A stretch of DNA of 64,000 nucleotides from contig CBFDEM010000060.1 in NCBI GenBank assembly GCA_965603825.1, positions 588,987 through 652,986 of the forward strand, written 5' to 3'. Under the pieces are notes generated by a model, which made no database searches, was not told the DNA's origin, and saw only the letters and a list, made by a program, of their open reading frames with translations. The translations under genes were made by a program, and so were the position numbers. Shown here piece after piece: positions 1-64,000 of this stretch (its first letter is position 1; each line of letters opens with the position of its first letter). The stretch comes from Blepharisma stoltei ATCC 30299. Taxonomy: Eukaryota; Protista; Ciliophora.

Positions 1-3000
1 TTTGGAAAGTTTTATTTTGAGAGGAGAAGAAGTCACTGTGATGGTAAGCAAAGAATATCCAGATACAGATGGCTCTGTCGAACTTTGGCTAGTTGCAGTT
101 GCATTGAATTGGTATGAGTATCCACTTGGAAGCATATTTTTGTTGATAACAAGCTTGTTCTGCTGCTTGGATGCAGAAAGGATTGCTGAGGAATCAATTG
201 TAGGAGCCCCTGCTAAGGCAACATAGCTCCATTTATAAGTCACTGAAGAGACATCTCCACAGAATGTAGCAACTGAAGCCTTGTAAGTTCTTGAGTCTGA
301 AGCTTTAATTGTATCAGTTGATCCTAAATCAAATACAACTTGAAGTGAAGGAGCTGCCTTAATTGCTGTAGTCATTGATGCAGAGTTTGTGCCGCCAAAG
401 GCGTTTGTTACTTTAAGAGTAATCACTAGTGTAGAGTCAACGTTGCTTGTAAATAGAAGTTTTGTGATTGCTAAAGATGCTGTAGTTTGCTTAGCAATAT
501 AATTAGTCAGATCTGAGTTCTGTGGAGTACTGGTGGCTGACCAAGTGTATGCCGTAGGGTTATTCAAGTTTCCTGTTGACTTTGAACCTGAGTACTGAAG
601 AGCTGTGTTTCCACAATCTAAAGAATAGCTTGCTGGTCCGGAAATGACAGCATTAGGAGTAGGATCGGCTGTTTGCCTTACAGTAATATATAGCGGAGTA
701 TAATTTAAGCTGCAAGTTCCTTCCGTTTTAACAATATTTGTTCCCAACAAATATAGTTTTTCAACTCTAATAGTAAAGCCTTTTCCTAGTTGAATTCTCA
801 GCTTATGGGATCCATCCCATGAGCAACTGGCTCCAGTTCCTAGTTTGCTAATGCTTTGCCAATCAATGGTATTTGAGCATGCTGCACTAACTGTAGTATC
901 AACACCTACACTGAAAGTAACTGTAATGGTAGAGAAATATTCATCGAAATAGGCGTCAGTCACATCTGATAATACGAAATAATTCTTGCAAGCTATACAT
1001 TTATTGCTGACTAAGGTATATCCACCATTACAAACACACGACTGTGAATTTGAGTCATAGCTTGAATCTGCAGTGCAAGAACACTTGCTCTTTACTAATT
1101 CTGCATTAGTTACACAAGCTGTGCAAGAGTCTCCATCATCTTCGCTGCATGTAGTACATACTTGGTTGCAGGTAGCTACACATTTAGTATCTTTTTGGTA
1201 AAATCCACTAACACAGCTGCAAGTGCCATCTGAATTTGCTGAAGCATGCTTTATGCAAGTATTGCAAGTATCTACTGATTTAGTGCAGATGGAACAATTG
1301 ATCTTACAAGCCTGACATGTATTTCCAGATTTTCCATATCCATTACTACAGCTGCATAAGTTAGTATTATCAACTGCTGCATTATCCACACAAGAGCTGC
1401 AGGACCAATTAGACGAGCATTTCTTACAAAGTCCTGGGCAGGCTGTGCATACTGCATTTAAAGAGTAATAATAGTCATTGCATGTACAAACACTTGTATC
1501 TAAATCAAAGCTTGCATTTTCGTCATTACAAGTACAAACTCCATCAGTGAGAGTCATATGGCTTGCGTCTAAACATTCTGTGCAATTGGTAGCTTCTTCT
1601 GAACATTCTTTGCAAGGAGCATCACAGGCTTCGCATGAATTTGTATCATTATAATAGAAGCTAGAATCGCATTGGTCACATGTAGATCCATCAACACACT
1701 CAGCGCAATTATCCATACACTTAGTGCAGTTTCCTGGATCATCATAATATCCTCTGACACAGACACAGTCATTAATGGTTGTATTAAACTCTGTATGATC
1801 ATCTAAACAATTATCACAAGAGCCATCAGTATCCAATGTATTGTAGACTCCACTGCATTTTGTACAATGAGTTTCAGAGTTGCACCATAAACAAGGTTCA
1901 ACACAAGGGGAAGTAGCTGTATTAGAGCTGAAATAGTAAGTATCATCAGCAGCACATACTTCTGTATCATTATCAAGTGAAGAATGAGTTGGGCAGTCAC
2001 AGTCAGGAATTCCAAGCATATGAGTTGTATCTATACATAAAGTGCAGATTGAGGCTGAGGCAGTATCACAAGTTGCACACTGTATATCGCATTCAGCACA
2101 GGTGGTATTAGAATCAAAGTAATAGCCGTCGTCAGGGATACATTCATCGGTATTAATATCAAGGGTAGAGTTGCCTGGACAGTCACAGTTAGGGATGGCT
2201 GACATGTGTGTTGTATCCACACATGAAGTGCAGGCAGAGGCTGACATTGTATCACATGTTTCACATTGTGAGTCGCATTCTGCGCAAGTTGTATCTGAGC
2301 TGAAGTAATATCCATCGTCTGGAATGCAATTATCAGTATTATTATCAAGTGTAGAATGCTGAGGGCAGTCACAGTTTGGCACTCCAAGCATATGTGTTGT
2401 ATCTAAGCAAGAGGTGCAGATGGAGCCTGAAGTGGTATCGCATGTAACGCATTGTAGGTCGCATTCAGCACATGTGGTATCTGTATTGAAGTAATATCCA
2501 TCATCTGGAACGCAATCTGATTCATTGAAAGTTGAGTTGCCAGGACATTCACAATCAGGCTCTCCAAGCATATGAGTTGTATCTGCACAAACTGTGCAGG
2601 AAGTTCCATTGGTAGTATCACATGTCTCACATTTAGAGTCGCAATCAGCACATGTTGTATTTGAATCGAAGTAGTATCCGTCATCTGGAACGCAATCTGA
2701 TTCATTAAAAGTTGAGTTGCCAGGACATTCGCAATCAGGCTCTCCAAGCATATGAGTTGTATCTGTACAAGCTGTGCAGGAAGTTCCATTGGTAGTATCA
2801 CATGTCTCACATTTAGAGTCGCATTCGGCAGTAACAGTATTTGTATCGAAGTAGTATCCGTCATCTGGAACGCAATCTGATTCATTGAAAGTTGAATTAC
2901 TCGGGCAAGCGCAGTCAGGCTCTCCTAGCATGTGCGTTGTATCTGTACAAGCTGTGCAGTAAGTTCCATTGTTAGTATCACATGTCTCACATTTAGAGTC

Positions 3001-4884
3001 GCATTCGGCAGTAGCAGTATTTGTATCGAAGTAGTATCCGTCATCTGGAACGCAATCTGATTCATTGAAAGTTGAGTTCCCAGGACAGTCACAATCAGGC
3101 TCTCCAAGCATATGAGTTGTATCTGCACAAGCTGTGCAGTAAGTTCCATTGGTAGTATCACATGTCTCACATTTAGAGTCGCATTCGGCAGTAGCAGTAT
3201 TTGTATCGAAGTAGTATCCGTCATCTGGAACGCAATCTGATTCATTGAAAGTTGAATTGCCAGGACATTCACAATTAGGTTCTCCAAGCATATGAGTTGT
3301 ATCCGCACAAGCTGTGCAGTAAGTTCCATTGGTAGTATCACATGTCTCACATTTAGAGTCGCAATCAGCACATGTGGTATCTGTATTGAAGTAATATCCG
3401 TCATCTGGAACGCAATCTGATTCATTGAAAGTTGAGTTCCCAGGACAGTCACAATCAGGCTCTCCAAGCATATGAGTTGTATCTGTACAAGCTGTGCAGT
3501 AAGTTCCATTGGTAGTATCACATGTCTCGCATTTAGAGTCGCATTCGGCAGTAGCAGTATTTGTATCGAAGTAGTATCCGTCATCTGGAACGCAATCTGA
3601 TTCATTAAAAGTTGAGTTCCCAGGACATTCGCAATCAGGCTCTCCAAGCATGTGCGTTGTATCTGCACAAGCTGTGCAGTAAGTTCCATTGGTAGTATCA
3701 CATGTCTCACATTTAGAGTCGCAATCAGCACATGTAGTATTTGTATCGAAGTAGTATCCGTCATCTGGAACGCAATCTGATTCATTAAAAGTTGAGTTCC
3801 CAGGACATTCGCAATCAGGCTCTCCAAGCATGTGCGTTGTATCTGTACAAGCTGTGCAGTAAGTTCCATTGGTAGTATCACATGTCTCACATTTAGAGTC
3901 GCAATCAGCACATGTGGTATCTGTATTGAAGTAATATCCGTCATCTGGAACGCAATCTGATTCATTGAAAGTTGAGTTACCAGGACAGTCACAATCAGGC
4001 TCTCCAAGCATATGAGTTGTATCTGTACAAGCTGTGCAGTAAGTTCCATTGTTAGTATCACATGTCTCGCATTTAGAGCCGCATTCGGCAGTAGCAGTAT
4101 TTGTATCGAAGTAGTATCCGTCATCTGGAACGCAATCTGATTCATTAAAAGTTGAGTTCCCAGGACATTCGCAATCAGGCTCCCCAAGCATGTGCGCTAT
4201 ATCTGTACAAGCTGTGCAGTAAGTTCCATTGGTAGTATCACATGTCTCACATTTAGAATCGCATTCGGCAGTAACAGTATTTGTATCGAAGTAGTATCCG
4301 TCATCTGGAACGCAATCTGATTCATTGAAAGTTGAGTTACCAGGACATTCGCAGTCTGGAGCCACTGACATATGTATTTCGTCTATGCATACAGTACAAT
4401 CAGATGAATTGGTATCGCAAGTACTGCATTTATTATCACAACAGCTTGCACCGCTACGGTGAATTGTAAATTCATTTTCACACGTAACACAAGTTTCATT
4501 ATCGATGCTATTAACTACTGCACAATGGTCAAAAGTCGAATTTGTGCATCCACCTGCATCATCAGGTATTGCATCTGAATAAAGGCAAGTATCACATGTT
4601 GTACCATCTGCACAAGTTACACACTCATTTGCACCGTTAGTGCAAGTAGCTGTTAAATATCTTTCGTTTTCCCACCATGATCCCTCTTCAGGTGTATTTT
4701 GGTCATTTTCTGGAAGGGTATGACTATTTTTCATAAGTTGATTGACTGCCTCAAAATCGTCGATAAGCAGTTTCGAGTTAATTTCAGAGCTTCTAAGGCT
4801 ATTTTTAGTAATTGGATTGAGTTCTTTCGCTGTAGTTGCTTCAAGGATCAAGAGCAAAAGATAAGCTATTCTAGCCGCAGGCAT
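1..4884 (-). CDS. Gene A (3' end outside window): Cys-rich repeat surface protein, paralog of gene B (polycystin-1-like)
   Basis: ATG at 4884 reads MPAARIAYLLLLILEATTAKELNP (signal peptide), followed by about 13 60-aa Cys-rich repeats. Positions 1-2030 are near-identical to 13834-15860 of gene B. The ORF track omits it, apparently because the frame runs off the window edge. Confidence 0.92.
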   Translation of the reverse strand, partial: MPAARIAYLLLLILEATTAKELNPITKNSLRSSEINSKLLIDDFEAVNQLMKNSHTLPENDQNTPEEGSWWENERYLTATCTNGANECVTCADGTTCDTCLYSDAIPDDAGGCTNSTFDHCAVVNSIDNETCVTCENEFTIHRSGASCCDNKCSTCDTNSSDCTVCIDEIHMSVAPDCECPGNSTFNESDCVPDDGYYFDTNTVTAECDSKCETCDTTNGTYCTACTDIAHMLGEPDCECPGNSTFNESDCVPDDGYYFDTNTATAECGSKCETCDTNNGTYCTACTDTTHMLGEPDCDCPGNSTFNESDCVPDDGYYFNTDTTCADCDSKCETCDTTNGTYCTACTDTTHMLGEPDCECPGNSTFNESDCVPDDGYYFDTNTTCADCDSKCETCDTTNGTYCTACADTTHMLGEPDCECPGNSTFNESDCVPDDGYYFDTNTATAECDSKCETCDTTNGTYCTACTDTTHMLGEPDCDCPGNSTFNESDCVPDDGYYFNTDTTCADCDSKCETCDTTNGTYCTACADTTHMLGEPNCECPGNSTFNESDCVPDDGYYFDTNTATAECDSKCETCDTTNGTYCTACADTTHMLGEPDCDCPGNSTFNESDCVPDDGYYFDTNTATAECDSKCETCDTNNGTYCTACTDTTHMLGEPDCACPSNSTFNESDCVPDDGYYFDTNTVTAECDSKCETCDTTNGTSCTACTDTTHMLGEPDCECPGNSTFNESDCVPDDGYYFDSNTTCADCDSKCETCDTTNGTSCTVCADTTHMLGEPDCECPGNSTFNESDCVPDDGYYFNTDTTCAECDLQCVTCDTTSGSICTSCLDTTHMLGVPNCDCPQHSTLDNNTDNCIPDDGYYFSSDTTCAECDSQCETCDTMSASACTSCVDTTHMSAIPNCDCPGNSTLDINTDECIPDDGYYFDSNTTCAECDIQCATCDTASASICTLCIDTTHMLGIPDCDCPTHSSLDNDTEVCAADDTYYFSSNTATSPCVEPCLWCNSETHCTKCSGVYNTLDTDGSCDNCLDDHTEFNTTINDCVCVRGYYDDPGNCTKCMDNCAECVDGSTCDQCDSSFYYNDTNSCEACDAPCKECSEEATNCTECLDASHMTLTDGVCTCNDENASFDLDTSVCTCNDYYYSLNAVCTACPGLCKKCSSNWSCSSCVDNAAVDNTNLCSCSNGYGKSGNTCQACKINCSICTKSVDTCNTCIKHASANSDGTCSCVSGFYQKDTKCVATCNQVCTTCSEDDGDSCTACVTNAELVKSKCSCTADSSYDSNSQSCVCNGGYTLVSNKCIACKNYFVLSDVTDAYFDEYFSTITVTFSVGVDTTVSAACSNTIDWQSISKLGTGASCSWDGSHKLRIQLGKGFTIRVEKLYLLGTNIVKTEGTCSLNYTPLYITVRQTADPTPNAVISGPASYSLDCGNTALQYSGSKSTGNLNNPTAYTWSATSTPQNSDLTNYIAKQTTASLAITKLLFTSNVDSTLVITLKVTNAFGGTNSASMTTAIKAAPSLQVVFDLGSTDTIKASDSRTYKASVATFCGDVSSVTYKWSYVALAGAPTIDSSAILSASKQQNKLVINKNMLPSGYSYQFNATATSQSSTEPSVSGYSLLTITVTSSPLKIKLSK
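2050..4370 (-). repeat. 180-bp tandem array in gene A (11 homogeneous plus about 2 diverged units)
   Basis: tcatctggaacgcaatctga recurs every 180 nt from 2501 to 4301. Unit is approximately CECPGNSTFNESDCVPDDGYYFDTNTATAECDSKCETCDTTNGTYCTACTDTTHMLGEPD. Confidence 0.95.
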
Positions 4885-5349
4885 ATTTTATTAGGTTAAT
4901 AAAATGGATCAAATTAAATCAACATATAAGAATGATTACTTATGAAAGAAATATATAGAATTTTAATAATCTAGATGATATTTCTCAGTTTTACCAATAT
5001 TTCGAATAAAGAAACTAGCTGAGCTTATCTTAAAAATTCTTTAGTTTTTGGAAATCATTATTTATAGCAGCCTAATTAAATAATGATATTTAATGCTGCC
5101 ACAAGAGCCTAAAAAATGATTTAAGGGAACTGAAATGTGAGTCTGTATTCAAATTAACTAACATTTTTATTTTATTGCAAGCTCCATAATATTTATTCAG
5201 CGGCAAAATGGTGTAATCTTCCTAAAATGGTTTATGAATAAAATTTTTAAAGAGATGAAGAATTAATTTTTTGATGTTCTAGTATCAAATTACCTTAAGT
5301 CATTCTAAAATGATAATTTTTATCTCTTGAACAATAAAAAATTTTATGA

Positions 5350-6435
5350 AGTTTCAGAAAATTTTGCCTTTACATTGACTCTGATTGCTTAATCACATAA
5401 GGAGAAATACTGCTTCTGGTAATGCTCACTAGGACTTATTTTTCCAAAATAAAGGGGATAAATATAGCTCCTCCTCATTCACCTAATAAAATATAAAAAA
5501 TGGCTTATACGCACCTAATTATGGAAAATGGCTTAATATCTTTATAAAATATGAATTAACAGCATCTTTATAATAGGTCTAAAATTGATAAATAGCTCTA
5601 TCAGCACATTTTAAAGCCTTTTAAAAAATTAGAAGCTTATTATCTTAAGTTAAATAAATTATGAACTCTATTTTTGGATTTTAAGGGTTGTATTTTCCTT
5701 GAAAATATGAAGTACAGCTCATAACTTTAAGCCATTCCGATTACAAAATTTTTTTTCTTCATGCTAACCATCTCTCTGGGTGGATGCAAGCCGCTTGGGT
5801 AATGATTTAGGTTCCACTGGAGCTGGGAGGCTTCCACGGAGTTTTTATGCCTCAGGCTTTTTCTCCTGGCCGTGTTGTAGTAATGGAATATCGGCACATT
5901 TTCATCGAAGCCACTGGGAGCATCAAAACCCTGCTCTTGGAGGAGAGCAGGCAGTGAAACCCTGAAAAGAGAAGTAAAAATTAATCACGAGAACTGAAAA
6001 CTTTGCAATTTTTACTAAAATTTATTTAATTCTTATATAAATCTAAGAATTCAGAAAATTTGCCTTTACATTGATTCTGATTACTTGATTAGGAGGAATA
6101 TTCTTCTTGAAATGCTTACTAGGCTTGAAATAAAGGGGGAAAATATAACCACTCATTCACTTAATAAGATAGGCAAAATGGCTTAACATTGTTACAAAAT
6201 ATTGATTAACAGCATTTTATAAAAGGTCTAAAATATCACCTTATAATAGGTCTAAATTAAGAAATAGCTTTTTCAACACATTTTGAAGCCTTGCATAAAA
6301 TTAGAAGTTTATGGCCTTAAGTTAAATAAATTATGAAATGGAAATTTTGGATTTTAAGGATTGCATATTCCTTGTAAAATGATGAAGCACACAGCTCATG
6401 ACTTTAAGCCATTCCGGTTATGAAATGTTTTTTCT
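5350..6435. repeat. Local direct duplication of about 400 bp (5350-5760 and 6048-6435) flanking a GC-richer insert
   Basis: Both copies start ttcagaaaatt(t)tgcctttacattga and end actttaagccattccg. Confidence 0.85.
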
Positions 6436-7859
6436 CATCCTAAGAAAGCTTTAAAATTATTAGGTTGCTATAATCTATAGGTTTTAAAGCTAATCTGGGT
6501 TAATAAAATTCTTAAAAATTCAGCCCATCAGTAAAAGGGATAACTTGAAAATATTTGGATTATTTTATGCATTTGCAATATAAAAATCTAAAAATAAATT
6601 TTATTTAGTTATTGCCCTGAGAGGAGTAGCTTTGCATTTTATAAGTATCTATTCGTTCGAAAGAACCTTCATAACTCATAATATTTAGAAGATTTGATAA
6701 AGATGATGAAGCAATTAAAGTAACTTGCCTAATATAAGAGCATGTGAAAACTTTGCAATTTTTTAAATTTAATATTAAATCAAGCTTTCATGCAGAAATT
6801 TCGACCATAATGGCTCATTCATATAATTCAAAATTCTAAATTTGATAAATATGGAATTCATGAGGGTTCAATTTAATATTAAAACTTTTATGAGAGTTTT
6901 CTTAATTATATACATTTCGATAATTCAAAGATTTCAATATTTCTATGAATTTAGTTACTTAAACTGCTATCATTTGAGAATTATTTTTCTCGCTTTAAAA
7001 AATTTGACATAAATTATTTTTTCGATACAAATCTAATTGCTAGCTTTTAATACTTATATCCACTTAAAAATTCTTATCATTTTCTATATTAAAACAAAAC
7101 TCCAGCCAATTTCTTAATGAATGTTTTACATAATCAGAAATCAAGATAGGCTCTAAAGCTCACTAGAATTTAAATCTGTTTTCTTATGCTTATCAAGGAA
7201 ATAAACCAAAAAACCTTTATAGATTTCATTTCTTGCAAAGAAGAATAAGATATTGACTTTAAAATATAAAATATTGAAATATTTGCAAAGTATTATGAAG
7301 ACATTGAAAATCTTGACCATTTTATCTTAATTTCAGATTAAATAGAAATTTTGGCCTTAATAAAGAATACATAACAAAATTTTGGGTTTTCAGATGCAGA
7401 TCTGTGCTATTGAATTCTTGCCGCAATATCAAGAGAAATAAGCAAAAGATTGAGGAAAAAGAAATATAGAGTCATATTGAAATAAAATACCTTTTTTATT
7501 CAAGATTTAAAAATATCTCAGTTGTAAATTAAGGATGCTTAGAGTGATTCATTGTTGACAGCACAGTAATGAAATAGTCTGCTGGAATTGGAAAGAAACT
7601 AAAAAAGTGTCTTTATATGAGAATATTGAATTTTCTTATTATTGAAGAAGCCTATAGAGATTTTAATAGAAATTTTGGTTCTATAATTTAGCTTTTTTGT
7701 AAATATTGGATAGCCTATAACTTGTCTTATTTTCAAGGGAATATTATCAAGAAAATCCAACTTTTTATTCTCACATGTTAATAACTAATATTTTCCTATC
7801 TTAAAATTATTACAAGGAAGAAAACTGGAATATCTAAGGAAGAAGAGTTTGTAATACTC

Positions 7860-9200
7860 GACTTAATAACTCGTGAACGTGCCATCCTTATATGTGCCTA
7901 CAATGACTATCTCTATGACTATACAGCAGAACTCCAAAATCAGCCAGACTTTATTGAAAAAGTGAAGAGCTGAAGCTATTGGTTGAGCTTGACAAGCCTA
8001 TAAATAAAAAAGCTTTTGCATAAAACCTTCCTGAACTCTTGGTCTATGAAATCATGAATACAGAATCTCCTCTCCCTCTTGAAGAAAATACAAAAATCTA
8101 GGCCTGCCTCCGAAAAAAAAGGAAAACTTAGCCTAAGAAGAAAAAAGCTGGATGAGGCTTCATCGTAAAGCTTAATTGTGCATAAGCCTACAGAGCAAAG
8201 CAAAATTGCAAGATTACCCCTCCAAAGCTTCCAGTCCTTGATAGACCGACACAAAGAATTGGCTCGATTAACGTCTGAGACAAAGAAGATCCAGTTATCC
8301 AGAAGTTCTTGAGAACAGAGCATTTAGAAATCCATGAAATGTATGAGCGAAAAGAGCATATTTGGAACCAAATTAAAAAAACTTATATGGATTTTGCCCC
8401 ATTATTAAGTAGCTATGCTGAAAAGCTAGAAAATATTGACTCTGTTTAAAATTTTTTAAGGGATTGACTATATTAATAGACTTATAGCTGAGCATATAGA
8501 TGGCTAAAGAGAAGTAATGGCAAAAAATATTCTGCTGTCATTTCCAATGCCTGTGGCTAATTGAAAGATATACAGAAAACCTTGGCAGATACATCAGAAA
8601 AAACTCGTGGCAAAAGACGTATGGAGCAAGATAGTAGGGATCAAAGACAACACTGAAAAGTGACTGAAAGAGAAAGAAATGATGGAACAAAAAGCAAGAG
8701 ACGCTATAATACTTGATAAAAAAGACAGAAAGGAAGCCTTAAAACACATATCTTCAGGAAAAGGGGACGGGTTCTTAGTGAGGAGAGATTTGAGCTCTAA
8801 AGATGGCCAGCTGATCAAGAAAATGAATGTTTTATCAGAACAAACAGGAATGCAAGCCGCCAAGTCTAAGAAAGAGTTTAAAATGAAATCTACCAAAACA
8901 GAAGTCTCTATTATAAGCACGAAAAACTTCGAGCCAATGAAGAAGGAGAAATCACATCGACGCTCTTATTAAAATGCTATACTTGAACAACGCAGATTCG
9001 ACTACTTATGATTTAGAGTTTTGGGCTGAATATTATAGCATTAGGCTCCAGAGCTTGAAAACTTTTTTAACATTTCAGCTACCCTGTTCTTGGAGAAAAG
9101 CAGCCAGTTGGGCTACTCACATTTATTAAGGTTCAAGGAAGAAAGAAATTTTTGACTCTTCTAGGAGAACCAAAAGAGGGAAATGAAAAAGCGTGAAAAT
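7860..9200 (+). pseudogene. Decayed coding-like sequence (Lys/Glu-rich) of unknown family
   Basis: Purine-rich coding-like composition with short frames (e.g. 8679-8972) broken by TAA/TAG and frameshifts. Absent from the sister duplicate upstream of gene B. Confidence 0.4.
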
Positions 9201-10139
9201 AAAATAAGTTGTTTTTTATATCATAAGCATAATTAGTGTTATATTTCACCAGAAGAAAACATTTTTGCCGAGAAATTCGAGCTTGATTATTATTGAAGAG
9301 AACATTATTGCTTCATATAAACATATAAAAAAAATGCTTAAATAAATTCTTCTTGAGTTGTGGAATGAGAAAATATTAGATCTAGAGAATTATATATTTA
9401 GCGGTTATCCTCATGATAGAGATAAATACTGGACTAAGAGGAAGTGATTATATAATGATTTTTATGGCTTACATAGGGGGCTATTTAGTGAAGAAATTTT
9501 ATAACTTCTTAAAGAAACTCTTTACTACCGTTTTCAAAAGTAGAATTAAGATCCCCCAAATAATATTTTATTTAGAAAGGTCAAGAATTTCTCATTTGTC
9601 TGTGAAATAAAGATTCTTCTAAGATAGAAAAAGTCATATGAGATCTCATTTGCCAAAGTAGGTTTAACTATAATGACTAAAAATTGGTAATAATTGGATA
9701 ATATAAGAATCAATTTTCTGTGCAGTTTTATGGAAATAGAGTAAGAATGCATGGGGATAATAAGAAATTAAATAGATTTAAGCATGTTAGCTTGTTATGC
9801 ATATCAACTTTACTAATCTATGCAATAAATCCCAGCATACAAAATTTTAAAATGGCAATCATTTATAAGAATAATAAAGAATTAATAGATAATATGCTGA
9901 ATTTCGCATTATTGTCTTACTTAATCATGAATCATAAATTTGGCTTTACTATAGCCATGCGATTTCAATTTATTGCAAATTAATTTTAAATTTTCCTATC
10001 TTCGTTTATCTAAAGAGCTTATATATTGAACTAAAAAGTTCCTGCTCTCTTCTGCATAAGAATTCTATGTTTATTATAAATTGGGGCATAAGAAACTCTA
10101 AAAATGTTGGCAGTTAAATACATAAATATTTTTATAAAA

Positions 10140-10480
10140 TTATTAGAAGTATTTAATCATTAGCTTTTTTTACAAATTAAACTTGTAGTAGCTTCATTTT
10201 GCAAAGAATCCGCACATTTATTGTATTACTAATAAACTTGTGAAGAATTTTGATCGCTAATAATCGATTTTCCTATTTTTTCCACACATTTCATTACCTG
10301 TTTCGCTTTTATAACTGATCCCCATTCAACCAAATACAGACTTTTTGTATTTATCAAAATTTTTCTTTTCCACTCTGCAAAAGAAAAAGAATTCTTGATA
10401 AATTGTCGTTTTTCAATAGAATAGCGCAAAATATTGGGATTTCAGCACCCTGGTATCAAAATATTTTCATTAAATACAAC
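10140..10480 (-). pseudogene. 3' fragment of the U-box/Kelch gene carried along in the duplication
   Basis: LRYSIEKRQF...KILINTKSLYLVE aligns with LRYSIENDDF...KILINTERLYLIE (24591-24950). Frameshifted and 5'-truncated. Confidence 0.85.
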
Positions 10481-11028
10481 GCAATTTTTTCCCACTCACT
10501 ACAAGGGGAATTTTGATGACCTCGTTTCTTTTTCCCATGCAGCATTGAGAGTTAGAAGTATACGCTTTTTGGATGCAATCGTCTGAATTACTTAATTAGA
10601 GTGTAACACCTCTTTAAAATTTGCCAAATAATTTATGAATAAAAGATACTGATTTGGAGAAAGTCTTTCATAGGGTATTTATTTATGAAAAGCATTTCAA
10701 TTCGAAGATTCAATAATTTAAACTATAAATGCTTGCTTTTTTTATAAACCTGAATCGTTTAAATGCAGCTTTGACCTCTAGATACATTAAATAGCTAAAA
10801 TAAGCTTTTCAAGACAGTTTTTTTATAAAATAATAAAGTTGTACATGAAGAATTATTGTTTGCATTTTCAAATTTAAAAAGTTATTACGACTAAAGTAAT
10901 CTTACAAGCTACCTAAAATCTAATAAATTAGCTAGTTAATTTTTAATAAAGATTAATTTAGCATTTAGAGCTTTATTAAAAAGACTTAAATGATTAGATT
11001 AAAATGCAATTTTATAAAGATTGATTAC

Positions 11029-14000
11029 TTAAATAGTATCTTTCCCTTTTCTTGTTCCTGCTCTCCTTGACTTGATCAGAAGAGCAATGTAGCGAATGAG
11101 CATATAGAAAATCTGAACAATAAAGATTTCCATAAGAATTCCCCATAAGAAGCTTTCAGCCCAGTAGCCACTCCAATTGTGACAGAAGTCAACGTTAAGT
11201 ATCACAATCCCAATGACTGATCCAATAAGAACTGCAATGCCTAGTAATAAAGCCAAAATATTCACTACTCTTCTTCCTTTCTCCATGCAAGATATCAATG
11301 CACATTCTAAGTGTACTCCTATAAGGACTGCGAGGACTGTATATCCGAAATAGTTTCCTTCATAATTGTCAAATATTGATTGAGTTGACATTTCTCTGCC
11401 TTTATCAGTGTCTTCAAATCCTGAGAACAAGCAGCCCTCTACTAATAACTCGAAAATAATAACGGCAAGTAAAATGAATGCTCTTCTCCATCTTGGCAAA
11501 TCTTTTCTATAATAAACCAGCCCAAATGTCAAATGACCTTCCAAAAGCATACGGAAATTCCCTTTAGCTCTATATTCATTATATAGTTCTTTTGGATAAA
11601 AGTCAACTTCTGGGCCTTTTTTAGTATGTCCTGAAGGGCCTAAATTATTTACCTCTCTTTCTGTATTTTCTGCAGCAAGTTGAGCTTTTTCAGGGTCACT
11701 TTTCACTTCTTCAGTCTGCACTAAATCCATTTTCACCTTCGTAAATGGCTCAGATTGCTCTGAAAGGGCTTCGACCTTCAAAGGCTCCACGTCTTCTTTG
11801 TCCATTTCATCAACCTTCAAAGGCTCTACAGGATTATTTGCAAGTTCAGGAACTGGAGTCACTTTTTTATCTTCTTTTTCTGAGGCTTTATTGTGGGATT
11901 TATCCATAAAGACTGTGATTATCATAAGGACGAATCCAATGAAAAATGAGACTATCATTATGATAGTTGGGGCTAAATTATCCCCGCATTCCGGAGTATA
12001 AGTAGGAGGAATGTAAGGGACAAAATCTGTTTCTGAGAGCTTAAATAAGGAGAAATGGGTAAGTGAAACTGTAATTGTATCAACTCCTTGGCTAGTAATG
12101 ACGCAACCATTTACGTCCCAAGTTGAAGTTGTAGTGTCATAATACACACAAGAAAGGCCCCTAGTCGCATTTTTATAATAAGGAATAGTTACTGTGACTG
12201 GATATCTGTCATCATTGAAGGATTGATATTGCTCATCTGTAGCAGTATATTGATAATCTTGATATCTACCGCTAGTTGTGTAGCTTACAGAGAACCAAGG
12301 TGCATAGCCGTCAGTAATATTATAAGTATTAGCTTTGAAGTTTGTGACTTCAGTCTCATCAATTGGGATTTTATTAGGGAATGTTACATCAATAAACCCA
12401 AAGGTCTGAGAAGTTTTACTGATTGAATCAGGGAAATTTCTGACTTTTCCAAATTGGATAGAGGAAGTTGAATCTGAAGCTGGAAGTGAGCTCTGGCCTG
12501 GAAGGTCATCAACTGTAATATAAGTCATAAAAGTAGTTAAGAAATTATCTGCTGCCAGCAAATAAGTCTCAAATGGCATTGTTGCGTCAGCATGTTTGCT
12601 GCCGAAATCTAAGTATCCGTTAGAAAGCGATACGATGATTTGCAAAATGCTACTTGCGTCAGTATTAATAGCAATTGAGTTGGCTGTAACTAAGTTATTG
12701 AGCCAAGTCATGAAATTTTCATAAAGAGTGACTGTCATTGAATCAGTTTGGCTTGATAAAGCCAAAACTGCAGCCGCGAAACTCTTAAATAGTGAGACTG
12801 ATACTGAATCTTGGCTTGCTGCATATGATTGCAAGTCACTCCACATCTGTGAGAAAAGAGTATTATCTATCGTTGCAGAGGAAGCAATCAATGAGATTTC
12901 GCTTGGAATATTGTCAGGGTCAAGAGTTGCAGAGGCATACATAGCAGCGTAGTCTGTGTCTTCTAGTTTTCTCTTTAGAGAATCGACTGTGATTTTGCTT
13001 TGATAAGTTGAGCAGCTTAAAAGCTGATCACATGCCTTGATTTTAATTGTATTACTGTTAGGGAATAAGCCAGTTGATAAGCTGCTGTCTTGAGTGGCTC
13101 CAAGGACATATTCCACACTATTCCAGACATCATCATAAGAATAAGTTAAAGGATAGTCTTGTCCATCTTGGTCATAACACCCAGCAATTGAAATTACAAA
13201 CGTTGTTTGCAAAGCAGTTCCACTTGTTGGCTGTATGTCTACAGATCCATCACAGGTAGCCCCACTGTTTATATTTACTATAATTGATGATGATAAAGAG
13301 TTTCCTGAAGTCTCAGTGATTGTAAAGCTGAATTTATAAGAACTACCTTGGATAAAGGTATTTGGTGGGATAGAAATTGTTGGCAAGTTATCAGGAGAAA
13401 TCTTTATTGCAGAACTATCACAAACCCATTTAATTTTAGAGCCAGATGATATAGTAGCTGTAGGAGATAAGGTATAAGAAGATCCTGCTGAGATTTTGGC
13501 TGAAGAATAAGGAATTTCTATTGAAGAAGAGGAGGCAACTGTTGCAGCTGAGACTTGCACAGTGACTGTGGCCGATGCATTTCTACTTCCTGCACTTATT
13601 AATAGGGTTATATCGTAGCTTGCTCCTGGTATCATTTTTCCTGAAGGAATTGAGAGGCTTGAGGTGGTAGCAGAAGAGACAAGGTCTTTATTATCAGTTC
13701 CAAGACAAGAAGTTGCATTCACTGTATATAAACAGCTCCATTGGTAACTTAAAAGAGTAGAAGAGCTATCTGGATCTGAAGAACGATCTCCATTAATAGA
13801 AAAGCCGTTCTTGGATGCCACAGTGCAGCTGGATTTGGAAAGTTTTATTTTGAGAGGAGATGAAGTCACTGTGATGGTAAGCAAAGAATATCCGGATACA
13901 GATGACTCTGTAGAACTTTGGCTAGTTGCAGTTGCATTGAATTGGTATGAGTATCCACTTGGAAGCATATTTTTGTTGATAACAAGCTTGTTTTGCTGCT

Positions 14001-17000
14001 TGGATGCAGAAAGGATTGCTGAGGAATCAATTGTAGGAGCCCCTGCTAAGGCAACATAGCTCCATTTATAAGTCACTGAAGAGACATCTCCACAGAATGT
14101 AGCAACTGAAGCCTTGTAAGTTCTTGAGTCTGAAGCTTTAATTGTATCAGTTGATCCTGAATCAAATACAACTTGAAGTGAAGGAGCTGCCTTAATTGCT
14201 GTAGTCATTGATGCAGAGTTTGTGCCGCCAAAGGCGTTTGTTACTTTAAGAGTAACCACTAGTGTAGAGTCAACGTTGCTTGTAAATAGAAGTTTTGTGA
14301 TTGCTAAAGATGCTGAGGATTGCTTTTCAATATAACTAGTGAGACCTGAGTTCTGTGGAGTACTGGTGGCTGACCAAGTGTATATCATAGGGTTATTCAA
14401 GTTTCCTGTTGATTTTGAACCTGAGTACTGAAGAGCTGTGTTTCCACAATCTAAAGAATAGCTTGCTGGTCCGGAAATGACAGCATTAGGAGTAGGATCG
14501 GCTGTTTGCCTTACAGTAATATATAGCGGAGTATAATTTAAGCTGCAAGTTCCTTCCTTTTTAGCAATATTTGTTCCCAACAAATATAGTTTTTCAACTT
14601 TAATAGTAAAGCCTTTTCCTAATTGAATTTTCAGCTTATTGGATCCATCCCATGAGCAACTGGCTCCAGTTCCTAGTTTGCTAATGCTTTGCCAATCAAT
14701 GGTATTTGAGCATGCTGCACTAACTGTAGTATCAACACCTACACTGAAAGTAACTGTAATGGTAGAGAAATATTCATCGAAATAGGCGTCAGTCACATCT
14801 GACAATACGAAATAATTCTTGCAAGCTATACATTTATTGCTAACTAAGGTATATCCACCATTACAAACACACGACTGTGAATTTGAGTCATAGCTTGAAT
14901 TTGCAGTGCAAGAACACTTGCTCTTTACTAATTCTGCATTAGTTACACAAGCTGTGCAAGATTCTCCATCATCTTCGCTGCATGTAGTACATACTTGGTT
15001 GCAGGTAGCTACACATTTAGTATCTTTTTGGTAAAATCCACTAACACAGCTGCAAGTGCCATCTGAATTTGCTGAAGCATGCTTTATGCAAGTATTGCAA
15101 GTATCTACTGATTTAGTGCAGATGGAACAATTGATCTTACAAGCCTGACATGTATTTCCAGATTTTCCATATCCATTACTACAGCTGCATAAGTTAGTAT
15201 TATCAACTGCTGCATTATCCACACAAGAGCTGCAGGACCAATTAGACGAGCATTTCTTACAAAGTCCTGGGCAGGCTGTGCATACTGCATTTAAAGAGTA
15301 ATAATAGTCATTGCATGTACAAACACTTGTATCTAAATCAAAGCTTGCATTTTCGTCATTACAAGTACAAACTCCATCAGTGAGAGTCATATGGCTTGCG
15401 TCTAAACATTCTTCACAATAGGTAGCTTCATTAACGCATTCTTTGCAAGGAGCATCACAGGCTTCGCATGAATCTGAATCAGTATAATAGAAGCTAGAAT
15501 CGCATTGGTCACATGTAGATTCATCAACACACTCAGCGCAATTATCCATACACTTAGTGCAGCTTCCTGGATGGTCATAATATCCTCTGACGCAGACACA
15601 GTCATTAACGGTTGTATCAAACTCTGTATGGTCATCTAAACAATTATCACAAGAGCCATCACTATCCAATGAATTGTAGACTCCACTGCATTTTGTGCAA
15701 TAAGTTTCAGAGCTGCACCATAAGCAAGGTTCAACACAAGGAGAAGTAGCTGTATTAGAACTGAAATAGTAAGTATCATCAGCAACACATACCTCTGTAC
15801 CACTATCAAATGTAGAATGAGTTGGACAGTCGCAGTCAGGAATTCCAAGCATATGAGTTGTATCTGTGCAAGCTGTGCAGGAAGTTCCATCTGTAGTGTC
15901 ACATGTTGCACATTTAGGGTCGCATTCAGCACATGTGGTAGCATCACTAAAGTAATATCCGTCATCTGGAACACAATCTGATCCTGTGAGAGTTGAGTGC
16001 TCAGGACATTCACAGTCTGGAGCCGCTGACGTATGAGTTGTATCTGTGCAAGCTGTGCAAGAAGTTCCATCGCTAGCGTCACATGTATCACATTTAGGGT
16101 CGCATTCAGCACATGTGGTAGCATCACTAAAGTAATATCCGTCATCTGGAACACAAACTGATTCATCGAAAGTTGAGTGACTTGGGCAAGCGCAGTCAGG
16201 TACTCCAAGCATATGAGTTGTATCTGTACAAGCTGTGCAGGAAGTTCCATCGCTAGTGTCACATGTATCACATTTAGGGTCGCATTCAGCACATGTGGTA
16301 GCATCACTAAAGTAATATCCGTCATCTGGAACACAATCTGATCCTGTGAGAGTTGAGTGCTCAGGACATTCGCAGTCTGGAGCCGCTGACATATGAGTTG
16401 TATCTGCACAAACTGTGCAGACAGTTCCATCGCTAGTGTCACATGTATCACATTTAGGGTCGCATTCAGCACATGTGGTAGCATCACTAAAGTAATATCC
16501 GTTATCTGGAACACAATCTGATCCTGTGAGAGTTGAGTGCTCAGGGCATTCGCAGTCTGGAGCCGCTGACGTATGAGTTGTATCGGTACAAGCTGTGCAA
16601 GAAGTTCCATCGCTAGTGTCACATGTATCACATTTAGGGTCGCATTCAGCACATGTGGTAGCATCACTAAAGTAATATCCGTTATCTGGAACACAAACTG
16701 ATCCTGTGAGAGTTGAGTGATCAGGACATTCACAGTCTGGAGCCGCTGACGTATGAGTTGTATCTGTACAAGCTGTGCAAGAAGTTCCATCGGTAGTGTC
16801 ACATGTATCACATTTAGGGTCGCATTCAGCACATGTGGTAGCATCACTAAAGTAATATCCGTCATCTGGAACACAATCTGATCCTGTGAGAGTTGAGTGC
16901 TCAGGACATTCGCAGTCTGGAGCCGCTGACATATGAGTTGTATCTGCACAAACTGTGCAGACAGTTCCATCGGTAGTGTCACATGTATCACATTTAGGGT

Positions 17001-20000
17001 CACATTCAGCACATGTGGTAGCATCACTAAAGTAATATCCGTCATCTGGAACACAATCTGATCCTGTGAGAGTTGAGTGATCAGGACATTCACAGTCTGG
17101 AGCTGCTGACGTATGAGTTGTATCGGTACAAGCTGTGCAGGAAGTTCCATCGCTAGTGTCACATGTATCACACTTAGGGTCGCATTCTGCACATGTGGTA
17201 GCATCACTAAAGTAATATCCGTCATCTGGAACGCAAACTGATTCATCGAAAGTTGAGTGCTCAGGGCATTCGCAGTCTGGAGCCGCTAACATATGAGTTG
17301 CATCTTTGCAAGCTGTGCAGGAAGTTCCATCGGTAGTGTCACATGTCTCACATTTAGGGTCGCATTCAGCACATGTGGTAGCATCACTAAAGTAATATCC
17401 GTTATCTGGAACACAATCTGATCCTGTGAGAGTTGAGTGCTCAGGACATTCGCAGTCTGGAGCCGCTGACGTATGAGTTGTATCTGTGCAAGCTGTGCAG
17501 ACAGTTCCATCGCTAGTGTCACATGTATCACATTTAGGGTCGCATTCAGCACATGTAGTAGCATCACTAAAGTAATATCCGTCATCTGGAACACAATCTG
17601 ATCCTGTGAGAGTTGAGTGCTCAGGACATTCGCAGTCTGGAGCCGCTGACGTATGAGTTGTATCTGTGCAAGCTGTGCAGACAGTTCCATCGCTAGTGTC
17701 ACATGTATCACATTTAGGGTCGCATTCAGCACATGTGGTAGCATCACTAAAGTAATATCCGTCATCTGGAACACAAACTGATCCTGTGAGAGCTGAGTGA
17801 TCAGGGCATTCGCAGTCTGGAGCCGCTGACATATGAGTTGTATCTGTACAAGCTGTGCAGACAGTTCCATCGCTAGTGTCACATGTATCACATTTAGGGT
17901 CGCATTCAGCACATGTAGTAGCATCACTAAAGTAATATCCGTCATCTGGAACACAATCTGATCCTGTGAGAGTTGAGTGCTCAGGGCATTCGCAGTCTGG
18001 AGCCGCTGACGTATGAGTTGTATCTGTGCAAGCTGTGCAGACAGTTCCATCGCTAGTGTCACATGTATCACACTTAGGGTCGCATTCAGCACATGTGGTA
18101 GCATCACTAAAGTAATATCCGTCATCTGGAACACAATCTGATCCTGTGAGAGTTGAGTGCTCAGGACATTCGCAGTCTGGAGCCGCTGACGTATGAGTTG
18201 TATCTGTGCAAGCTGTGCAGACAGTTCCATCGCTAGTGTCACATGTATCACATTTAGGGTCGCATTCAGCACATGTGGTAGCATCACTAAAGTAATATCC
18301 GTTATCTGGAACACAAACTGATCCTGTGAGAGCTGAGTGATCAGGGCATTCGCAGTCTGGAGCCGCTGACATATGAGTTGTATCTGTACAAGCTGTGCAG
18401 ACAGTTCCATCGCTAGTGTCACATGTATCACATTTAGGGTCGCATTCAGCACATGTGGTAGCATCACTAAAGTAATATCCGTTATCTGGAACACAATCTG
18501 ATCCTGTGAGAGTTGAGTGATCAGGGCATTCGCAGTCTGGAGCCGCTGACGTATGAGTTGTATCTGTACAAGCTGTGCAGACAGTTCCATCGCTAGTGTC
18601 ACATGTATCACATTTAGGGTCGCATTCAGCACATGTGGTAGCATCACTAAAGTAATATCCGTCATCTGGAACACAATCTGATCCTGTGAGAGTTGAGTGC
18701 TCAGGACATTCGCAGTCTGGAGCCGCTGACGTATGAGTTGTATCTGTGCAAGCTGTGCAGACAGTTCCATCGCTAGTGTCACATGTATCACATTTAGGGT
18801 CGCATTCAGCACATGTGGTAGCATCACTAAAGTAATATCCGGCATCTGGAACACAATCTGATCCTGTGAGAGTTGAGTGATCAGGACATTCGCAGTCTGG
18901 AGCCGCTGACATATGAGTTGTATCTGTACAAGTTGTGCAGACAGTTCCATCGCTAGTGTCACATGTATCACACTTAGGGTCGCATTCAGCACATGTGGTA
19001 GCATCACTAAAGTAATATCCGTTATCTGGAACACAAACTGATCCTGTTAGAGTAGAGTGATCAGGGCATTCGCAGTCTGGAGCCGCTGACGTATGAGTTG
19101 TATCTGTGCAAGCTGTGCAGACAGTTCCATCGCTAGTGTCACATGTATCACATTTAGGGTCGCATTCAGCACATGTGGTAGCATCACTAAAGTAATATCC
19201 GTTATCTGGAACACAAACTGATCCTGTGAGAGTTGAGTGATCAGGGCATTCGCAGTCTGGAGCCGCTGACGTATGAGTTGTATCTGTGCAAGCTGTGCAG
19301 ACAGTTCCATCGCTAGTGTCACATGTATCACATTTAGGGTCGCATTCAGCACATGTGGTAGCATCACTAAAGTAATATCCGGTATCTGGAACACAAACTG
19401 ATCCTGTGAGAGTTGAGTGCTCAGGACATTCGCAGTCTGGAGCCGCTGACGTATGAGTTGTATCTGTGCAAGCTGTGCAGACAGTTCCATCGCTAGTGTC
19501 ACATGTATCACATTTAGGGTCGCATTCAGCACATGTGGTAGCATCACTAAAGTAATATCCGTTATCTGGAACACAAACTGATCCTGTGAGAGTTGAGTGA
19601 TCAGGGCATTCGCAGTCTGGAGCCGCTGACGTATGAGTTGTATCTGTGCAAGCTGTGCAGACAGTTCCATCGCTAGTGTCACATGTATCACATTTAGGGT
19701 CGCATTCAGCACATGTGGTAGCATCACTAAAGTAATATCCGGTATCTGGAACACAAACTGATCCTGTGAGAGTTGAGTGATCAGGGCATTCGCAGTCTGG
19801 AGCCGCTGACGTATGAGTTGTATCTGTGCAAGCTGTGCAGACAGTTCCATCGCTAGTGTCACATGCATCACATTTAGGGTCGCATTCAGCACATGTGGTA
19901 GCATCACTAAAGTAATATCCGTTATCTGGAACACAAACTGATCCTGTGAGAGCTGAGTGATCAGGGCATTCGCAGTCTGGAGCCGCTGACGTATGAGTTG

Positions 20001-20688
20001 TATCTGTACAAGCTGTGCAGACAGTTCCATCGCTAGTGTCACATGTATCACATTTAGGGTCGCATTCAGCACATGTGGTAGCATCACTAAAGTAATATCC
20101 GGTATCTGGAACACAATCTGATCCTGTGAGAGTTGAGTGCTCAGGGCATTCGCAGTCTGGAGCCGCTGACATATGTGTTCCGTCTATGCATGCAGTGCAA
20201 TCCGACGAACTGGTACCGCAAGTACTGCATTTATCATCACAACAGCTTGCACCGCTACCGTGAACTGTAAATCCATCAATGCACGCAACACAAGTATCAC
20301 CATCACCACTAGCAACCATACTGCAATGCTCAATAGTCGAAGCTGTGCATCCACCTGCATCATCAGGTATGTCAGTAGCTGAATTAGTGCAAGTTTCGCA
20401 CGTTGTTGCATCTTTGCAAGTTTGGCATCCACTTGCACCACCAGTGCAAGCAGCTGTTAAATATCTTTCGTTTTCCCACCAGGATCCCTCTACAGTCGTA
20501 TTTTGGTCTTTTTCTGGAGCAGTTTCATTATTTTTGACAAGTTGATTGACTGCCTCAGAATCGTCGATAAGCAGTTTTGAGTGAATTTCAGAGCTTTTAA
20601 GGCTAGTTCTGGCAATTGGATTGAGTTCTTCCGCTGTAGTTGCTCCAAGGATCAGGAGCAAAAAATAAGCAATTCCACCAGTAGGCAT
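11029..20688 (-). CDS. Gene B: 3219-aa polycystin-1/PKDREJ-like surface receptor (signal peptide, 24 Cys-rich repeats, furin-like repeats, REJ, GPS/GAIN, about 5 TM)
   Basis: Uninterrupted ORF ending TAA. REJ-like motifs SSDPDSSSTLLSYQWSC and GTALQTTFVISIAGCYDQDGQDYPLTYSY. GPS motif CVYYD...WDVNGC...LTHFSLF. Five hydrophobic segments near the C-terminus, with a PKD1-like H...PRWRR motif before the second. Confidence 0.92.
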   Translation of the reverse strand: MPTGGIAYFLLLILGATTAEELNPIARTSLKSSEIHSKLLIDDSEAVNQLVKNNETAPEKDQNTTVEGSWWENERYLTAACTGGASGCQTCKDATTCETCTNSATDIPDDAGGCTASTIEHCSMVASGDGDTCVACIDGFTVHGSGASCCDDKCSTCGTSSSDCTACIDGTHMSAAPDCECPEHSTLTGSDCVPDTGYYFSDATTCAECDPKCDTCDTSDGTVCTACTDTTHTSAAPDCECPDHSALTGSVCVPDNGYYFSDATTCAECDPKCDACDTSDGTVCTACTDTTHTSAAPDCECPDHSTLTGSVCVPDTGYYFSDATTCAECDPKCDTCDTSDGTVCTACTDTTHTSAAPDCECPDHSTLTGSVCVPDNGYYFSDATTCAECDPKCDTCDTSDGTVCTACTDTTHTSAAPDCECPEHSTLTGSVCVPDTGYYFSDATTCAECDPKCDTCDTSDGTVCTACTDTTHTSAAPDCECPDHSTLTGSVCVPDNGYYFSDATTCAECDPKCDTCDTSDGTVCTACTDTTHTSAAPDCECPDHSTLTGSVCVPDNGYYFSDATTCAECDPKCDTCDTSDGTVCTTCTDTTHMSAAPDCECPDHSTLTGSDCVPDAGYYFSDATTCAECDPKCDTCDTSDGTVCTACTDTTHTSAAPDCECPEHSTLTGSDCVPDDGYYFSDATTCAECDPKCDTCDTSDGTVCTACTDTTHTSAAPDCECPDHSTLTGSDCVPDNGYYFSDATTCAECDPKCDTCDTSDGTVCTACTDTTHMSAAPDCECPDHSALTGSVCVPDNGYYFSDATTCAECDPKCDTCDTSDGTVCTACTDTTHTSAAPDCECPEHSTLTGSDCVPDDGYYFSDATTCAECDPKCDTCDTSDGTVCTACTDTTHTSAAPDCECPEHSTLTGSDCVPDDGYYFSDATTCAECDPKCDTCDTSDGTVCTACTDTTHMSAAPDCECPDHSALTGSVCVPDDGYYFSDATTCAECDPKCDTCDTSDGTVCTACTDTTHTSAAPDCECPEHSTLTGSDCVPDDGYYFSDATTCAECDPKCDTCDTSDGTVCTACTDTTHTSAAPDCECPEHSTLTGSDCVPDNGYYFSDATTCAECDPKCETCDTTDGTSCTACKDATHMLAAPDCECPEHSTFDESVCVPDDGYYFSDATTCAECDPKCDTCDTSDGTSCTACTDTTHTSAAPDCECPDHSTLTGSDCVPDDGYYFSDATTCAECDPKCDTCDTTDGTVCTVCADTTHMSAAPDCECPEHSTLTGSDCVPDDGYYFSDATTCAECDPKCDTCDTTDGTSCTACTDTTHTSAAPDCECPDHSTLTGSVCVPDNGYYFSDATTCAECDPKCDTCDTSDGTSCTACTDTTHTSAAPDCECPEHSTLTGSDCVPDNGYYFSDATTCAECDPKCDTCDTSDGTVCTVCADTTHMSAAPDCECPEHSTLTGSDCVPDDGYYFSDATTCAECDPKCDTCDTSDGTSCTACTDTTHMLGVPDCACPSHSTFDESVCVPDDGYYFSDATTCAECDPKCDTCDASDGTSCTACTDTTHTSAAPDCECPEHSTLTGSDCVPDDGYYFSDATTCAECDPKCATCDTTDGTSCTACTDTTHMLGIPDCDCPTHSTFDSGTEVCVADDTYYFSSNTATSPCVEPCLWCSSETYCTKCSGVYNSLDSDGSCDNCLDDHTEFDTTVNDCVCVRGYYDHPGSCTKCMDNCAECVDESTCDQCDSSFYYTDSDSCEACDAPCKECVNEATYCEECLDASHMTLTDGVCTCNDENASFDLDTSVCTCNDYYYSLNAVCTACPGLCKKCSSNWSCSSCVDNAAVDNTNLCSCSNGYGKSGNTCQACKINCSICTKSVDTCNTCIKHASANSDGTCSCVSGFYQKDTKCVATCNQVCTTCSEDDGESCTACVTNAELVKSKCSCTANSSYDSNSQSCVCNGGYTLVSNKCIACKNYFVLSDVTDAYFDEYFSTITVTFSVGVDTTVSAACSNTIDWQSISKLGTGASCSWDGSNKLKIQLGKGFTIKVEKLYLLGTNIAKKEGTCSLNYTPLYITVRQTADPTPNAVISGPASYSLDCGNTALQYSGSKSTGNLNNPMIYTWSATSTPQNSGLTSYIEKQSSASLAITKLLFTSNVDSTLVVTLKVTNAFGGTNSASMTTAIKAAPSLQVVFDSGSTDTIKASDSRTYKASVATFCGDVSSVTYKWSYVALAGAPTIDSSAILSASKQQNKLVINKNMLPSGYSYQFNATATSQSSTESSVSGYSLLTITVTSSPLKIKLSKSSCTVASKNGFSINGDRSSDPDSSSTLLSYQWSCLYTVNATSCLGTDNKDLVSSATTSSLSIPSGKMIPGASYDITLLISAGSRNASATVTVQVSAATVASSSSIEIPYSSAKISAGSSYTLSPTATISSGSKIKWVCDSSAIKISPDNLPTISIPPNTFIQGSSYKFSFTITETSGNSLSSSIIVNINSGATCDGSVDIQPTSGTALQTTFVISIAGCYDQDGQDYPLTYSYDDVWNSVEYVLGATQDSSLSTGLFPNSNTIKIKACDQLLSCSTYQSKITVDSLKRKLEDTDYAAMYASATLDPDNIPSEISLIASSATIDNTLFSQMWSDLQSYAASQDSVSVSLFKSFAAAVLALSSQTDSMTVTLYENFMTWLNNLVTANSIAINTDASSILQIIVSLSNGYLDFGSKHADATMPFETYLLAADNFLTTFMTYITVDDLPGQSSLPASDSTSSIQFGKVRNFPDSISKTSQTFGFIDVTFPNKIPIDETEVTNFKANTYNITDGYAPWFSVSYTTSGRYQDYQYTATDEQYQSFNDDRYPVTVTIPYYKNATRGLSCVYYDTTTSTWDVNGCVITSQGVDTITVSLTHFSLFKLSETDFVPYIPPTYTPECGDNLAPTIIMIVSFFIGFVLMIITVFMDKSHNKASEKEDKKVTPVPELANNPVEPLKVDEMDKEDVEPLKVEALSEQSEPFTKVKMDLVQTEEVKSDPEKAQLAAENTEREVNNLGPSGHTKKGPEVDFYPKELYNEYRAKGNFRMLLEGHLTFGLVYYRKDLPRWRRAFILLAVIIFELLVEGCLFSGFEDTDKGREMSTQSIFDNYEGNYFGYTVLAVLIGVHLECALISCMEKGRRVVNILALLLGIAVLIGSVIGIVILNVDFCHNWSGYWAESFLWGILMEIFIVQIFYMLIRYIALLIKSRRAGTRKGKDTI
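15840..20175 (-). repeat. 180-bp tandem array in gene B (24 units)
   Basis: Exact 180-nt period from 15961 to 20101. Unit CECPEHSTLTGSDCVPDDGYYFSDATTCAECDPKCDTCDTSDGTVCTACTDTTHTSAAPD. Confidence 0.97.
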
Positions 20689-23600
20689 ATTTTATTAGAT
20701 TAATAAAATGGATCAAACTAAATCAACATTAGAATGACTGATTTATGGAAGAAAATATATAAAATTTAATAATCTAGATGATATTTCTCAGTTTTACCAA
20801 TATTTTGAATAAAGGAACCAGCTGAGCTTATCTTAAAAATTTTTTAGTTTTTTGGATATCATTATTTATAGCAGTCTAATCAAATAATGATATTCAAAGC
20901 TGCCACAAGAGCCTAAAAAATGATTTAAGACAACTGAATTTGAGTCTGCATTCAAATTAGCTAACATTTTTTATATTTTATAGCGACTCCTTATTTTTTA
21001 TTCAACGACAAAATGGTGCAATAGTGTAACCGTTCCTAAAATGGTCTTATTTAATAAAAGTTTTTAACTCGATAAAGAATTAATTTTTTGGAGTCCTATT
21101 ACCAAATTACCTCAAAAACCTTATTAATTTCATTTTAAAGTCTTATCTTTGTATTTTTTGAACAATCGTAAATTTATTTCATTATCTTTCGAATAACTGA
21201 TCTGCTTCAAATTTTCTTTTACTCTAGCTGAGATAAAAGCTGTATCTTATTGCAATGAAAAAGAATGATCTGGGAAAACCATTCGGTTTCTATTAATTAC
21301 TATATCCTTTATTATGGGAAAATGGTTAAAATATTTGAAAGCAAATTTTTTTTTTCAACAGATATTTCTAAGGAACATTTTAATATTAGTCCTAGATCAA
21401 ATTTAAGTGTCAAGAGTCTAAAAACAACAATTTCTTAAATTTAAATTTTTTATTTTAAAAACTTATATATTTTAACTGCTTTCATCCCTCTATAGGCTTC
21501 TCTTAGGGACTTAAAAAATAAATATTGATGATTTTGGGTGGTTATCTTAAGAATTTTCTAAAAGTTTTTTTGGTAGAATTTATATCTGTTTTTGTTTCTA
21601 AATCTAATAAATTTATAAAGGCTACTTATTTTGAAATTTTTAAATGCTCAAAATTCAATTGAAGACAATTGCTTTCAATAATAATCACAGAATGCTAAGA
21701 ATTATAAGAGTTTAAGGGTCAATTTAAATTAAAAGGTCCTTTAAATGAAAAAGTTTAAGTATATGAGTGGTTTACTATTTTCTGCAGCACGGAGACTATA
21801 TCTTTATTTGCTGAAGGATTTAACTTTTTATTTAGCTTTTAAATTAAGTGATTTAGGAAGCTAGTTGCACAATCAAATTTCAACAAAATTTTGTCTAAAA
21901 AATTATATATATTTTTTTGAAAAAATCTAAGAAAGCTTTTTAAAATTAGTGAGTTGCTAAATATCTATAGGTTTTAAAGGCTAATCTGAGCTGAAAGCTC
22001 TTCTAATTAAGTTCAAAAAAAATCAGTCCCACAGCAAAAGGGATAGCTTTCTTAACTTATTAAATAATAGTCTTAATTGCATCCAAAAAATTTTGAGTAC
22101 CTTCTCTAATATATTAATTGCAGTGTTTTCTCAATAGTTTTATGATTTATTGAATTTCAGAAATAGCTATTTATATTTTGATGAATTTATATAGGTGTTT
22201 AATAGAGTAATTAATAAATTAGACCAGCCTTTTTAATCATACTATTTTGAAAAATATTTGGATTTTCTGATGCGTTTGCGATATATAAAAATCTAAAATA
22301 AATTTTATTTAGTGCCGTGAAAGCAGTGGCTTTGCATTTTTTAAGCATTTTTTTGTTCGAAAGACCTTTCATAATTCATAAGATTTGGCAAATATGATGA
22401 AACAATTAAGCAATGAAATCTATAATAGAAGTTAAATCACTAATAAAAAAGCTTTGAATCATTTCTTAAAATAAATAGCATTAAAGGCAGATAAATTAAA
22501 GTAACTTTCCCTAATATAAGAGCAGCATATGAAAACTTTGCATGTTTTGCTAAAATTTAGTTAGCTCTTATATTAAATCCAAGCTTTTATGAAGCAATTT
22601 CAACCATGATAGCTTATTCATATTGTCCCAAATTCTAAATTGGATAAATATGGAATCTGTTAGGCTTTATCTTTATATTTCTTAAACTCTCTTAGAATTT
22701 TCTTAGTCATATTAACTTCGATAATTCAAGGGTTTAATATTTCTATTAATTTAGTTACTTAAACTAAAATAAAATTGCTCCTATCATTCGGGAAATTGCT
22801 TATTTCACTTTATCAAATTTAACATAATTTTTTTTGGTTTCAAATCTAATTGCCAGCTTTAATACTTATATCTAATTTAAAATCATTATCGTTTTCTATA
22901 TTAAAACAAAGCTCTAGCCAATTTCTTAATGAATGTTTTACATAATAACAGAAATAGAATTATTTCCTTTTTTGAATTTTAAAGCTTTCAATCAGAATTA
23001 TTAGATTTTCTATAAGAGACAAGATTTTTATCTTAAACTTTTCCAGGAGGTAAAGCAAAATTAAGATCTATTTGTATTTTAGTATTTTTATCTCCTGCTT
23101 ATTATTATTATTATTGAAATTAAAGCAATTTTAATAAAAATCAAGTGGCAAGTCTTCTTCGTTTTGGGTGGAATATATGAATTGGTATGAACTCTTTCTA
23201 ATCTCTACACTGTAAATGGCCTTTATAAAGCATATCAAGATAGACCCTAGAGCTCACTCGAATTTAAATCACTTTTTTGTACTTATTAACAGAATGAATG
23301 CAAAACTTTTTAGGCTTCATTTCTTACACAGAAGAATAAGCAATTGCATTTAAAATATAAAATATTTACAAAGTATCATTAGATATTTGAGTTACTTATG
23401 AAGTCATGAAAATCTTAGTCATTTTATCTTAATTTCAGATTGTAAAGAAATTTTGGCCTTAAGGGAGAATTCATAACAAATTCTGGGATTTCAAATGCGG
23501 ATCCGATTCTATTGAATTCTTGCCGCAATATCAAGAAAAATAAGCAACAGAGAGAGTAAAAGCGAGGTATAGAGTCAATTGGAATAAAATACCTTTTTAA

Positions 23601-24590
23601 AATCAGTTCAGTTGTATATTGAGGATGCTCATAGTGATTTATTATTGACAGCACGATATTGAATTAGTCTGCTGGGATTGAAAAGAAATTAAAGCAAGTA
23701 TCTTTATATGAGAGTACTGAGTTTTCTTATTATTGAAGAAGCTTGTAAATATTTTAATAAGAAATTTTCGTCCAATATTTAAGCTTTTGGTAAATATTGA
23801 ATAGCCTATAGTTTATCTTACTTTAGTAGGAATATTCTCAAAAAATCCAACTTTTTATTATCTCAAATATTAAAAACTTAATAGCATAATACGGAAATTT
23901 AAAATTAATTTACAATAAATTATAAATAATACCACTATAGCAAAGCCAAATTTAATATTCATGGCTAAATAAGACAATAATGCAAAATTCAGCATGCTAT
24001 CTATTAATTCTTTATTTATTCTTTAAAATTATTGCCATTTTAAAATTCTGTATACTGGGATTTATTGCATAAATTAGTAAAGATGACACGCAGAACTATG
24101 CTGGCATTCTTAAATTTAGTTAATCTATCATTATTCTCATGCATTCTTGCTCTATTTCAATAAATCTGCGCAGAGTATATATTCTTAATTGTCCAATTAT
24201 TAAAATTAGTATTCATTACAAATTTTTAGTCATTATATTTAAAGCGGCAAATGAGAACTTGTATGGCTTTTTCTATCTTAGCAGCATCTTTATTTACAGA
24301 TGAATGAGAAATTCTTGACCTTTCTAAAAAAGAATTTACTTGGGGGATCTTAATTCTTATTTTGAAAATTGCAGTCAAATAGTTTCTTTTAGCTAGAAGA
24401 TTTCTGATATTCCAGTTTTCTCCCATTTGTAATAATTTTTAAGATAGGAACCCATAATATAGTAGCATCTATTTTTATCTAAAAAGCTTATATATTCGAC
24501 TAGAAAATTCTTGTTCTCTTCAGCGTAAGAATTCATGTTTATTATGTAAAAATGTTGGCAGTTAAATATGTGTATATTTTTAAAAAATTA

Positions 24591-26318
24591 TTAGAGGAAT
24601 TTAATCATTAACTTTTCCTGCAAATTAAACTTGTAGTAGCGTTCATTTTTCAAGCTAGTCGCAATATAAATTGCACCTTTATTGTATGACCAATAAACTT
24701 GAGAAGGGTATTGATCGCTAATAATCGATTTTCCTACCTTTTTCCACACATTCTCATTACCTATTTCGCTTTCATAAACTGATCCATTATCGCATTCAAT
24801 CAAATACAGCCTTTCTGTATTTATCAAAATTTTTCTTTTATACTCTGCAAAATCAAAAGGAATTCTTGAGAAGTCGTCATTTTCAATGGAATAGCGCAAA
24901 ATATTGGGATTTCAGCACCCTGATATCAAAATATTTCCATTAAATACAGCACAATGGCACTTGCAGTCTGCTATTGGAAGAGGATTTAAATAAATTCATT
25001 GATTTTCATCTAAACTAAATTTATCTGAAAGGGTTAGAAGAATTGTATTTGATCCTCCAAAGCAGTAAATATTTCTGTTGAAATAAATAGCTGATGACCC
25101 TTTGCAGGGTATCCCAGAAGGTAGAATTCTAACTCTATTATTTCCATCAATCACCAATGAAATGCCAGACGCTGGATTATTCCCAAAACAAAATAATTCC
25201 CCATCTGGGAGCTGAGCTATACATGTTCCATCAGTCAAAATCTCTGGAGCCTCAAAATTTTGAGCTTTTTCTCTTTCATTTTCAGTATCGTAAACAATCA
25301 ATCTATTTCTGTCATATTTATCTCTGTCAATAAGATAGAGAGATGTTTTCTGATGATAAGCATCAATATATCTTTGAAAAGCCAAGCTTACTGCTGGATT
25401 AGTAGTATAGGCATATTTAGTTACAGGCTCTCTAAAATCTTCCTCTATTTTTGAGTTATTTGGGATATTTCAAATATTAAAAATTTTGTTTTCGAGAAGC
25501 AGCTGAAGATTTTCGTCTGAATTTTTGGCATCTTGAGGAGGATTTTGCTGGTTTTCTATTAGGAGATTAGGTTTTTTAAGGTCTTCAAACTCAAATTTAG
25601 AATTCTCTGAAATGAGATCTGAAATAGAAGCTCTTATCCCTGCTAATTGATTATTAGCATTTAATTTATTTGAAGTTATATCTTTTTCATACTGCTTAAG
25701 GCATTGCTGGATTCTCAAAAGTTTATTTACAAAATTTCCATTATTAGCTTTAATGAATCTTTTAAGTTCGCTATTCTCATGCAAAGATGTTGCTAGCTCC
25801 ATGTTAAGTCTTTTAATTTCGTTGTCCTTTTCAAAGCTTAAACTCTGAAAATGGTCTAAATTTGTTTTAAGCCACTCTATATGATTGATTTTTATCTCGA
25901 TTGATTTTTTGTAAGAAATTAGCTTATTTTCAAGCATCAGATTTTTTTCTTTTTCATTGTTATACAGACTTGTAATATTTCCTATCTGCTCATTTCCCTT
26001 TTTTAAGCTGTCTTCAAAGAACGCTTCTCTAATATTAATCGCTTCTATTAAATCTCGCTTAATTTGGCATTCTCGCTGAATTTCAGGCATTTTTTCTTTA
26101 AAACTGCTAATTATTGCTTTAAGCCGATGATTGTCAATTAGGACTGTGTTTTTTAATGCTGCACCTGTAAGAGGACTGGTTTTATTTTTTTGAAACCAAG
26201 CAGTAATTGATGCTCGTTCATAGCTGTGGCCATCTGGCGCTACCACCGGATCTTCCATCAAGTCTCCTGTTATAGGGCAGCAGTAGTCATCTGGAACATC
26301 AACAAAGTTTTCTACCAT
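24591..26318 (-). CDS. U-box + coiled-coil + Kelch-repeat protein, 575 aa (putative E3 ubiquitin ligase)
   Basis: ORFs 25470-26318, 24996-25385 and 24591-24899 share one frame and are joined through 3 TGA codons; the gene ends TAA. U-box VPDDYCCPITGDLMEDPVVAPDGHSYERASITAWF...SPLT. Kelch-like IYCFGG...DENQ(W=TGA). Confidence 0.9.
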
Positions 26319-26399
26319 TTCAATAAAAATTTAAGAGATATTTTCAAATAATCAATAAAACATAAATATGAAGTATAAGAATCTTGATGACTTGCTTTC

Positions 26400-27500
26400 T
26401 TCGAGATGCTCGCCTGTATCCTATTTTGGTTTCTCATAGGGCCATAGGGAACCAACTATTAAAGTCATTTTTGCAGACCACCCTAAATCTTCCATCACTC
26501 TTATCAGCCGGCCTAATTTTTGTCGTACTCACGATTTCTCCAGAATAGCGTCTTTATCTCTTTATCTCCACAGTTCTATCTTCCATCAAATATCTCAGAT
26601 TTGTATCGGATTTGCAAATTTTAAAGAGCAGCAGTGATGATTTGCCTCTTTATCTTAAGTCTTTCTATATTTTAGCTGATACAATTAATACTCCTTAACA
26701 GTTATTTGAGAACCCCCTTATAAAGGATCGTTTTCTTCATGCCAATTGAGTAGTTGTATATATCTATACTCCTCAAATCTTCACATTTCGTAGAATCAAA
26801 ACCTTTACTAATGCCGAGAAAAGCACAAGGCATCCGCTTTTTAGTCTGCAGTAATTTATTAGTGTTTAAAAGCGACAAAATTTGTCTAATGTCACCATCT
26901 TGACATAATTTCCGATTGTATTCTGACTTAGAATGGCTTTTGTATATCTAATCAATCTTCTTGCTAATCTACATGCCCTAAAGATGTGGTCTAAAATCAT
27001 CCAGTTGCATTGAATAAGGCTTCTTTTGATTATTATTACTGTTTTGTATCCAATCCTTCGAAAAATCTCCTTTGCCTTCATATGCGTTGAACCAATTTAT
27101 AGTTATTCCTTTAATTGATAATAAGACTAGCAGATGCATTATCTGGGCTTGCTACTTTTTGTTGACAAATGTTTTTATACCGTGCTAAATTCATTTCTTG
27201 TAGGTAGAATTCTAGTAATCAACTCTTCTAGCTTAATCCTGCCCTAGCCTTGATATTTTTGCACGATCATCACATAATGCTTTCTTATTCCTGCTTTGCA
27301 AATTTAGCAGGGACTGCTCTCTTTGCTCTTACTATCCTCATGAATATTCGAGGGTCCTGACTCTTACCAGCACCTATATAGCCATTTTTCTAATGGCTGT
27401 TTCTCATCCTTTTCTTAACTATTTCTACTTAAAGTCATCACGGTCTCTCTTATATTGGCGAATTTGTCTTTTCCTACACGTTGATTCGACAACTTAAGCT
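26400..27500 (-). mobile_element. Degenerate non-LTR retrotransposon reverse-transcriptase fragment
   Basis: Minus-strand motifs occur in canonical order across frameshifts: KVASPDN (~KAPGPDG, 27140-27160), WFNAYEGKGDFSKDW...KKP...DDFRP (~FN...G..P..W...KK...DYRP, 26987-27095), AFLGISKGFDST (~FLDxSKAFDSV, 26790-26825). No YADD motif seen. Confidence 0.72.
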
Positions 27501-29264
27501 AAAAGGATAAATTCTAAGAGATGTGATGATTTTTGGCAGTGCAACATAAAATCGTTTTAGAATTATAGGCCCCTTTTTGAATTAAGGCTGAATATTTTAG
27601 GAATATAAGTTAATAAATTTATAAAATTATCTTAGAAGAATGATTATTTTCGATCTAATAAATAAAATTCTAAAACTTTTACAATCCAAATACATTTTGG
27701 TAGATGTCGATATGGAAGTTAAGCTTCAAAATGAATAATATTTTCTTTGCCTATTATATTTTTGTGCCTTCTTAGGTTTTTTAAAGCATTTCTTTAGCTT
27801 CTCAAAGTTTCTGGATATTGCGATAAATGCTCTAAATCTTAACTTGAAATGTCATAAAGTTATTTATTAGAAGTAGCATACATCATGTGACCTTTCTTCA
27901 GATTTAAATAAGTATAAATTATGCTGAGGAAGAAGTCGGGCAAACTATAATCAAAAAGGTCTCGATCTTAGTGCTGTTGCCTCTTCTAAGGGAACGTTGA
28001 ATAGCTTGATTGTTGTATTTTTAGTCAAAGTTTCTCCAGCAAAACAATCGTTAAAATTTGTTAAATTGTTTATAAAACTTAATAGAATCTAAAAAAGATA
28101 CTTTTAATATAGACAGCAATAAAAATTTATAATTTATCAGTTGATAAATAATAATTCTATAAATTTTAAATAATTTTATGTATTAATTCTAAAGTAAATA
28201 TATTTCTTACACAATAATTGCGGCTTAGCTGAATAGAATACATGCTGATGATCATTAAAAATATATCTCAAAGTAGGGGAATTGTCACAATCGTTGCATT
28301 TGCTCATAAAATTTAGTTTAGAATATAGTAAATTCTCTATTTTTAATTAAATTATTATATAAATAACTTTTTATAATTAAATCATGCTCTTCAGTTAAAA
28401 ATTCAATTAATAACAGAATTTTAATTTGAAAACTGAATTTAATTTTTATTTTTAAGTTCTAATTTAAAAAATAAATCAATTCAGCGTGAAGACTGTATAA
28501 AATAATAAGGCATTTTAGACGGGGCGATGACTAGTGGGTTGCCACTTATGGCCGAATTCTTATTTGAATTTTAATTTCACGAACGGAAACTCCATAAACT
28601 GCAAAGCTTGATTCTCAATATAGCACTTGCTTGAACATTCCTCATCCGATTTAGGTTAAAAAACCAATGGTAATCTTACACTCTTCATTTCCTGAAATTA
28701 TATAATCAAATTTCTAAAACTCTCCACAAACTCTCACTCAATGCATGCGCCTCAAATCCTCCACAAAGCACCAAATCCGCTGTTTTTTCTCTTATTTTTG
28801 GCACAAAGTGCTAAAAATGAAATTAAAATTAATTAAATATCTCTTTATAGAATGCATATTTTATCATTTTAATCGTATTAAATGCCAATAAAATTTGTTA
28901 GTTAAGTATAGAGATGCTATGGTGCACTAAAAATCATGCTATTTAAATAATTCTAGACTTTTAAAGAGAAAAGCCAAAACAGGAAGAAGGTATCAGACTT
29001 ATAGTAAATGTGTCTCATGACTCAGAATTCTGTAAAAGAAAACTTATCTGGGAAATTTACATAATCCTTTTATTAAATAAAAGATATAGCTCCTACACTG
29101 CGTGATTACTAATATAATTTTGTGTAATTGAATATTTCAATAATTGTAACAAATAATGATAAAAATAGTTAACCTTAATAATTTATTTTATCTAAATTAG
29201 GAAAATTTAAAGATCCAAAACCCTTTTATTTGCTTAAAGGCTATATTTATATTAATTTATATTA

Positions 29265-29811
29265 AAATAATGAGCTGAAATGAATAATATTTTTTAAAGC
29301 GCTTTAAGTTTAAGAATACGATGCATATTTACATTCTCTGCTTCGAAAAAAATCATAACAGCTTAAGATAGAACCAAAATCCTATAATTTTCATTTTCTG
29401 TGGAAATTTTACAAACAAAATCGCCATTATATGAGTTCTATTCTTATCCGATTAAATTAGCTAACCTGAGTATTTGAATAAACATAGCAGCCCATAGCCT
29501 AGACAACGGTTTTTAATATTTTGATATGCTTCTGTGGTTATCAGCACTTAATAGAATGCAAAAGCTATAATTATAATTACTAAAATTGGCTCATTAAACT
29601 TTTAGATTTATAAATAAACCAGAAATTAATAAAGCTTTATTTGTTAATTAATATTAAAATTGAAAACTTTACAAAGAAGGAGATCAATTAAAATATAATT
29701 AATTAAAAGCAGAGATTAACTAAATAAATAAAGCCATTAATTTAGCAATGCTTTATTGCAAAATCTACTTAAATAGCATAATAAGTTTACTTTATTTTAT
29801 AATACCATAAA
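29265..29811 (+). repeat. About 550-bp non-coding segment duplicated at 60266-60829
   Basis: Near-identical from aaaataatgagctgaaa to aataccataaa. Confidence 0.93.
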
Positions 29812-30028
29812 TAATTCAAATTTTAATATAAATTAACTATTTGCGACATAATTTAGGTACAGAGCTCAACAAGTTTAAATTGATTTTTATTTTTATGGTA
29901 GTCTTTTGGTTATTTCTGAACATTTAAAAAAATAGCAGTTTCTTAATTCGAAAATCTGGAATATATATAGGGATTATTAAAGTCAATATTCAAATTATTT
30001 TGTATTTATTATTCAGTTTATTTATTTA

Positions 30029-33000
30029 ATGGAGTTTTATTTGCTATTCCTATCAATATCTACCCTTGCATCAGTTGAGCTTCTCATCTTTTATGGAGAA
30101 ATGACTCCAGTGTCCCTTATTTCATATTTTCAGGCCAATTTAGCAGGAATGATAGGAAATCCCAATATTTTCGAGATTGTTTTTGTACTAGCAAATAGCC
30201 AAACAAATTTTATATCATCACTTAAAGGTGATATTCAAATTGCAATTGATGCTACATTTGATATAACTTTAAGCCATCGCTTATTGACTGCTACAGAAGA
30301 ACAAGGAATTATAAATTTGTATTTAGACTCAAATTTGCTAACTAACGGTGAGCTGCAGTATTATGCTCATGTGCCTTTGCAAAGCCAATTGGCTATTATG
30401 CAGCAATTCCTAGATTATTTAGGATGAAACGAAATTACAATTATTGGCAGCAATTCACAAGAATCCTTAGCGCTTTCTGATAAATTTGTGGAAAATACTG
30501 AAAATAGGGTAAAGCTTAAACTTTTGTTAACAGAATCTTCTAATATTGGTAGAATGAATGACATTGCCGGCAAGATTTTCAAGCTAAAAGGTTTGCAAAT
30601 CTTTATGGTGCTTTGCGAAGGAAATTATATTAGCAATATCATAATTTCTTTTGCTAATAAAAAATTATATAAAGCTGGACTAGGAATTTTAATATGAAGT
30701 CAAGGCATATGAGGAGGGTCTGAAAATGGACTTTTATATTTAGTAGAGCAAGGCCTTGAAGCTGCTACATCTTATGAGCAATACGAAGCTCTTTCAATTA
30801 AATTCTTTACAAACTCAATATTGGAGTACATAGAAAATCTTTCAAGCAATGAGCTTCCTAGAATCACTAATGACTCCTTAAAGCAATTTATACAATCCAA
30901 TTGGCCAAACCATGGGAAACCCCAAAGCTATTCCATAATAAATATTGTCAATTCTACAAAAAAAATAGTCGGAACCGCCTCGAACGCTTTAATCAGCATT
31001 TCATCAGATCCTATATACCCAGGAAACACCACTAATAAGCCAACAGCTTCTAAAGCAACCCTTTATATGTCCTTAACTACTTCAGGCAAAGAGCCTGATG
31101 GCAGCTTCAATTCTTATCAGCCAGTCCAAGCCCAAGGCAATTTTTTCGCCCGAGACTGAATAAATAACAGCTCTTTAATCCTTGAAAATTTCCATATCAA
31201 ATTTGTAGAAAATAGTTGTGGGACGATGAGTTTTATAAAAAATATTGATGCTGCATGCTATTCGCCGCTAAAAGAAAAGTTAGGCGTGGTTTTTCTCACT
31301 TCGGATTATGTAGCAAGCGTTGTAGGTATAATTATGCTGTTTAGAGAATGAAATATTTCGCTTCCCCATATAGCTCCAGGCCCAAGTAGTCCGCTTCTTT
31401 CCAATAAAACTAATTATCCAGAATTCATGAGGGTAGCTCCTAATGGAAATTATAATGCCGTGGTTATTCTTAGACTTTGCCAAATTTTTGCCTGAAAAAA
31501 TGTAAATGTTCTATATGCAAATTCAAGCTCAAATATCGCTATGTACCAAACCTTTGCAAGCGAGGCCCAAAAAGGAGGAATCACAATTGCAAATGGTGAA
31601 AATGAGCGAATTCTCCCAGCAAACTATGACAGAACCCAATTTTCTAATTATAAACATATTTTCCAAGCAATTAAGAACACCAATGTCAAAATTTTTATTT
31701 CATTTCAAACGGCCAATTCTAATTATCAGTCAATTGAAGGCCTTTATGATATAGGGCTAAGAAAGGGAAACCTTGTCATAATTTTACCTTCCAAAACTGG
31801 CGGACAAGCTATAATCCAAAACTACGCCCAAGCCTATCTTCCAAAGCTACTAGAACTTCTAACTGGCTCTATAAGTGTCGGCACAATTGAATATATAGGC
31901 GAATTTGGCTTAAAAATAAAAAAAGCTATGACTGACTACTGAGGAAATTCCCCAAATTTCAAAGCCACGCATTTTGATCAAACTTTACTTGCTGCATATG
32001 GCTTAGATTTTACTATTAATAAAGGTGATGATTTTGAAAATGCTACAATTTTAGCCAAAAATGCAAGGCTCCAAAGGTTCACAGGTGCTTCTGGATCTAT
32101 CGCAATCGATTCTACATCAAATGACAGGAGTTTTATGATTTTGGGTATAAATAATTTTTATACAACAAATTCAACTGGGATTTATAATGAAAGCGTGGCG
32201 GGATATTATATTCCAACTTCAAGCATCCCTATACAGCTTAGTACCAATATTATATGGCCTGGGCCTTCTTATACGCTTCCCCACGACTCCGTAGTGATAG
32301 ATTCTGAATGCGGCTTTGATAAATCAAAAACTAGCAAGTCTGTTAAAGGAATTGCGGTTTTTACGACCATTTGTGGGGCAGTGTCTTTATTAGCTGTTTT
32401 AATTGCATTTTATACGTGGAAAAGGAAACTGGTTATGCATTATCCTAAGCTTGTGGAGGCAAGAGAGATACAGTTTGCGGACTCAGTAATTATGATGACA
32501 TTGCTGGTGGAAACTTTTCAGTATATTAATATAGGGCCAAAGGTGAAGAATGATCCCGCTACAAGGTATTTGAGCAGCTTAATTAATATTGATATTACAA
32601 TGCTTAAAAGCAGCGCATATTGGATTGGACTTGATATTGTGCTTGGAATAGTATGCTTTTGGCTTCTTATGTGTTTATTGGCGGTGTCAAAAAATCGGGC
32701 TGTAATTCAGAACGTATTTATCCTTAGATGGCTTTATGAAGTAAAAAACTACTTAATGCCCTTATTAGGAAATATGCTTTTTATCCCAATAATAAATATT
32801 CTACTTACTGTCCCTAAGTGCTCAAAGTCAATCGGAGATGAGCTTGATGAAAGCTATATGGATATCAACTGCAAAGAATTTTGCTGAAAAGAAACTCATC
32901 TAACCTATGCAATTGTTTGCGCCTTCTCACTTGCCCTGTACATTCCTATATCGGTCATATATAGGCCTCTTTGAACTAATCTTCAAGGCGACTACAATCA

Positions 33001-33586
33001 AAATATCCGACCCCAGCCAGGATATTTAATTGTAAAAAGCGCAGCCCAAATCATTTTTGTAACTCTAAACAAAATAATTTCATTGCACGACTCCATAACC
33101 CAAGGTTTTGCCTATTTATGTTTTTTAATCATATTTACAGTCTATATAATCAAGCATCCGCCCTTTAATTATGAGCGATTAAGTATGTGGCATGTTGTTG
33201 CTTTATTTTGTGTCTCATGATCAATATTATTAGCAAGTCTTTCTCTAATAGTAGATCAATATGACTTAGGATTTATGATAGCAAAATTAGCAGGATGGGG
33301 TATTATGATTGTGTATGGTCTATTTTTGCATACCAAAAAATACCCAGCACTATTAATAAGACAGCCTCCACAAAATATTTCTGTACTATTTAGGTTTATG
33401 TTGACGTCAAGTGTAAGAGCTGATGAAATTGAGAAAAAAAATTTAAGGTTTGAGAATGGAGGTATTAAGCTAGAAGAGCACGCTATTGATGCACTGTCTT
33501 TTGATAAAATTGAAATTGCTGAAAATATTGAAAATGACATGACATCTAAAAGAGATATTATTGACGAAGAAGAAGGAATTAACTAA
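30029..33586 (+). CDS. Receptor-like protein, 1185 aa: signal peptide, two tandem ANF-receptor/Venus-flytrap-like modules, about 8-9 TM segments
   Basis: Six track ORFs share one frame and are joined by 10 TGA codons; the gene ends TAA. VFT signatures SPLLSNKTNYPEFMRVAP, FA(W)KNVNVLY and RFTGASGSIAIDSTSNDR; an earlier LDYLG(W)NEITII marks a degenerate first module. Confidence 0.88.
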
Positions 33587-33779
33587 TAAAATTAAAATAA
33601 TTGAATGATCTAATAATTAATAAATGATTGCTTTATATAAATTTAATTTTTTGAATTGAATCTCTTTGTTAGAGAATCAATCTATAATAAATTTCAACGA
33701 TTTTAAGTTGTTTCAACAACGTAAAAATCAAGTCAGACTTCAGAAAAGCTTGCTCACTATATGAGAACAAAACTTTGCA

Positions 33780-34190
33780 TCTGATATATTATTAGTCTAA
33801 GCTTATCATGATTTAATCAGCTCTTATCATCAAATCTCATCGTTTATCTCGTTCAAAGGGGTGATGATATCGATACTGATTTAATCATTTACGACACTGA
33901 AACTAAAACTAAAAAAAGCAATAGTCTTTGGATTATCCTAACCAATTAGCAATGAATGCCTGCCTCACTCAACTCCAATTGGTGAATTTTTCTGTTTGGG
34001 TAATCTTTATCCAGATACTAGCAGAGGATTGATAATTCGCAAAGATCGAGTCTACCCTCTGGAATGGAATATTTCAAGATCATTTATTAGCTATATATTT
34101 TTATAGAAGTATTTACTGTTTTGGAGGATATGATGATAGAAAAATTTTCACCTGCTACTTAGAAGTATTTTATATTGGATAACAGAAGAG
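33780..34190 (+). pseudogene. Kelch-domain pseudogene fragment related to the U-box/Kelch gene
   Basis: LIIYDTETK...ACLTQL..GEFFCLGN...YFYRSIYCFGGY resembles LIVYDTENE...TCIAQLPDGELFCFGN...YFNRNIYCFGGS. Frameshifted. Confidence 0.7.
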
Positions 34191-34429
34191 CCTGGCTTCG
34201 CAGAAATTATAATCATCGAAATAATAATTCCCATTTTCCGCATAAAAAATAGTAGTGCCTGATATTATTGTGCTGGCTCTTTGCTTGTATCTGTGCTTGG
34301 CTTACAGTATCTGTATAAATTATTTGATAAAGATCGTCAGCCAGAGCAAAAACTAATGGGGATTATTTATTTGGCCTAATGCGATATTGATATTGATATA
34401 GTCTTCAGCAATAGATATATCGAAAATGA

Positions 34430-34650
34430 GTACATCAAGAAAAACCTTGCAAATGTCAAAGAGTTTCTCTATTGAGGTCAATTTGTGTTTATAAGGTATT
34501 GAAGAGGCTACAGTTGGTCTAGTCTGTAAAATCTGTCCAAAAGGCTATTATAATATATATTTAAATAAATCTAAGTGTTAGGATTGTACAAAATATGCAA
34601 TTTGTTATGGAAATTTCTTAATAGTTCCAAATCGGGGTATTGAAGAAATA
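34430..34650 (+). pseudogene. Fragment of a Cys-rich membrane-protein ectodomain
   Basis: CKICPKGYYNIYLNKSKC*DCTKYAICYGNFLIVPNRG with an in-frame TAG. Confidence 0.5.
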
Positions 34651-34719
34651 TTGAGTATTTTTGTCATTTATCAATAAGACGATAAATTATATTAGGCTAC
34701 TTAGCTTATTGATTTAATA

Positions 34720-37584
34720 TTATACGAAATTAAACCGTAGATCAACTTTTATTGGCAAATCGCAATCACTTAGCGTGGTTTGAATATAATAGTGCATACT
34801 ATCAATCGATTCCAAGGTGCTAGAAGAGGTATTATATGTTTTATTATCTCCATACTTGATAATAAAATTGTTTTTCTGAAGAATCCTTCCTAAATTTGCT
34901 GCAAAATTAATCATTATTTTTCCTTCGTGAAAATCAAGCTCAAACCCAACTGAAGTCTTGTTGCAGGTTCGTTCTAAATGATTTCCACATAAATAAGTTG
35001 ATTGATCGCAGGCTGAATTATTATTACATGTGCAATTTACAGAATATCCATAATCATGCAAGTAAAATTGGTTTTTGCATGATGTGCAATTTATTGATGA
35101 AGTGCATTCTGTGCAACTTTCTGGACATGCTAAATAGCTATTACCAGTACAGATTTGATTATTATTATAAAAGCCCTGAGGGCATTCGCAATTTTCTGGG
35201 TTTGTATGGCTCATGATAAAAGGATTCTGACAACTAATGCATTGCATATTATTACAGAATAAACAGTTTTGACCACATGGAGCACAGTTTGTTCCATTTC
35301 AATAATAAGATGTACTACAAAATTTGCAAATATCAGCACTTTGGCAAACTTCGCAATTGGGTATTGTGCATTGAAGGCAATAATCTCCAGACAAGTAAAA
35401 CCCATCTAAGCATGCTCTGCAGTTGGTAGAGCCTTTTTGGCATTCAGAACATGGTGAGCTGCAGCTCAATGTGCAAGTTGAGCCTGATGTAGTACTACAA
35501 GTAGCACATTGAGGCTCACACTCAGCACAAGAGGTATTCGAATCAAAGAAATATCCATCATCAGGTATACAAATGCCATTAAAAAGTCCTGAATGTTCTG
35601 GACATTCACAGTCAGTAATTCCAAGCATATGTGTTTTATCTATACAAATAGTGCAGAAAGTCCCATCGGTAATATCGCATGTCTCACATTTAGGGTCGCA
35701 TTCAGCACATGTGGTAGCATCACTAAAGTAATATCCGTTATCTGGAACACAAACTGATCCTGTGAGAGTTGAGTGATCAGGGCATTCGCAGTCTGGAGCC
35801 GCTGACATATGAGTTGTATCTGCACAAGCTGTGCAGACAGTTCCATCGCTAGTGTCACATGTATCACATTTAGGGTCGCATTCAGCACATGTGGTAGCAT
35901 CACTAAAATAATATCCGTTATCTGGAACACAATCTGATCCTGTTAGAGTTGAGTGCTCAGGACATTCGCAGTCTGGAGCCGCTGACGTATGAGTTGTATC
36001 CGTGCAAGCTGTGCAAGAAGTTCCATCGCTAGTGTCACATGTATCACATTTAGGATCGCATTCAGCACATGTGGTAGCATCACTAAAGTAATATCCGTTA
36101 TCTGGAACACAAACTGATCCTGTGAGAGCTGAGTGATCAGGACATTCGCAGTCTGGAGCCGCTGACGTATGAGTTGTATCTGTGCAAGCTGTGCAAGAAG
36201 TTCCATCGCTAGTGTCACATGTATCACATTTAGGGTCGCATTCAGCACATGTGGTAGCATCACTAAAGTAATATCCGTTATCTGGAACACAAACTGATCC
36301 TGTGAGAGTTGAGTGCTCAGGACATTCGCAGTCTGGAGCCGCTGACATATGAGTTGTATCTGTACAAGCTGTGCAGACAGTTCCATCGCTAGTGTCACAT
36401 GTATCACATTTAGGGTCACATTCAGCACATGTGGTAGCATCACTAAAGTAATATCCGTCATCTGGAACACAAACTGATCCTGTGAGAGTTGAGTGATCAG
36501 GACATTCACAGTCTGGAGCCGCTGACGTATGAGTTGTATCTGTGCAAGCTGTGCAAACAGTTCCATCGCTAGTGTCACATGTATCACATTTAGGGTCGCA
36601 TTCAGCACATGTGGTAGCATCACTAAAGTAATATCCGGTATCTGGAACACAAACTGATCCTGTGAGAGTTGAGTGATCAGGGCATTCGCAGTCTGGAGCC
36701 GCTGACGTATGAGTTGTATCTGTGCAAGCTGTGCAGACAGTTCCATCGCTAGTGTCACATGTATCACATTTAGGGTCGCATTCAGCACATGTAGTAGCAT
36801 CACTAAAGTAATATCCGTCATCTGGAACACAAACTGATCCTGTGAGAGTTGAGTGATCAGGGCATTCGCAGTCTGGAGCCGCTGACGTATGAGTTGTATC
36901 TGTGCAAGCTGTGCAAGAAGTTCCATCGCTAGTGTCACATGTATCACATTTAGGGTCGCATTCAGCACAAGTGGTAGCATCACTAAAGTAATATCCGTTA
37001 TCTGGAACACAATCTGATCCTGTGAGAGTTGAGTGCTCAGGGCATTCGCAGTCAGGAGCTGCTGACATATGTGTTCCGTCTATGCATGCAGTGCAATCCG
37101 ATGAACTGGTACCGCAAGTACTGCATTTATCATCACAACAGCTTGCACCGCTACCGTGAACTGTAAATCCATCAATGCACGCAACACAAGTATCACCATC
37201 ACCACTAGCAACCATACTGCAATGCTCAATAGTCGAAGCTGTGCATCCACCTGCATCATCAGGTATGTCAGTAGCTGAATTAGTGCAAGTTTCGCACGTT
37301 GTTGCATCTTTGCAAGTTTGGCATCCACTTGCACCACCAGTGCAAGCAGCTGTTAAATATCTTTCGTTTTCCCACCAGGATCCCTCTTCAGTCGTATTTT
37401 GGTCTTTTTCTGGACCAGTCTCATTATTTTTGACAAGTTGATTGACTGCCCCAGAATCGTCGATAAGCAGTTTTGAGTGAATTTCAGAGCTTCTAAGGCT
37501 AGTTCTGGCAAATGGGTTGAGTTCTTCCGCTGTAGTTGCTCCAAGGATCAGGAGCAAAAAATAAGCTATTCCACCTGTAGGCAT
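34720..37584 (-). CDS. Gene C: 954-aa Cys-rich protein with a gene-B-type N-terminus and 8 repeats but an unrelated C-terminus; no TM segment, probably secreted
   Basis: ORF 35299-37584 reads through one TGA (STSYY-W-NGTNCAPCGQNC) in frame into ORF 34720-35247 and ends TAA. Confidence 0.9.
35630..37070 (-). repeat. 180-bp tandem array in gene C (8 units, B-type)
   Basis: tctggaacac recurs every 180 nt from 35741 to 37001; units are nearly identical to those of gene B. Confidence 0.95.
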
Positions 37585-38399
37585 ATTTTATAAGGATAAT
37601 ATAACCTGCCAAAATAAATTGATCTATAAGGCAATTACTTAATGCCTATTTATGGAATTAAAAAATATAAAATTTCAATAATCTCTTAATTTTACCAATA
37701 TTTTGATTAAAGAAACCTGGTAAATCTTAAAAATTTTTGAGTTTTTTCGATCTCAGTCTATAGAAACCTAATTAAATAGTAATATTTAATGTTGCCATAA
37801 GAGTCTAAAAATTAATTTTAGATAATTGAAATGTGAGCATGCACTCACACTTACTAACTCTATAAATTTTCATTGCAACTTGTAATGCAAAAGAATATAT
37901 CTTTGGGCCTTCAAATAGAAGCATTATTTTGTAAGCTTTTACTTATACATCATTTTTAAGATAATGAAAAGCTAAAATATTGGTAAAATACTCAGATGGT
38001 TTAAATCTTTACTCTAATAAAGAGCTAAATAAATCTTATTGATATTGCCTATCTCTGAAAATTATACAGTCGCTTTAATGGAAAAAGAAGGGTGTAAAAA
38101 ACTTCAATGAAGCTTTCACCCAAATTATTGTGTAAACTTTTATGATAGCTAGAATTAATGCCGAATAAATCGCTTTTTTTGGCTACCTAATTATTTTCGA
38201 GCCGAAATGTAAAAATAACTTTGTTATTTATAAAATGCTTAATTTTCTGAATTTTATAAAGTTCAGCTTGGATTTATTTTTTGAGATCTACTGATAACAG
38301 AACTAATTATTAATTTTAATTGTTTTTTTATGGATTTATAAATGTCTTGGCTTATTATTGGCATATCCATTATGTGGACCGAATTTTTCAATTTTGCCA

Positions 38400-39650
38400 G
38401 GTTTTAGAAACTATTGTCGTTCATTTTGAGACCCCATATGAATACATAGAAAACCTTCCGCATGAATCCTTTACCTGAAATATTTCAAAACTTTTAACTC
38501 ATCAGTGGAATTTCACATTTTCTGCTTCTCAGCTCTTAAAATTGCATTTACTGCACCCAAAGTCTTTACTCTTTTGGATATCTCCACAAATCTCATTATG
38601 CAAGAACCAATTTCTCAACTATGCAGTGATTTTTCATTATTCTATATCTCACCCCAAGTACCTTAAGCCATCAACCTATTGGTTATCCCCTTCTCATTCA
38701 TCAGAAATTACCGCATTTTTCTATCTTAATTTAAATCTAGATGTAGTTTTTATGGACAAGGGCAAATACAACCAGAAAACTTATTTTCAAATTATTCAGC
38801 ACATTTTGGCTATTTTCAGTAGCATCATTATCTGATATTAAGAGTTAGTCAATGAGGTGGTCGTAAGAGCTGGGATCGCATTTCACTATTCTTTTGTTAA
38901 TAATGAAGCACCAAAAGATTTACAAAAATCATTGTAAAACGCAAAATTATTGACAGATGGAGGCGGGATTGTGTAAGCCAAGAAAGTGGATATGGTTAAA
39001 CCATAGATGGAGCTATAATAATAACAGAAATCAGCCATGAATACGATATTTCAATACTAGATTATTAAAAACTTTAATTGAAGAGCTCATATTTAGTATA
39101 TTATTATTAGAGGATGAGAGAGATATCAAGGCAATTCTAGATTCAAAAATGCCAAACAATTATAGCCCCACCTAATTGTTAAATAATAAATATAAAAAAT
39201 ATAAACAGGATTATTGCTGGCTAAAAATTTGACTATTTTGGCGATCCTACTTTTTAGGTTAACCAAGCATAACACCTAAGTAGAAAAATTTTACCATAAG
39301 CATAAATGCAGGAATTACAAATTCTGGCTCAACAGATACAGATGCAGGCCTTACAAAACTCATGAGAGGCCAATATATCCATTGATAAGATTAACTAAGG
39401 ACGCGATATTTTATCACATTTTCAGTTACAAATGTTTAACTTTGACTGTGGGATCACTATTTATGATAAATCTTATCTTAAATCCTGCTTTACAAAATAT
39501 TTATAGTCAACTAGGTTGACTGGAACGGGTCCTTTTTTTGCTCCACCTCAGGATAAGCTACTAAATGTCGAATCACTACATGCTGAATTCGTTGCTTTGG
39601 ATACGATGTAGACAATGAATCATCTTATGAAACAGTTCTTTCAGCTTTAT
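38400..39650 (+). pseudogene. Heavily decayed multi-TM protein remnant
   Basis: Hydrophobic broken frames such as KYKQDYCWLKILTILAILLF and CRPYKTH, with many stops. Confidence 0.3.
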
Positions 39651-40039
39651 AAAAAATTAAATTTGCATAGAATAGCAATATACATTTTAACTTAAACATG
39701 AAGAATCATATCAAATTATGTAATTCATAATAAATTATTGAGTTATTGTGTCAGTTGAAGCATCTATCAAGTGAAAAACATTAATATTTACTGAGTATAA
39801 TAAAATGGACCTAAGAAAAATACGAATTATTAAGTTAATAGTGATGATAATAAATACTTTATTTAGAAAGATTTAGCTTATTTGCTAGCTTTTATATCAA
39901 ATCATTTTTCTTTTTAAGCTTAACTATTCAAAGGATCAAAATTTCGAAAATTATTGCTTGTAATTTGGTTTAAAATATTGGCACTTTTATCAGACATAAT
40001 AAAATCTGAAATCATAAAATCTATCTCTTAATATTAAAT

Positions 40040-41348
40040 ATGGTTCACCCATTATCGGCCTGCGTCTTTTTTGTCCTTTTTGCTTTTTCCTATGCAGGAT
40101 CGTTTTCTTTCTGCTCTAATTTCATTCTTACATCACCTTATTTCGATCCAATGAATTTAAGGTTCAACAGCCAGATGGCCGACTACAAATTTGTTGCAAA
40201 ATATCCTACGCAAACGAGTTCCGTAGTATCAGCTGCTGTGAGCTGTTCATCAATCTATATGAATAGATTCTCTTGGAGTTTGCATGGAGATTATTCTAAC
40301 TGCGGGTCTTTAAGTGGTTTTGGGTAAACTTTGAGTCAACGACAGGAAATGCGTTGATGCAAATGGGTTCGTATTGTGACTTATAGAGTGAATTCAGATA
40401 CTGATGGGATTTTGAAATTCTCGTTTCAACAAACTCCGGATCAAGTAGACACTGATGATTTTTCCATAACTGCTCCATTGAGTAATTTTTTATTCAGATT
40501 CTTGGACTTTACTTACGTTGCATTGGATAGACAGTACTGTCGAGATTTACATGCCAGGACAAGCTAAGATATCCAAGACAGCAGTTGGTACTTATCCTTT
40601 TTCCAAACCTTTTGATAGGTTTGGGGATTTGCTATTTGGCTATGGTGCAAAGGAAAAGTTTTATCAATATTTTGGGTTCAAATCGGCAGCAATAAATGAA
40701 GATTTCAGTATCATTACGTTATATGATGGTACAAACTCCTCGATGCAACAGGAACTTGTCCAATGACTTGCGCAGAATCAACTTGCCACCCGACTCAGAA
40801 GTGTCTCAGCCTAACAAGCGACTGTTCCTCTTGTGATACAACTTGGCGCTTGGCATGTACCACAATTAATCGTGACAAGACAACTTACTGCACTAAAAGT
40901 CTCTGCGATCTACATTGTATCTGCTCGTCAACTGGTAAATGCATACAATGTGACTATGGCTATTTCCTTTCTAGTACTGGAACTGGCAATCCCATCAGTG
41001 CCAGTAATTTTTAATTTAGAATGCAAAGACTCATGCACTTCTTGTGGTGGAGTTTGTTTCAAATATACTGATGTTGTTACGCAAGAAGGGGCAATGTGTA
41101 AAGTCAATTCTATTGGCTATTATATCAGTCTTTCTGGTACAAATATCAAAATTGATTTTGCTCATCCTCTTGAATCAGCTTTGAATATTGCCTCTCTTAA
41201 TGCTAAGTCGGATAAAGGTATAGTAATCGATACATCTCTCTGGACTTTAAATACATGCGCTGTAGGCTCAACAGGCTGCACCATAGCGACTAGCCTGACT
41301 ACTGATCAACTACCAATTCAGTTTGACTTCCAATTTAGTCAAGTCTAG
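40040..41348 (+). CDS. Gene D: secreted protein (LamG-like N-terminal region, Cys-rich repeats, C-terminal domain shared with gene C). Three tiny introns and two unresolved frameshifts; possibly a pseudogene
   Basis: Signal peptide MVHPLSACVFFVLFAFSYA. The introns join frames into MGSVNSDTDG, APLNSWTLLTLHWIDSTVEIY and ISAKCKDSC. Frame breaks near 40320 and about 40620-40745 are not explained by an intron. Ends TAG. Confidence 0.65.
40371..40386 (+). other. 16-nt spliceosomal intron
   Basis: GTATTGTGACTTATAG; removal eliminates a TAG and joins two frames. Confidence 0.7.
40482..40497 (+). other. 16-nt spliceosomal intron
   Basis: GTAATTTTTTATTCAG; removal joins the frame of ORF 40376 to the frame of ORF 40518. 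Confidence 0.8.
41004..41019 (+). other. 16-nt spliceosomal intron
   Basis: GTAATTTTTAATTTAG; removal eliminates a TAA and joins ORF 40763 to ORF 40833. Confidence 0.85.
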
Positions 41349-41479
41349 AAGGATAAATAATCTTTCTCTTTAATCTTTTTTACTACTTAAATAATTAATA
41401 ACTTCATTACTTGTTGGGACATGAAAATATAGCAATTTGATTTTAAATTCTATTTTAATAAAAAAGAGACTTATTTATG

Positions 41480-43350
41480 CGTCTTCATCAATCATACATT
41501 TTATGCTTCTTTTGTAAAAGCAAATTTAAATAACATGGATATTTTTTCCTTTTTTTCTGTAAACTTGGGCATTTTTTAAACTGTAGATAAAATCTAACTA
41601 GAGCAAGAACCAGCCATCCAACTCCCAAAGCAACTAGAAATACTATAGAATTCCCACCAAATCCTATATAAAATGTAGACAGCAAGGAAAAGCCAAACTA
41701 CTCCAATTAGACTTAAAAATTGCCGCAAAATAAATCTATCTTAGTATATGATTTAATCCTTGAAATAATTGCAATATAAGCCATCATAAGTTTAATAAAC
41801 GCTACCCTATGACTAATATCACCTAATCTTTTTTAGTGTTTTTGCTAATATTACAAATATTGCTTGTGGGATTGATTTTCCCATCAATTAGCCAGGCACT
41901 TCTTTTGCATGTAAAGGCTGCTGTAGTTACTATCAGATCGGCCTAACAAACACAGCAAGAGGCTCATATACTAAAAAAGCTACAAATGAAATAATCGCAC
42001 ACATCAAATGTTCCTCTTTTCAGCAAAAAGTATAGCAATCTTTTACTAAAAAAAGTCTATAAAATCTTCACCGATACTCATCACGCAAAAACACATCAAA
42101 GCATATAGATATAAACGTTATAAAACAAAGATTTCCAAGCGCAAGCGTCAAATATTCTGCTATCAAGCCTAACACTTTTGTGCAGTTTTAATAAAACTAT
42201 TACGTAAAGAACTGCCTGTATTACGATACAGACTAGCTCAATATCAGTAATAGTCCAAAACACCCCATTTTGTAGCTTAATTACGTCTTCTAGTTCAATT
42301 GTGAACATGCTGCTTAATTTGACAGGATTGACCCAAATTCTGAAAAATTAAGTCCCATTGAGGCAAATTCGAAGAAGTCTATAGGTATTGTTCCTCCACA
42401 ATAAAACCATCTATAGATTTTTTTTCTTCAAGAATCTCTACAGATATATTTGACCATTTTTGATATATAATAAAAGCTATTGCAGAGGTAACTGCGAAAA
42501 CCAAAAAGAATATCCAAACATAAGCCCTCTTCCTTTAGCAAAAGTCTGTCATTGCTTTCTGGGTCAATAGAAATAGGGCCTGTGCATCCATTAGATTTTG
42601 CCACTCTTATGGTAGACATCAGCTTAAGCGGGTCAGTGTAATCTTGGCCTCTATTTATTATATAATCTAAAACAGTAGCAATATGAACTCCATCAAAATA
42701 TAAACAAGAATCAAATTCTGGCGTTATATTATATTTTTCTCAATACTCATTATATATTTTCTGTCCTATTTCTCCAACTCAGACAGGAAAAACTACTCTT
42801 GTCATAGAAACCCCGATTTCTAGTCTTTTATGTGCATAGCCATCATTATCAGAAATAATGTCTATGGATCCCAAGTTCGTGCAAAAACTTATAATAGCCT
42901 TTTTTAATCCTAAATCATATAGTGATTCTAGCGCATAGTTGCACAAAGGGCACCGCTAAACCATAATCAATAGCCTTGCCTTAGAATTAAGGATCCCTTC
43001 GAATAATTTTTATAACTTTTAGTGGCTTCTCTGTCTAGATCTGATAAGATTGCCCTTGCATTTTCTGTATTTATCAGTTCGATCCCTATATATTCTGCAG
43101 CTGTCTTCATTAAACTTAAAGTTCAAAACCCACAAGGGCCGTTTTCATAGATAGTTGCAGTTTTTTTCCACTCCATGGCTCTTAAAAATAGTATGCAGAC
43201 ATTAAAACTTAAAGGTGAAATCATTCTGACGTACATAGGATAATCTTTAGTGGCTTAATAAAGGGCTAGCGTTTGCAGGCTCCACAGATGGTAGCGTTAT
43301 ATTTATTTCTTTAAATAATAATAGCGATTTAATTGCGGCAGGAGAGCTAT
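41480..43350 (-). pseudogene. Decayed paralog of the VFT multi-TM receptor at 30029-33586
   Basis: Homologous blocks ASPLLS, GCTGPISIDPESNDR, DCYTFC(W)KEEHLMCAIISFVAFLVYEPLAVFVRP and GWLVLALV...KKCPSL, interrupted by stops and frameshifts. Confidence 0.8.
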
Positions 43351-44299
43351 AAGCTATTAAATGGGCAAGATCTAACTTGTATATATAAATATAAAAATTT
43401 AAGGAAAAATATGGATGCAGATTGATAGAAAGAGAATTTTATGCATTTATTATCAATTCAGTTTAAGAGATTATCATTAATTTTTCAAAAGGCATGCAAA
43501 TCAATTTTTTTTTGGTTAACTTTACTTTTAGTGAATAGAACAATAAAAATGTCAGTAAGGAGTGCCTTCTTAACCTCGACCTAGTAAGGGAACTTCTGGC
43601 CGTAGACTATAAAGGTTCTGAAGTTGAAAAGAGAGTTAAACTTGAGCTGGAGGCTACTGAAGGTCTAACGGTTGTGATGCGACTTGTTTTTAAGAACGAA
43701 TTTGTTCTCGCTTATGGCATGAAGGCTAGAAGTCTAAGCTAAAAAAGCTATGCTATCCTTAATCCTTAAGTTAATAGATGAGCGCAAATCTTCGAATATT
43801 TGAAGAAAATAATATTTCAGTAATGGATTAGACTTTAATATTAACTTTTTAAGCATAATTTGATTAGGTTAGAGACATAATTGTTAATGTAATCTATATA
43901 TTAAGTGATACTTATGAATTCTTGTTCTTATTTGATGTTCTTAGTTACAACATAATGGTTTAGCATCAAAAATCTTTACATTTTATTTAAAAAATTTAGT
44001 TTCTGAATAATGTATATTGAAACTATAAAATTATTGCTAAAAAAATCAGTTTTCACGTAAAAATATGCATAGGCTGTAGTTTTTTATCTTAATGTAAGAA
44101 ATTATAATTTTAAAATTTTTTTATTTGTCTTATTATAAAAAGGATAATGGTTAACTCGCACTTAATCACCCTATTTTCTGTGATGCTCGAGATTTGTGAT
44201 TTTCTTGAAATTATTGCTGTACAGTTAGGCAATCTATACAAGTCTATAGATAGCTTTTGATTTAAAATCTTAGAATCAGATTTAGCTCAAAACTTCAGT

Positions 44300-45520
44300 G
44301 ATCTAGTAGGCTGGCACTATTGTAGCTATTCTGATATTATTGATTGTATTTCGCAATCAAAAGATCTTGTCTTCTAATAAGATAAGAATCTGAGAGTAAC
44401 GACAGAAATTTCTAAATATACACCATCCAATCTATGAAGGTCGACAGAAATGGGAGCATCGCAATCTACCCAGTAGGCTACTTAAAGTCTTTCAGCACAA
44501 ATCTTATATATATTTTGATTCCCTTGATTTATTCTGATGGGACATCAGTCAAACCAAGCTACTTAAACATAAAAGTTCATGGGCTATATTTCTGCTAGAA
44601 ATATTTCCAAGGGGTTTTAGTGAAGGAAGAGCAATAGAATAATAATGAGAATCGCAATAATTAATTATAATAGGTGCGTATTTAGCCTCCAGAATTTTTT
44701 CTATACAATATGAATCCCTTTGTATAGAATAATTTAAAACTCAGAGCATTGATGATGTCATATCATTATCATCGGAATCTAAGCAAGATCTAGCTATATT
44801 TACAATTTATCACAGCTAAATCAGAGATTTGACCTGAGAAATATTACTAAGCACCCATGCCAAGACATTCGCCAATGGGTTTTTATTAATCTGGAAACTA
44901 ATATTTTGCAGCACATCCTCAAAATATTTAAAGTTTCTTCAGAAATAATAATTCCTCGATATTTTTCATCATCCCTGCGATATTCCCTATGCATCATCAT
45001 ATGCAATTTTCAGCAACTTCATCATATTCTTTACTGATCGTAAGTTGGCTTCTCTAATTGCTTCATTCTTCACTATCATTTCCATATATTTATGATCAAA
45101 AGTAGCAAATGAACACAAAGTAAAGGAAGCATCAAACTGAATTTCTTTAGGATGGTCTTGGCTTAAATAATTTATAAACACTGGGATGTAGTTTAATTCC
45201 AAGAGACTGATTTAATAGTTTCCGATAAATATAAAGGGCTTCTTTGATAGTGCTTGATTGGGTTCTATTTTTTGAATTTCGATGTAGGATTCAAGGATTA
45301 TTCGTTTATTTGAAAGGAGACTTTGAAGATAACGACGGAATGAGCTGAAATAGGAGGAATGAAAGGTTGGAAGTTTGGGAGGAAGAAAAGTGTTGTTTCT
45401 TGCTGAGCTAAAGACACTTATTGAGAAGAAGCTCAATGTGATGTTCTTCTCGCTTGAATTGGAGGAGTTCTGGGTCTATTGATTGCTAGAAACCTTTGTT
45501 TCGATTGCGTGATGCTCACT
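44300..45520 (-). pseudogene. Importin-alpha-like pseudogene
   Basis: IBB-like RNKGF*QSIDPELLQFKREEHHIELL. ARM-like YIPVFINYLSQDHPKEIQFDASFTLCSFAT. In-frame TAGs and frameshifts. Confidence 0.65.
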
Positions 45521-46539
45521 TTTAGAATGTATTTCTTTATTGGATTTAATTCGAAATTAGGTTATTTTAACAAATGAATAAAAATTTGCTGGTGATTTCT
45601 CTGTTTATTATAATATTTTTAGAAATAATTATAAATCTAAATAAAATTCTTTCTGAGAATAAAATCTGATAGCTTAAGTTGATTCATCAAAATTTTCTAT
45701 CTACTAAACACAATTTCCAGACATGCAATCATTATTCTTATGCCATAGTTTAAGATAGAGAGCATAGAAGCAGCAGATAGTTAATTTAGAATCTAGCATT
45801 CTAGCTAGGAATTATTTTATTAAAATTATAACTAAAATGGCCAAACTATTTTCTATTGCTAAATAGAGATTTTGTTCAAAAATTAGCCAATAATAAATAA
45901 TTAGAATTTAGAGGGGAGAATTTCAATAAGGTTTTAAATAATATTTAATAGATCATAGAGAAATCATAAAATAGCAAACAAATAAAATTCCTCGAACAAT
46001 TATTCGTTTTATTTGGAATATATATAATTTTAAAACATCTAATCATTCTTTTCCAAATTATCGAAGTCCTTTTTATGATGTATGCTAAACACTTTTGGAA
46101 AATAATTTTTATAATTAATTAGGAATAAAATGCATTTGCAATCTATTCAAGATCTTTTAATATTTTGATGGATAAATATTGGACTGAGACCTAAATGCTG
46201 TGCAAGATTTAAACCACTTTCTGTTCTAAAGGATTGGGAAGTCATCCTTTATTTAGCTAATTTTCCTTTTATTAGATAAGACATCATCGTTCAAATTGCA
46301 GAGGGAAAACTTCAAAGCATAGTGCATCCATTTATAAGTTGCAGAAGCATTGCCAATAGATAATATTATCTTATTTCTTATAGCAAATACAGTATTAACT
46401 AGCATTTAAAGAATTCCGATTACAAGATATTATATTATTCTGAATTATCTATACTTACTCTGCGCTTTTAAGGCTTTCCAAAGCAAATTGTCATTTTTAA
46501 ATTTTATGGAATTAGAACAGTTTTTATTATATGCATAAA

Positions 46540-47570
46540 TCTCATCCATTTTTCACTTATAGATAATAATTATGGAAGCTCAGCTATCACCTTTGCAGAT
46601 CGTGTGTTAGGCCTATCTCCTGAAGCTCTGGAAAAAGTGCTGAAAGGAGATTTAAATATTCTTAGATATCAAAAGCAATTCTTCAATTATATCGCCTAAT
46701 GGGCATATATATATTAAAAATTATTAGAGTATTAAAACAAAGCAATTAAAGCATCAAAATCAATATTTATTAAACGAAACAATGATATTTTGTTTGCTTT
46801 TGAAGCATATATACTTACATATTTAAAACTTTTCTCTCAATAATCTTAAATGATGTCATCTAATTAGCATTGGTGAAATTTTGTCTTTAAATTATTTCAC
46901 TGCACATGAAATCTGACTTTGCTATCCCTGAAGTTTTATCGGATAAATACTTTCTGTAATATGGCTCAAACACTGACTCAACCCATGTGACCAAATTCTT
47001 TCTCACATCTAGGAATCTTCAGAATGCAGAATTTCAGTGCCTATTTCCAGCTCCTTTCTTAAAGAATAGGTATAATGGACAATTGAATTTTTAAAAGATT
47101 CTACTATAGTTAATAAAAATCCAATTTTTTTGCTTTTCTCTGAATTCTTATAAATATATCTACTTAAAAGATTTTAATAAAATTTCATATTTTTATTACC
47201 ATCGATATTTGGACCATTTTTAGTCATTAGTTAATTAATGGGTAATGCAGCCATCAACATAGCTGCTCGTGTGTCAAGCTTAACTTCTGAAGCTCTAGAA
47301 AAAGAGCTGAAGCGAGATCTGAGTGTTCTTGGTGACCAAAATAAAAATCCATTTTTTTGGCTTTTCTTTGTATTCTTAAAATTATATCTACTTAAAAGAT
47401 TTTAATAAAATTTAATATATTTATTACATCGATATTTGGACCATTTTTAGTCATTAGTTATAATTAATGGGTAACGCAGCCACCAACATAGCAGCTCGTG
47501 TGTCAAGTTTAACTTCTGAAGCTCTAGAAAAAGAGCTGAAGGGAGATCTGAGTATTCTTGGTGACCAAAA
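46540..47570 (+). repeat. Three copies of the 5' end of the HECT-like gene (46545-46690 diverged; 47111-47340 tandem; 47341-47570 functional)
   Basis: ccatttttagtcattag...atgggtaa(t/c)gcagcca...gaagctctagaaaaagagctgaag is repeated with a period of about 230 bp; an older copy lies near 46545. Confidence 0.88.
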
Positions 47571-50500
47571 ACTGTTTTTCAATCATAGTTCTCTATTAAG
47601 CCGAGGAGACCTCAATATTTATCAGGTCCCAGGTTCATCATCTGCCTCAGCCAAGCTTGAAGACCTGAACTACATAAATGAAGAGCAAATGCTACTCAGC
47701 ATGGAAGATGAAAGCTTTATCAAAGAAAGGTACACAAAAGTCACCCAAGGGTTACTGAATGAAATCGACTTATGTGTAAGGGAGGACTCAAGCTCAGCTG
47801 GGATGACGAAAAAAATTCAATACCTGAGCAGAACTTATGAAGCTCTACTTAGAATGGATGAGCGTGAAAAAAGAAAATCAAAGCCGCAAGCTTTAAAAAC
47901 TGAAGAAACCCTCAACCCAATTGCCAAATCAGGGCTATCTTTTGGTCTGTCTTCATTGTTTGGGATAATTAAGATTTTAGGCTCTGATAAGCCTGAACTT
48001 TATAAGATTATCATAGAAGCTGCTTTAAGCATAGTTGCTGGCTTAAAACCAATGGCGCTGAATGACACCGACCCTTCGATCTCTCAATTAATTTCATCAG
48101 TTTTTGCTTTTTTCAACTCAATGCTATTAAGAGAGCTCCCAAATATCCAAGAAGATGACATAAATGCCTGTTATGCAATTCTTTTTGGGCTTTATTATGG
48201 TACAGGAAATTTGTGCACCGCTTTAACATTAGCTTTAGCATTTGCCAATTGTGACCCAAGTCAAGACCATTCTCCAATTTATAAACAAATTTTCCCTATG
48301 CTAGCAAACTTTAAGGACCTTACAAAGAAAAACAGAGGCTCTTTTGCTTGGGATACTAGAAATAAAGGGAAAGGCTTAGAAATCAGTAGCGACGAGCCAA
48401 ATGTATTAATCAGAACAACTAATGATGGCTGGGGAGCTAATCTTTCAGAAAAAGCTTGGACAGAAGGTGCTCATTATGTTGAGATGATTTGAATTGAAGG
48501 TAATTCTGGCAACATGTTTTATGGAGTTTGTAATGGATATTATCCTGATCTCGACCTGCCTCCTCCAGAACAATCGTTTCCTCTCTCTTATAAACCTGCC
48601 GGAAGTATCATTAAAGGTAATAATGAATTGTACACCTTCGAAAAATACTCTGTGGGTGAAAAAATTGGATTTCTGCTGGATATGGATGAGCACACAATTC
48701 TTTTCTTCCATAACGGAAAAGAAGACCCCAAAGGGCCTATTCAAAATCTTCCTGAAAGTATGAATCTTTTTATGTGTCTTGGAGGAATCAGCAAACACAA
48801 AATCATCTATAATCCCCAAGATATGCCAGATATCGCTCGCATAAAAGTTGAAAACTACAGGAAAAAGGTAAATGTAGAAGTGAAGCTTGAAGATTTAAGC
48901 ATCATTAACAGGGCTATCAAAACTGGAAAAATGGCTGATGAATATCTCCAAATGAAGCCTATTGAGTTCACAAACTATATTCTTAAATCGCTTGATGTCT
49001 GAAATGACATTATCATAAAAAAATTAGAAAATAAAGAGATAAAGGTAAATTTTGAAAAAAAAATGGGGCTTTCCTTTGACATCAAGAATGAAACTGTAGA
49101 AATTTTAGGGAAATTGGCTTTGATTTTCATTGAAAAAATTCACTCAGAAAATGTTGAAAGAGAATCCAAAGAAATTTATTCAGAAATGCTCGTTTATGTG
49201 CTAAAACTCACCAAATCGCACTTAATTGGGTCGGATATGATTCAAAATGCAACTTTAGAAAGACAGCTAAGAACAAAAATTATGAAAACCGCTATAGATA
49301 TAATGACTAGCATGCCAGGGTCCAAGGCTTCTGAAGAGGCCACAAAAATTGTGACATCATGCTTTTCTGTCTTTTATAAGGATCCACAGGAGAAATTGTC
49401 TTATTTATTAGATAGAATTAAAGAACGATTGGATGGAGTTGAGATATCAGTTATCGTTAAAGAGCTTGAAGATAGAATTATCTTCGAAATGTCTCGACCA
49501 GACAAACTTTTCCCAGCCTTAGAGCTTATTAATGACGAGTCTCAGCATTTAGTGGAAACTTATTTCAAGTACTTGATTGAGCTTTCTTCAGAAATTTCCA
49601 AGAAGCTTGTGAGAGGAGAAGAAACATCTGTTGGAATCTTTAAACTTCTTGAAACAAGTCAAATTGCTTTATTCGGTCAAGCCACTAAATCTAATTTCAA
49701 AGGAAAATGGCAAGAAATCTTAATGAACTACTCATTAAGTGTTTTCGAGAACTGTGAAGAAGTTCTTCATATTGTGAAAGCAAAAGAAAAAGGGTCTATA
49801 TTGTCAGATGAACTCACAAACACCATCAGAAAAACCTTCCTTGCAGATATATTAGAAACTCTTCTTTGCATGCTGTCTTTAGCCAGAATGAGCCTTGATT
49901 TCTTGGCAAAAATTTTACCAGCTTTGCAGAGCATCATAACATCTCTGAAATACTATGACCCAAAGCCAAAAATCTTCAATAAAGGATTGGCTCTAGCTAC
50001 AGCAGATGCTTACGAAAGTACGCACAATTACGATAACAATCTTGATATTACCCACACTGTAAAGATCCCTGGAGCAAGAAAATATTATTTGGCCTTTGAC
50101 CATAGATGCAAAACTGAGAAGAATTGCGATTTTTTAGAGCTTTGGAAAGACGATAAAAAAGAAGAAAAACTCTTTAGATGGGATGGAGACGATTTCCCAA
50201 AGAATGAGGAAAGAATTGAAGTAAATACCCCATATTTGTTCTTCACATTCCATTCTGATACTTCAGTCAACTATTGGGGCTGGAAAATTGATATTTTGGG
50301 TGAAGTTAAAGCTGACTATTATACTAAGCAATGGCCAGATACCATAAAAGATGCAGCAGAGACCATGGTTGGGCTTATCTACGTAAAATTGATTTTAGGA
50401 GAATTTGAGAAAACGCCAGAAGATGAAAAAGTGAGAGCTTTGCTTCAAAACCCACTGCTTAAATACGGTATTTCTGATAAGACTTTATCACTTGTTAAGT

Positions 50501-53500
50501 CTCAAAACCCTATCCCAGAAAGTCTGATCAACCTTGCCCAAGTGCCAAGAATTGGAGAAAAAGTTAAGCCTAAGAAATTAAATCAGTTTATTAGAAGCGA
50601 TCCTACTAAAAAACTGGTATACAATAATAAATCAGAGCTGACGTTGCAAGAGTATATTGACTCTTTTGGGAAATGGGGAGATGCAAAGTATTCAGATAAT
50701 CAATTTATCAACGATTTCATTGAAGGGGAATGCGAAATTTTAAGAGATTGGAACGCCCTGAAAACTTTGAGCGGGGTTAGCGAAGATGATTCAGCAATTG
50801 GAGGACCAGAATTTGATAAAGCAGAAAGAGCCATTTTCGCTGTTTATGCAGCTTTCTTTGAATTTTCCGAGATTTTCAAAACCCTTCTTCAAGATCCTAC
50901 AAGTGTTGGATCTACATTCAAATATCTCATAAAAGAAGCAGTCAAATATAGAAAATGGGCGGAGAAGTACATCCACAAATTGAGAGAAACTGTATCCATG
51001 ACCTTTGAAGAAGTTTCTAAAGATGTTGTAGTTAAATGCGCTCTATTAATCAATTCACAGTATAATCAAGGATTAAATGAGCTTGGGATTACTAAAACAA
51101 TGAAACATTTGGTAGCAAATGTAGTCCAAGAAGCCAGCATTTCTAAAATGAAAAGAAATGAAAGCAAATGGGAGCAAACCGAAGGAGGTGTTGCAGCAAC
51201 TTCGAGCTTAGTTGATATGCTAGGAAGGAACGAAAGTGAAGACGATAGCCACTCAGAAGATGTTAAAGAAATCAAAAGAACATCTGAACTCATTCTTTCT
51301 TTATTCGAAACTCCTGCCTCAGCTGAAAAAATTGTGGATATCATTGAGAAAAGAAGAGTGAAAGCTATAGCAAGAGCTCTTGGACTTTCCAGCTTAGGAA
51401 ACTTAATGAACTTATCATTTAGAAAAGAAACTTCATTAATAAGATCCTTTGTTGATTCTTTTAAGCAAAACAATGTAAAATTCCATTATTGGGAAAATGT
51501 GGAAGGAATTGATTCAAACCTATTAAAGTGCGTCCAAAAATCATTTTATAACATCTATGGATACTTGCAGAGAGAGCTGCTCCAATCCAAGACAGAAGCC
51601 ATAGAAAAACCTTTATACTTCCATTACTTGACTGTTTTAGATGCGTTATGCTTCCCATTAAAAGAGCCTGATAATCTTATGATAGTAGAGCAACAGTTCC
51701 CACTTATCATTTCTCTTTTATTAAGTTGGTCTAAAGGCTATATAGGAGAAGAAATTGAGACCAAGTCATTCCTTTTGGGCCAGTGCATTACAGGATTCAA
51801 AATCTTGGCAGAAGTTGATATCTCTGATGATGTTGATAAAATTCTCTTAGAAACTAGAGAAGGGGAAGGCCAGAATCTCTATTTAATTATTGAGCACAAA
51901 GGACCACTTCCTGTTGTCGATTTCCAAATCACATCTGAAGAAATTGAAGGATATGAGAATTTAGGCCAGTTCACTCAGAATGGAGAATCCAAACATATTT
52001 TCATCAAAAAGAGCGAACCAAGTGCAAAGAACCAATTTCTGGTCAGTATCCAGGAAAGCCTTGAATGTGAGTTCAGGCCTTATTTTGATTTATTAGGTGA
52101 TGAATCAGAAGATGAAAAGTTATTAAGAGAAACCCTTAAAGATAGACTATGCAGAGCAGCATGGGCTGCTTATAAGTTTTTAGTATTTAGTGTAGTTGGA
52201 AATGCAAGCCAAAGTAATTCAGTTGCCAAATATACTGCTCAAGATGTATTTTTGAATTCAATTTTTAATGAATTAAAGTGGGATCAATCGCTATTGGAGC
52301 AGGGCTACTCAGGTCAAAAGCTTAGTGGAGCAGTTTCAGGGGAGTCGTGGGTAAATAGAATGAACGTTGCCAAAGCTTTTAAAAAGAATCCAATGCAAGA
52401 ATGGATTAGGCAGTTTAATAAAGAGACTGAAAAACTAGGAGAATCCTTGCTGAAGGAAATTATTAACGATTTAGTCGCCGAAGCTGATCCTGCAATGAAA
52501 GGGGTTTTAACTCCTGCTCAAATTTCGAAACTCAATCCTAAGTGCTCAAAACTCCTTTCTAGCCAAGATGCTTACAAAAATTCTAAAGGAAATTTCGATT
52601 TCTTTAAATATATCAACGCAGTCTATGCTATGAAAAATACACTTCCTAAAGAAGATCAGTATAATATTGACCACTCCAAGATCTGAACTCAAATGCCAAA
52701 AGATTTTGAGCAAGCAGCTTTATCTTATGATTTCAGTAACATTGAAATCATATATAAAAATATTGTTTCAAGGTTCAATCCTAAATATCAAGGAAAATCT
52801 TTCCAACAATTTATTGATATTTTCGAATTAACAGAAATCAAAGGCATTGTGCAAGGCGGCAAAGTTCAAGTGGATTGCCCAGCAGAATTCAAAAACGAGG
52901 AAGGCAATTTAGACTTGTATGTAACAATGCATGCAATAGCTAAAGACCAGAATAGGTTTTTCGATTATTATCATGAGCTACAATGGGCTCTTCTCCAGTA
53001 TGATGATCTTCCTGATAGCTGTTTAGAAGTATATAAAGAAAGAAAATCTTCAAGCGAATATATGACTTCTCTATTGTGGACAATTTATGGGTGCCTCGGA
53101 TCAAATACAATTGCCAGCCTCTTAGCCCGTGAAGAATATCTTACGGAGCTTCTTAAAATTACTTTCCTGAGTAGCGCAGAAAGAAACTTTGCCCTTGGCT
53201 CTCGCATCCTCAAAGCAATTCTCCCATCCCAACACTCAGCTCAAACGCTAGGTGCAATCTGGACTACGCTTCCTTACATTAACTCTGATAGTACAAACAC
53301 CGACTTTGTCCAATTTTTGCTTAAAAGAATTGGGAAAATGGCTTACTGGTATGGCTTTAAAGATTCAAAACGCAAACTTTTTAGATGTGGCTATGAAGCA
53401 ATTGTTCTTTTGATAGAACTCATGAACATAGAAAGATGGAGATGCGAAGTGCTCACCACAATTATGAAATCCTTGAACGATGCTTCCCAAAACTTAAAGG

Positions 53501-56500
53501 ACGGAAAAGCACTTCCTATGTATCAAGTTGGAGCAATCGAAGCTTTAGCAATTTTATCGAAGCAGGTTGATATTTTCGGAAATGATCCAATTGAGCTGGC
53601 TGAAGCAAAACTAACTTATTATAAGGCAAGATGCATCATAAGTGCAATTGATGGGGACACAGTAGATATTTATTCTCCTGTCACTAATGAGACAGAGTCA
53701 GTTAACGCAAAATTAATTGCTTATTTAAGGCCGATCAACAACTTTAATACCATGAAAATACTTAGTCAAGATGAACTGAAAAATATTAAAGAATCAGCTA
53801 TCAATTTGTGGCTAGTTTTAATTGACTCAGAATTTTTGAGCTTCAATATGAAATCTGAGAGAACTGCCTCATTCAGGACCCTATATGCTCACTTAGAAAA
53901 CATTATTGTTAATACAATTACACTTATCTTAAAAAAGAAAGACATTAGCGACTGCGAAGGGGCAGACTTATTAAGACTCATCATGAAGCATACTAAAGCT
54001 GAAACTAAAGTCTGAAAAAATAAAGAGAAGCAATTGTTTTTCAAACAAATTCTAAAGACAATCTCAGAAAAATCCATTTATGACGACTTTGCAGATCAAG
54101 AAATAATAGAAATTTTTTCGAATGCTAGCGATAAAACCAAACATCTAATTGAAGAACTGACAAAAGAAAACATTCAGCCGATGATCATCGCTAAGTGCCT
54201 TGACAAAGGAATCAAGGATAAAAATGGGATTTTAGAATTTGCTGGAAAAATAGAAGAGCCAAAATCAAGCCTATTATTCAAGCTTCAGCCAATCAAATCT
54301 TTCAACCTTGAAACATCTGATATTGCCGGATATGCAGATATTTACCAAAATTCAAATAGCCAATTCGTGATAAAAAATAATAATTTCCTAACAGCAAGAA
54401 AAGAAATAACGACAATTTCTGACTTAGCTGTTTTCAGAAACACTACAAAGTTTGTAAAATCTTTGACCATTCTAGCGCAGTTAGAAGGCATTCACTATCA
54501 AAATCAGTTGTCATATGGTCTCAAACTTGGAGGAGTGGATATAGGAATTGACACAAATTCTGGATCGCCAAGCTTTGAAGTCAATGGCAGTGTTGTCTGT
54601 CCTGCCAGACTTGATGAGGTATTAGCTGTTAGGATTTATTTGAATTCAAATGGAGAAATCAAAATAATTAATGAAAACACCAAAGAAAGTATTGTTCTGA
54701 ACGATGCAACTGCGTTTAACGGCCTTCAAATCGGAGCCTATGGACTTTATATGGAAACTGGCACAAGAGCTTCTTTGCTAACTTTTGAAGTATATGACGG
54801 CAAAAATACCAATTCTGCACCAACCAAAGTTAATAAATCCAAAGATGCTCAGACTTATAAAACAATCAAAGTCATTCAAAAATCTGAAAACTATGATAGG
54901 CTGAGACTAAAACTTTTAGACTTGACTGAAGATCAAATAACTCAAGCCCTATCATCAAGCAGAGACTTAAGGTCTAGCTTAGACTACATTTCTCAAAATT
55001 TCCCGAAAGTTTTCCAAAATACCATTAGATCTCTAAATCAAGATGTCATCACTGATTTAAAGCTGGTTAAAACAATTCGTGAAGTTCCTAATGGATTTAC
55101 AGCAGTCTCGATCTATGAAGATGGCAAACAGAAAGAATTCAATATTCCAAAGAGAATGATTTTATGTGTTAAAAAAGAGCAGGTGACTACTGGAAGTGGA
55201 TACTGAAGCATTGCATTAGGCAAAGAAGTTAAAGACTATACAGATTTAGGGAACTTTGACCCTGAAGATCAAACCAGTCATATCTGGGTAAAGAAAGGAG
55301 ATATAGAAAAAATATGTATAAAAGATATCATTTTCATCAAATCTTCTTCAATGTACAACGTAAAAGTGCCATTTGGTTATAAGATAATTAAAGATGGCGA
55401 AGGCAATGCGATAAATCTTGGCCATAGCTTAGGAAAGAAATCATTCTTAGTTTTAGCTGTAAAGACAAGTGATACTGTTCTGAACTGCGCGCTTAAACCA
55501 TTCAAGAAGATGTACTCACTTAATATGCCACCATGCGGATTATTAGAAAGTCAAATAAATTCCGAAGGAGAAGTTAAAGAAGACCTTTTCGATGGCCTGT
55601 CTATTCAAGAGCTCTTCAGTCACTTTTATAAGCTTATAGATTCCTCAAAGCAAGTTTCATACAAAAATCTTGCTCTAGTGCTCATCAAAAAATACCCAAC
55701 CTCTATTGAAACAATAGCTGAGGAATTCAGTACCATCAAATTACTCGATTTCTTAGGAAGTTCTGTGAATAAAATATCTAAAAAGATTGATACTTTACTA
55801 TCCCAAGATAATCCGATATTCAAGGATAAGTTTCTCAAGGATTGCCTAGAAAGGATGCTTAGATGCTTGATCTACACAGAAAAGCAAGGATCATTATCAG
55901 CTGCTTTGACAATTGAAAGCCCAAGCCACCCATATGAGAATAAAATAGACATAGATCAAAAAATCATAATTCCTGGAGCTAAAAGGCTCAAATTTGTGTT
56001 TTATCCAGAATGTGAAACTACATTCGTTGATGATTTTTTAAAATTCTATAAGAATCCAGGTAGAGTTGATGAAATCAGATGCATTTCTGGAACGATTGAT
56101 GAAAATTGGGCTCCATTTGAAGTAGAAGGAGAAGTTGTTTATATGCATTTCCACTCTGAGTGGCAAACTAACTTTTGGGGATATAAGTTTGATGTGATTC
56201 CTGAAGGCTTAGTTTCTGTAGCTCCAGATCATCCTTGGCCTGCAATATGGGTGCTAAATAAGATTTCAAGCATCAACCCAATACCTAAAGAATTTATGGA
56301 AATAATGCACCCTAGGTGTGTCCAGTCTATTTTCTTGCATTCTCTTTCAGCAAACACACTGGAATTGAAGCTCGACTCTATAAAAATCTTGAATAAGATA
56401 ATAAGAGATCAGAAAGGCCCATTGTTCAAAAATATTCTTAGCATCTTGATTGCTCAAGCAAATGAGCTTCATAATATTGTGAGCATTAACAAAGAAGAAA

Positions 56501-59500
56501 ATAGTTTGATGCAAGCTACTGCAAGGCTATTAGAAGATGCTTCACATAAATTCCAACTTACTGGAGAGGAACCTTGGTTTATTGAATTTTGTAAACTTGT
56601 TTTTGATATTAAAGGTCTAAGCGAAAAGGATGAACTGCTAGAAACTTTCTTATTTGAGTCATTCAAGAAGAACGTTACTTGCAACCTCGGAAGAACTTAT
56701 GAGTCTAAACATCCTTATATTAGGCAAACCACAAAAGAATTGATCAAAATTCCTGGTGCTTCTCTTATCAGTATCGTCTTCGATTCAAATTCAAGTCTTG
56801 ACCCAAGAGACACAGCTGTTTTCAGCTATGATGAAGATGGTAAGAAATTAGTCGAAGAAAAGAAAATTGAAGCCATAAGCGATGCTCGATGGAGAAAAGA
56901 GCCATGTGGAAGGAAAGTCGCTTTTTCAGAAGGAACTTCAAAAGTTACCAAAGTCAAAAGAAGCGGATGGGGCAATGCAATTTGGTCTGAAGACTACTCA
57001 GACGGCATAGTGAATATCAAATTCAAGATAGAATCTGATGGAAATTCTGAGTATTTGTACATTGGAGTTTATAGGACTGAAAAGGATGCCCAAGATTATG
57101 ACCTAAATGAGTATATTGGATGCGAGTGTCCTCATGATGCATGGAGTTGGAAAAGAACTGGAGAATTTCATAAGAAAGGATGGTCCAAAGATGGGTTCGA
57201 AGGATTTAAGAAAGGAGATGAAATCACAATGTTGATTGATATGGACTTAAGAGAACTGACTTTCTTTAACGGAACTCTTGAAATCTTCAAGTTCACGGGG
57301 ATTGCTTCTTCAGTCACACCAGTGGTCTGCTTTGGTTCTTTGAATCAAGCCATTACTGTGCTCAGTGTTAAAAGAATGGCTGAGTCCAAACCTCTTTCTG
57401 AAAGAAACTTGGATATTATAGGAGACTCAGTCTATTTTTGGTTCCCAGTTCATAAAACTGCTAATATTAAGCATGCATGGGACAGCAATCAGAACGGAGC
57501 TGCACTCAACGCGAATAAAGCGACTATCACTAAGTCAACAAATGATAAAACTTACCATGAGACTGAAGCCGAAATGACGCATAGCAAATACTACATCGAA
57601 GTCTCTGTTGAATCTAAAGGATATGTAGGGGTTGGCTTTACTAAGAAGAGCTTGATCAATACGAACAATATTGAAGGAAATGAGCAAACTGTAATTTATT
57701 ATAGTAATGGGAAAATTGGCAACGCTGAAAGCATGAACTATGACCAAAACGACGTTATTGGGAGCTATATCGATTTTGATAAAAACGAAATTGCCTTTTA
57801 TAAGAATGATAAACTACTACATACTGCCCAAGCAGCTCTTAATATTGAAGACTCTAAAGACTGCTTCAAATTTATTGCTGTCTTATCAGAAGAAAACCAA
57901 AAATTATCAATCTGTAATACAGGAAAGTACCCTACTGGTGTTGATCTTGCAAGAATTGACTCTGAACAAGAAAATAAATTTTGGGGCTGTAAGTTCTTTT
58001 TAACACCTACTTTCAAAGGAAGAAGCACCAAGGTCATTGATTCCTATTTGAGCTTTGCATCAGCTGGCGACAGAGAAAATTGGAGAGAAAACTACAAACC
58101 TACCTATTCCAAATTTTTCAAAGATGGCATAGCTCAGCAGTTTATTGAATTCATGGATGGATATCTGGACGCCAATTCAATTAGTTTCGATAATAGTTCA
58201 TTGAGTATTTCTCCAGAAGATTTAATTTATTATCCAGACTTACAAAAATTATCAGAAGCAGAGTTGTTTAATTTAAAAGAAATTTTGATTGATTTCAACT
58301 GAAGATTCCAAGATTACTTCTATTTATTCGATTTGCACACTGAAGCAGACGAGCCAGAAAACTCTCTCATGAAGTTTATTAAAAAGGCCAAATATTATCT
58401 ATTATCAAAATTCAAGAAGGAAAAATTGGAAAACCATCTTCAAAAGTCTTCGTGTGACTTAAGAATGGGCATTACTATCGATAAAGCTAAAGCGCAAGAA
58501 CTGAAAGCTAAAGGGGATGTTGATCATTCTGCAACTGCTTCAATGTTTAGTCAAATAAGCAGAGCCATGGGGACAGCAGCAAATATAATTCATAGACATT
58601 GTAGAAGAATGTTCAAATTTGCATACAAGCCAGAAGGAATCCAAGATGACCCCGTAAAGTATTGTGGATTATTGATAGAAATTTCTAAAGAGCTTGAGTC
58701 CCCATTACTTCCACTTTTGATCCCATCTCAAAATAATATCCTTAACATAGGTAATGGAAGAGATAATTGAATTATCAATCCAACGTCCATCCTCCCAGCT
58801 CATATGCACCTATTCACCACTCTTGGGAAATTCTTCGGTTCCGGAATCCGTACCAATCAAAGTCTGAGTCTTTCACTCCCTATTATTGTATTTAAGCATC
58901 TTCTATACGAAAATGTCACAACCGAAGATTTAAGGGACTTTGACTTCCCACTCTACAAGTTTTTGCATAAATTAAGGAACCTTGAAGTCTATGGAATTAC
59001 TTCGGAAAACTTCGGCCAGCACATTTCTGAGAGGTTCATAGTGAAATACGGCGAAAAGGTTATGGAACTTTGTGAAGACGGAGCCAATATTGACGTTACT
59101 TTTGAAAATGTTGGCCACTATGCTGATCTATTAGAGAAGCACAAATTATTTGAAAATCCTAAAGCTTACGATTCTATAAGGAAAGGTATAGCTATTGTTA
59201 TTCCTATTGATAAATTGAACCTATTCACAGCTGCTCAACTACGTGAACTCATATGCGCGAAGCAAGAAGTCAAATTAGAAGTCTTAGAAGAAAACACCGT
59301 TTACGAGAATTGCAGAAGAACAGATCCGCACATTGAAATCTTCTGGAGAGCAATTAAATCATTAAACTATAGTGACCATGTCAAATTTATTGACTATATT
59401 GCTAGAAGGTCTAAGCTTATTGAATGGGATTGGCCTCTGAAATTTACAATAGCCAAGCACAGTAAATCCGAAGATGTGAATACATTGGTTCCTATTGTCG

Positions 59501-59619
59501 ACAATACTATATTCAGACTTGAGCTGCCAGCTTATACATCTTCAGAAATCATGAAAGAGAAGATTATACTTGCGATTGCCCAAAATAACAAGTTTGATTC
59601 TTTAGACATTAATATTTAA
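47467..59619 (+). CDS. Giant 4050-aa HERC/HECTD4-like protein (SPRY domains, ESxHxY CUB-like modules, C-terminal HECT-like domain lacking the catalytic Cys)
   Basis: Eight track ORFs share one frame and are joined by 7 TGA codons; the gene ends TAA. SPRY-like motifs GEKIGFLLDMDE, GDEITMLIDMD and NDVIGSYIDFD. HECT motifs PLLIPSQN...GRDN(W)IINP, LGKFFGSGIRT, IEIFW and LELPAYTSSEIMKEKIILAI. Confidence 0.92.
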
Positions 59620-60265
59620 GATAATGGGCATTCAAATTAAAATTAGGTTTAATTCAATATATTATACTTTAACGCCAAAAATATATCTTCTCTATATTTT
59701 TGTTTAGGAGCGGGCTAAATTACCCTGGACAATAAACTTCACTAGCATTAAATTCCCTACTCGCTTAAATTATTATTCGGGAAGGACATAATAACGAAAG
59801 CCAGGTTTAAATTATTTTTTTAAGTCTAAAACTAGATTATTTATAGTATATAAAGCTCTTAATACGAAAGAAAATAATTTTATCAAAATTGAAGCCTGTT
59901 GCTAAAAAAAATTATAGAATGCATTAAGCTAAAATTTTTTAAGGCCTTTTGCTTACATTATTGAAACAAATTAAAATAATAAGTTTTGTATTCTTAAAGT
60001 ATATATATTCCAGAAGTATTTTAACCTGAATACTTAAAGCTTTAGAGCAAAACCTTTTAGATTTCATTTATCCAGATAATAAGAATTGAGCTTACAATTC
60101 TGGTTATTGCATTTTATTGCTTCAATCTTTTTACCTACTCTTCTAAGTGAGATATAATTACTATAATAAGCAACATCAATAATTATTTTTTGATCTAAAT
60201 TAAAATAATAATATTCTCTAACCGAATCAGAAATAGTTGAGATGTAGACTTGCACAATTTGTATT

Positions 60266-60829
60266 AAAATAATGAGCTGAAACAAATAATAGTTTTTAAA
60301 GCGCTTTAAGTTTAAGAATACGATGCATATTTACATTCTCTGCTTCGAAAAACATCATTTAACAGCTTAAGCTAGGACCAAAACCCTATAATTTTCATAT
60401 TATGTGGAAATTTTACAAACAAAATCGCCATTATATGAGTTCTATTCTTATCCGATTAAATTAGCTAACCTGAGTATTTGAATAAACATAGCAGCCCATA
60501 GCCTAGACAACGGTTTTTAATATTTTGATATGCTTCTGTGGTTATCAGCACTTAATAGAATGCAAAAGCTATAATTATAATTAGTAAAATTGGCTCATTA
60601 AACTTTTAGATTTATAAATAAACCAGAAATTAATAAAGCTTTATTCGTCGATTTATTTTAATTAATATTAAAATTGAAAACTTTACAAAGAAGGAGATCA
60701 ATTAAAATATAATTAATTAAAAGCAGAGATTAACTAAATAAATAAATAAAGCCATTAATTTAGCAATGCTTTATTGCAAAATCTACTTAAATAGCATAAT
60801 AAATTTACTTTATTTTATAATACCATAAA
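60266..60829 (+). repeat. Second copy of the 550-bp segment, directly upstream of the subtelomeric gene
   Basis: Near-identical to 29265-29811; ends 8 nt before the ATG at 60838. Confidence 0.93.
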
Positions 60830-60837
60830 GGTTTTAA

Positions 60838-61743
60838 ATGGCATGTTTAAAGTGTTCAATGAGTGCGCGACGCTTGATTTTAGAAGAAGAATTAAAGCTG
60901 TACATGAAGGGAAGGGAATTACTGCCTTCTAGCCAGGTATCAAGGATGATGAAGCAGCATTGGAAAGTCATGGAGTTTGGCGGCATGTCAGAGAACGAGG
61001 AAGAATGGCTAAATGGTACAGATATTGCTCTCAATGCAGAAGAATACTTGATGCCACCAGAAGAGTTCTTTTCTGACTATGAATCTGAGGAGGATTACTG
61101 AAGCAACTACGATGACCATGATGATTATGATGAAGAAGATGAAGATGAAATATGAGGAAGATTTGTATCCTGGGCTTGGAACCAAACTGAAGAAGTGCTT
61201 GATAGTGAGACAACTACGCCGCTTTATGCAACAACAGGCACTCGGCCTGTGGAAATAGTTCAAACCTCAAGTGATGAAAGTGGAATCAAGGACAACACTG
61301 AGGTTGGGAATGCTGGAGATAAAGCTGAAGGTCAAGGTACACCAGAGAGTAAGGATTCTGAAGGAGGTGATTCCCTAGAAAATGCTAAGTGTTGGAATTT
61401 AGGCGTTGAGTCGATTACAAGCAAAAAAGTTTGCCCGCGAAAAGGGAAGGGATGAAATAAAATGGAATTTGCATGCAAGTCATGGAGAAAGAAAAATTGA
61501 AGAAAAAAGAGATATGAATGCAACAAGATTTTGGATATACATAATATTGGGGTAGAAAATTATGAAAGGAGTTTAGGACGAAGATATCAAGTCTTAAATG
61601 AAGTAGAATTGAATTTGAAGAAAAAAGCCGAAAATGTGAGGTATGGACAGAATTTTTTAGATGGAAATAATTGGAGTTGAAGGGGAAGAAAAAAGAAGAA
61701 GAATTTGGAAAATATTGGTCCTCTAGAGGGCGATAACCGTTAA
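60838..61743 (+). CDS. Hypothetical 301-aa protein with an acidic middle and a basic C-terminus
   Basis: ORFs 60838-61101 and 61195-61455 are in frame. The frame is open through 5 TGA codons to TAA at 61741-61743. Confidence 0.7.
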
Positions 61744-61784
61744 ATTATTATTATTATTATAATACCTATAAATAGATTCTGAAA

Positions 61785-64000
61785 TTAGGGTGTTAGGGTG
61801 TTAGGGTGTTAGGGTGTTAGGGTGTTAGGGTGTTAGGCTTTTAGTGTTAGGGTGTTAGGGTGTTAGGGTGTTAGGGTGTTAGGGTGTTAGGGTGTTAGGG
61901 TGTTAGGGTGTTAGGGTGTTAGGGTGTTAGGGTGTTAGGGTGTTAGGGTGTTAGGGTGTTAGGGTGTTAGGGTGTTAGGGTGTTAGGGTGTTAGGGTGTT
62001 AGGGTGTTAGGGTGTTAGGGTGTTAGGGTGTTAGGGTGTTAGGGTGTTAGGGTGTTAGGGTGTTAGGGTGTTAGGGTGTTAGGGTGTTAGGGTGTTAGGG
62101 TGTTAGGGTGTTAGGGTGTTAGGGTGTTAGGGTGTTAGGGTGTTAGGGTGTTAGGGTGTTAGGGTGTTAGGGTGTTAGGGTGTTAGGGTGTTAGGGTGTT
62201 AGGGTGTTAGGGTGTTAGGGTGTTAGGGTGTTAGGGTGTTAGGGTGTTAGGGTGTTAGGGTGTTAGGGTGTTAGGGTGTTAGGGTGTTAGGGTGTTAGGG
62301 TGTTAGGGTGTTAGGGTGTTAGGGTGTTAGGGTGTTAGGGTGTTAGGGTGTTAGGGTGTTAGGGTGTTAGGGTGTTAGGGTGTTAGGGTGTTAGGGTGTT
62401 AGGGTGTTAGGGTGTTAGGGTGTTAGGGTGTTAGGGTGTTAGGGTGTTAGGGTGTTAGGGTGTTAGGGTGTTAGGGTGTTAGGGTGTTAGGGTGTTAGGG
62501 TGTTAGGGTGTTAGGGTGTTAGGGTGTTAGGGTGTTAGGGTGTTAGGGTGTTAGGGTGTTAGGGTGTTAGGGTGTTAGGGTGTTAGGGTGTTAGGGTGTT
62601 AGGGTGTTAGGGTGTTAGGGTGTTAGGGTGTTAGGGTGTTAGGGTGTTAGGGTGTTAGGGTGTTAGGGTGTTAGGGTGTTAGGGTGTTAGGGTGTTAGGG
62701 TGTTAGGGTGTTAGGGTGTTAGGGTGTTAGGGTGTTAGGGTGTTAGGGTGTTAGGGTGTTAGGGTGTTAGGGTGTTAGGGTGTTAGGGTGTTAGGGTGTT
62801 AGGGTGTTAGGGTGTTAGGGTGTTAGGGTGTTAGGGTGTTAGGGTGTTAGGGTGTTAGGGTGTTAGGGTGTTAGGGTGTTAGGGTGTTAGGGTGTTAGGG
62901 TGTTAGGGTGTTAGGGTGTTAGGGTGTTAGGGTGTTAGGGTGTTAGGGTGTTAGGGTGTTAGGGTGTTAGGGTGTTAGGGTGTTAGGGTGTTAGGGTGTT
63001 AGGGTGTTAGGGTGTTAGGGTGTTAGGGTGTTAGGGTGTTAGGGTGTTAGGGTGTTAGGGTGTTAGGGTGTTAGGGTGTTAGGGTGTTAGGGTGTTAGGG
63101 TGTTAGGGTGTTAGGGTGTTAGGGTGTTAGGGTGTTAGGGTGTTAGGGTGTTAGGGTGTTAGGGTGTTAGGGTGTTAGGGTGTTAGGGTGTTAGGGTGTT
63201 AGGGTGTTAGGGTGTTAGGGTGTTAGGGTGTTAGGGTGTTAGGGTGTTAGGGTGTTAGGGTGTTAGGGTGTTAGGGTGTTAGGGTGTTAGGGTGTTAGGG
63301 TGTTAGGGTGTTAGGGTGTTAGGGTGTTAGGGTGTTAGGGTGTTAGGGTGTTAGGGTGTTAGGGTGTTAGGGTGTTAGGGTGTTAGGGTGTTAGGGTGTT
63401 AGGGTGTTAGGGTGTTAGGGTGTTAGGGTGTTAGGGTGTTAGGGTGTTAGGGTGTTAGGGTGTTAGGGTGTTAGGGTGTTAGGGTGTTAGGGTGTTAGGG
63501 TGTTAGGGTGTTAGGGTGTTAGGGTGTTAGGGTGTTAGGGTGTTAGGGTGTTAGGGTGTTAGGGTGTTAGGGTGTTAGGGTGTTAGGGTGTTAGGGTGTT
63601 AGGGTGTTAGGGTGTTAGGGTGTTAGGGTGTTAGGGTGTTAGGGTGTTAGGGTGTTAGGGTGTTAGGGTGTTAGGGTGTTAGGGTGTTAGGGTGTTAGGG
63701 TGTTAGGGTGTTAGGGTGTTAGGGTGTTAGGGTGTTAGGGTGTTAGGGTGTTAGGGTGTTAGGGTGTTAGGGTGTTAGGGTGTTAGGGTGTTAGGGAGTT
63801 AGGGTGTTAGGGTGTTAGGGTGTTAGGGTGTTAGGGTGTTAGGGTGTTAGGGTGTTAGGGTGTTAGGGTGTTAGGGTGTTAGGGTGTTAGGGTGTTAGGG
63901 TGTTAGGGTGTTAGGGTGTTAGGGTGTTAGGGTGTTAGGGTGTTAGGGTGTTAGGGTGTTAGGGTGTTAGGGTGTTAGGGTGTTAGGGTGTTAGGGTGTT
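61785..64000 (+). repeat. Telomere, (TGTTAGGG)n / (CCCTAACA)n, about 277 units
   Basis: Near-perfect 8-mer array to the window end, with the G-rich strand running 5'-3' outward. Variants near 61838-61844 and 63797. Confidence 0.98.

Follow-up and report, generated by a model that had tools for sequence, protein, structure and literature searches.

Non-allelic gene conversion and concerted evolution are known from tandem gene families. For VSG genes, segmental conversion alters the exposed part of a surface protein, in a system with a silent archive, one expression site and frequent switching. Among the statements in PMC9788069 is a citation of segmental gene conversion in Trypanosoma brucei VSG. 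According to the legend of Figure 6 in PMC3321182, human PKD1 itself receives gene-conversion mutations. More than eight GAIN proteins are present in Tetrahymena (PMC3321182). In our literature search, no account of Cys-rich REJ mosaics in ciliates turned up.

The window (the whole 64,000-nt stretch analyzed here) lies on contig C60 of Blepharisma stoltei and was read with TGA as Trp. Three paralogs, all on the minus strand, lie in it; their ATGs are at 4884 (A), 20688 (B) and 37584 (C). A preliminary description had claimed three paralogs and quoted their N-termini and repeat units; all of these were recovered, with units of 60 aa. Two further cluster members, pseudogene D and the REJ gene E (∼5150 aa), lie to the left of the window. 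The same description had placed a cassette system within about 60 kb of a telomere. The telomere repeat is indeed there (61785-64000), but its nearness means little: telomere addition occurs about every 130 kb in the Blepharisma macronucleus, and contig ends in this assembly are not equivalent to defined chromosome ends (PMC9942806).

Judged from sequence, A and B are tandem duplicates of a predicted Cys-rich REJ-GAIN/GPS-5TM surface receptor. Gene A consists of a leader, 13 Cys-rich units and a REJ-GPS-5TM base. The 60-aa units of the cluster carry 8-9 Cys each. The features on the A side are:

1..4884, minus strand: 5' part of gene A; the whole gene (2563 aa) extends 2.8 kb beyond the left edge of the window, to C60:586179
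2008..4359, minus strand: A repeat array, 13 units of 60-62 aa with 37 N-glycosylation sequons
4885..5298, minus strand: A upstream region, 87% identical to the B upstream region across 300 nt
6440..7790, no strand assigned: A distal flank, duplicated beside B at 21927-23883 with 81-83% identity in aligned blocks
9508..10485, no strand assigned: rearranged relic of a U-box gene 3' region on the A side, matching 23889-24955, one block inverted

Since the distal flank of A is duplicated beside B, the two genes sit within one old segmental duplication. For B, the features are:

11029..20688, minus strand: gene B, 3219 aa in a single open frame; mosaic receptor with C-type tip and array and A-type base
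11029..15840, minus strand: B 3' half, 95.8% identical to A, dS 0.083 (patchy, 0.016-0.145)
11095..11964, minus strand: five predicted membrane helices (aa 2909-3198), from hydropathy
12049..12153, minus strand: GPS motif (PF01825), 17-19 bits against a cut-off of 22.5, with H-F-S at the cleavage position
12946..14112, minus strand: REJ domain (Pfam PF02010, E 5.9e-34)
15841..20160, minus strand: B repeat array, 24 C-type units of 180 nt with zero N-glycosylation sequons
20689..21115, minus strand: B upstream region, A-type

These Pfam domains were obtained by scanning parts of B separately; scans of entire B and C gave only a spurious repeat match. The GPS match scores below cut-off and lies at the expected site, just before the first membrane helix, and A and B may be cleaved there. 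The REJ domain of A is 97% identical to that of B. Pfam gave no match to a PLAT domain in B, and a PDB sequence search with the B base (query 11032-13998) returned no match of any kind.

Gene C has a different 3' end:

34720..37584, minus strand: gene C, 954 codons, with a signal-like N-terminus, 8.5 units, a Cys-rich tail and a terminal ∼80-aa domain
34720..35477, minus strand: C tail, of a soluble family, 80-82% identical to contig C25 genes
35478..35683, minus strand: C's own old terminal units, closest to pseudogene D (77%)
35684..37584, minus strand: part of C common to B (leader, N-terminal domain, units C01 to mid-C08)
37585..37880, minus strand: C upstream region, an old homolog of those of B and A (74-77%), grouping with D

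C is an intact, annotated gene: its open frame is complete, it has an upstream region of its own, and its tail is conserved. The NCBI model, taken spliced from the database, has 944 aa and two 15-nt introns; both are predicted in the tail, at 35130-35144 and about 35013-35027, and an IES site of 128 nt lies at 35204. REJ, GPS and membrane helices were not found in C, and hydropathy revealed neither a membrane-length hydrophobic stretch nor, at the C-terminus, one resembling a GPI signal. C is probably secreted. The cluster had been described as three surface receptors on a constant REJ-GPS-TM base, a picture that needs revision: REJ-GPS-5TM occurs only in A and B.

The last third of C is 82% identical to a gene on contig C25. 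That relative is not a pseudogene, as its in-frame stop falls at a predicted 15-nt intron position. Continuation of C into a REJ base via a small intron was likewise ruled out, since 12 of the 12 relatives checked stop at the same place. The terminal domain of C had no match in a Pfam search, and a profile built from 11 copies of it had none in A or E. A word search with the first 240 aa of C matched C alone, under a length filter that left out A, B and longer kin. A bacterial promoter scan, whose model is irrelevant to this ciliate, showed nothing. On its sequence affinities, C is an older paralog with the 5' half of the A/B lineage and the 3' end of a soluble family.

B had been proposed to be a mosaic, C-type from the ATG to the array end and A-type in the upstream region and 3' half, and both the segment identities and a flip in informative sites bear this out. 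B and C are about 98% identical from the start codon through the array end. Across the first 178 codons, identity is 97.8% for B-C, 82.8% for A-B and 82.6% for A-C. Across the 300 nt upstream, the values are 74.1%, 87.2% and 77.4%, respectively, and past the array A and B are 95.8% identical across 1610 codons. Informative sites joining A with B, against those joining B with C, stand at 58:15 in the upstream region and at 5:85 in coding DNA (Fisher p=6e-24). A maximum-chi-square test places the break between positions -8 and +7 relative to the ATG, and none of 2000 permutations reached its value:

20682..20696, minus strand: 5' boundary of the tract shared by B and C; the last site joining A with B is at -8, the first joining B with C at +7

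All three genes have the same 13 nt spanning the ATG. The preliminary description had named per-segment trees as a check on the mosaic, and these do differ: with D as outgroup, upstream sites favor AB|CD by 20 to 3 and coding sites favor BC|AD by 29 to 0. An RNA-templated event would likewise put the break within 15 nt of the ATG.

The proximal, distal and 3' flanks of B are all A-type, so two breakpoints are required. C likewise retains its own flanks on either side of the tract, and because these are old and homologous on both sides, the tract was exchanged between two pre-existing genes. Both tract ends coincide with the loss or fall of B-C homology. The exchange was non-reciprocal: B and C each hold the tract, and in a search of the assembly no displaced tip was found elsewhere. 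A single unequal crossover was ruled out as the origin of B; it would leave B with a C-type upstream region.

Within the arrays, B and C units interleave in one 100/100 clade of the unit tree, with A units apart. Three stretches of B are informative:

16381..17100, minus strand: units B18-B21, collinear with C04-C07; 17 mismatches in 720 nt, versus 25-56 in all other registers
16156..16230, minus strand: A-like relic at the B22/B23 junction; 87% to A08/A09 and 73% to B/C-type junctions
14963..15412, minus strand: run of 450 nt identical between A and B (about 1130-1579 in A)

The relic's 87% likeness to A equals the A-B identity upstream, which speaks for copying from C to B, though the relic could instead be a later, small A-to-B patch. 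Among 2000 shuffles, the longest A-B run was 278 nt (P<0.0005 for the 450-nt run). The 450-nt run shows what would be a separate, younger A-B conversion patch, and conversion thus appears to be recurrent here. The stalks also differ in that A has 37 N-glycosylation sequons, whereas B has none. The best reading is that a former B stalk with 37 N-glycan sites was replaced by one with none.

We consider germline non-allelic gene conversion, probably from C to B and combined with array expansion and A-B patches, the probable explanation of the mosaic (probability roughly 0.72). About 1.9 kb, from the start codon to the eighth repeat, would have been copied between C and B, likeliest from C into B. 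The tract would start in the 13-nt stretch shared at the ATG, just inside the poorly matching, indel-rich upstream region, and end where the C array departs from the shared unit type. Unequal crossing-over in the B array would then have multiplied the imported unit to 24 copies, with A-like relics surviving near the 3' end, and separate conversion patches would hold the A and B bases alike. The outcome would be a B with a C-type stalk free of N-glycan sites on an A-type anchor, and a C with a near-identical tip and no anchor. The sequences themselves establish the mosaic with its 5' break, the ages, the architectures and the contrast in sequons, whereas conversion as the mechanism is inferred, and so would be any function of the swap. 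Hence the earlier proposal of a conversion tract running from the start codon to the end of the array, by which one paralog received the distal ectodomain of another, is retained, with C to B favored, but not the diversification system attached to it.

The exchange is old. Over 1788 collinear positions of the tract, B and C show 40 differences and a dS of 0.052 (0.033-0.076), so the copy is neither somatic nor recent. Heterozygosity is 3e-5 in this strain and 4.7e-3 in strain HT-IV (PMC9942806); the B-C dS is about ten times the allelic diversity of the latter. As to direction, the dS between the A tip and the B/C tip is 0.26, or 0.32 with one unit included (95% interval 0.22-0.46). This is closer to the A-C upstream distance (0.27) than to the A-B distances (upstream 0.14, flanks 0.14-0.22, base 0.08), which favors C to B. 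Branch proportions fit C to B (p=0.47) and not B to C (p=0.01). The direction test, however, sets non-coding against coding DNA and has a pseudogene (D) as outgroup, and for the N-terminal domain alone, the dS interval (0.16-0.38) overlaps the A-B flank distance. Given gene conversion, C was probably the donor.

A different account would make the match between B and C a selected one, in which recurrent conversion keeps the tip of soluble C like that of membrane-bound B. C would then act as decoy, shed coat or homotypic ligand, and tip exchange between REJ-anchored and soluble proteins would be a general route to diversity. This fits an intact, annotated C and dN/dS values of 0.28 in the tract and 0.15 in the C tail, and an identical B-C run of 285 nt inside the tract (P=0.04) hints at more than one event. 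Moreover, a soluble gene on contig C48 (958 aa) has a leader common to REJ genes (34%, E 1e-17), and both families are large (33 and 32 matches). Yet B/C is a single case, and purifying selection on both genes requires no partnership, so we regard this account as unlikely. Equally unlikely is the broader reading in which two large families share one kit of leader and Cys-rich tip under different end caps (REJ-GAIN-5TM or ∼80-aa soluble) and recurrent conversion moves whole tips between them, giving matched receptor/soluble twins such as B and C and switching between glycosylated and bare stalks.

Two further accounts dispense with conversion into B. In one, C arose by partial duplication of the B 5' half onto a soluble-type tail and the A tip diverged fast. 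The chimeric ancestry of C (A/B/D-type front, C25-type tail) and the A-B dN/dS of 0.7 in the tip agree with this. Such a duplication should, however, bring along B upstream DNA and the B array end at the age of the tract; the C upstream region is instead homologous to and 26% diverged from that of B and groups with D, and the last C units are D-like. We find this very doubtful. In the other, B is an assembly chimera, joined or polished across its 4.3-kb array, as near-identical 180-nt arrays in B and C and HiFi reads of only about 12 kb (PMC9942806) might allow. But unique DNA surrounds the 5' break, which precedes the array by 530 nt; B and C are distinct there at 12 of 537 nt, as are B and A at about 205 of 4843 nt in the base. 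B also has private units in one open frame of 3219 codons, and its tip is at no other locus of the assembly. For a same-strand repeat pair on a linear contig, the order of the unique parts should be fixed and the unit count alone at risk. An artefact is thus highly improbable.

The weakest account, that programmed or somatic cassette switching in the style of Tetrahymena MTA/MTB or trypanosome VSG makes B during macronuclear development, draws on the variable, Cys-rich tip above a membrane base, the abrupt break at the ATG, the genome editing of this ciliate and the nearness of a contig end, but is scarcely credible given that this strain is virtually homozygous and yet 2.2% of tract sites separate B from C, that C is a complete gene and not a silent or incomplete donor cassette, that no IES is annotated within the tract or at either end of it in the germline version of C (in a MAC+IES assembly scaffolded on the somatic one, where larger germline differences would stay hidden), and that the base varies across the family, the 3' ends of five other REJ paralogs being 64-81% alike. 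REJ domains outside the A/B/D group are 28-46% identical to that of B at the protein level. The label of a cassette-like diversification system is accordingly dropped: C is an intact soluble-type gene, the copy is old, and the base is near-constant only in A, B and relic D. The swap looks like ordinary paralog gene conversion rather than programmed cassette switching.

The locus offers a dated, clean case of how little-studied ciliate polycystin-like receptors may gain ectodomains, here by copying a neighbor's whole front half. A and B form a natural chimera experiment, with a 96% identical base and a stalk bearing 37 N-glycan sites or none, and B and C a natural anchored/unanchored pair with the same tip. 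Both pairs lend themselves to questions about sensing by the tip and possible cleavage at the GPS site. Because the mechanism is ordinary, the interest is mainly for those working on this receptor family; significance would be much greater if matched receptor/soluble pairs prove common.

Compared with Polycystin-1/PKDREJ-like GAIN proteins, A and B share a long ectodomain and REJ, and have a candidate GPS motif, below cut-off, just before the first helix. Polycystin-1 has 11 helices, including a channel-like half, and PLAT after the first helix, whereas the A/B type has five helices (in B), no PLAT match and a Cys-rich stalk of 60-aa units; C has none of REJ, GPS or helices. Paramecium surface antigens (PMC9788069) are similarly large and Cys-periodic, with internal repeats and multigene families. 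Classical ones, however, are GPI-anchored, whereas A and B are predicted to be multi-pass with REJ/GPS and C lacks a hydrophobic tail. Of the silent archive, the single expression site and the frequent switching of Trypanosoma brucei VSG, no sign is seen here. In Tetrahymena MTA/MTB (PMC3608545), too, ciliate surface proteins combine a shared membrane part with a specific ectodomain and owe their form to recombination among paralogs, but there incomplete germline gene pairs are joined and deleted afresh in each sexual generation, whereas the present genes are complete and on the same strand, and the event is old. Concerted evolution in tandem families matches the homogenized repeat array with divergent terminal units. 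The closest likeness is to non-allelic gene conversion, with its bounded tract, topology switch, parental flanks, retained donor and ends at homology edges. Relative to the usual case, the partners B and C differ in C-terminal architecture, and the tract spans the entire leader, tip and stalk.

We searched the 41.46 Mb, 64-contig assembly of Blepharisma stoltei ATCC 30299. The macronuclear genome of this strain has been described as 64 contigs with UGA as Trp, CCCTAACA telomeres and introns of 15–16 nt (PMC9942806); in the window, TGA must be read as a sense codon for the long frames to stay open. The window spans C60:588987–652986; genes A to E all lie on that contig, D and E to the left of the window.

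ATG at 4884, minus strand: gene A, 2563 aa, running past the window's left edge
ATG at 20688, minus strand: gene B, 3219 aa
ATG at 37584, minus strand: gene C, 954 codons, with a database product assigned to B. stoltei
34723–34980, minus strand: terminal ∼80-aa domain of C, closing the frame in 12 of the 12 relatives checked
C60:564475–567014: D, a decayed A/B-type receptor pseudogene that has lost large internal stretches and has 335 nt of its array inverted
C60:568384–583839: gene E, a REJ-GPS-TM paralog of ∼5150 aa whose leader is related but whose Cys-rich stalk differs

In A, B and C alike the front end, or tip, opens with a leader of ∼77 aa and continues with a Cys-rich N-terminal domain and then an array of 60-aa units, of which A has 13, B 24 as assembled and C 8.5. 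The 3' half of B, its base, is 96% identical to that of A. It carries a REJ domain (Pfam, E 5.9e-34), a GPS motif at the expected place with a score under Pfam's cut-off, and five hydrophobic segments; Pfam gave no PLAT match there. Unlike the B base, C has no REJ, GPS or membrane-type hydrophobic segments. Its array is followed by a Cys-rich tail 80–82% like genes on contig C25, with 32 matches in the genome search; the NCBI model (944 aa) places two 15-nt introns, both in this tail, and Pfam has no match to the terminal domain. Hence the three-gene receptor cluster of the preliminary description stands as three paralogs with arrays, but C, with its soluble-type tail, is not a receptor. The leader of a soluble gene on contig C48 matches too (34%, E 1e-17), so one front-end kit serves both end caps. 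Head-to-head with C, a Cys-rich plus-strand frame (∼40400–41345), now a series of short frames that small introns may separate, seemingly ends in a C-like ∼80-aa domain; it was absent from the tblastn matches for the C terminal domain.

Gene B had been called a mosaic, C-type from the ATG through the array and A-type upstream and in the base, and the comparisons bear this out: the tree flips between segments. In the 300 nt upstream of the ATG, identity is 87.2% for A–B, 77.4% for A–C and 74.1% for B–C; over the first 178 codons it is 97.8% for B–C and 82.8% for A–B, and 3' of the array A–B identity is 95.8%. Upstream, A=B sites outnumber B=C sites 58:15; in the coding part the ratio is 5:85 (p = 6e-24). 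The topology break, between –8 and +7, was equalled in none of 2000 permutations. With D as outgroup, AB|CD versus BC|AD sites are 20 to 3 upstream and 0 to 29 in the coding part. All B units and C01–C08 form a single clade (100/100 support) in which B and C units interleave. Units C04–C07 are collinear with B18–B21, and the best register for C01–C03, weakly, is B01–B03. In C the shared tract runs to about 35684, past which the C units are its own, old and nearest to D. The flanks of B are A-type to several kb out (81–87% in aligned blocks), so A and B are the products of one segmental duplication and the B tip requires two breakpoints. Judged from sequence, the mosaic structure of B is real and the mechanism that made it ordinary.

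That mechanism appears to be non-allelic gene conversion, which the tract matches on every feature tested. A 10-nt indel and 11 informative sites in 32 nt separate B from C directly 5' of the ATG, while a 13-nt stretch spanning the ATG is identical in A, B and C; at the other end, C homology to B is exhausted ∼200 nt beyond the tract. The tract would thus stop at the edges of B–C homology, as expected for conversion tracts, and no special signal would be needed. An RNA-templated event, likewise expected to start near the ATG, may instead be responsible. Against an assembly chimera there is a good, though indirect, case: the 5' break falls in unique DNA, B carries private differences from each parent and is a single open frame, and its tip is found at no other locus in the assembly.

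Over the 1788 nt of the collinear tract, 40 sites distinguish B from C (dS 0.052, 0.033–0.076; dN/dS 0.28). Set against heterozygosity of 3e-5 in ATCC 30299 and 4.7e-3 in strain HT-IV (PMC9942806), this dS dates the copy long before any somatic event in this lineage. In the MAC+IES assembly the C tract holds no annotated IES; that assembly is built on a somatic scaffold and so is blind to larger germline differences. The nearest IESs are:

35204: 128-nt IES in the C tail
37995: 331-nt IES upstream of C

The IESs upstream of C (37995, 38505, 39280 and 41744) have C-rich and G-rich inverted ends, resembling Bogo-type MITE IESs.

Transfer probably ran from C to B (about 70%). The A tip differs from the B/C tip by dS 0.26, or 0.32 (0.22–0.46) with one unit added, which favors C to B because it is near the A–C upstream distance (0.27) and exceeds A–B distances (upstream 0.14, flanks 0.14–0.22, base 0.08). 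So do branch proportions in the coding part, which agree with the upstream tree when the tip is taken as that of C (p = 0.47) but not when taken as that of B (p = 0.01), and an A-like patch retained in the B array at the B22/B23 junction (87% to A, 73% to neighboring units). None of the three lines is decisive, since a pseudogene serves as outgroup, coding DNA does not evolve at the non-coding rate, and a later small transfer may account for the patch.

Exchange has also touched the bases. A–B divergence there is patchy (dS 0.016–0.145 per 200 codons) and includes a 450-nt identical run, where shuffles reach 278 at most; the 3' relics of D are 82–90% like A and B, its 5' part about 70%. Bases, therefore, are homogenized in the sub-cluster and tips are not. 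The constant base under variable tips, as first proposed, holds approximately for A, B and D; it fails family-wide, since E and four paralogs on C25 are 64–81% alike at their 3' ends. The A array has 37 N-X-S/T sequons, the B array and the shared part of C none, so B sets a long, sequon-free stalk on an A-type anchor. The interesting twist is that B's conversion partner would be a soluble-type protein: C is near-identical to B over its first 650 residues and has no anchor, and it might serve B as a decoy or ligand. That anchored and soluble families swap tips systematically seems improbable.

The rest of the window holds the following.

24594–26330, minus strand: U-box gene, 579 codons, with N-terminal U-box (E 3e-20), coiled coil and Kelch-like-looking tail
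29981–33583, plus strand: ANF_receptor gene, ∼1190 aa, with a ligand-binding domain per database annotation and five germline IESs
47464–59619, plus strand: giant E3 ligase frame, 4051 codons (TGA=Trp), with SPRY (E 3e-14), C-terminal HECT (E 1e-44) and a weak CUB match
61785–64000: telomere repeat, 8-nt unit, at the window's right end

A rearranged relic of the U-box gene's 3' part adjoins A (9508–10485). Directly past the C stop, a patchwork of gene fragments (33689–34650) holds two adjoining, mutually inverted C53/C8-family pieces (89%), plus a fragment that matches a C38/C36 gene at 78%. Two tandem copies (93%) of a 229-nt AT-rich unit lie at the 5' end of the E3 frame (47112–47570), and a 560-nt stretch occurs twice on the same strand (29254–29811 and 60256–60829, 95% identical). 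The telomere near the cluster is there, but its nearness says little: this macronucleus adds telomeres roughly every 130 kb, and the end of a contig is not a defined chromosome end (PMC9942806).

Incomplete donors, donor identity and a family-wide constant base are three defining features of programmed cassette switching. Here the probable donor, C, is complete, B is not identical to it and the base varies across the family; the cassette-like system of the preliminary description is not supported. Likeness of the B/C mosaic to Tetrahymena MTA/MTB assembly (PMC3608545) is analogy only. Beside polycystin-1, A and B resemble truncated receptors, with neither PLAT nor 11 helices found; Tetrahymena, too, has GAIN proteins (PMC3321182).
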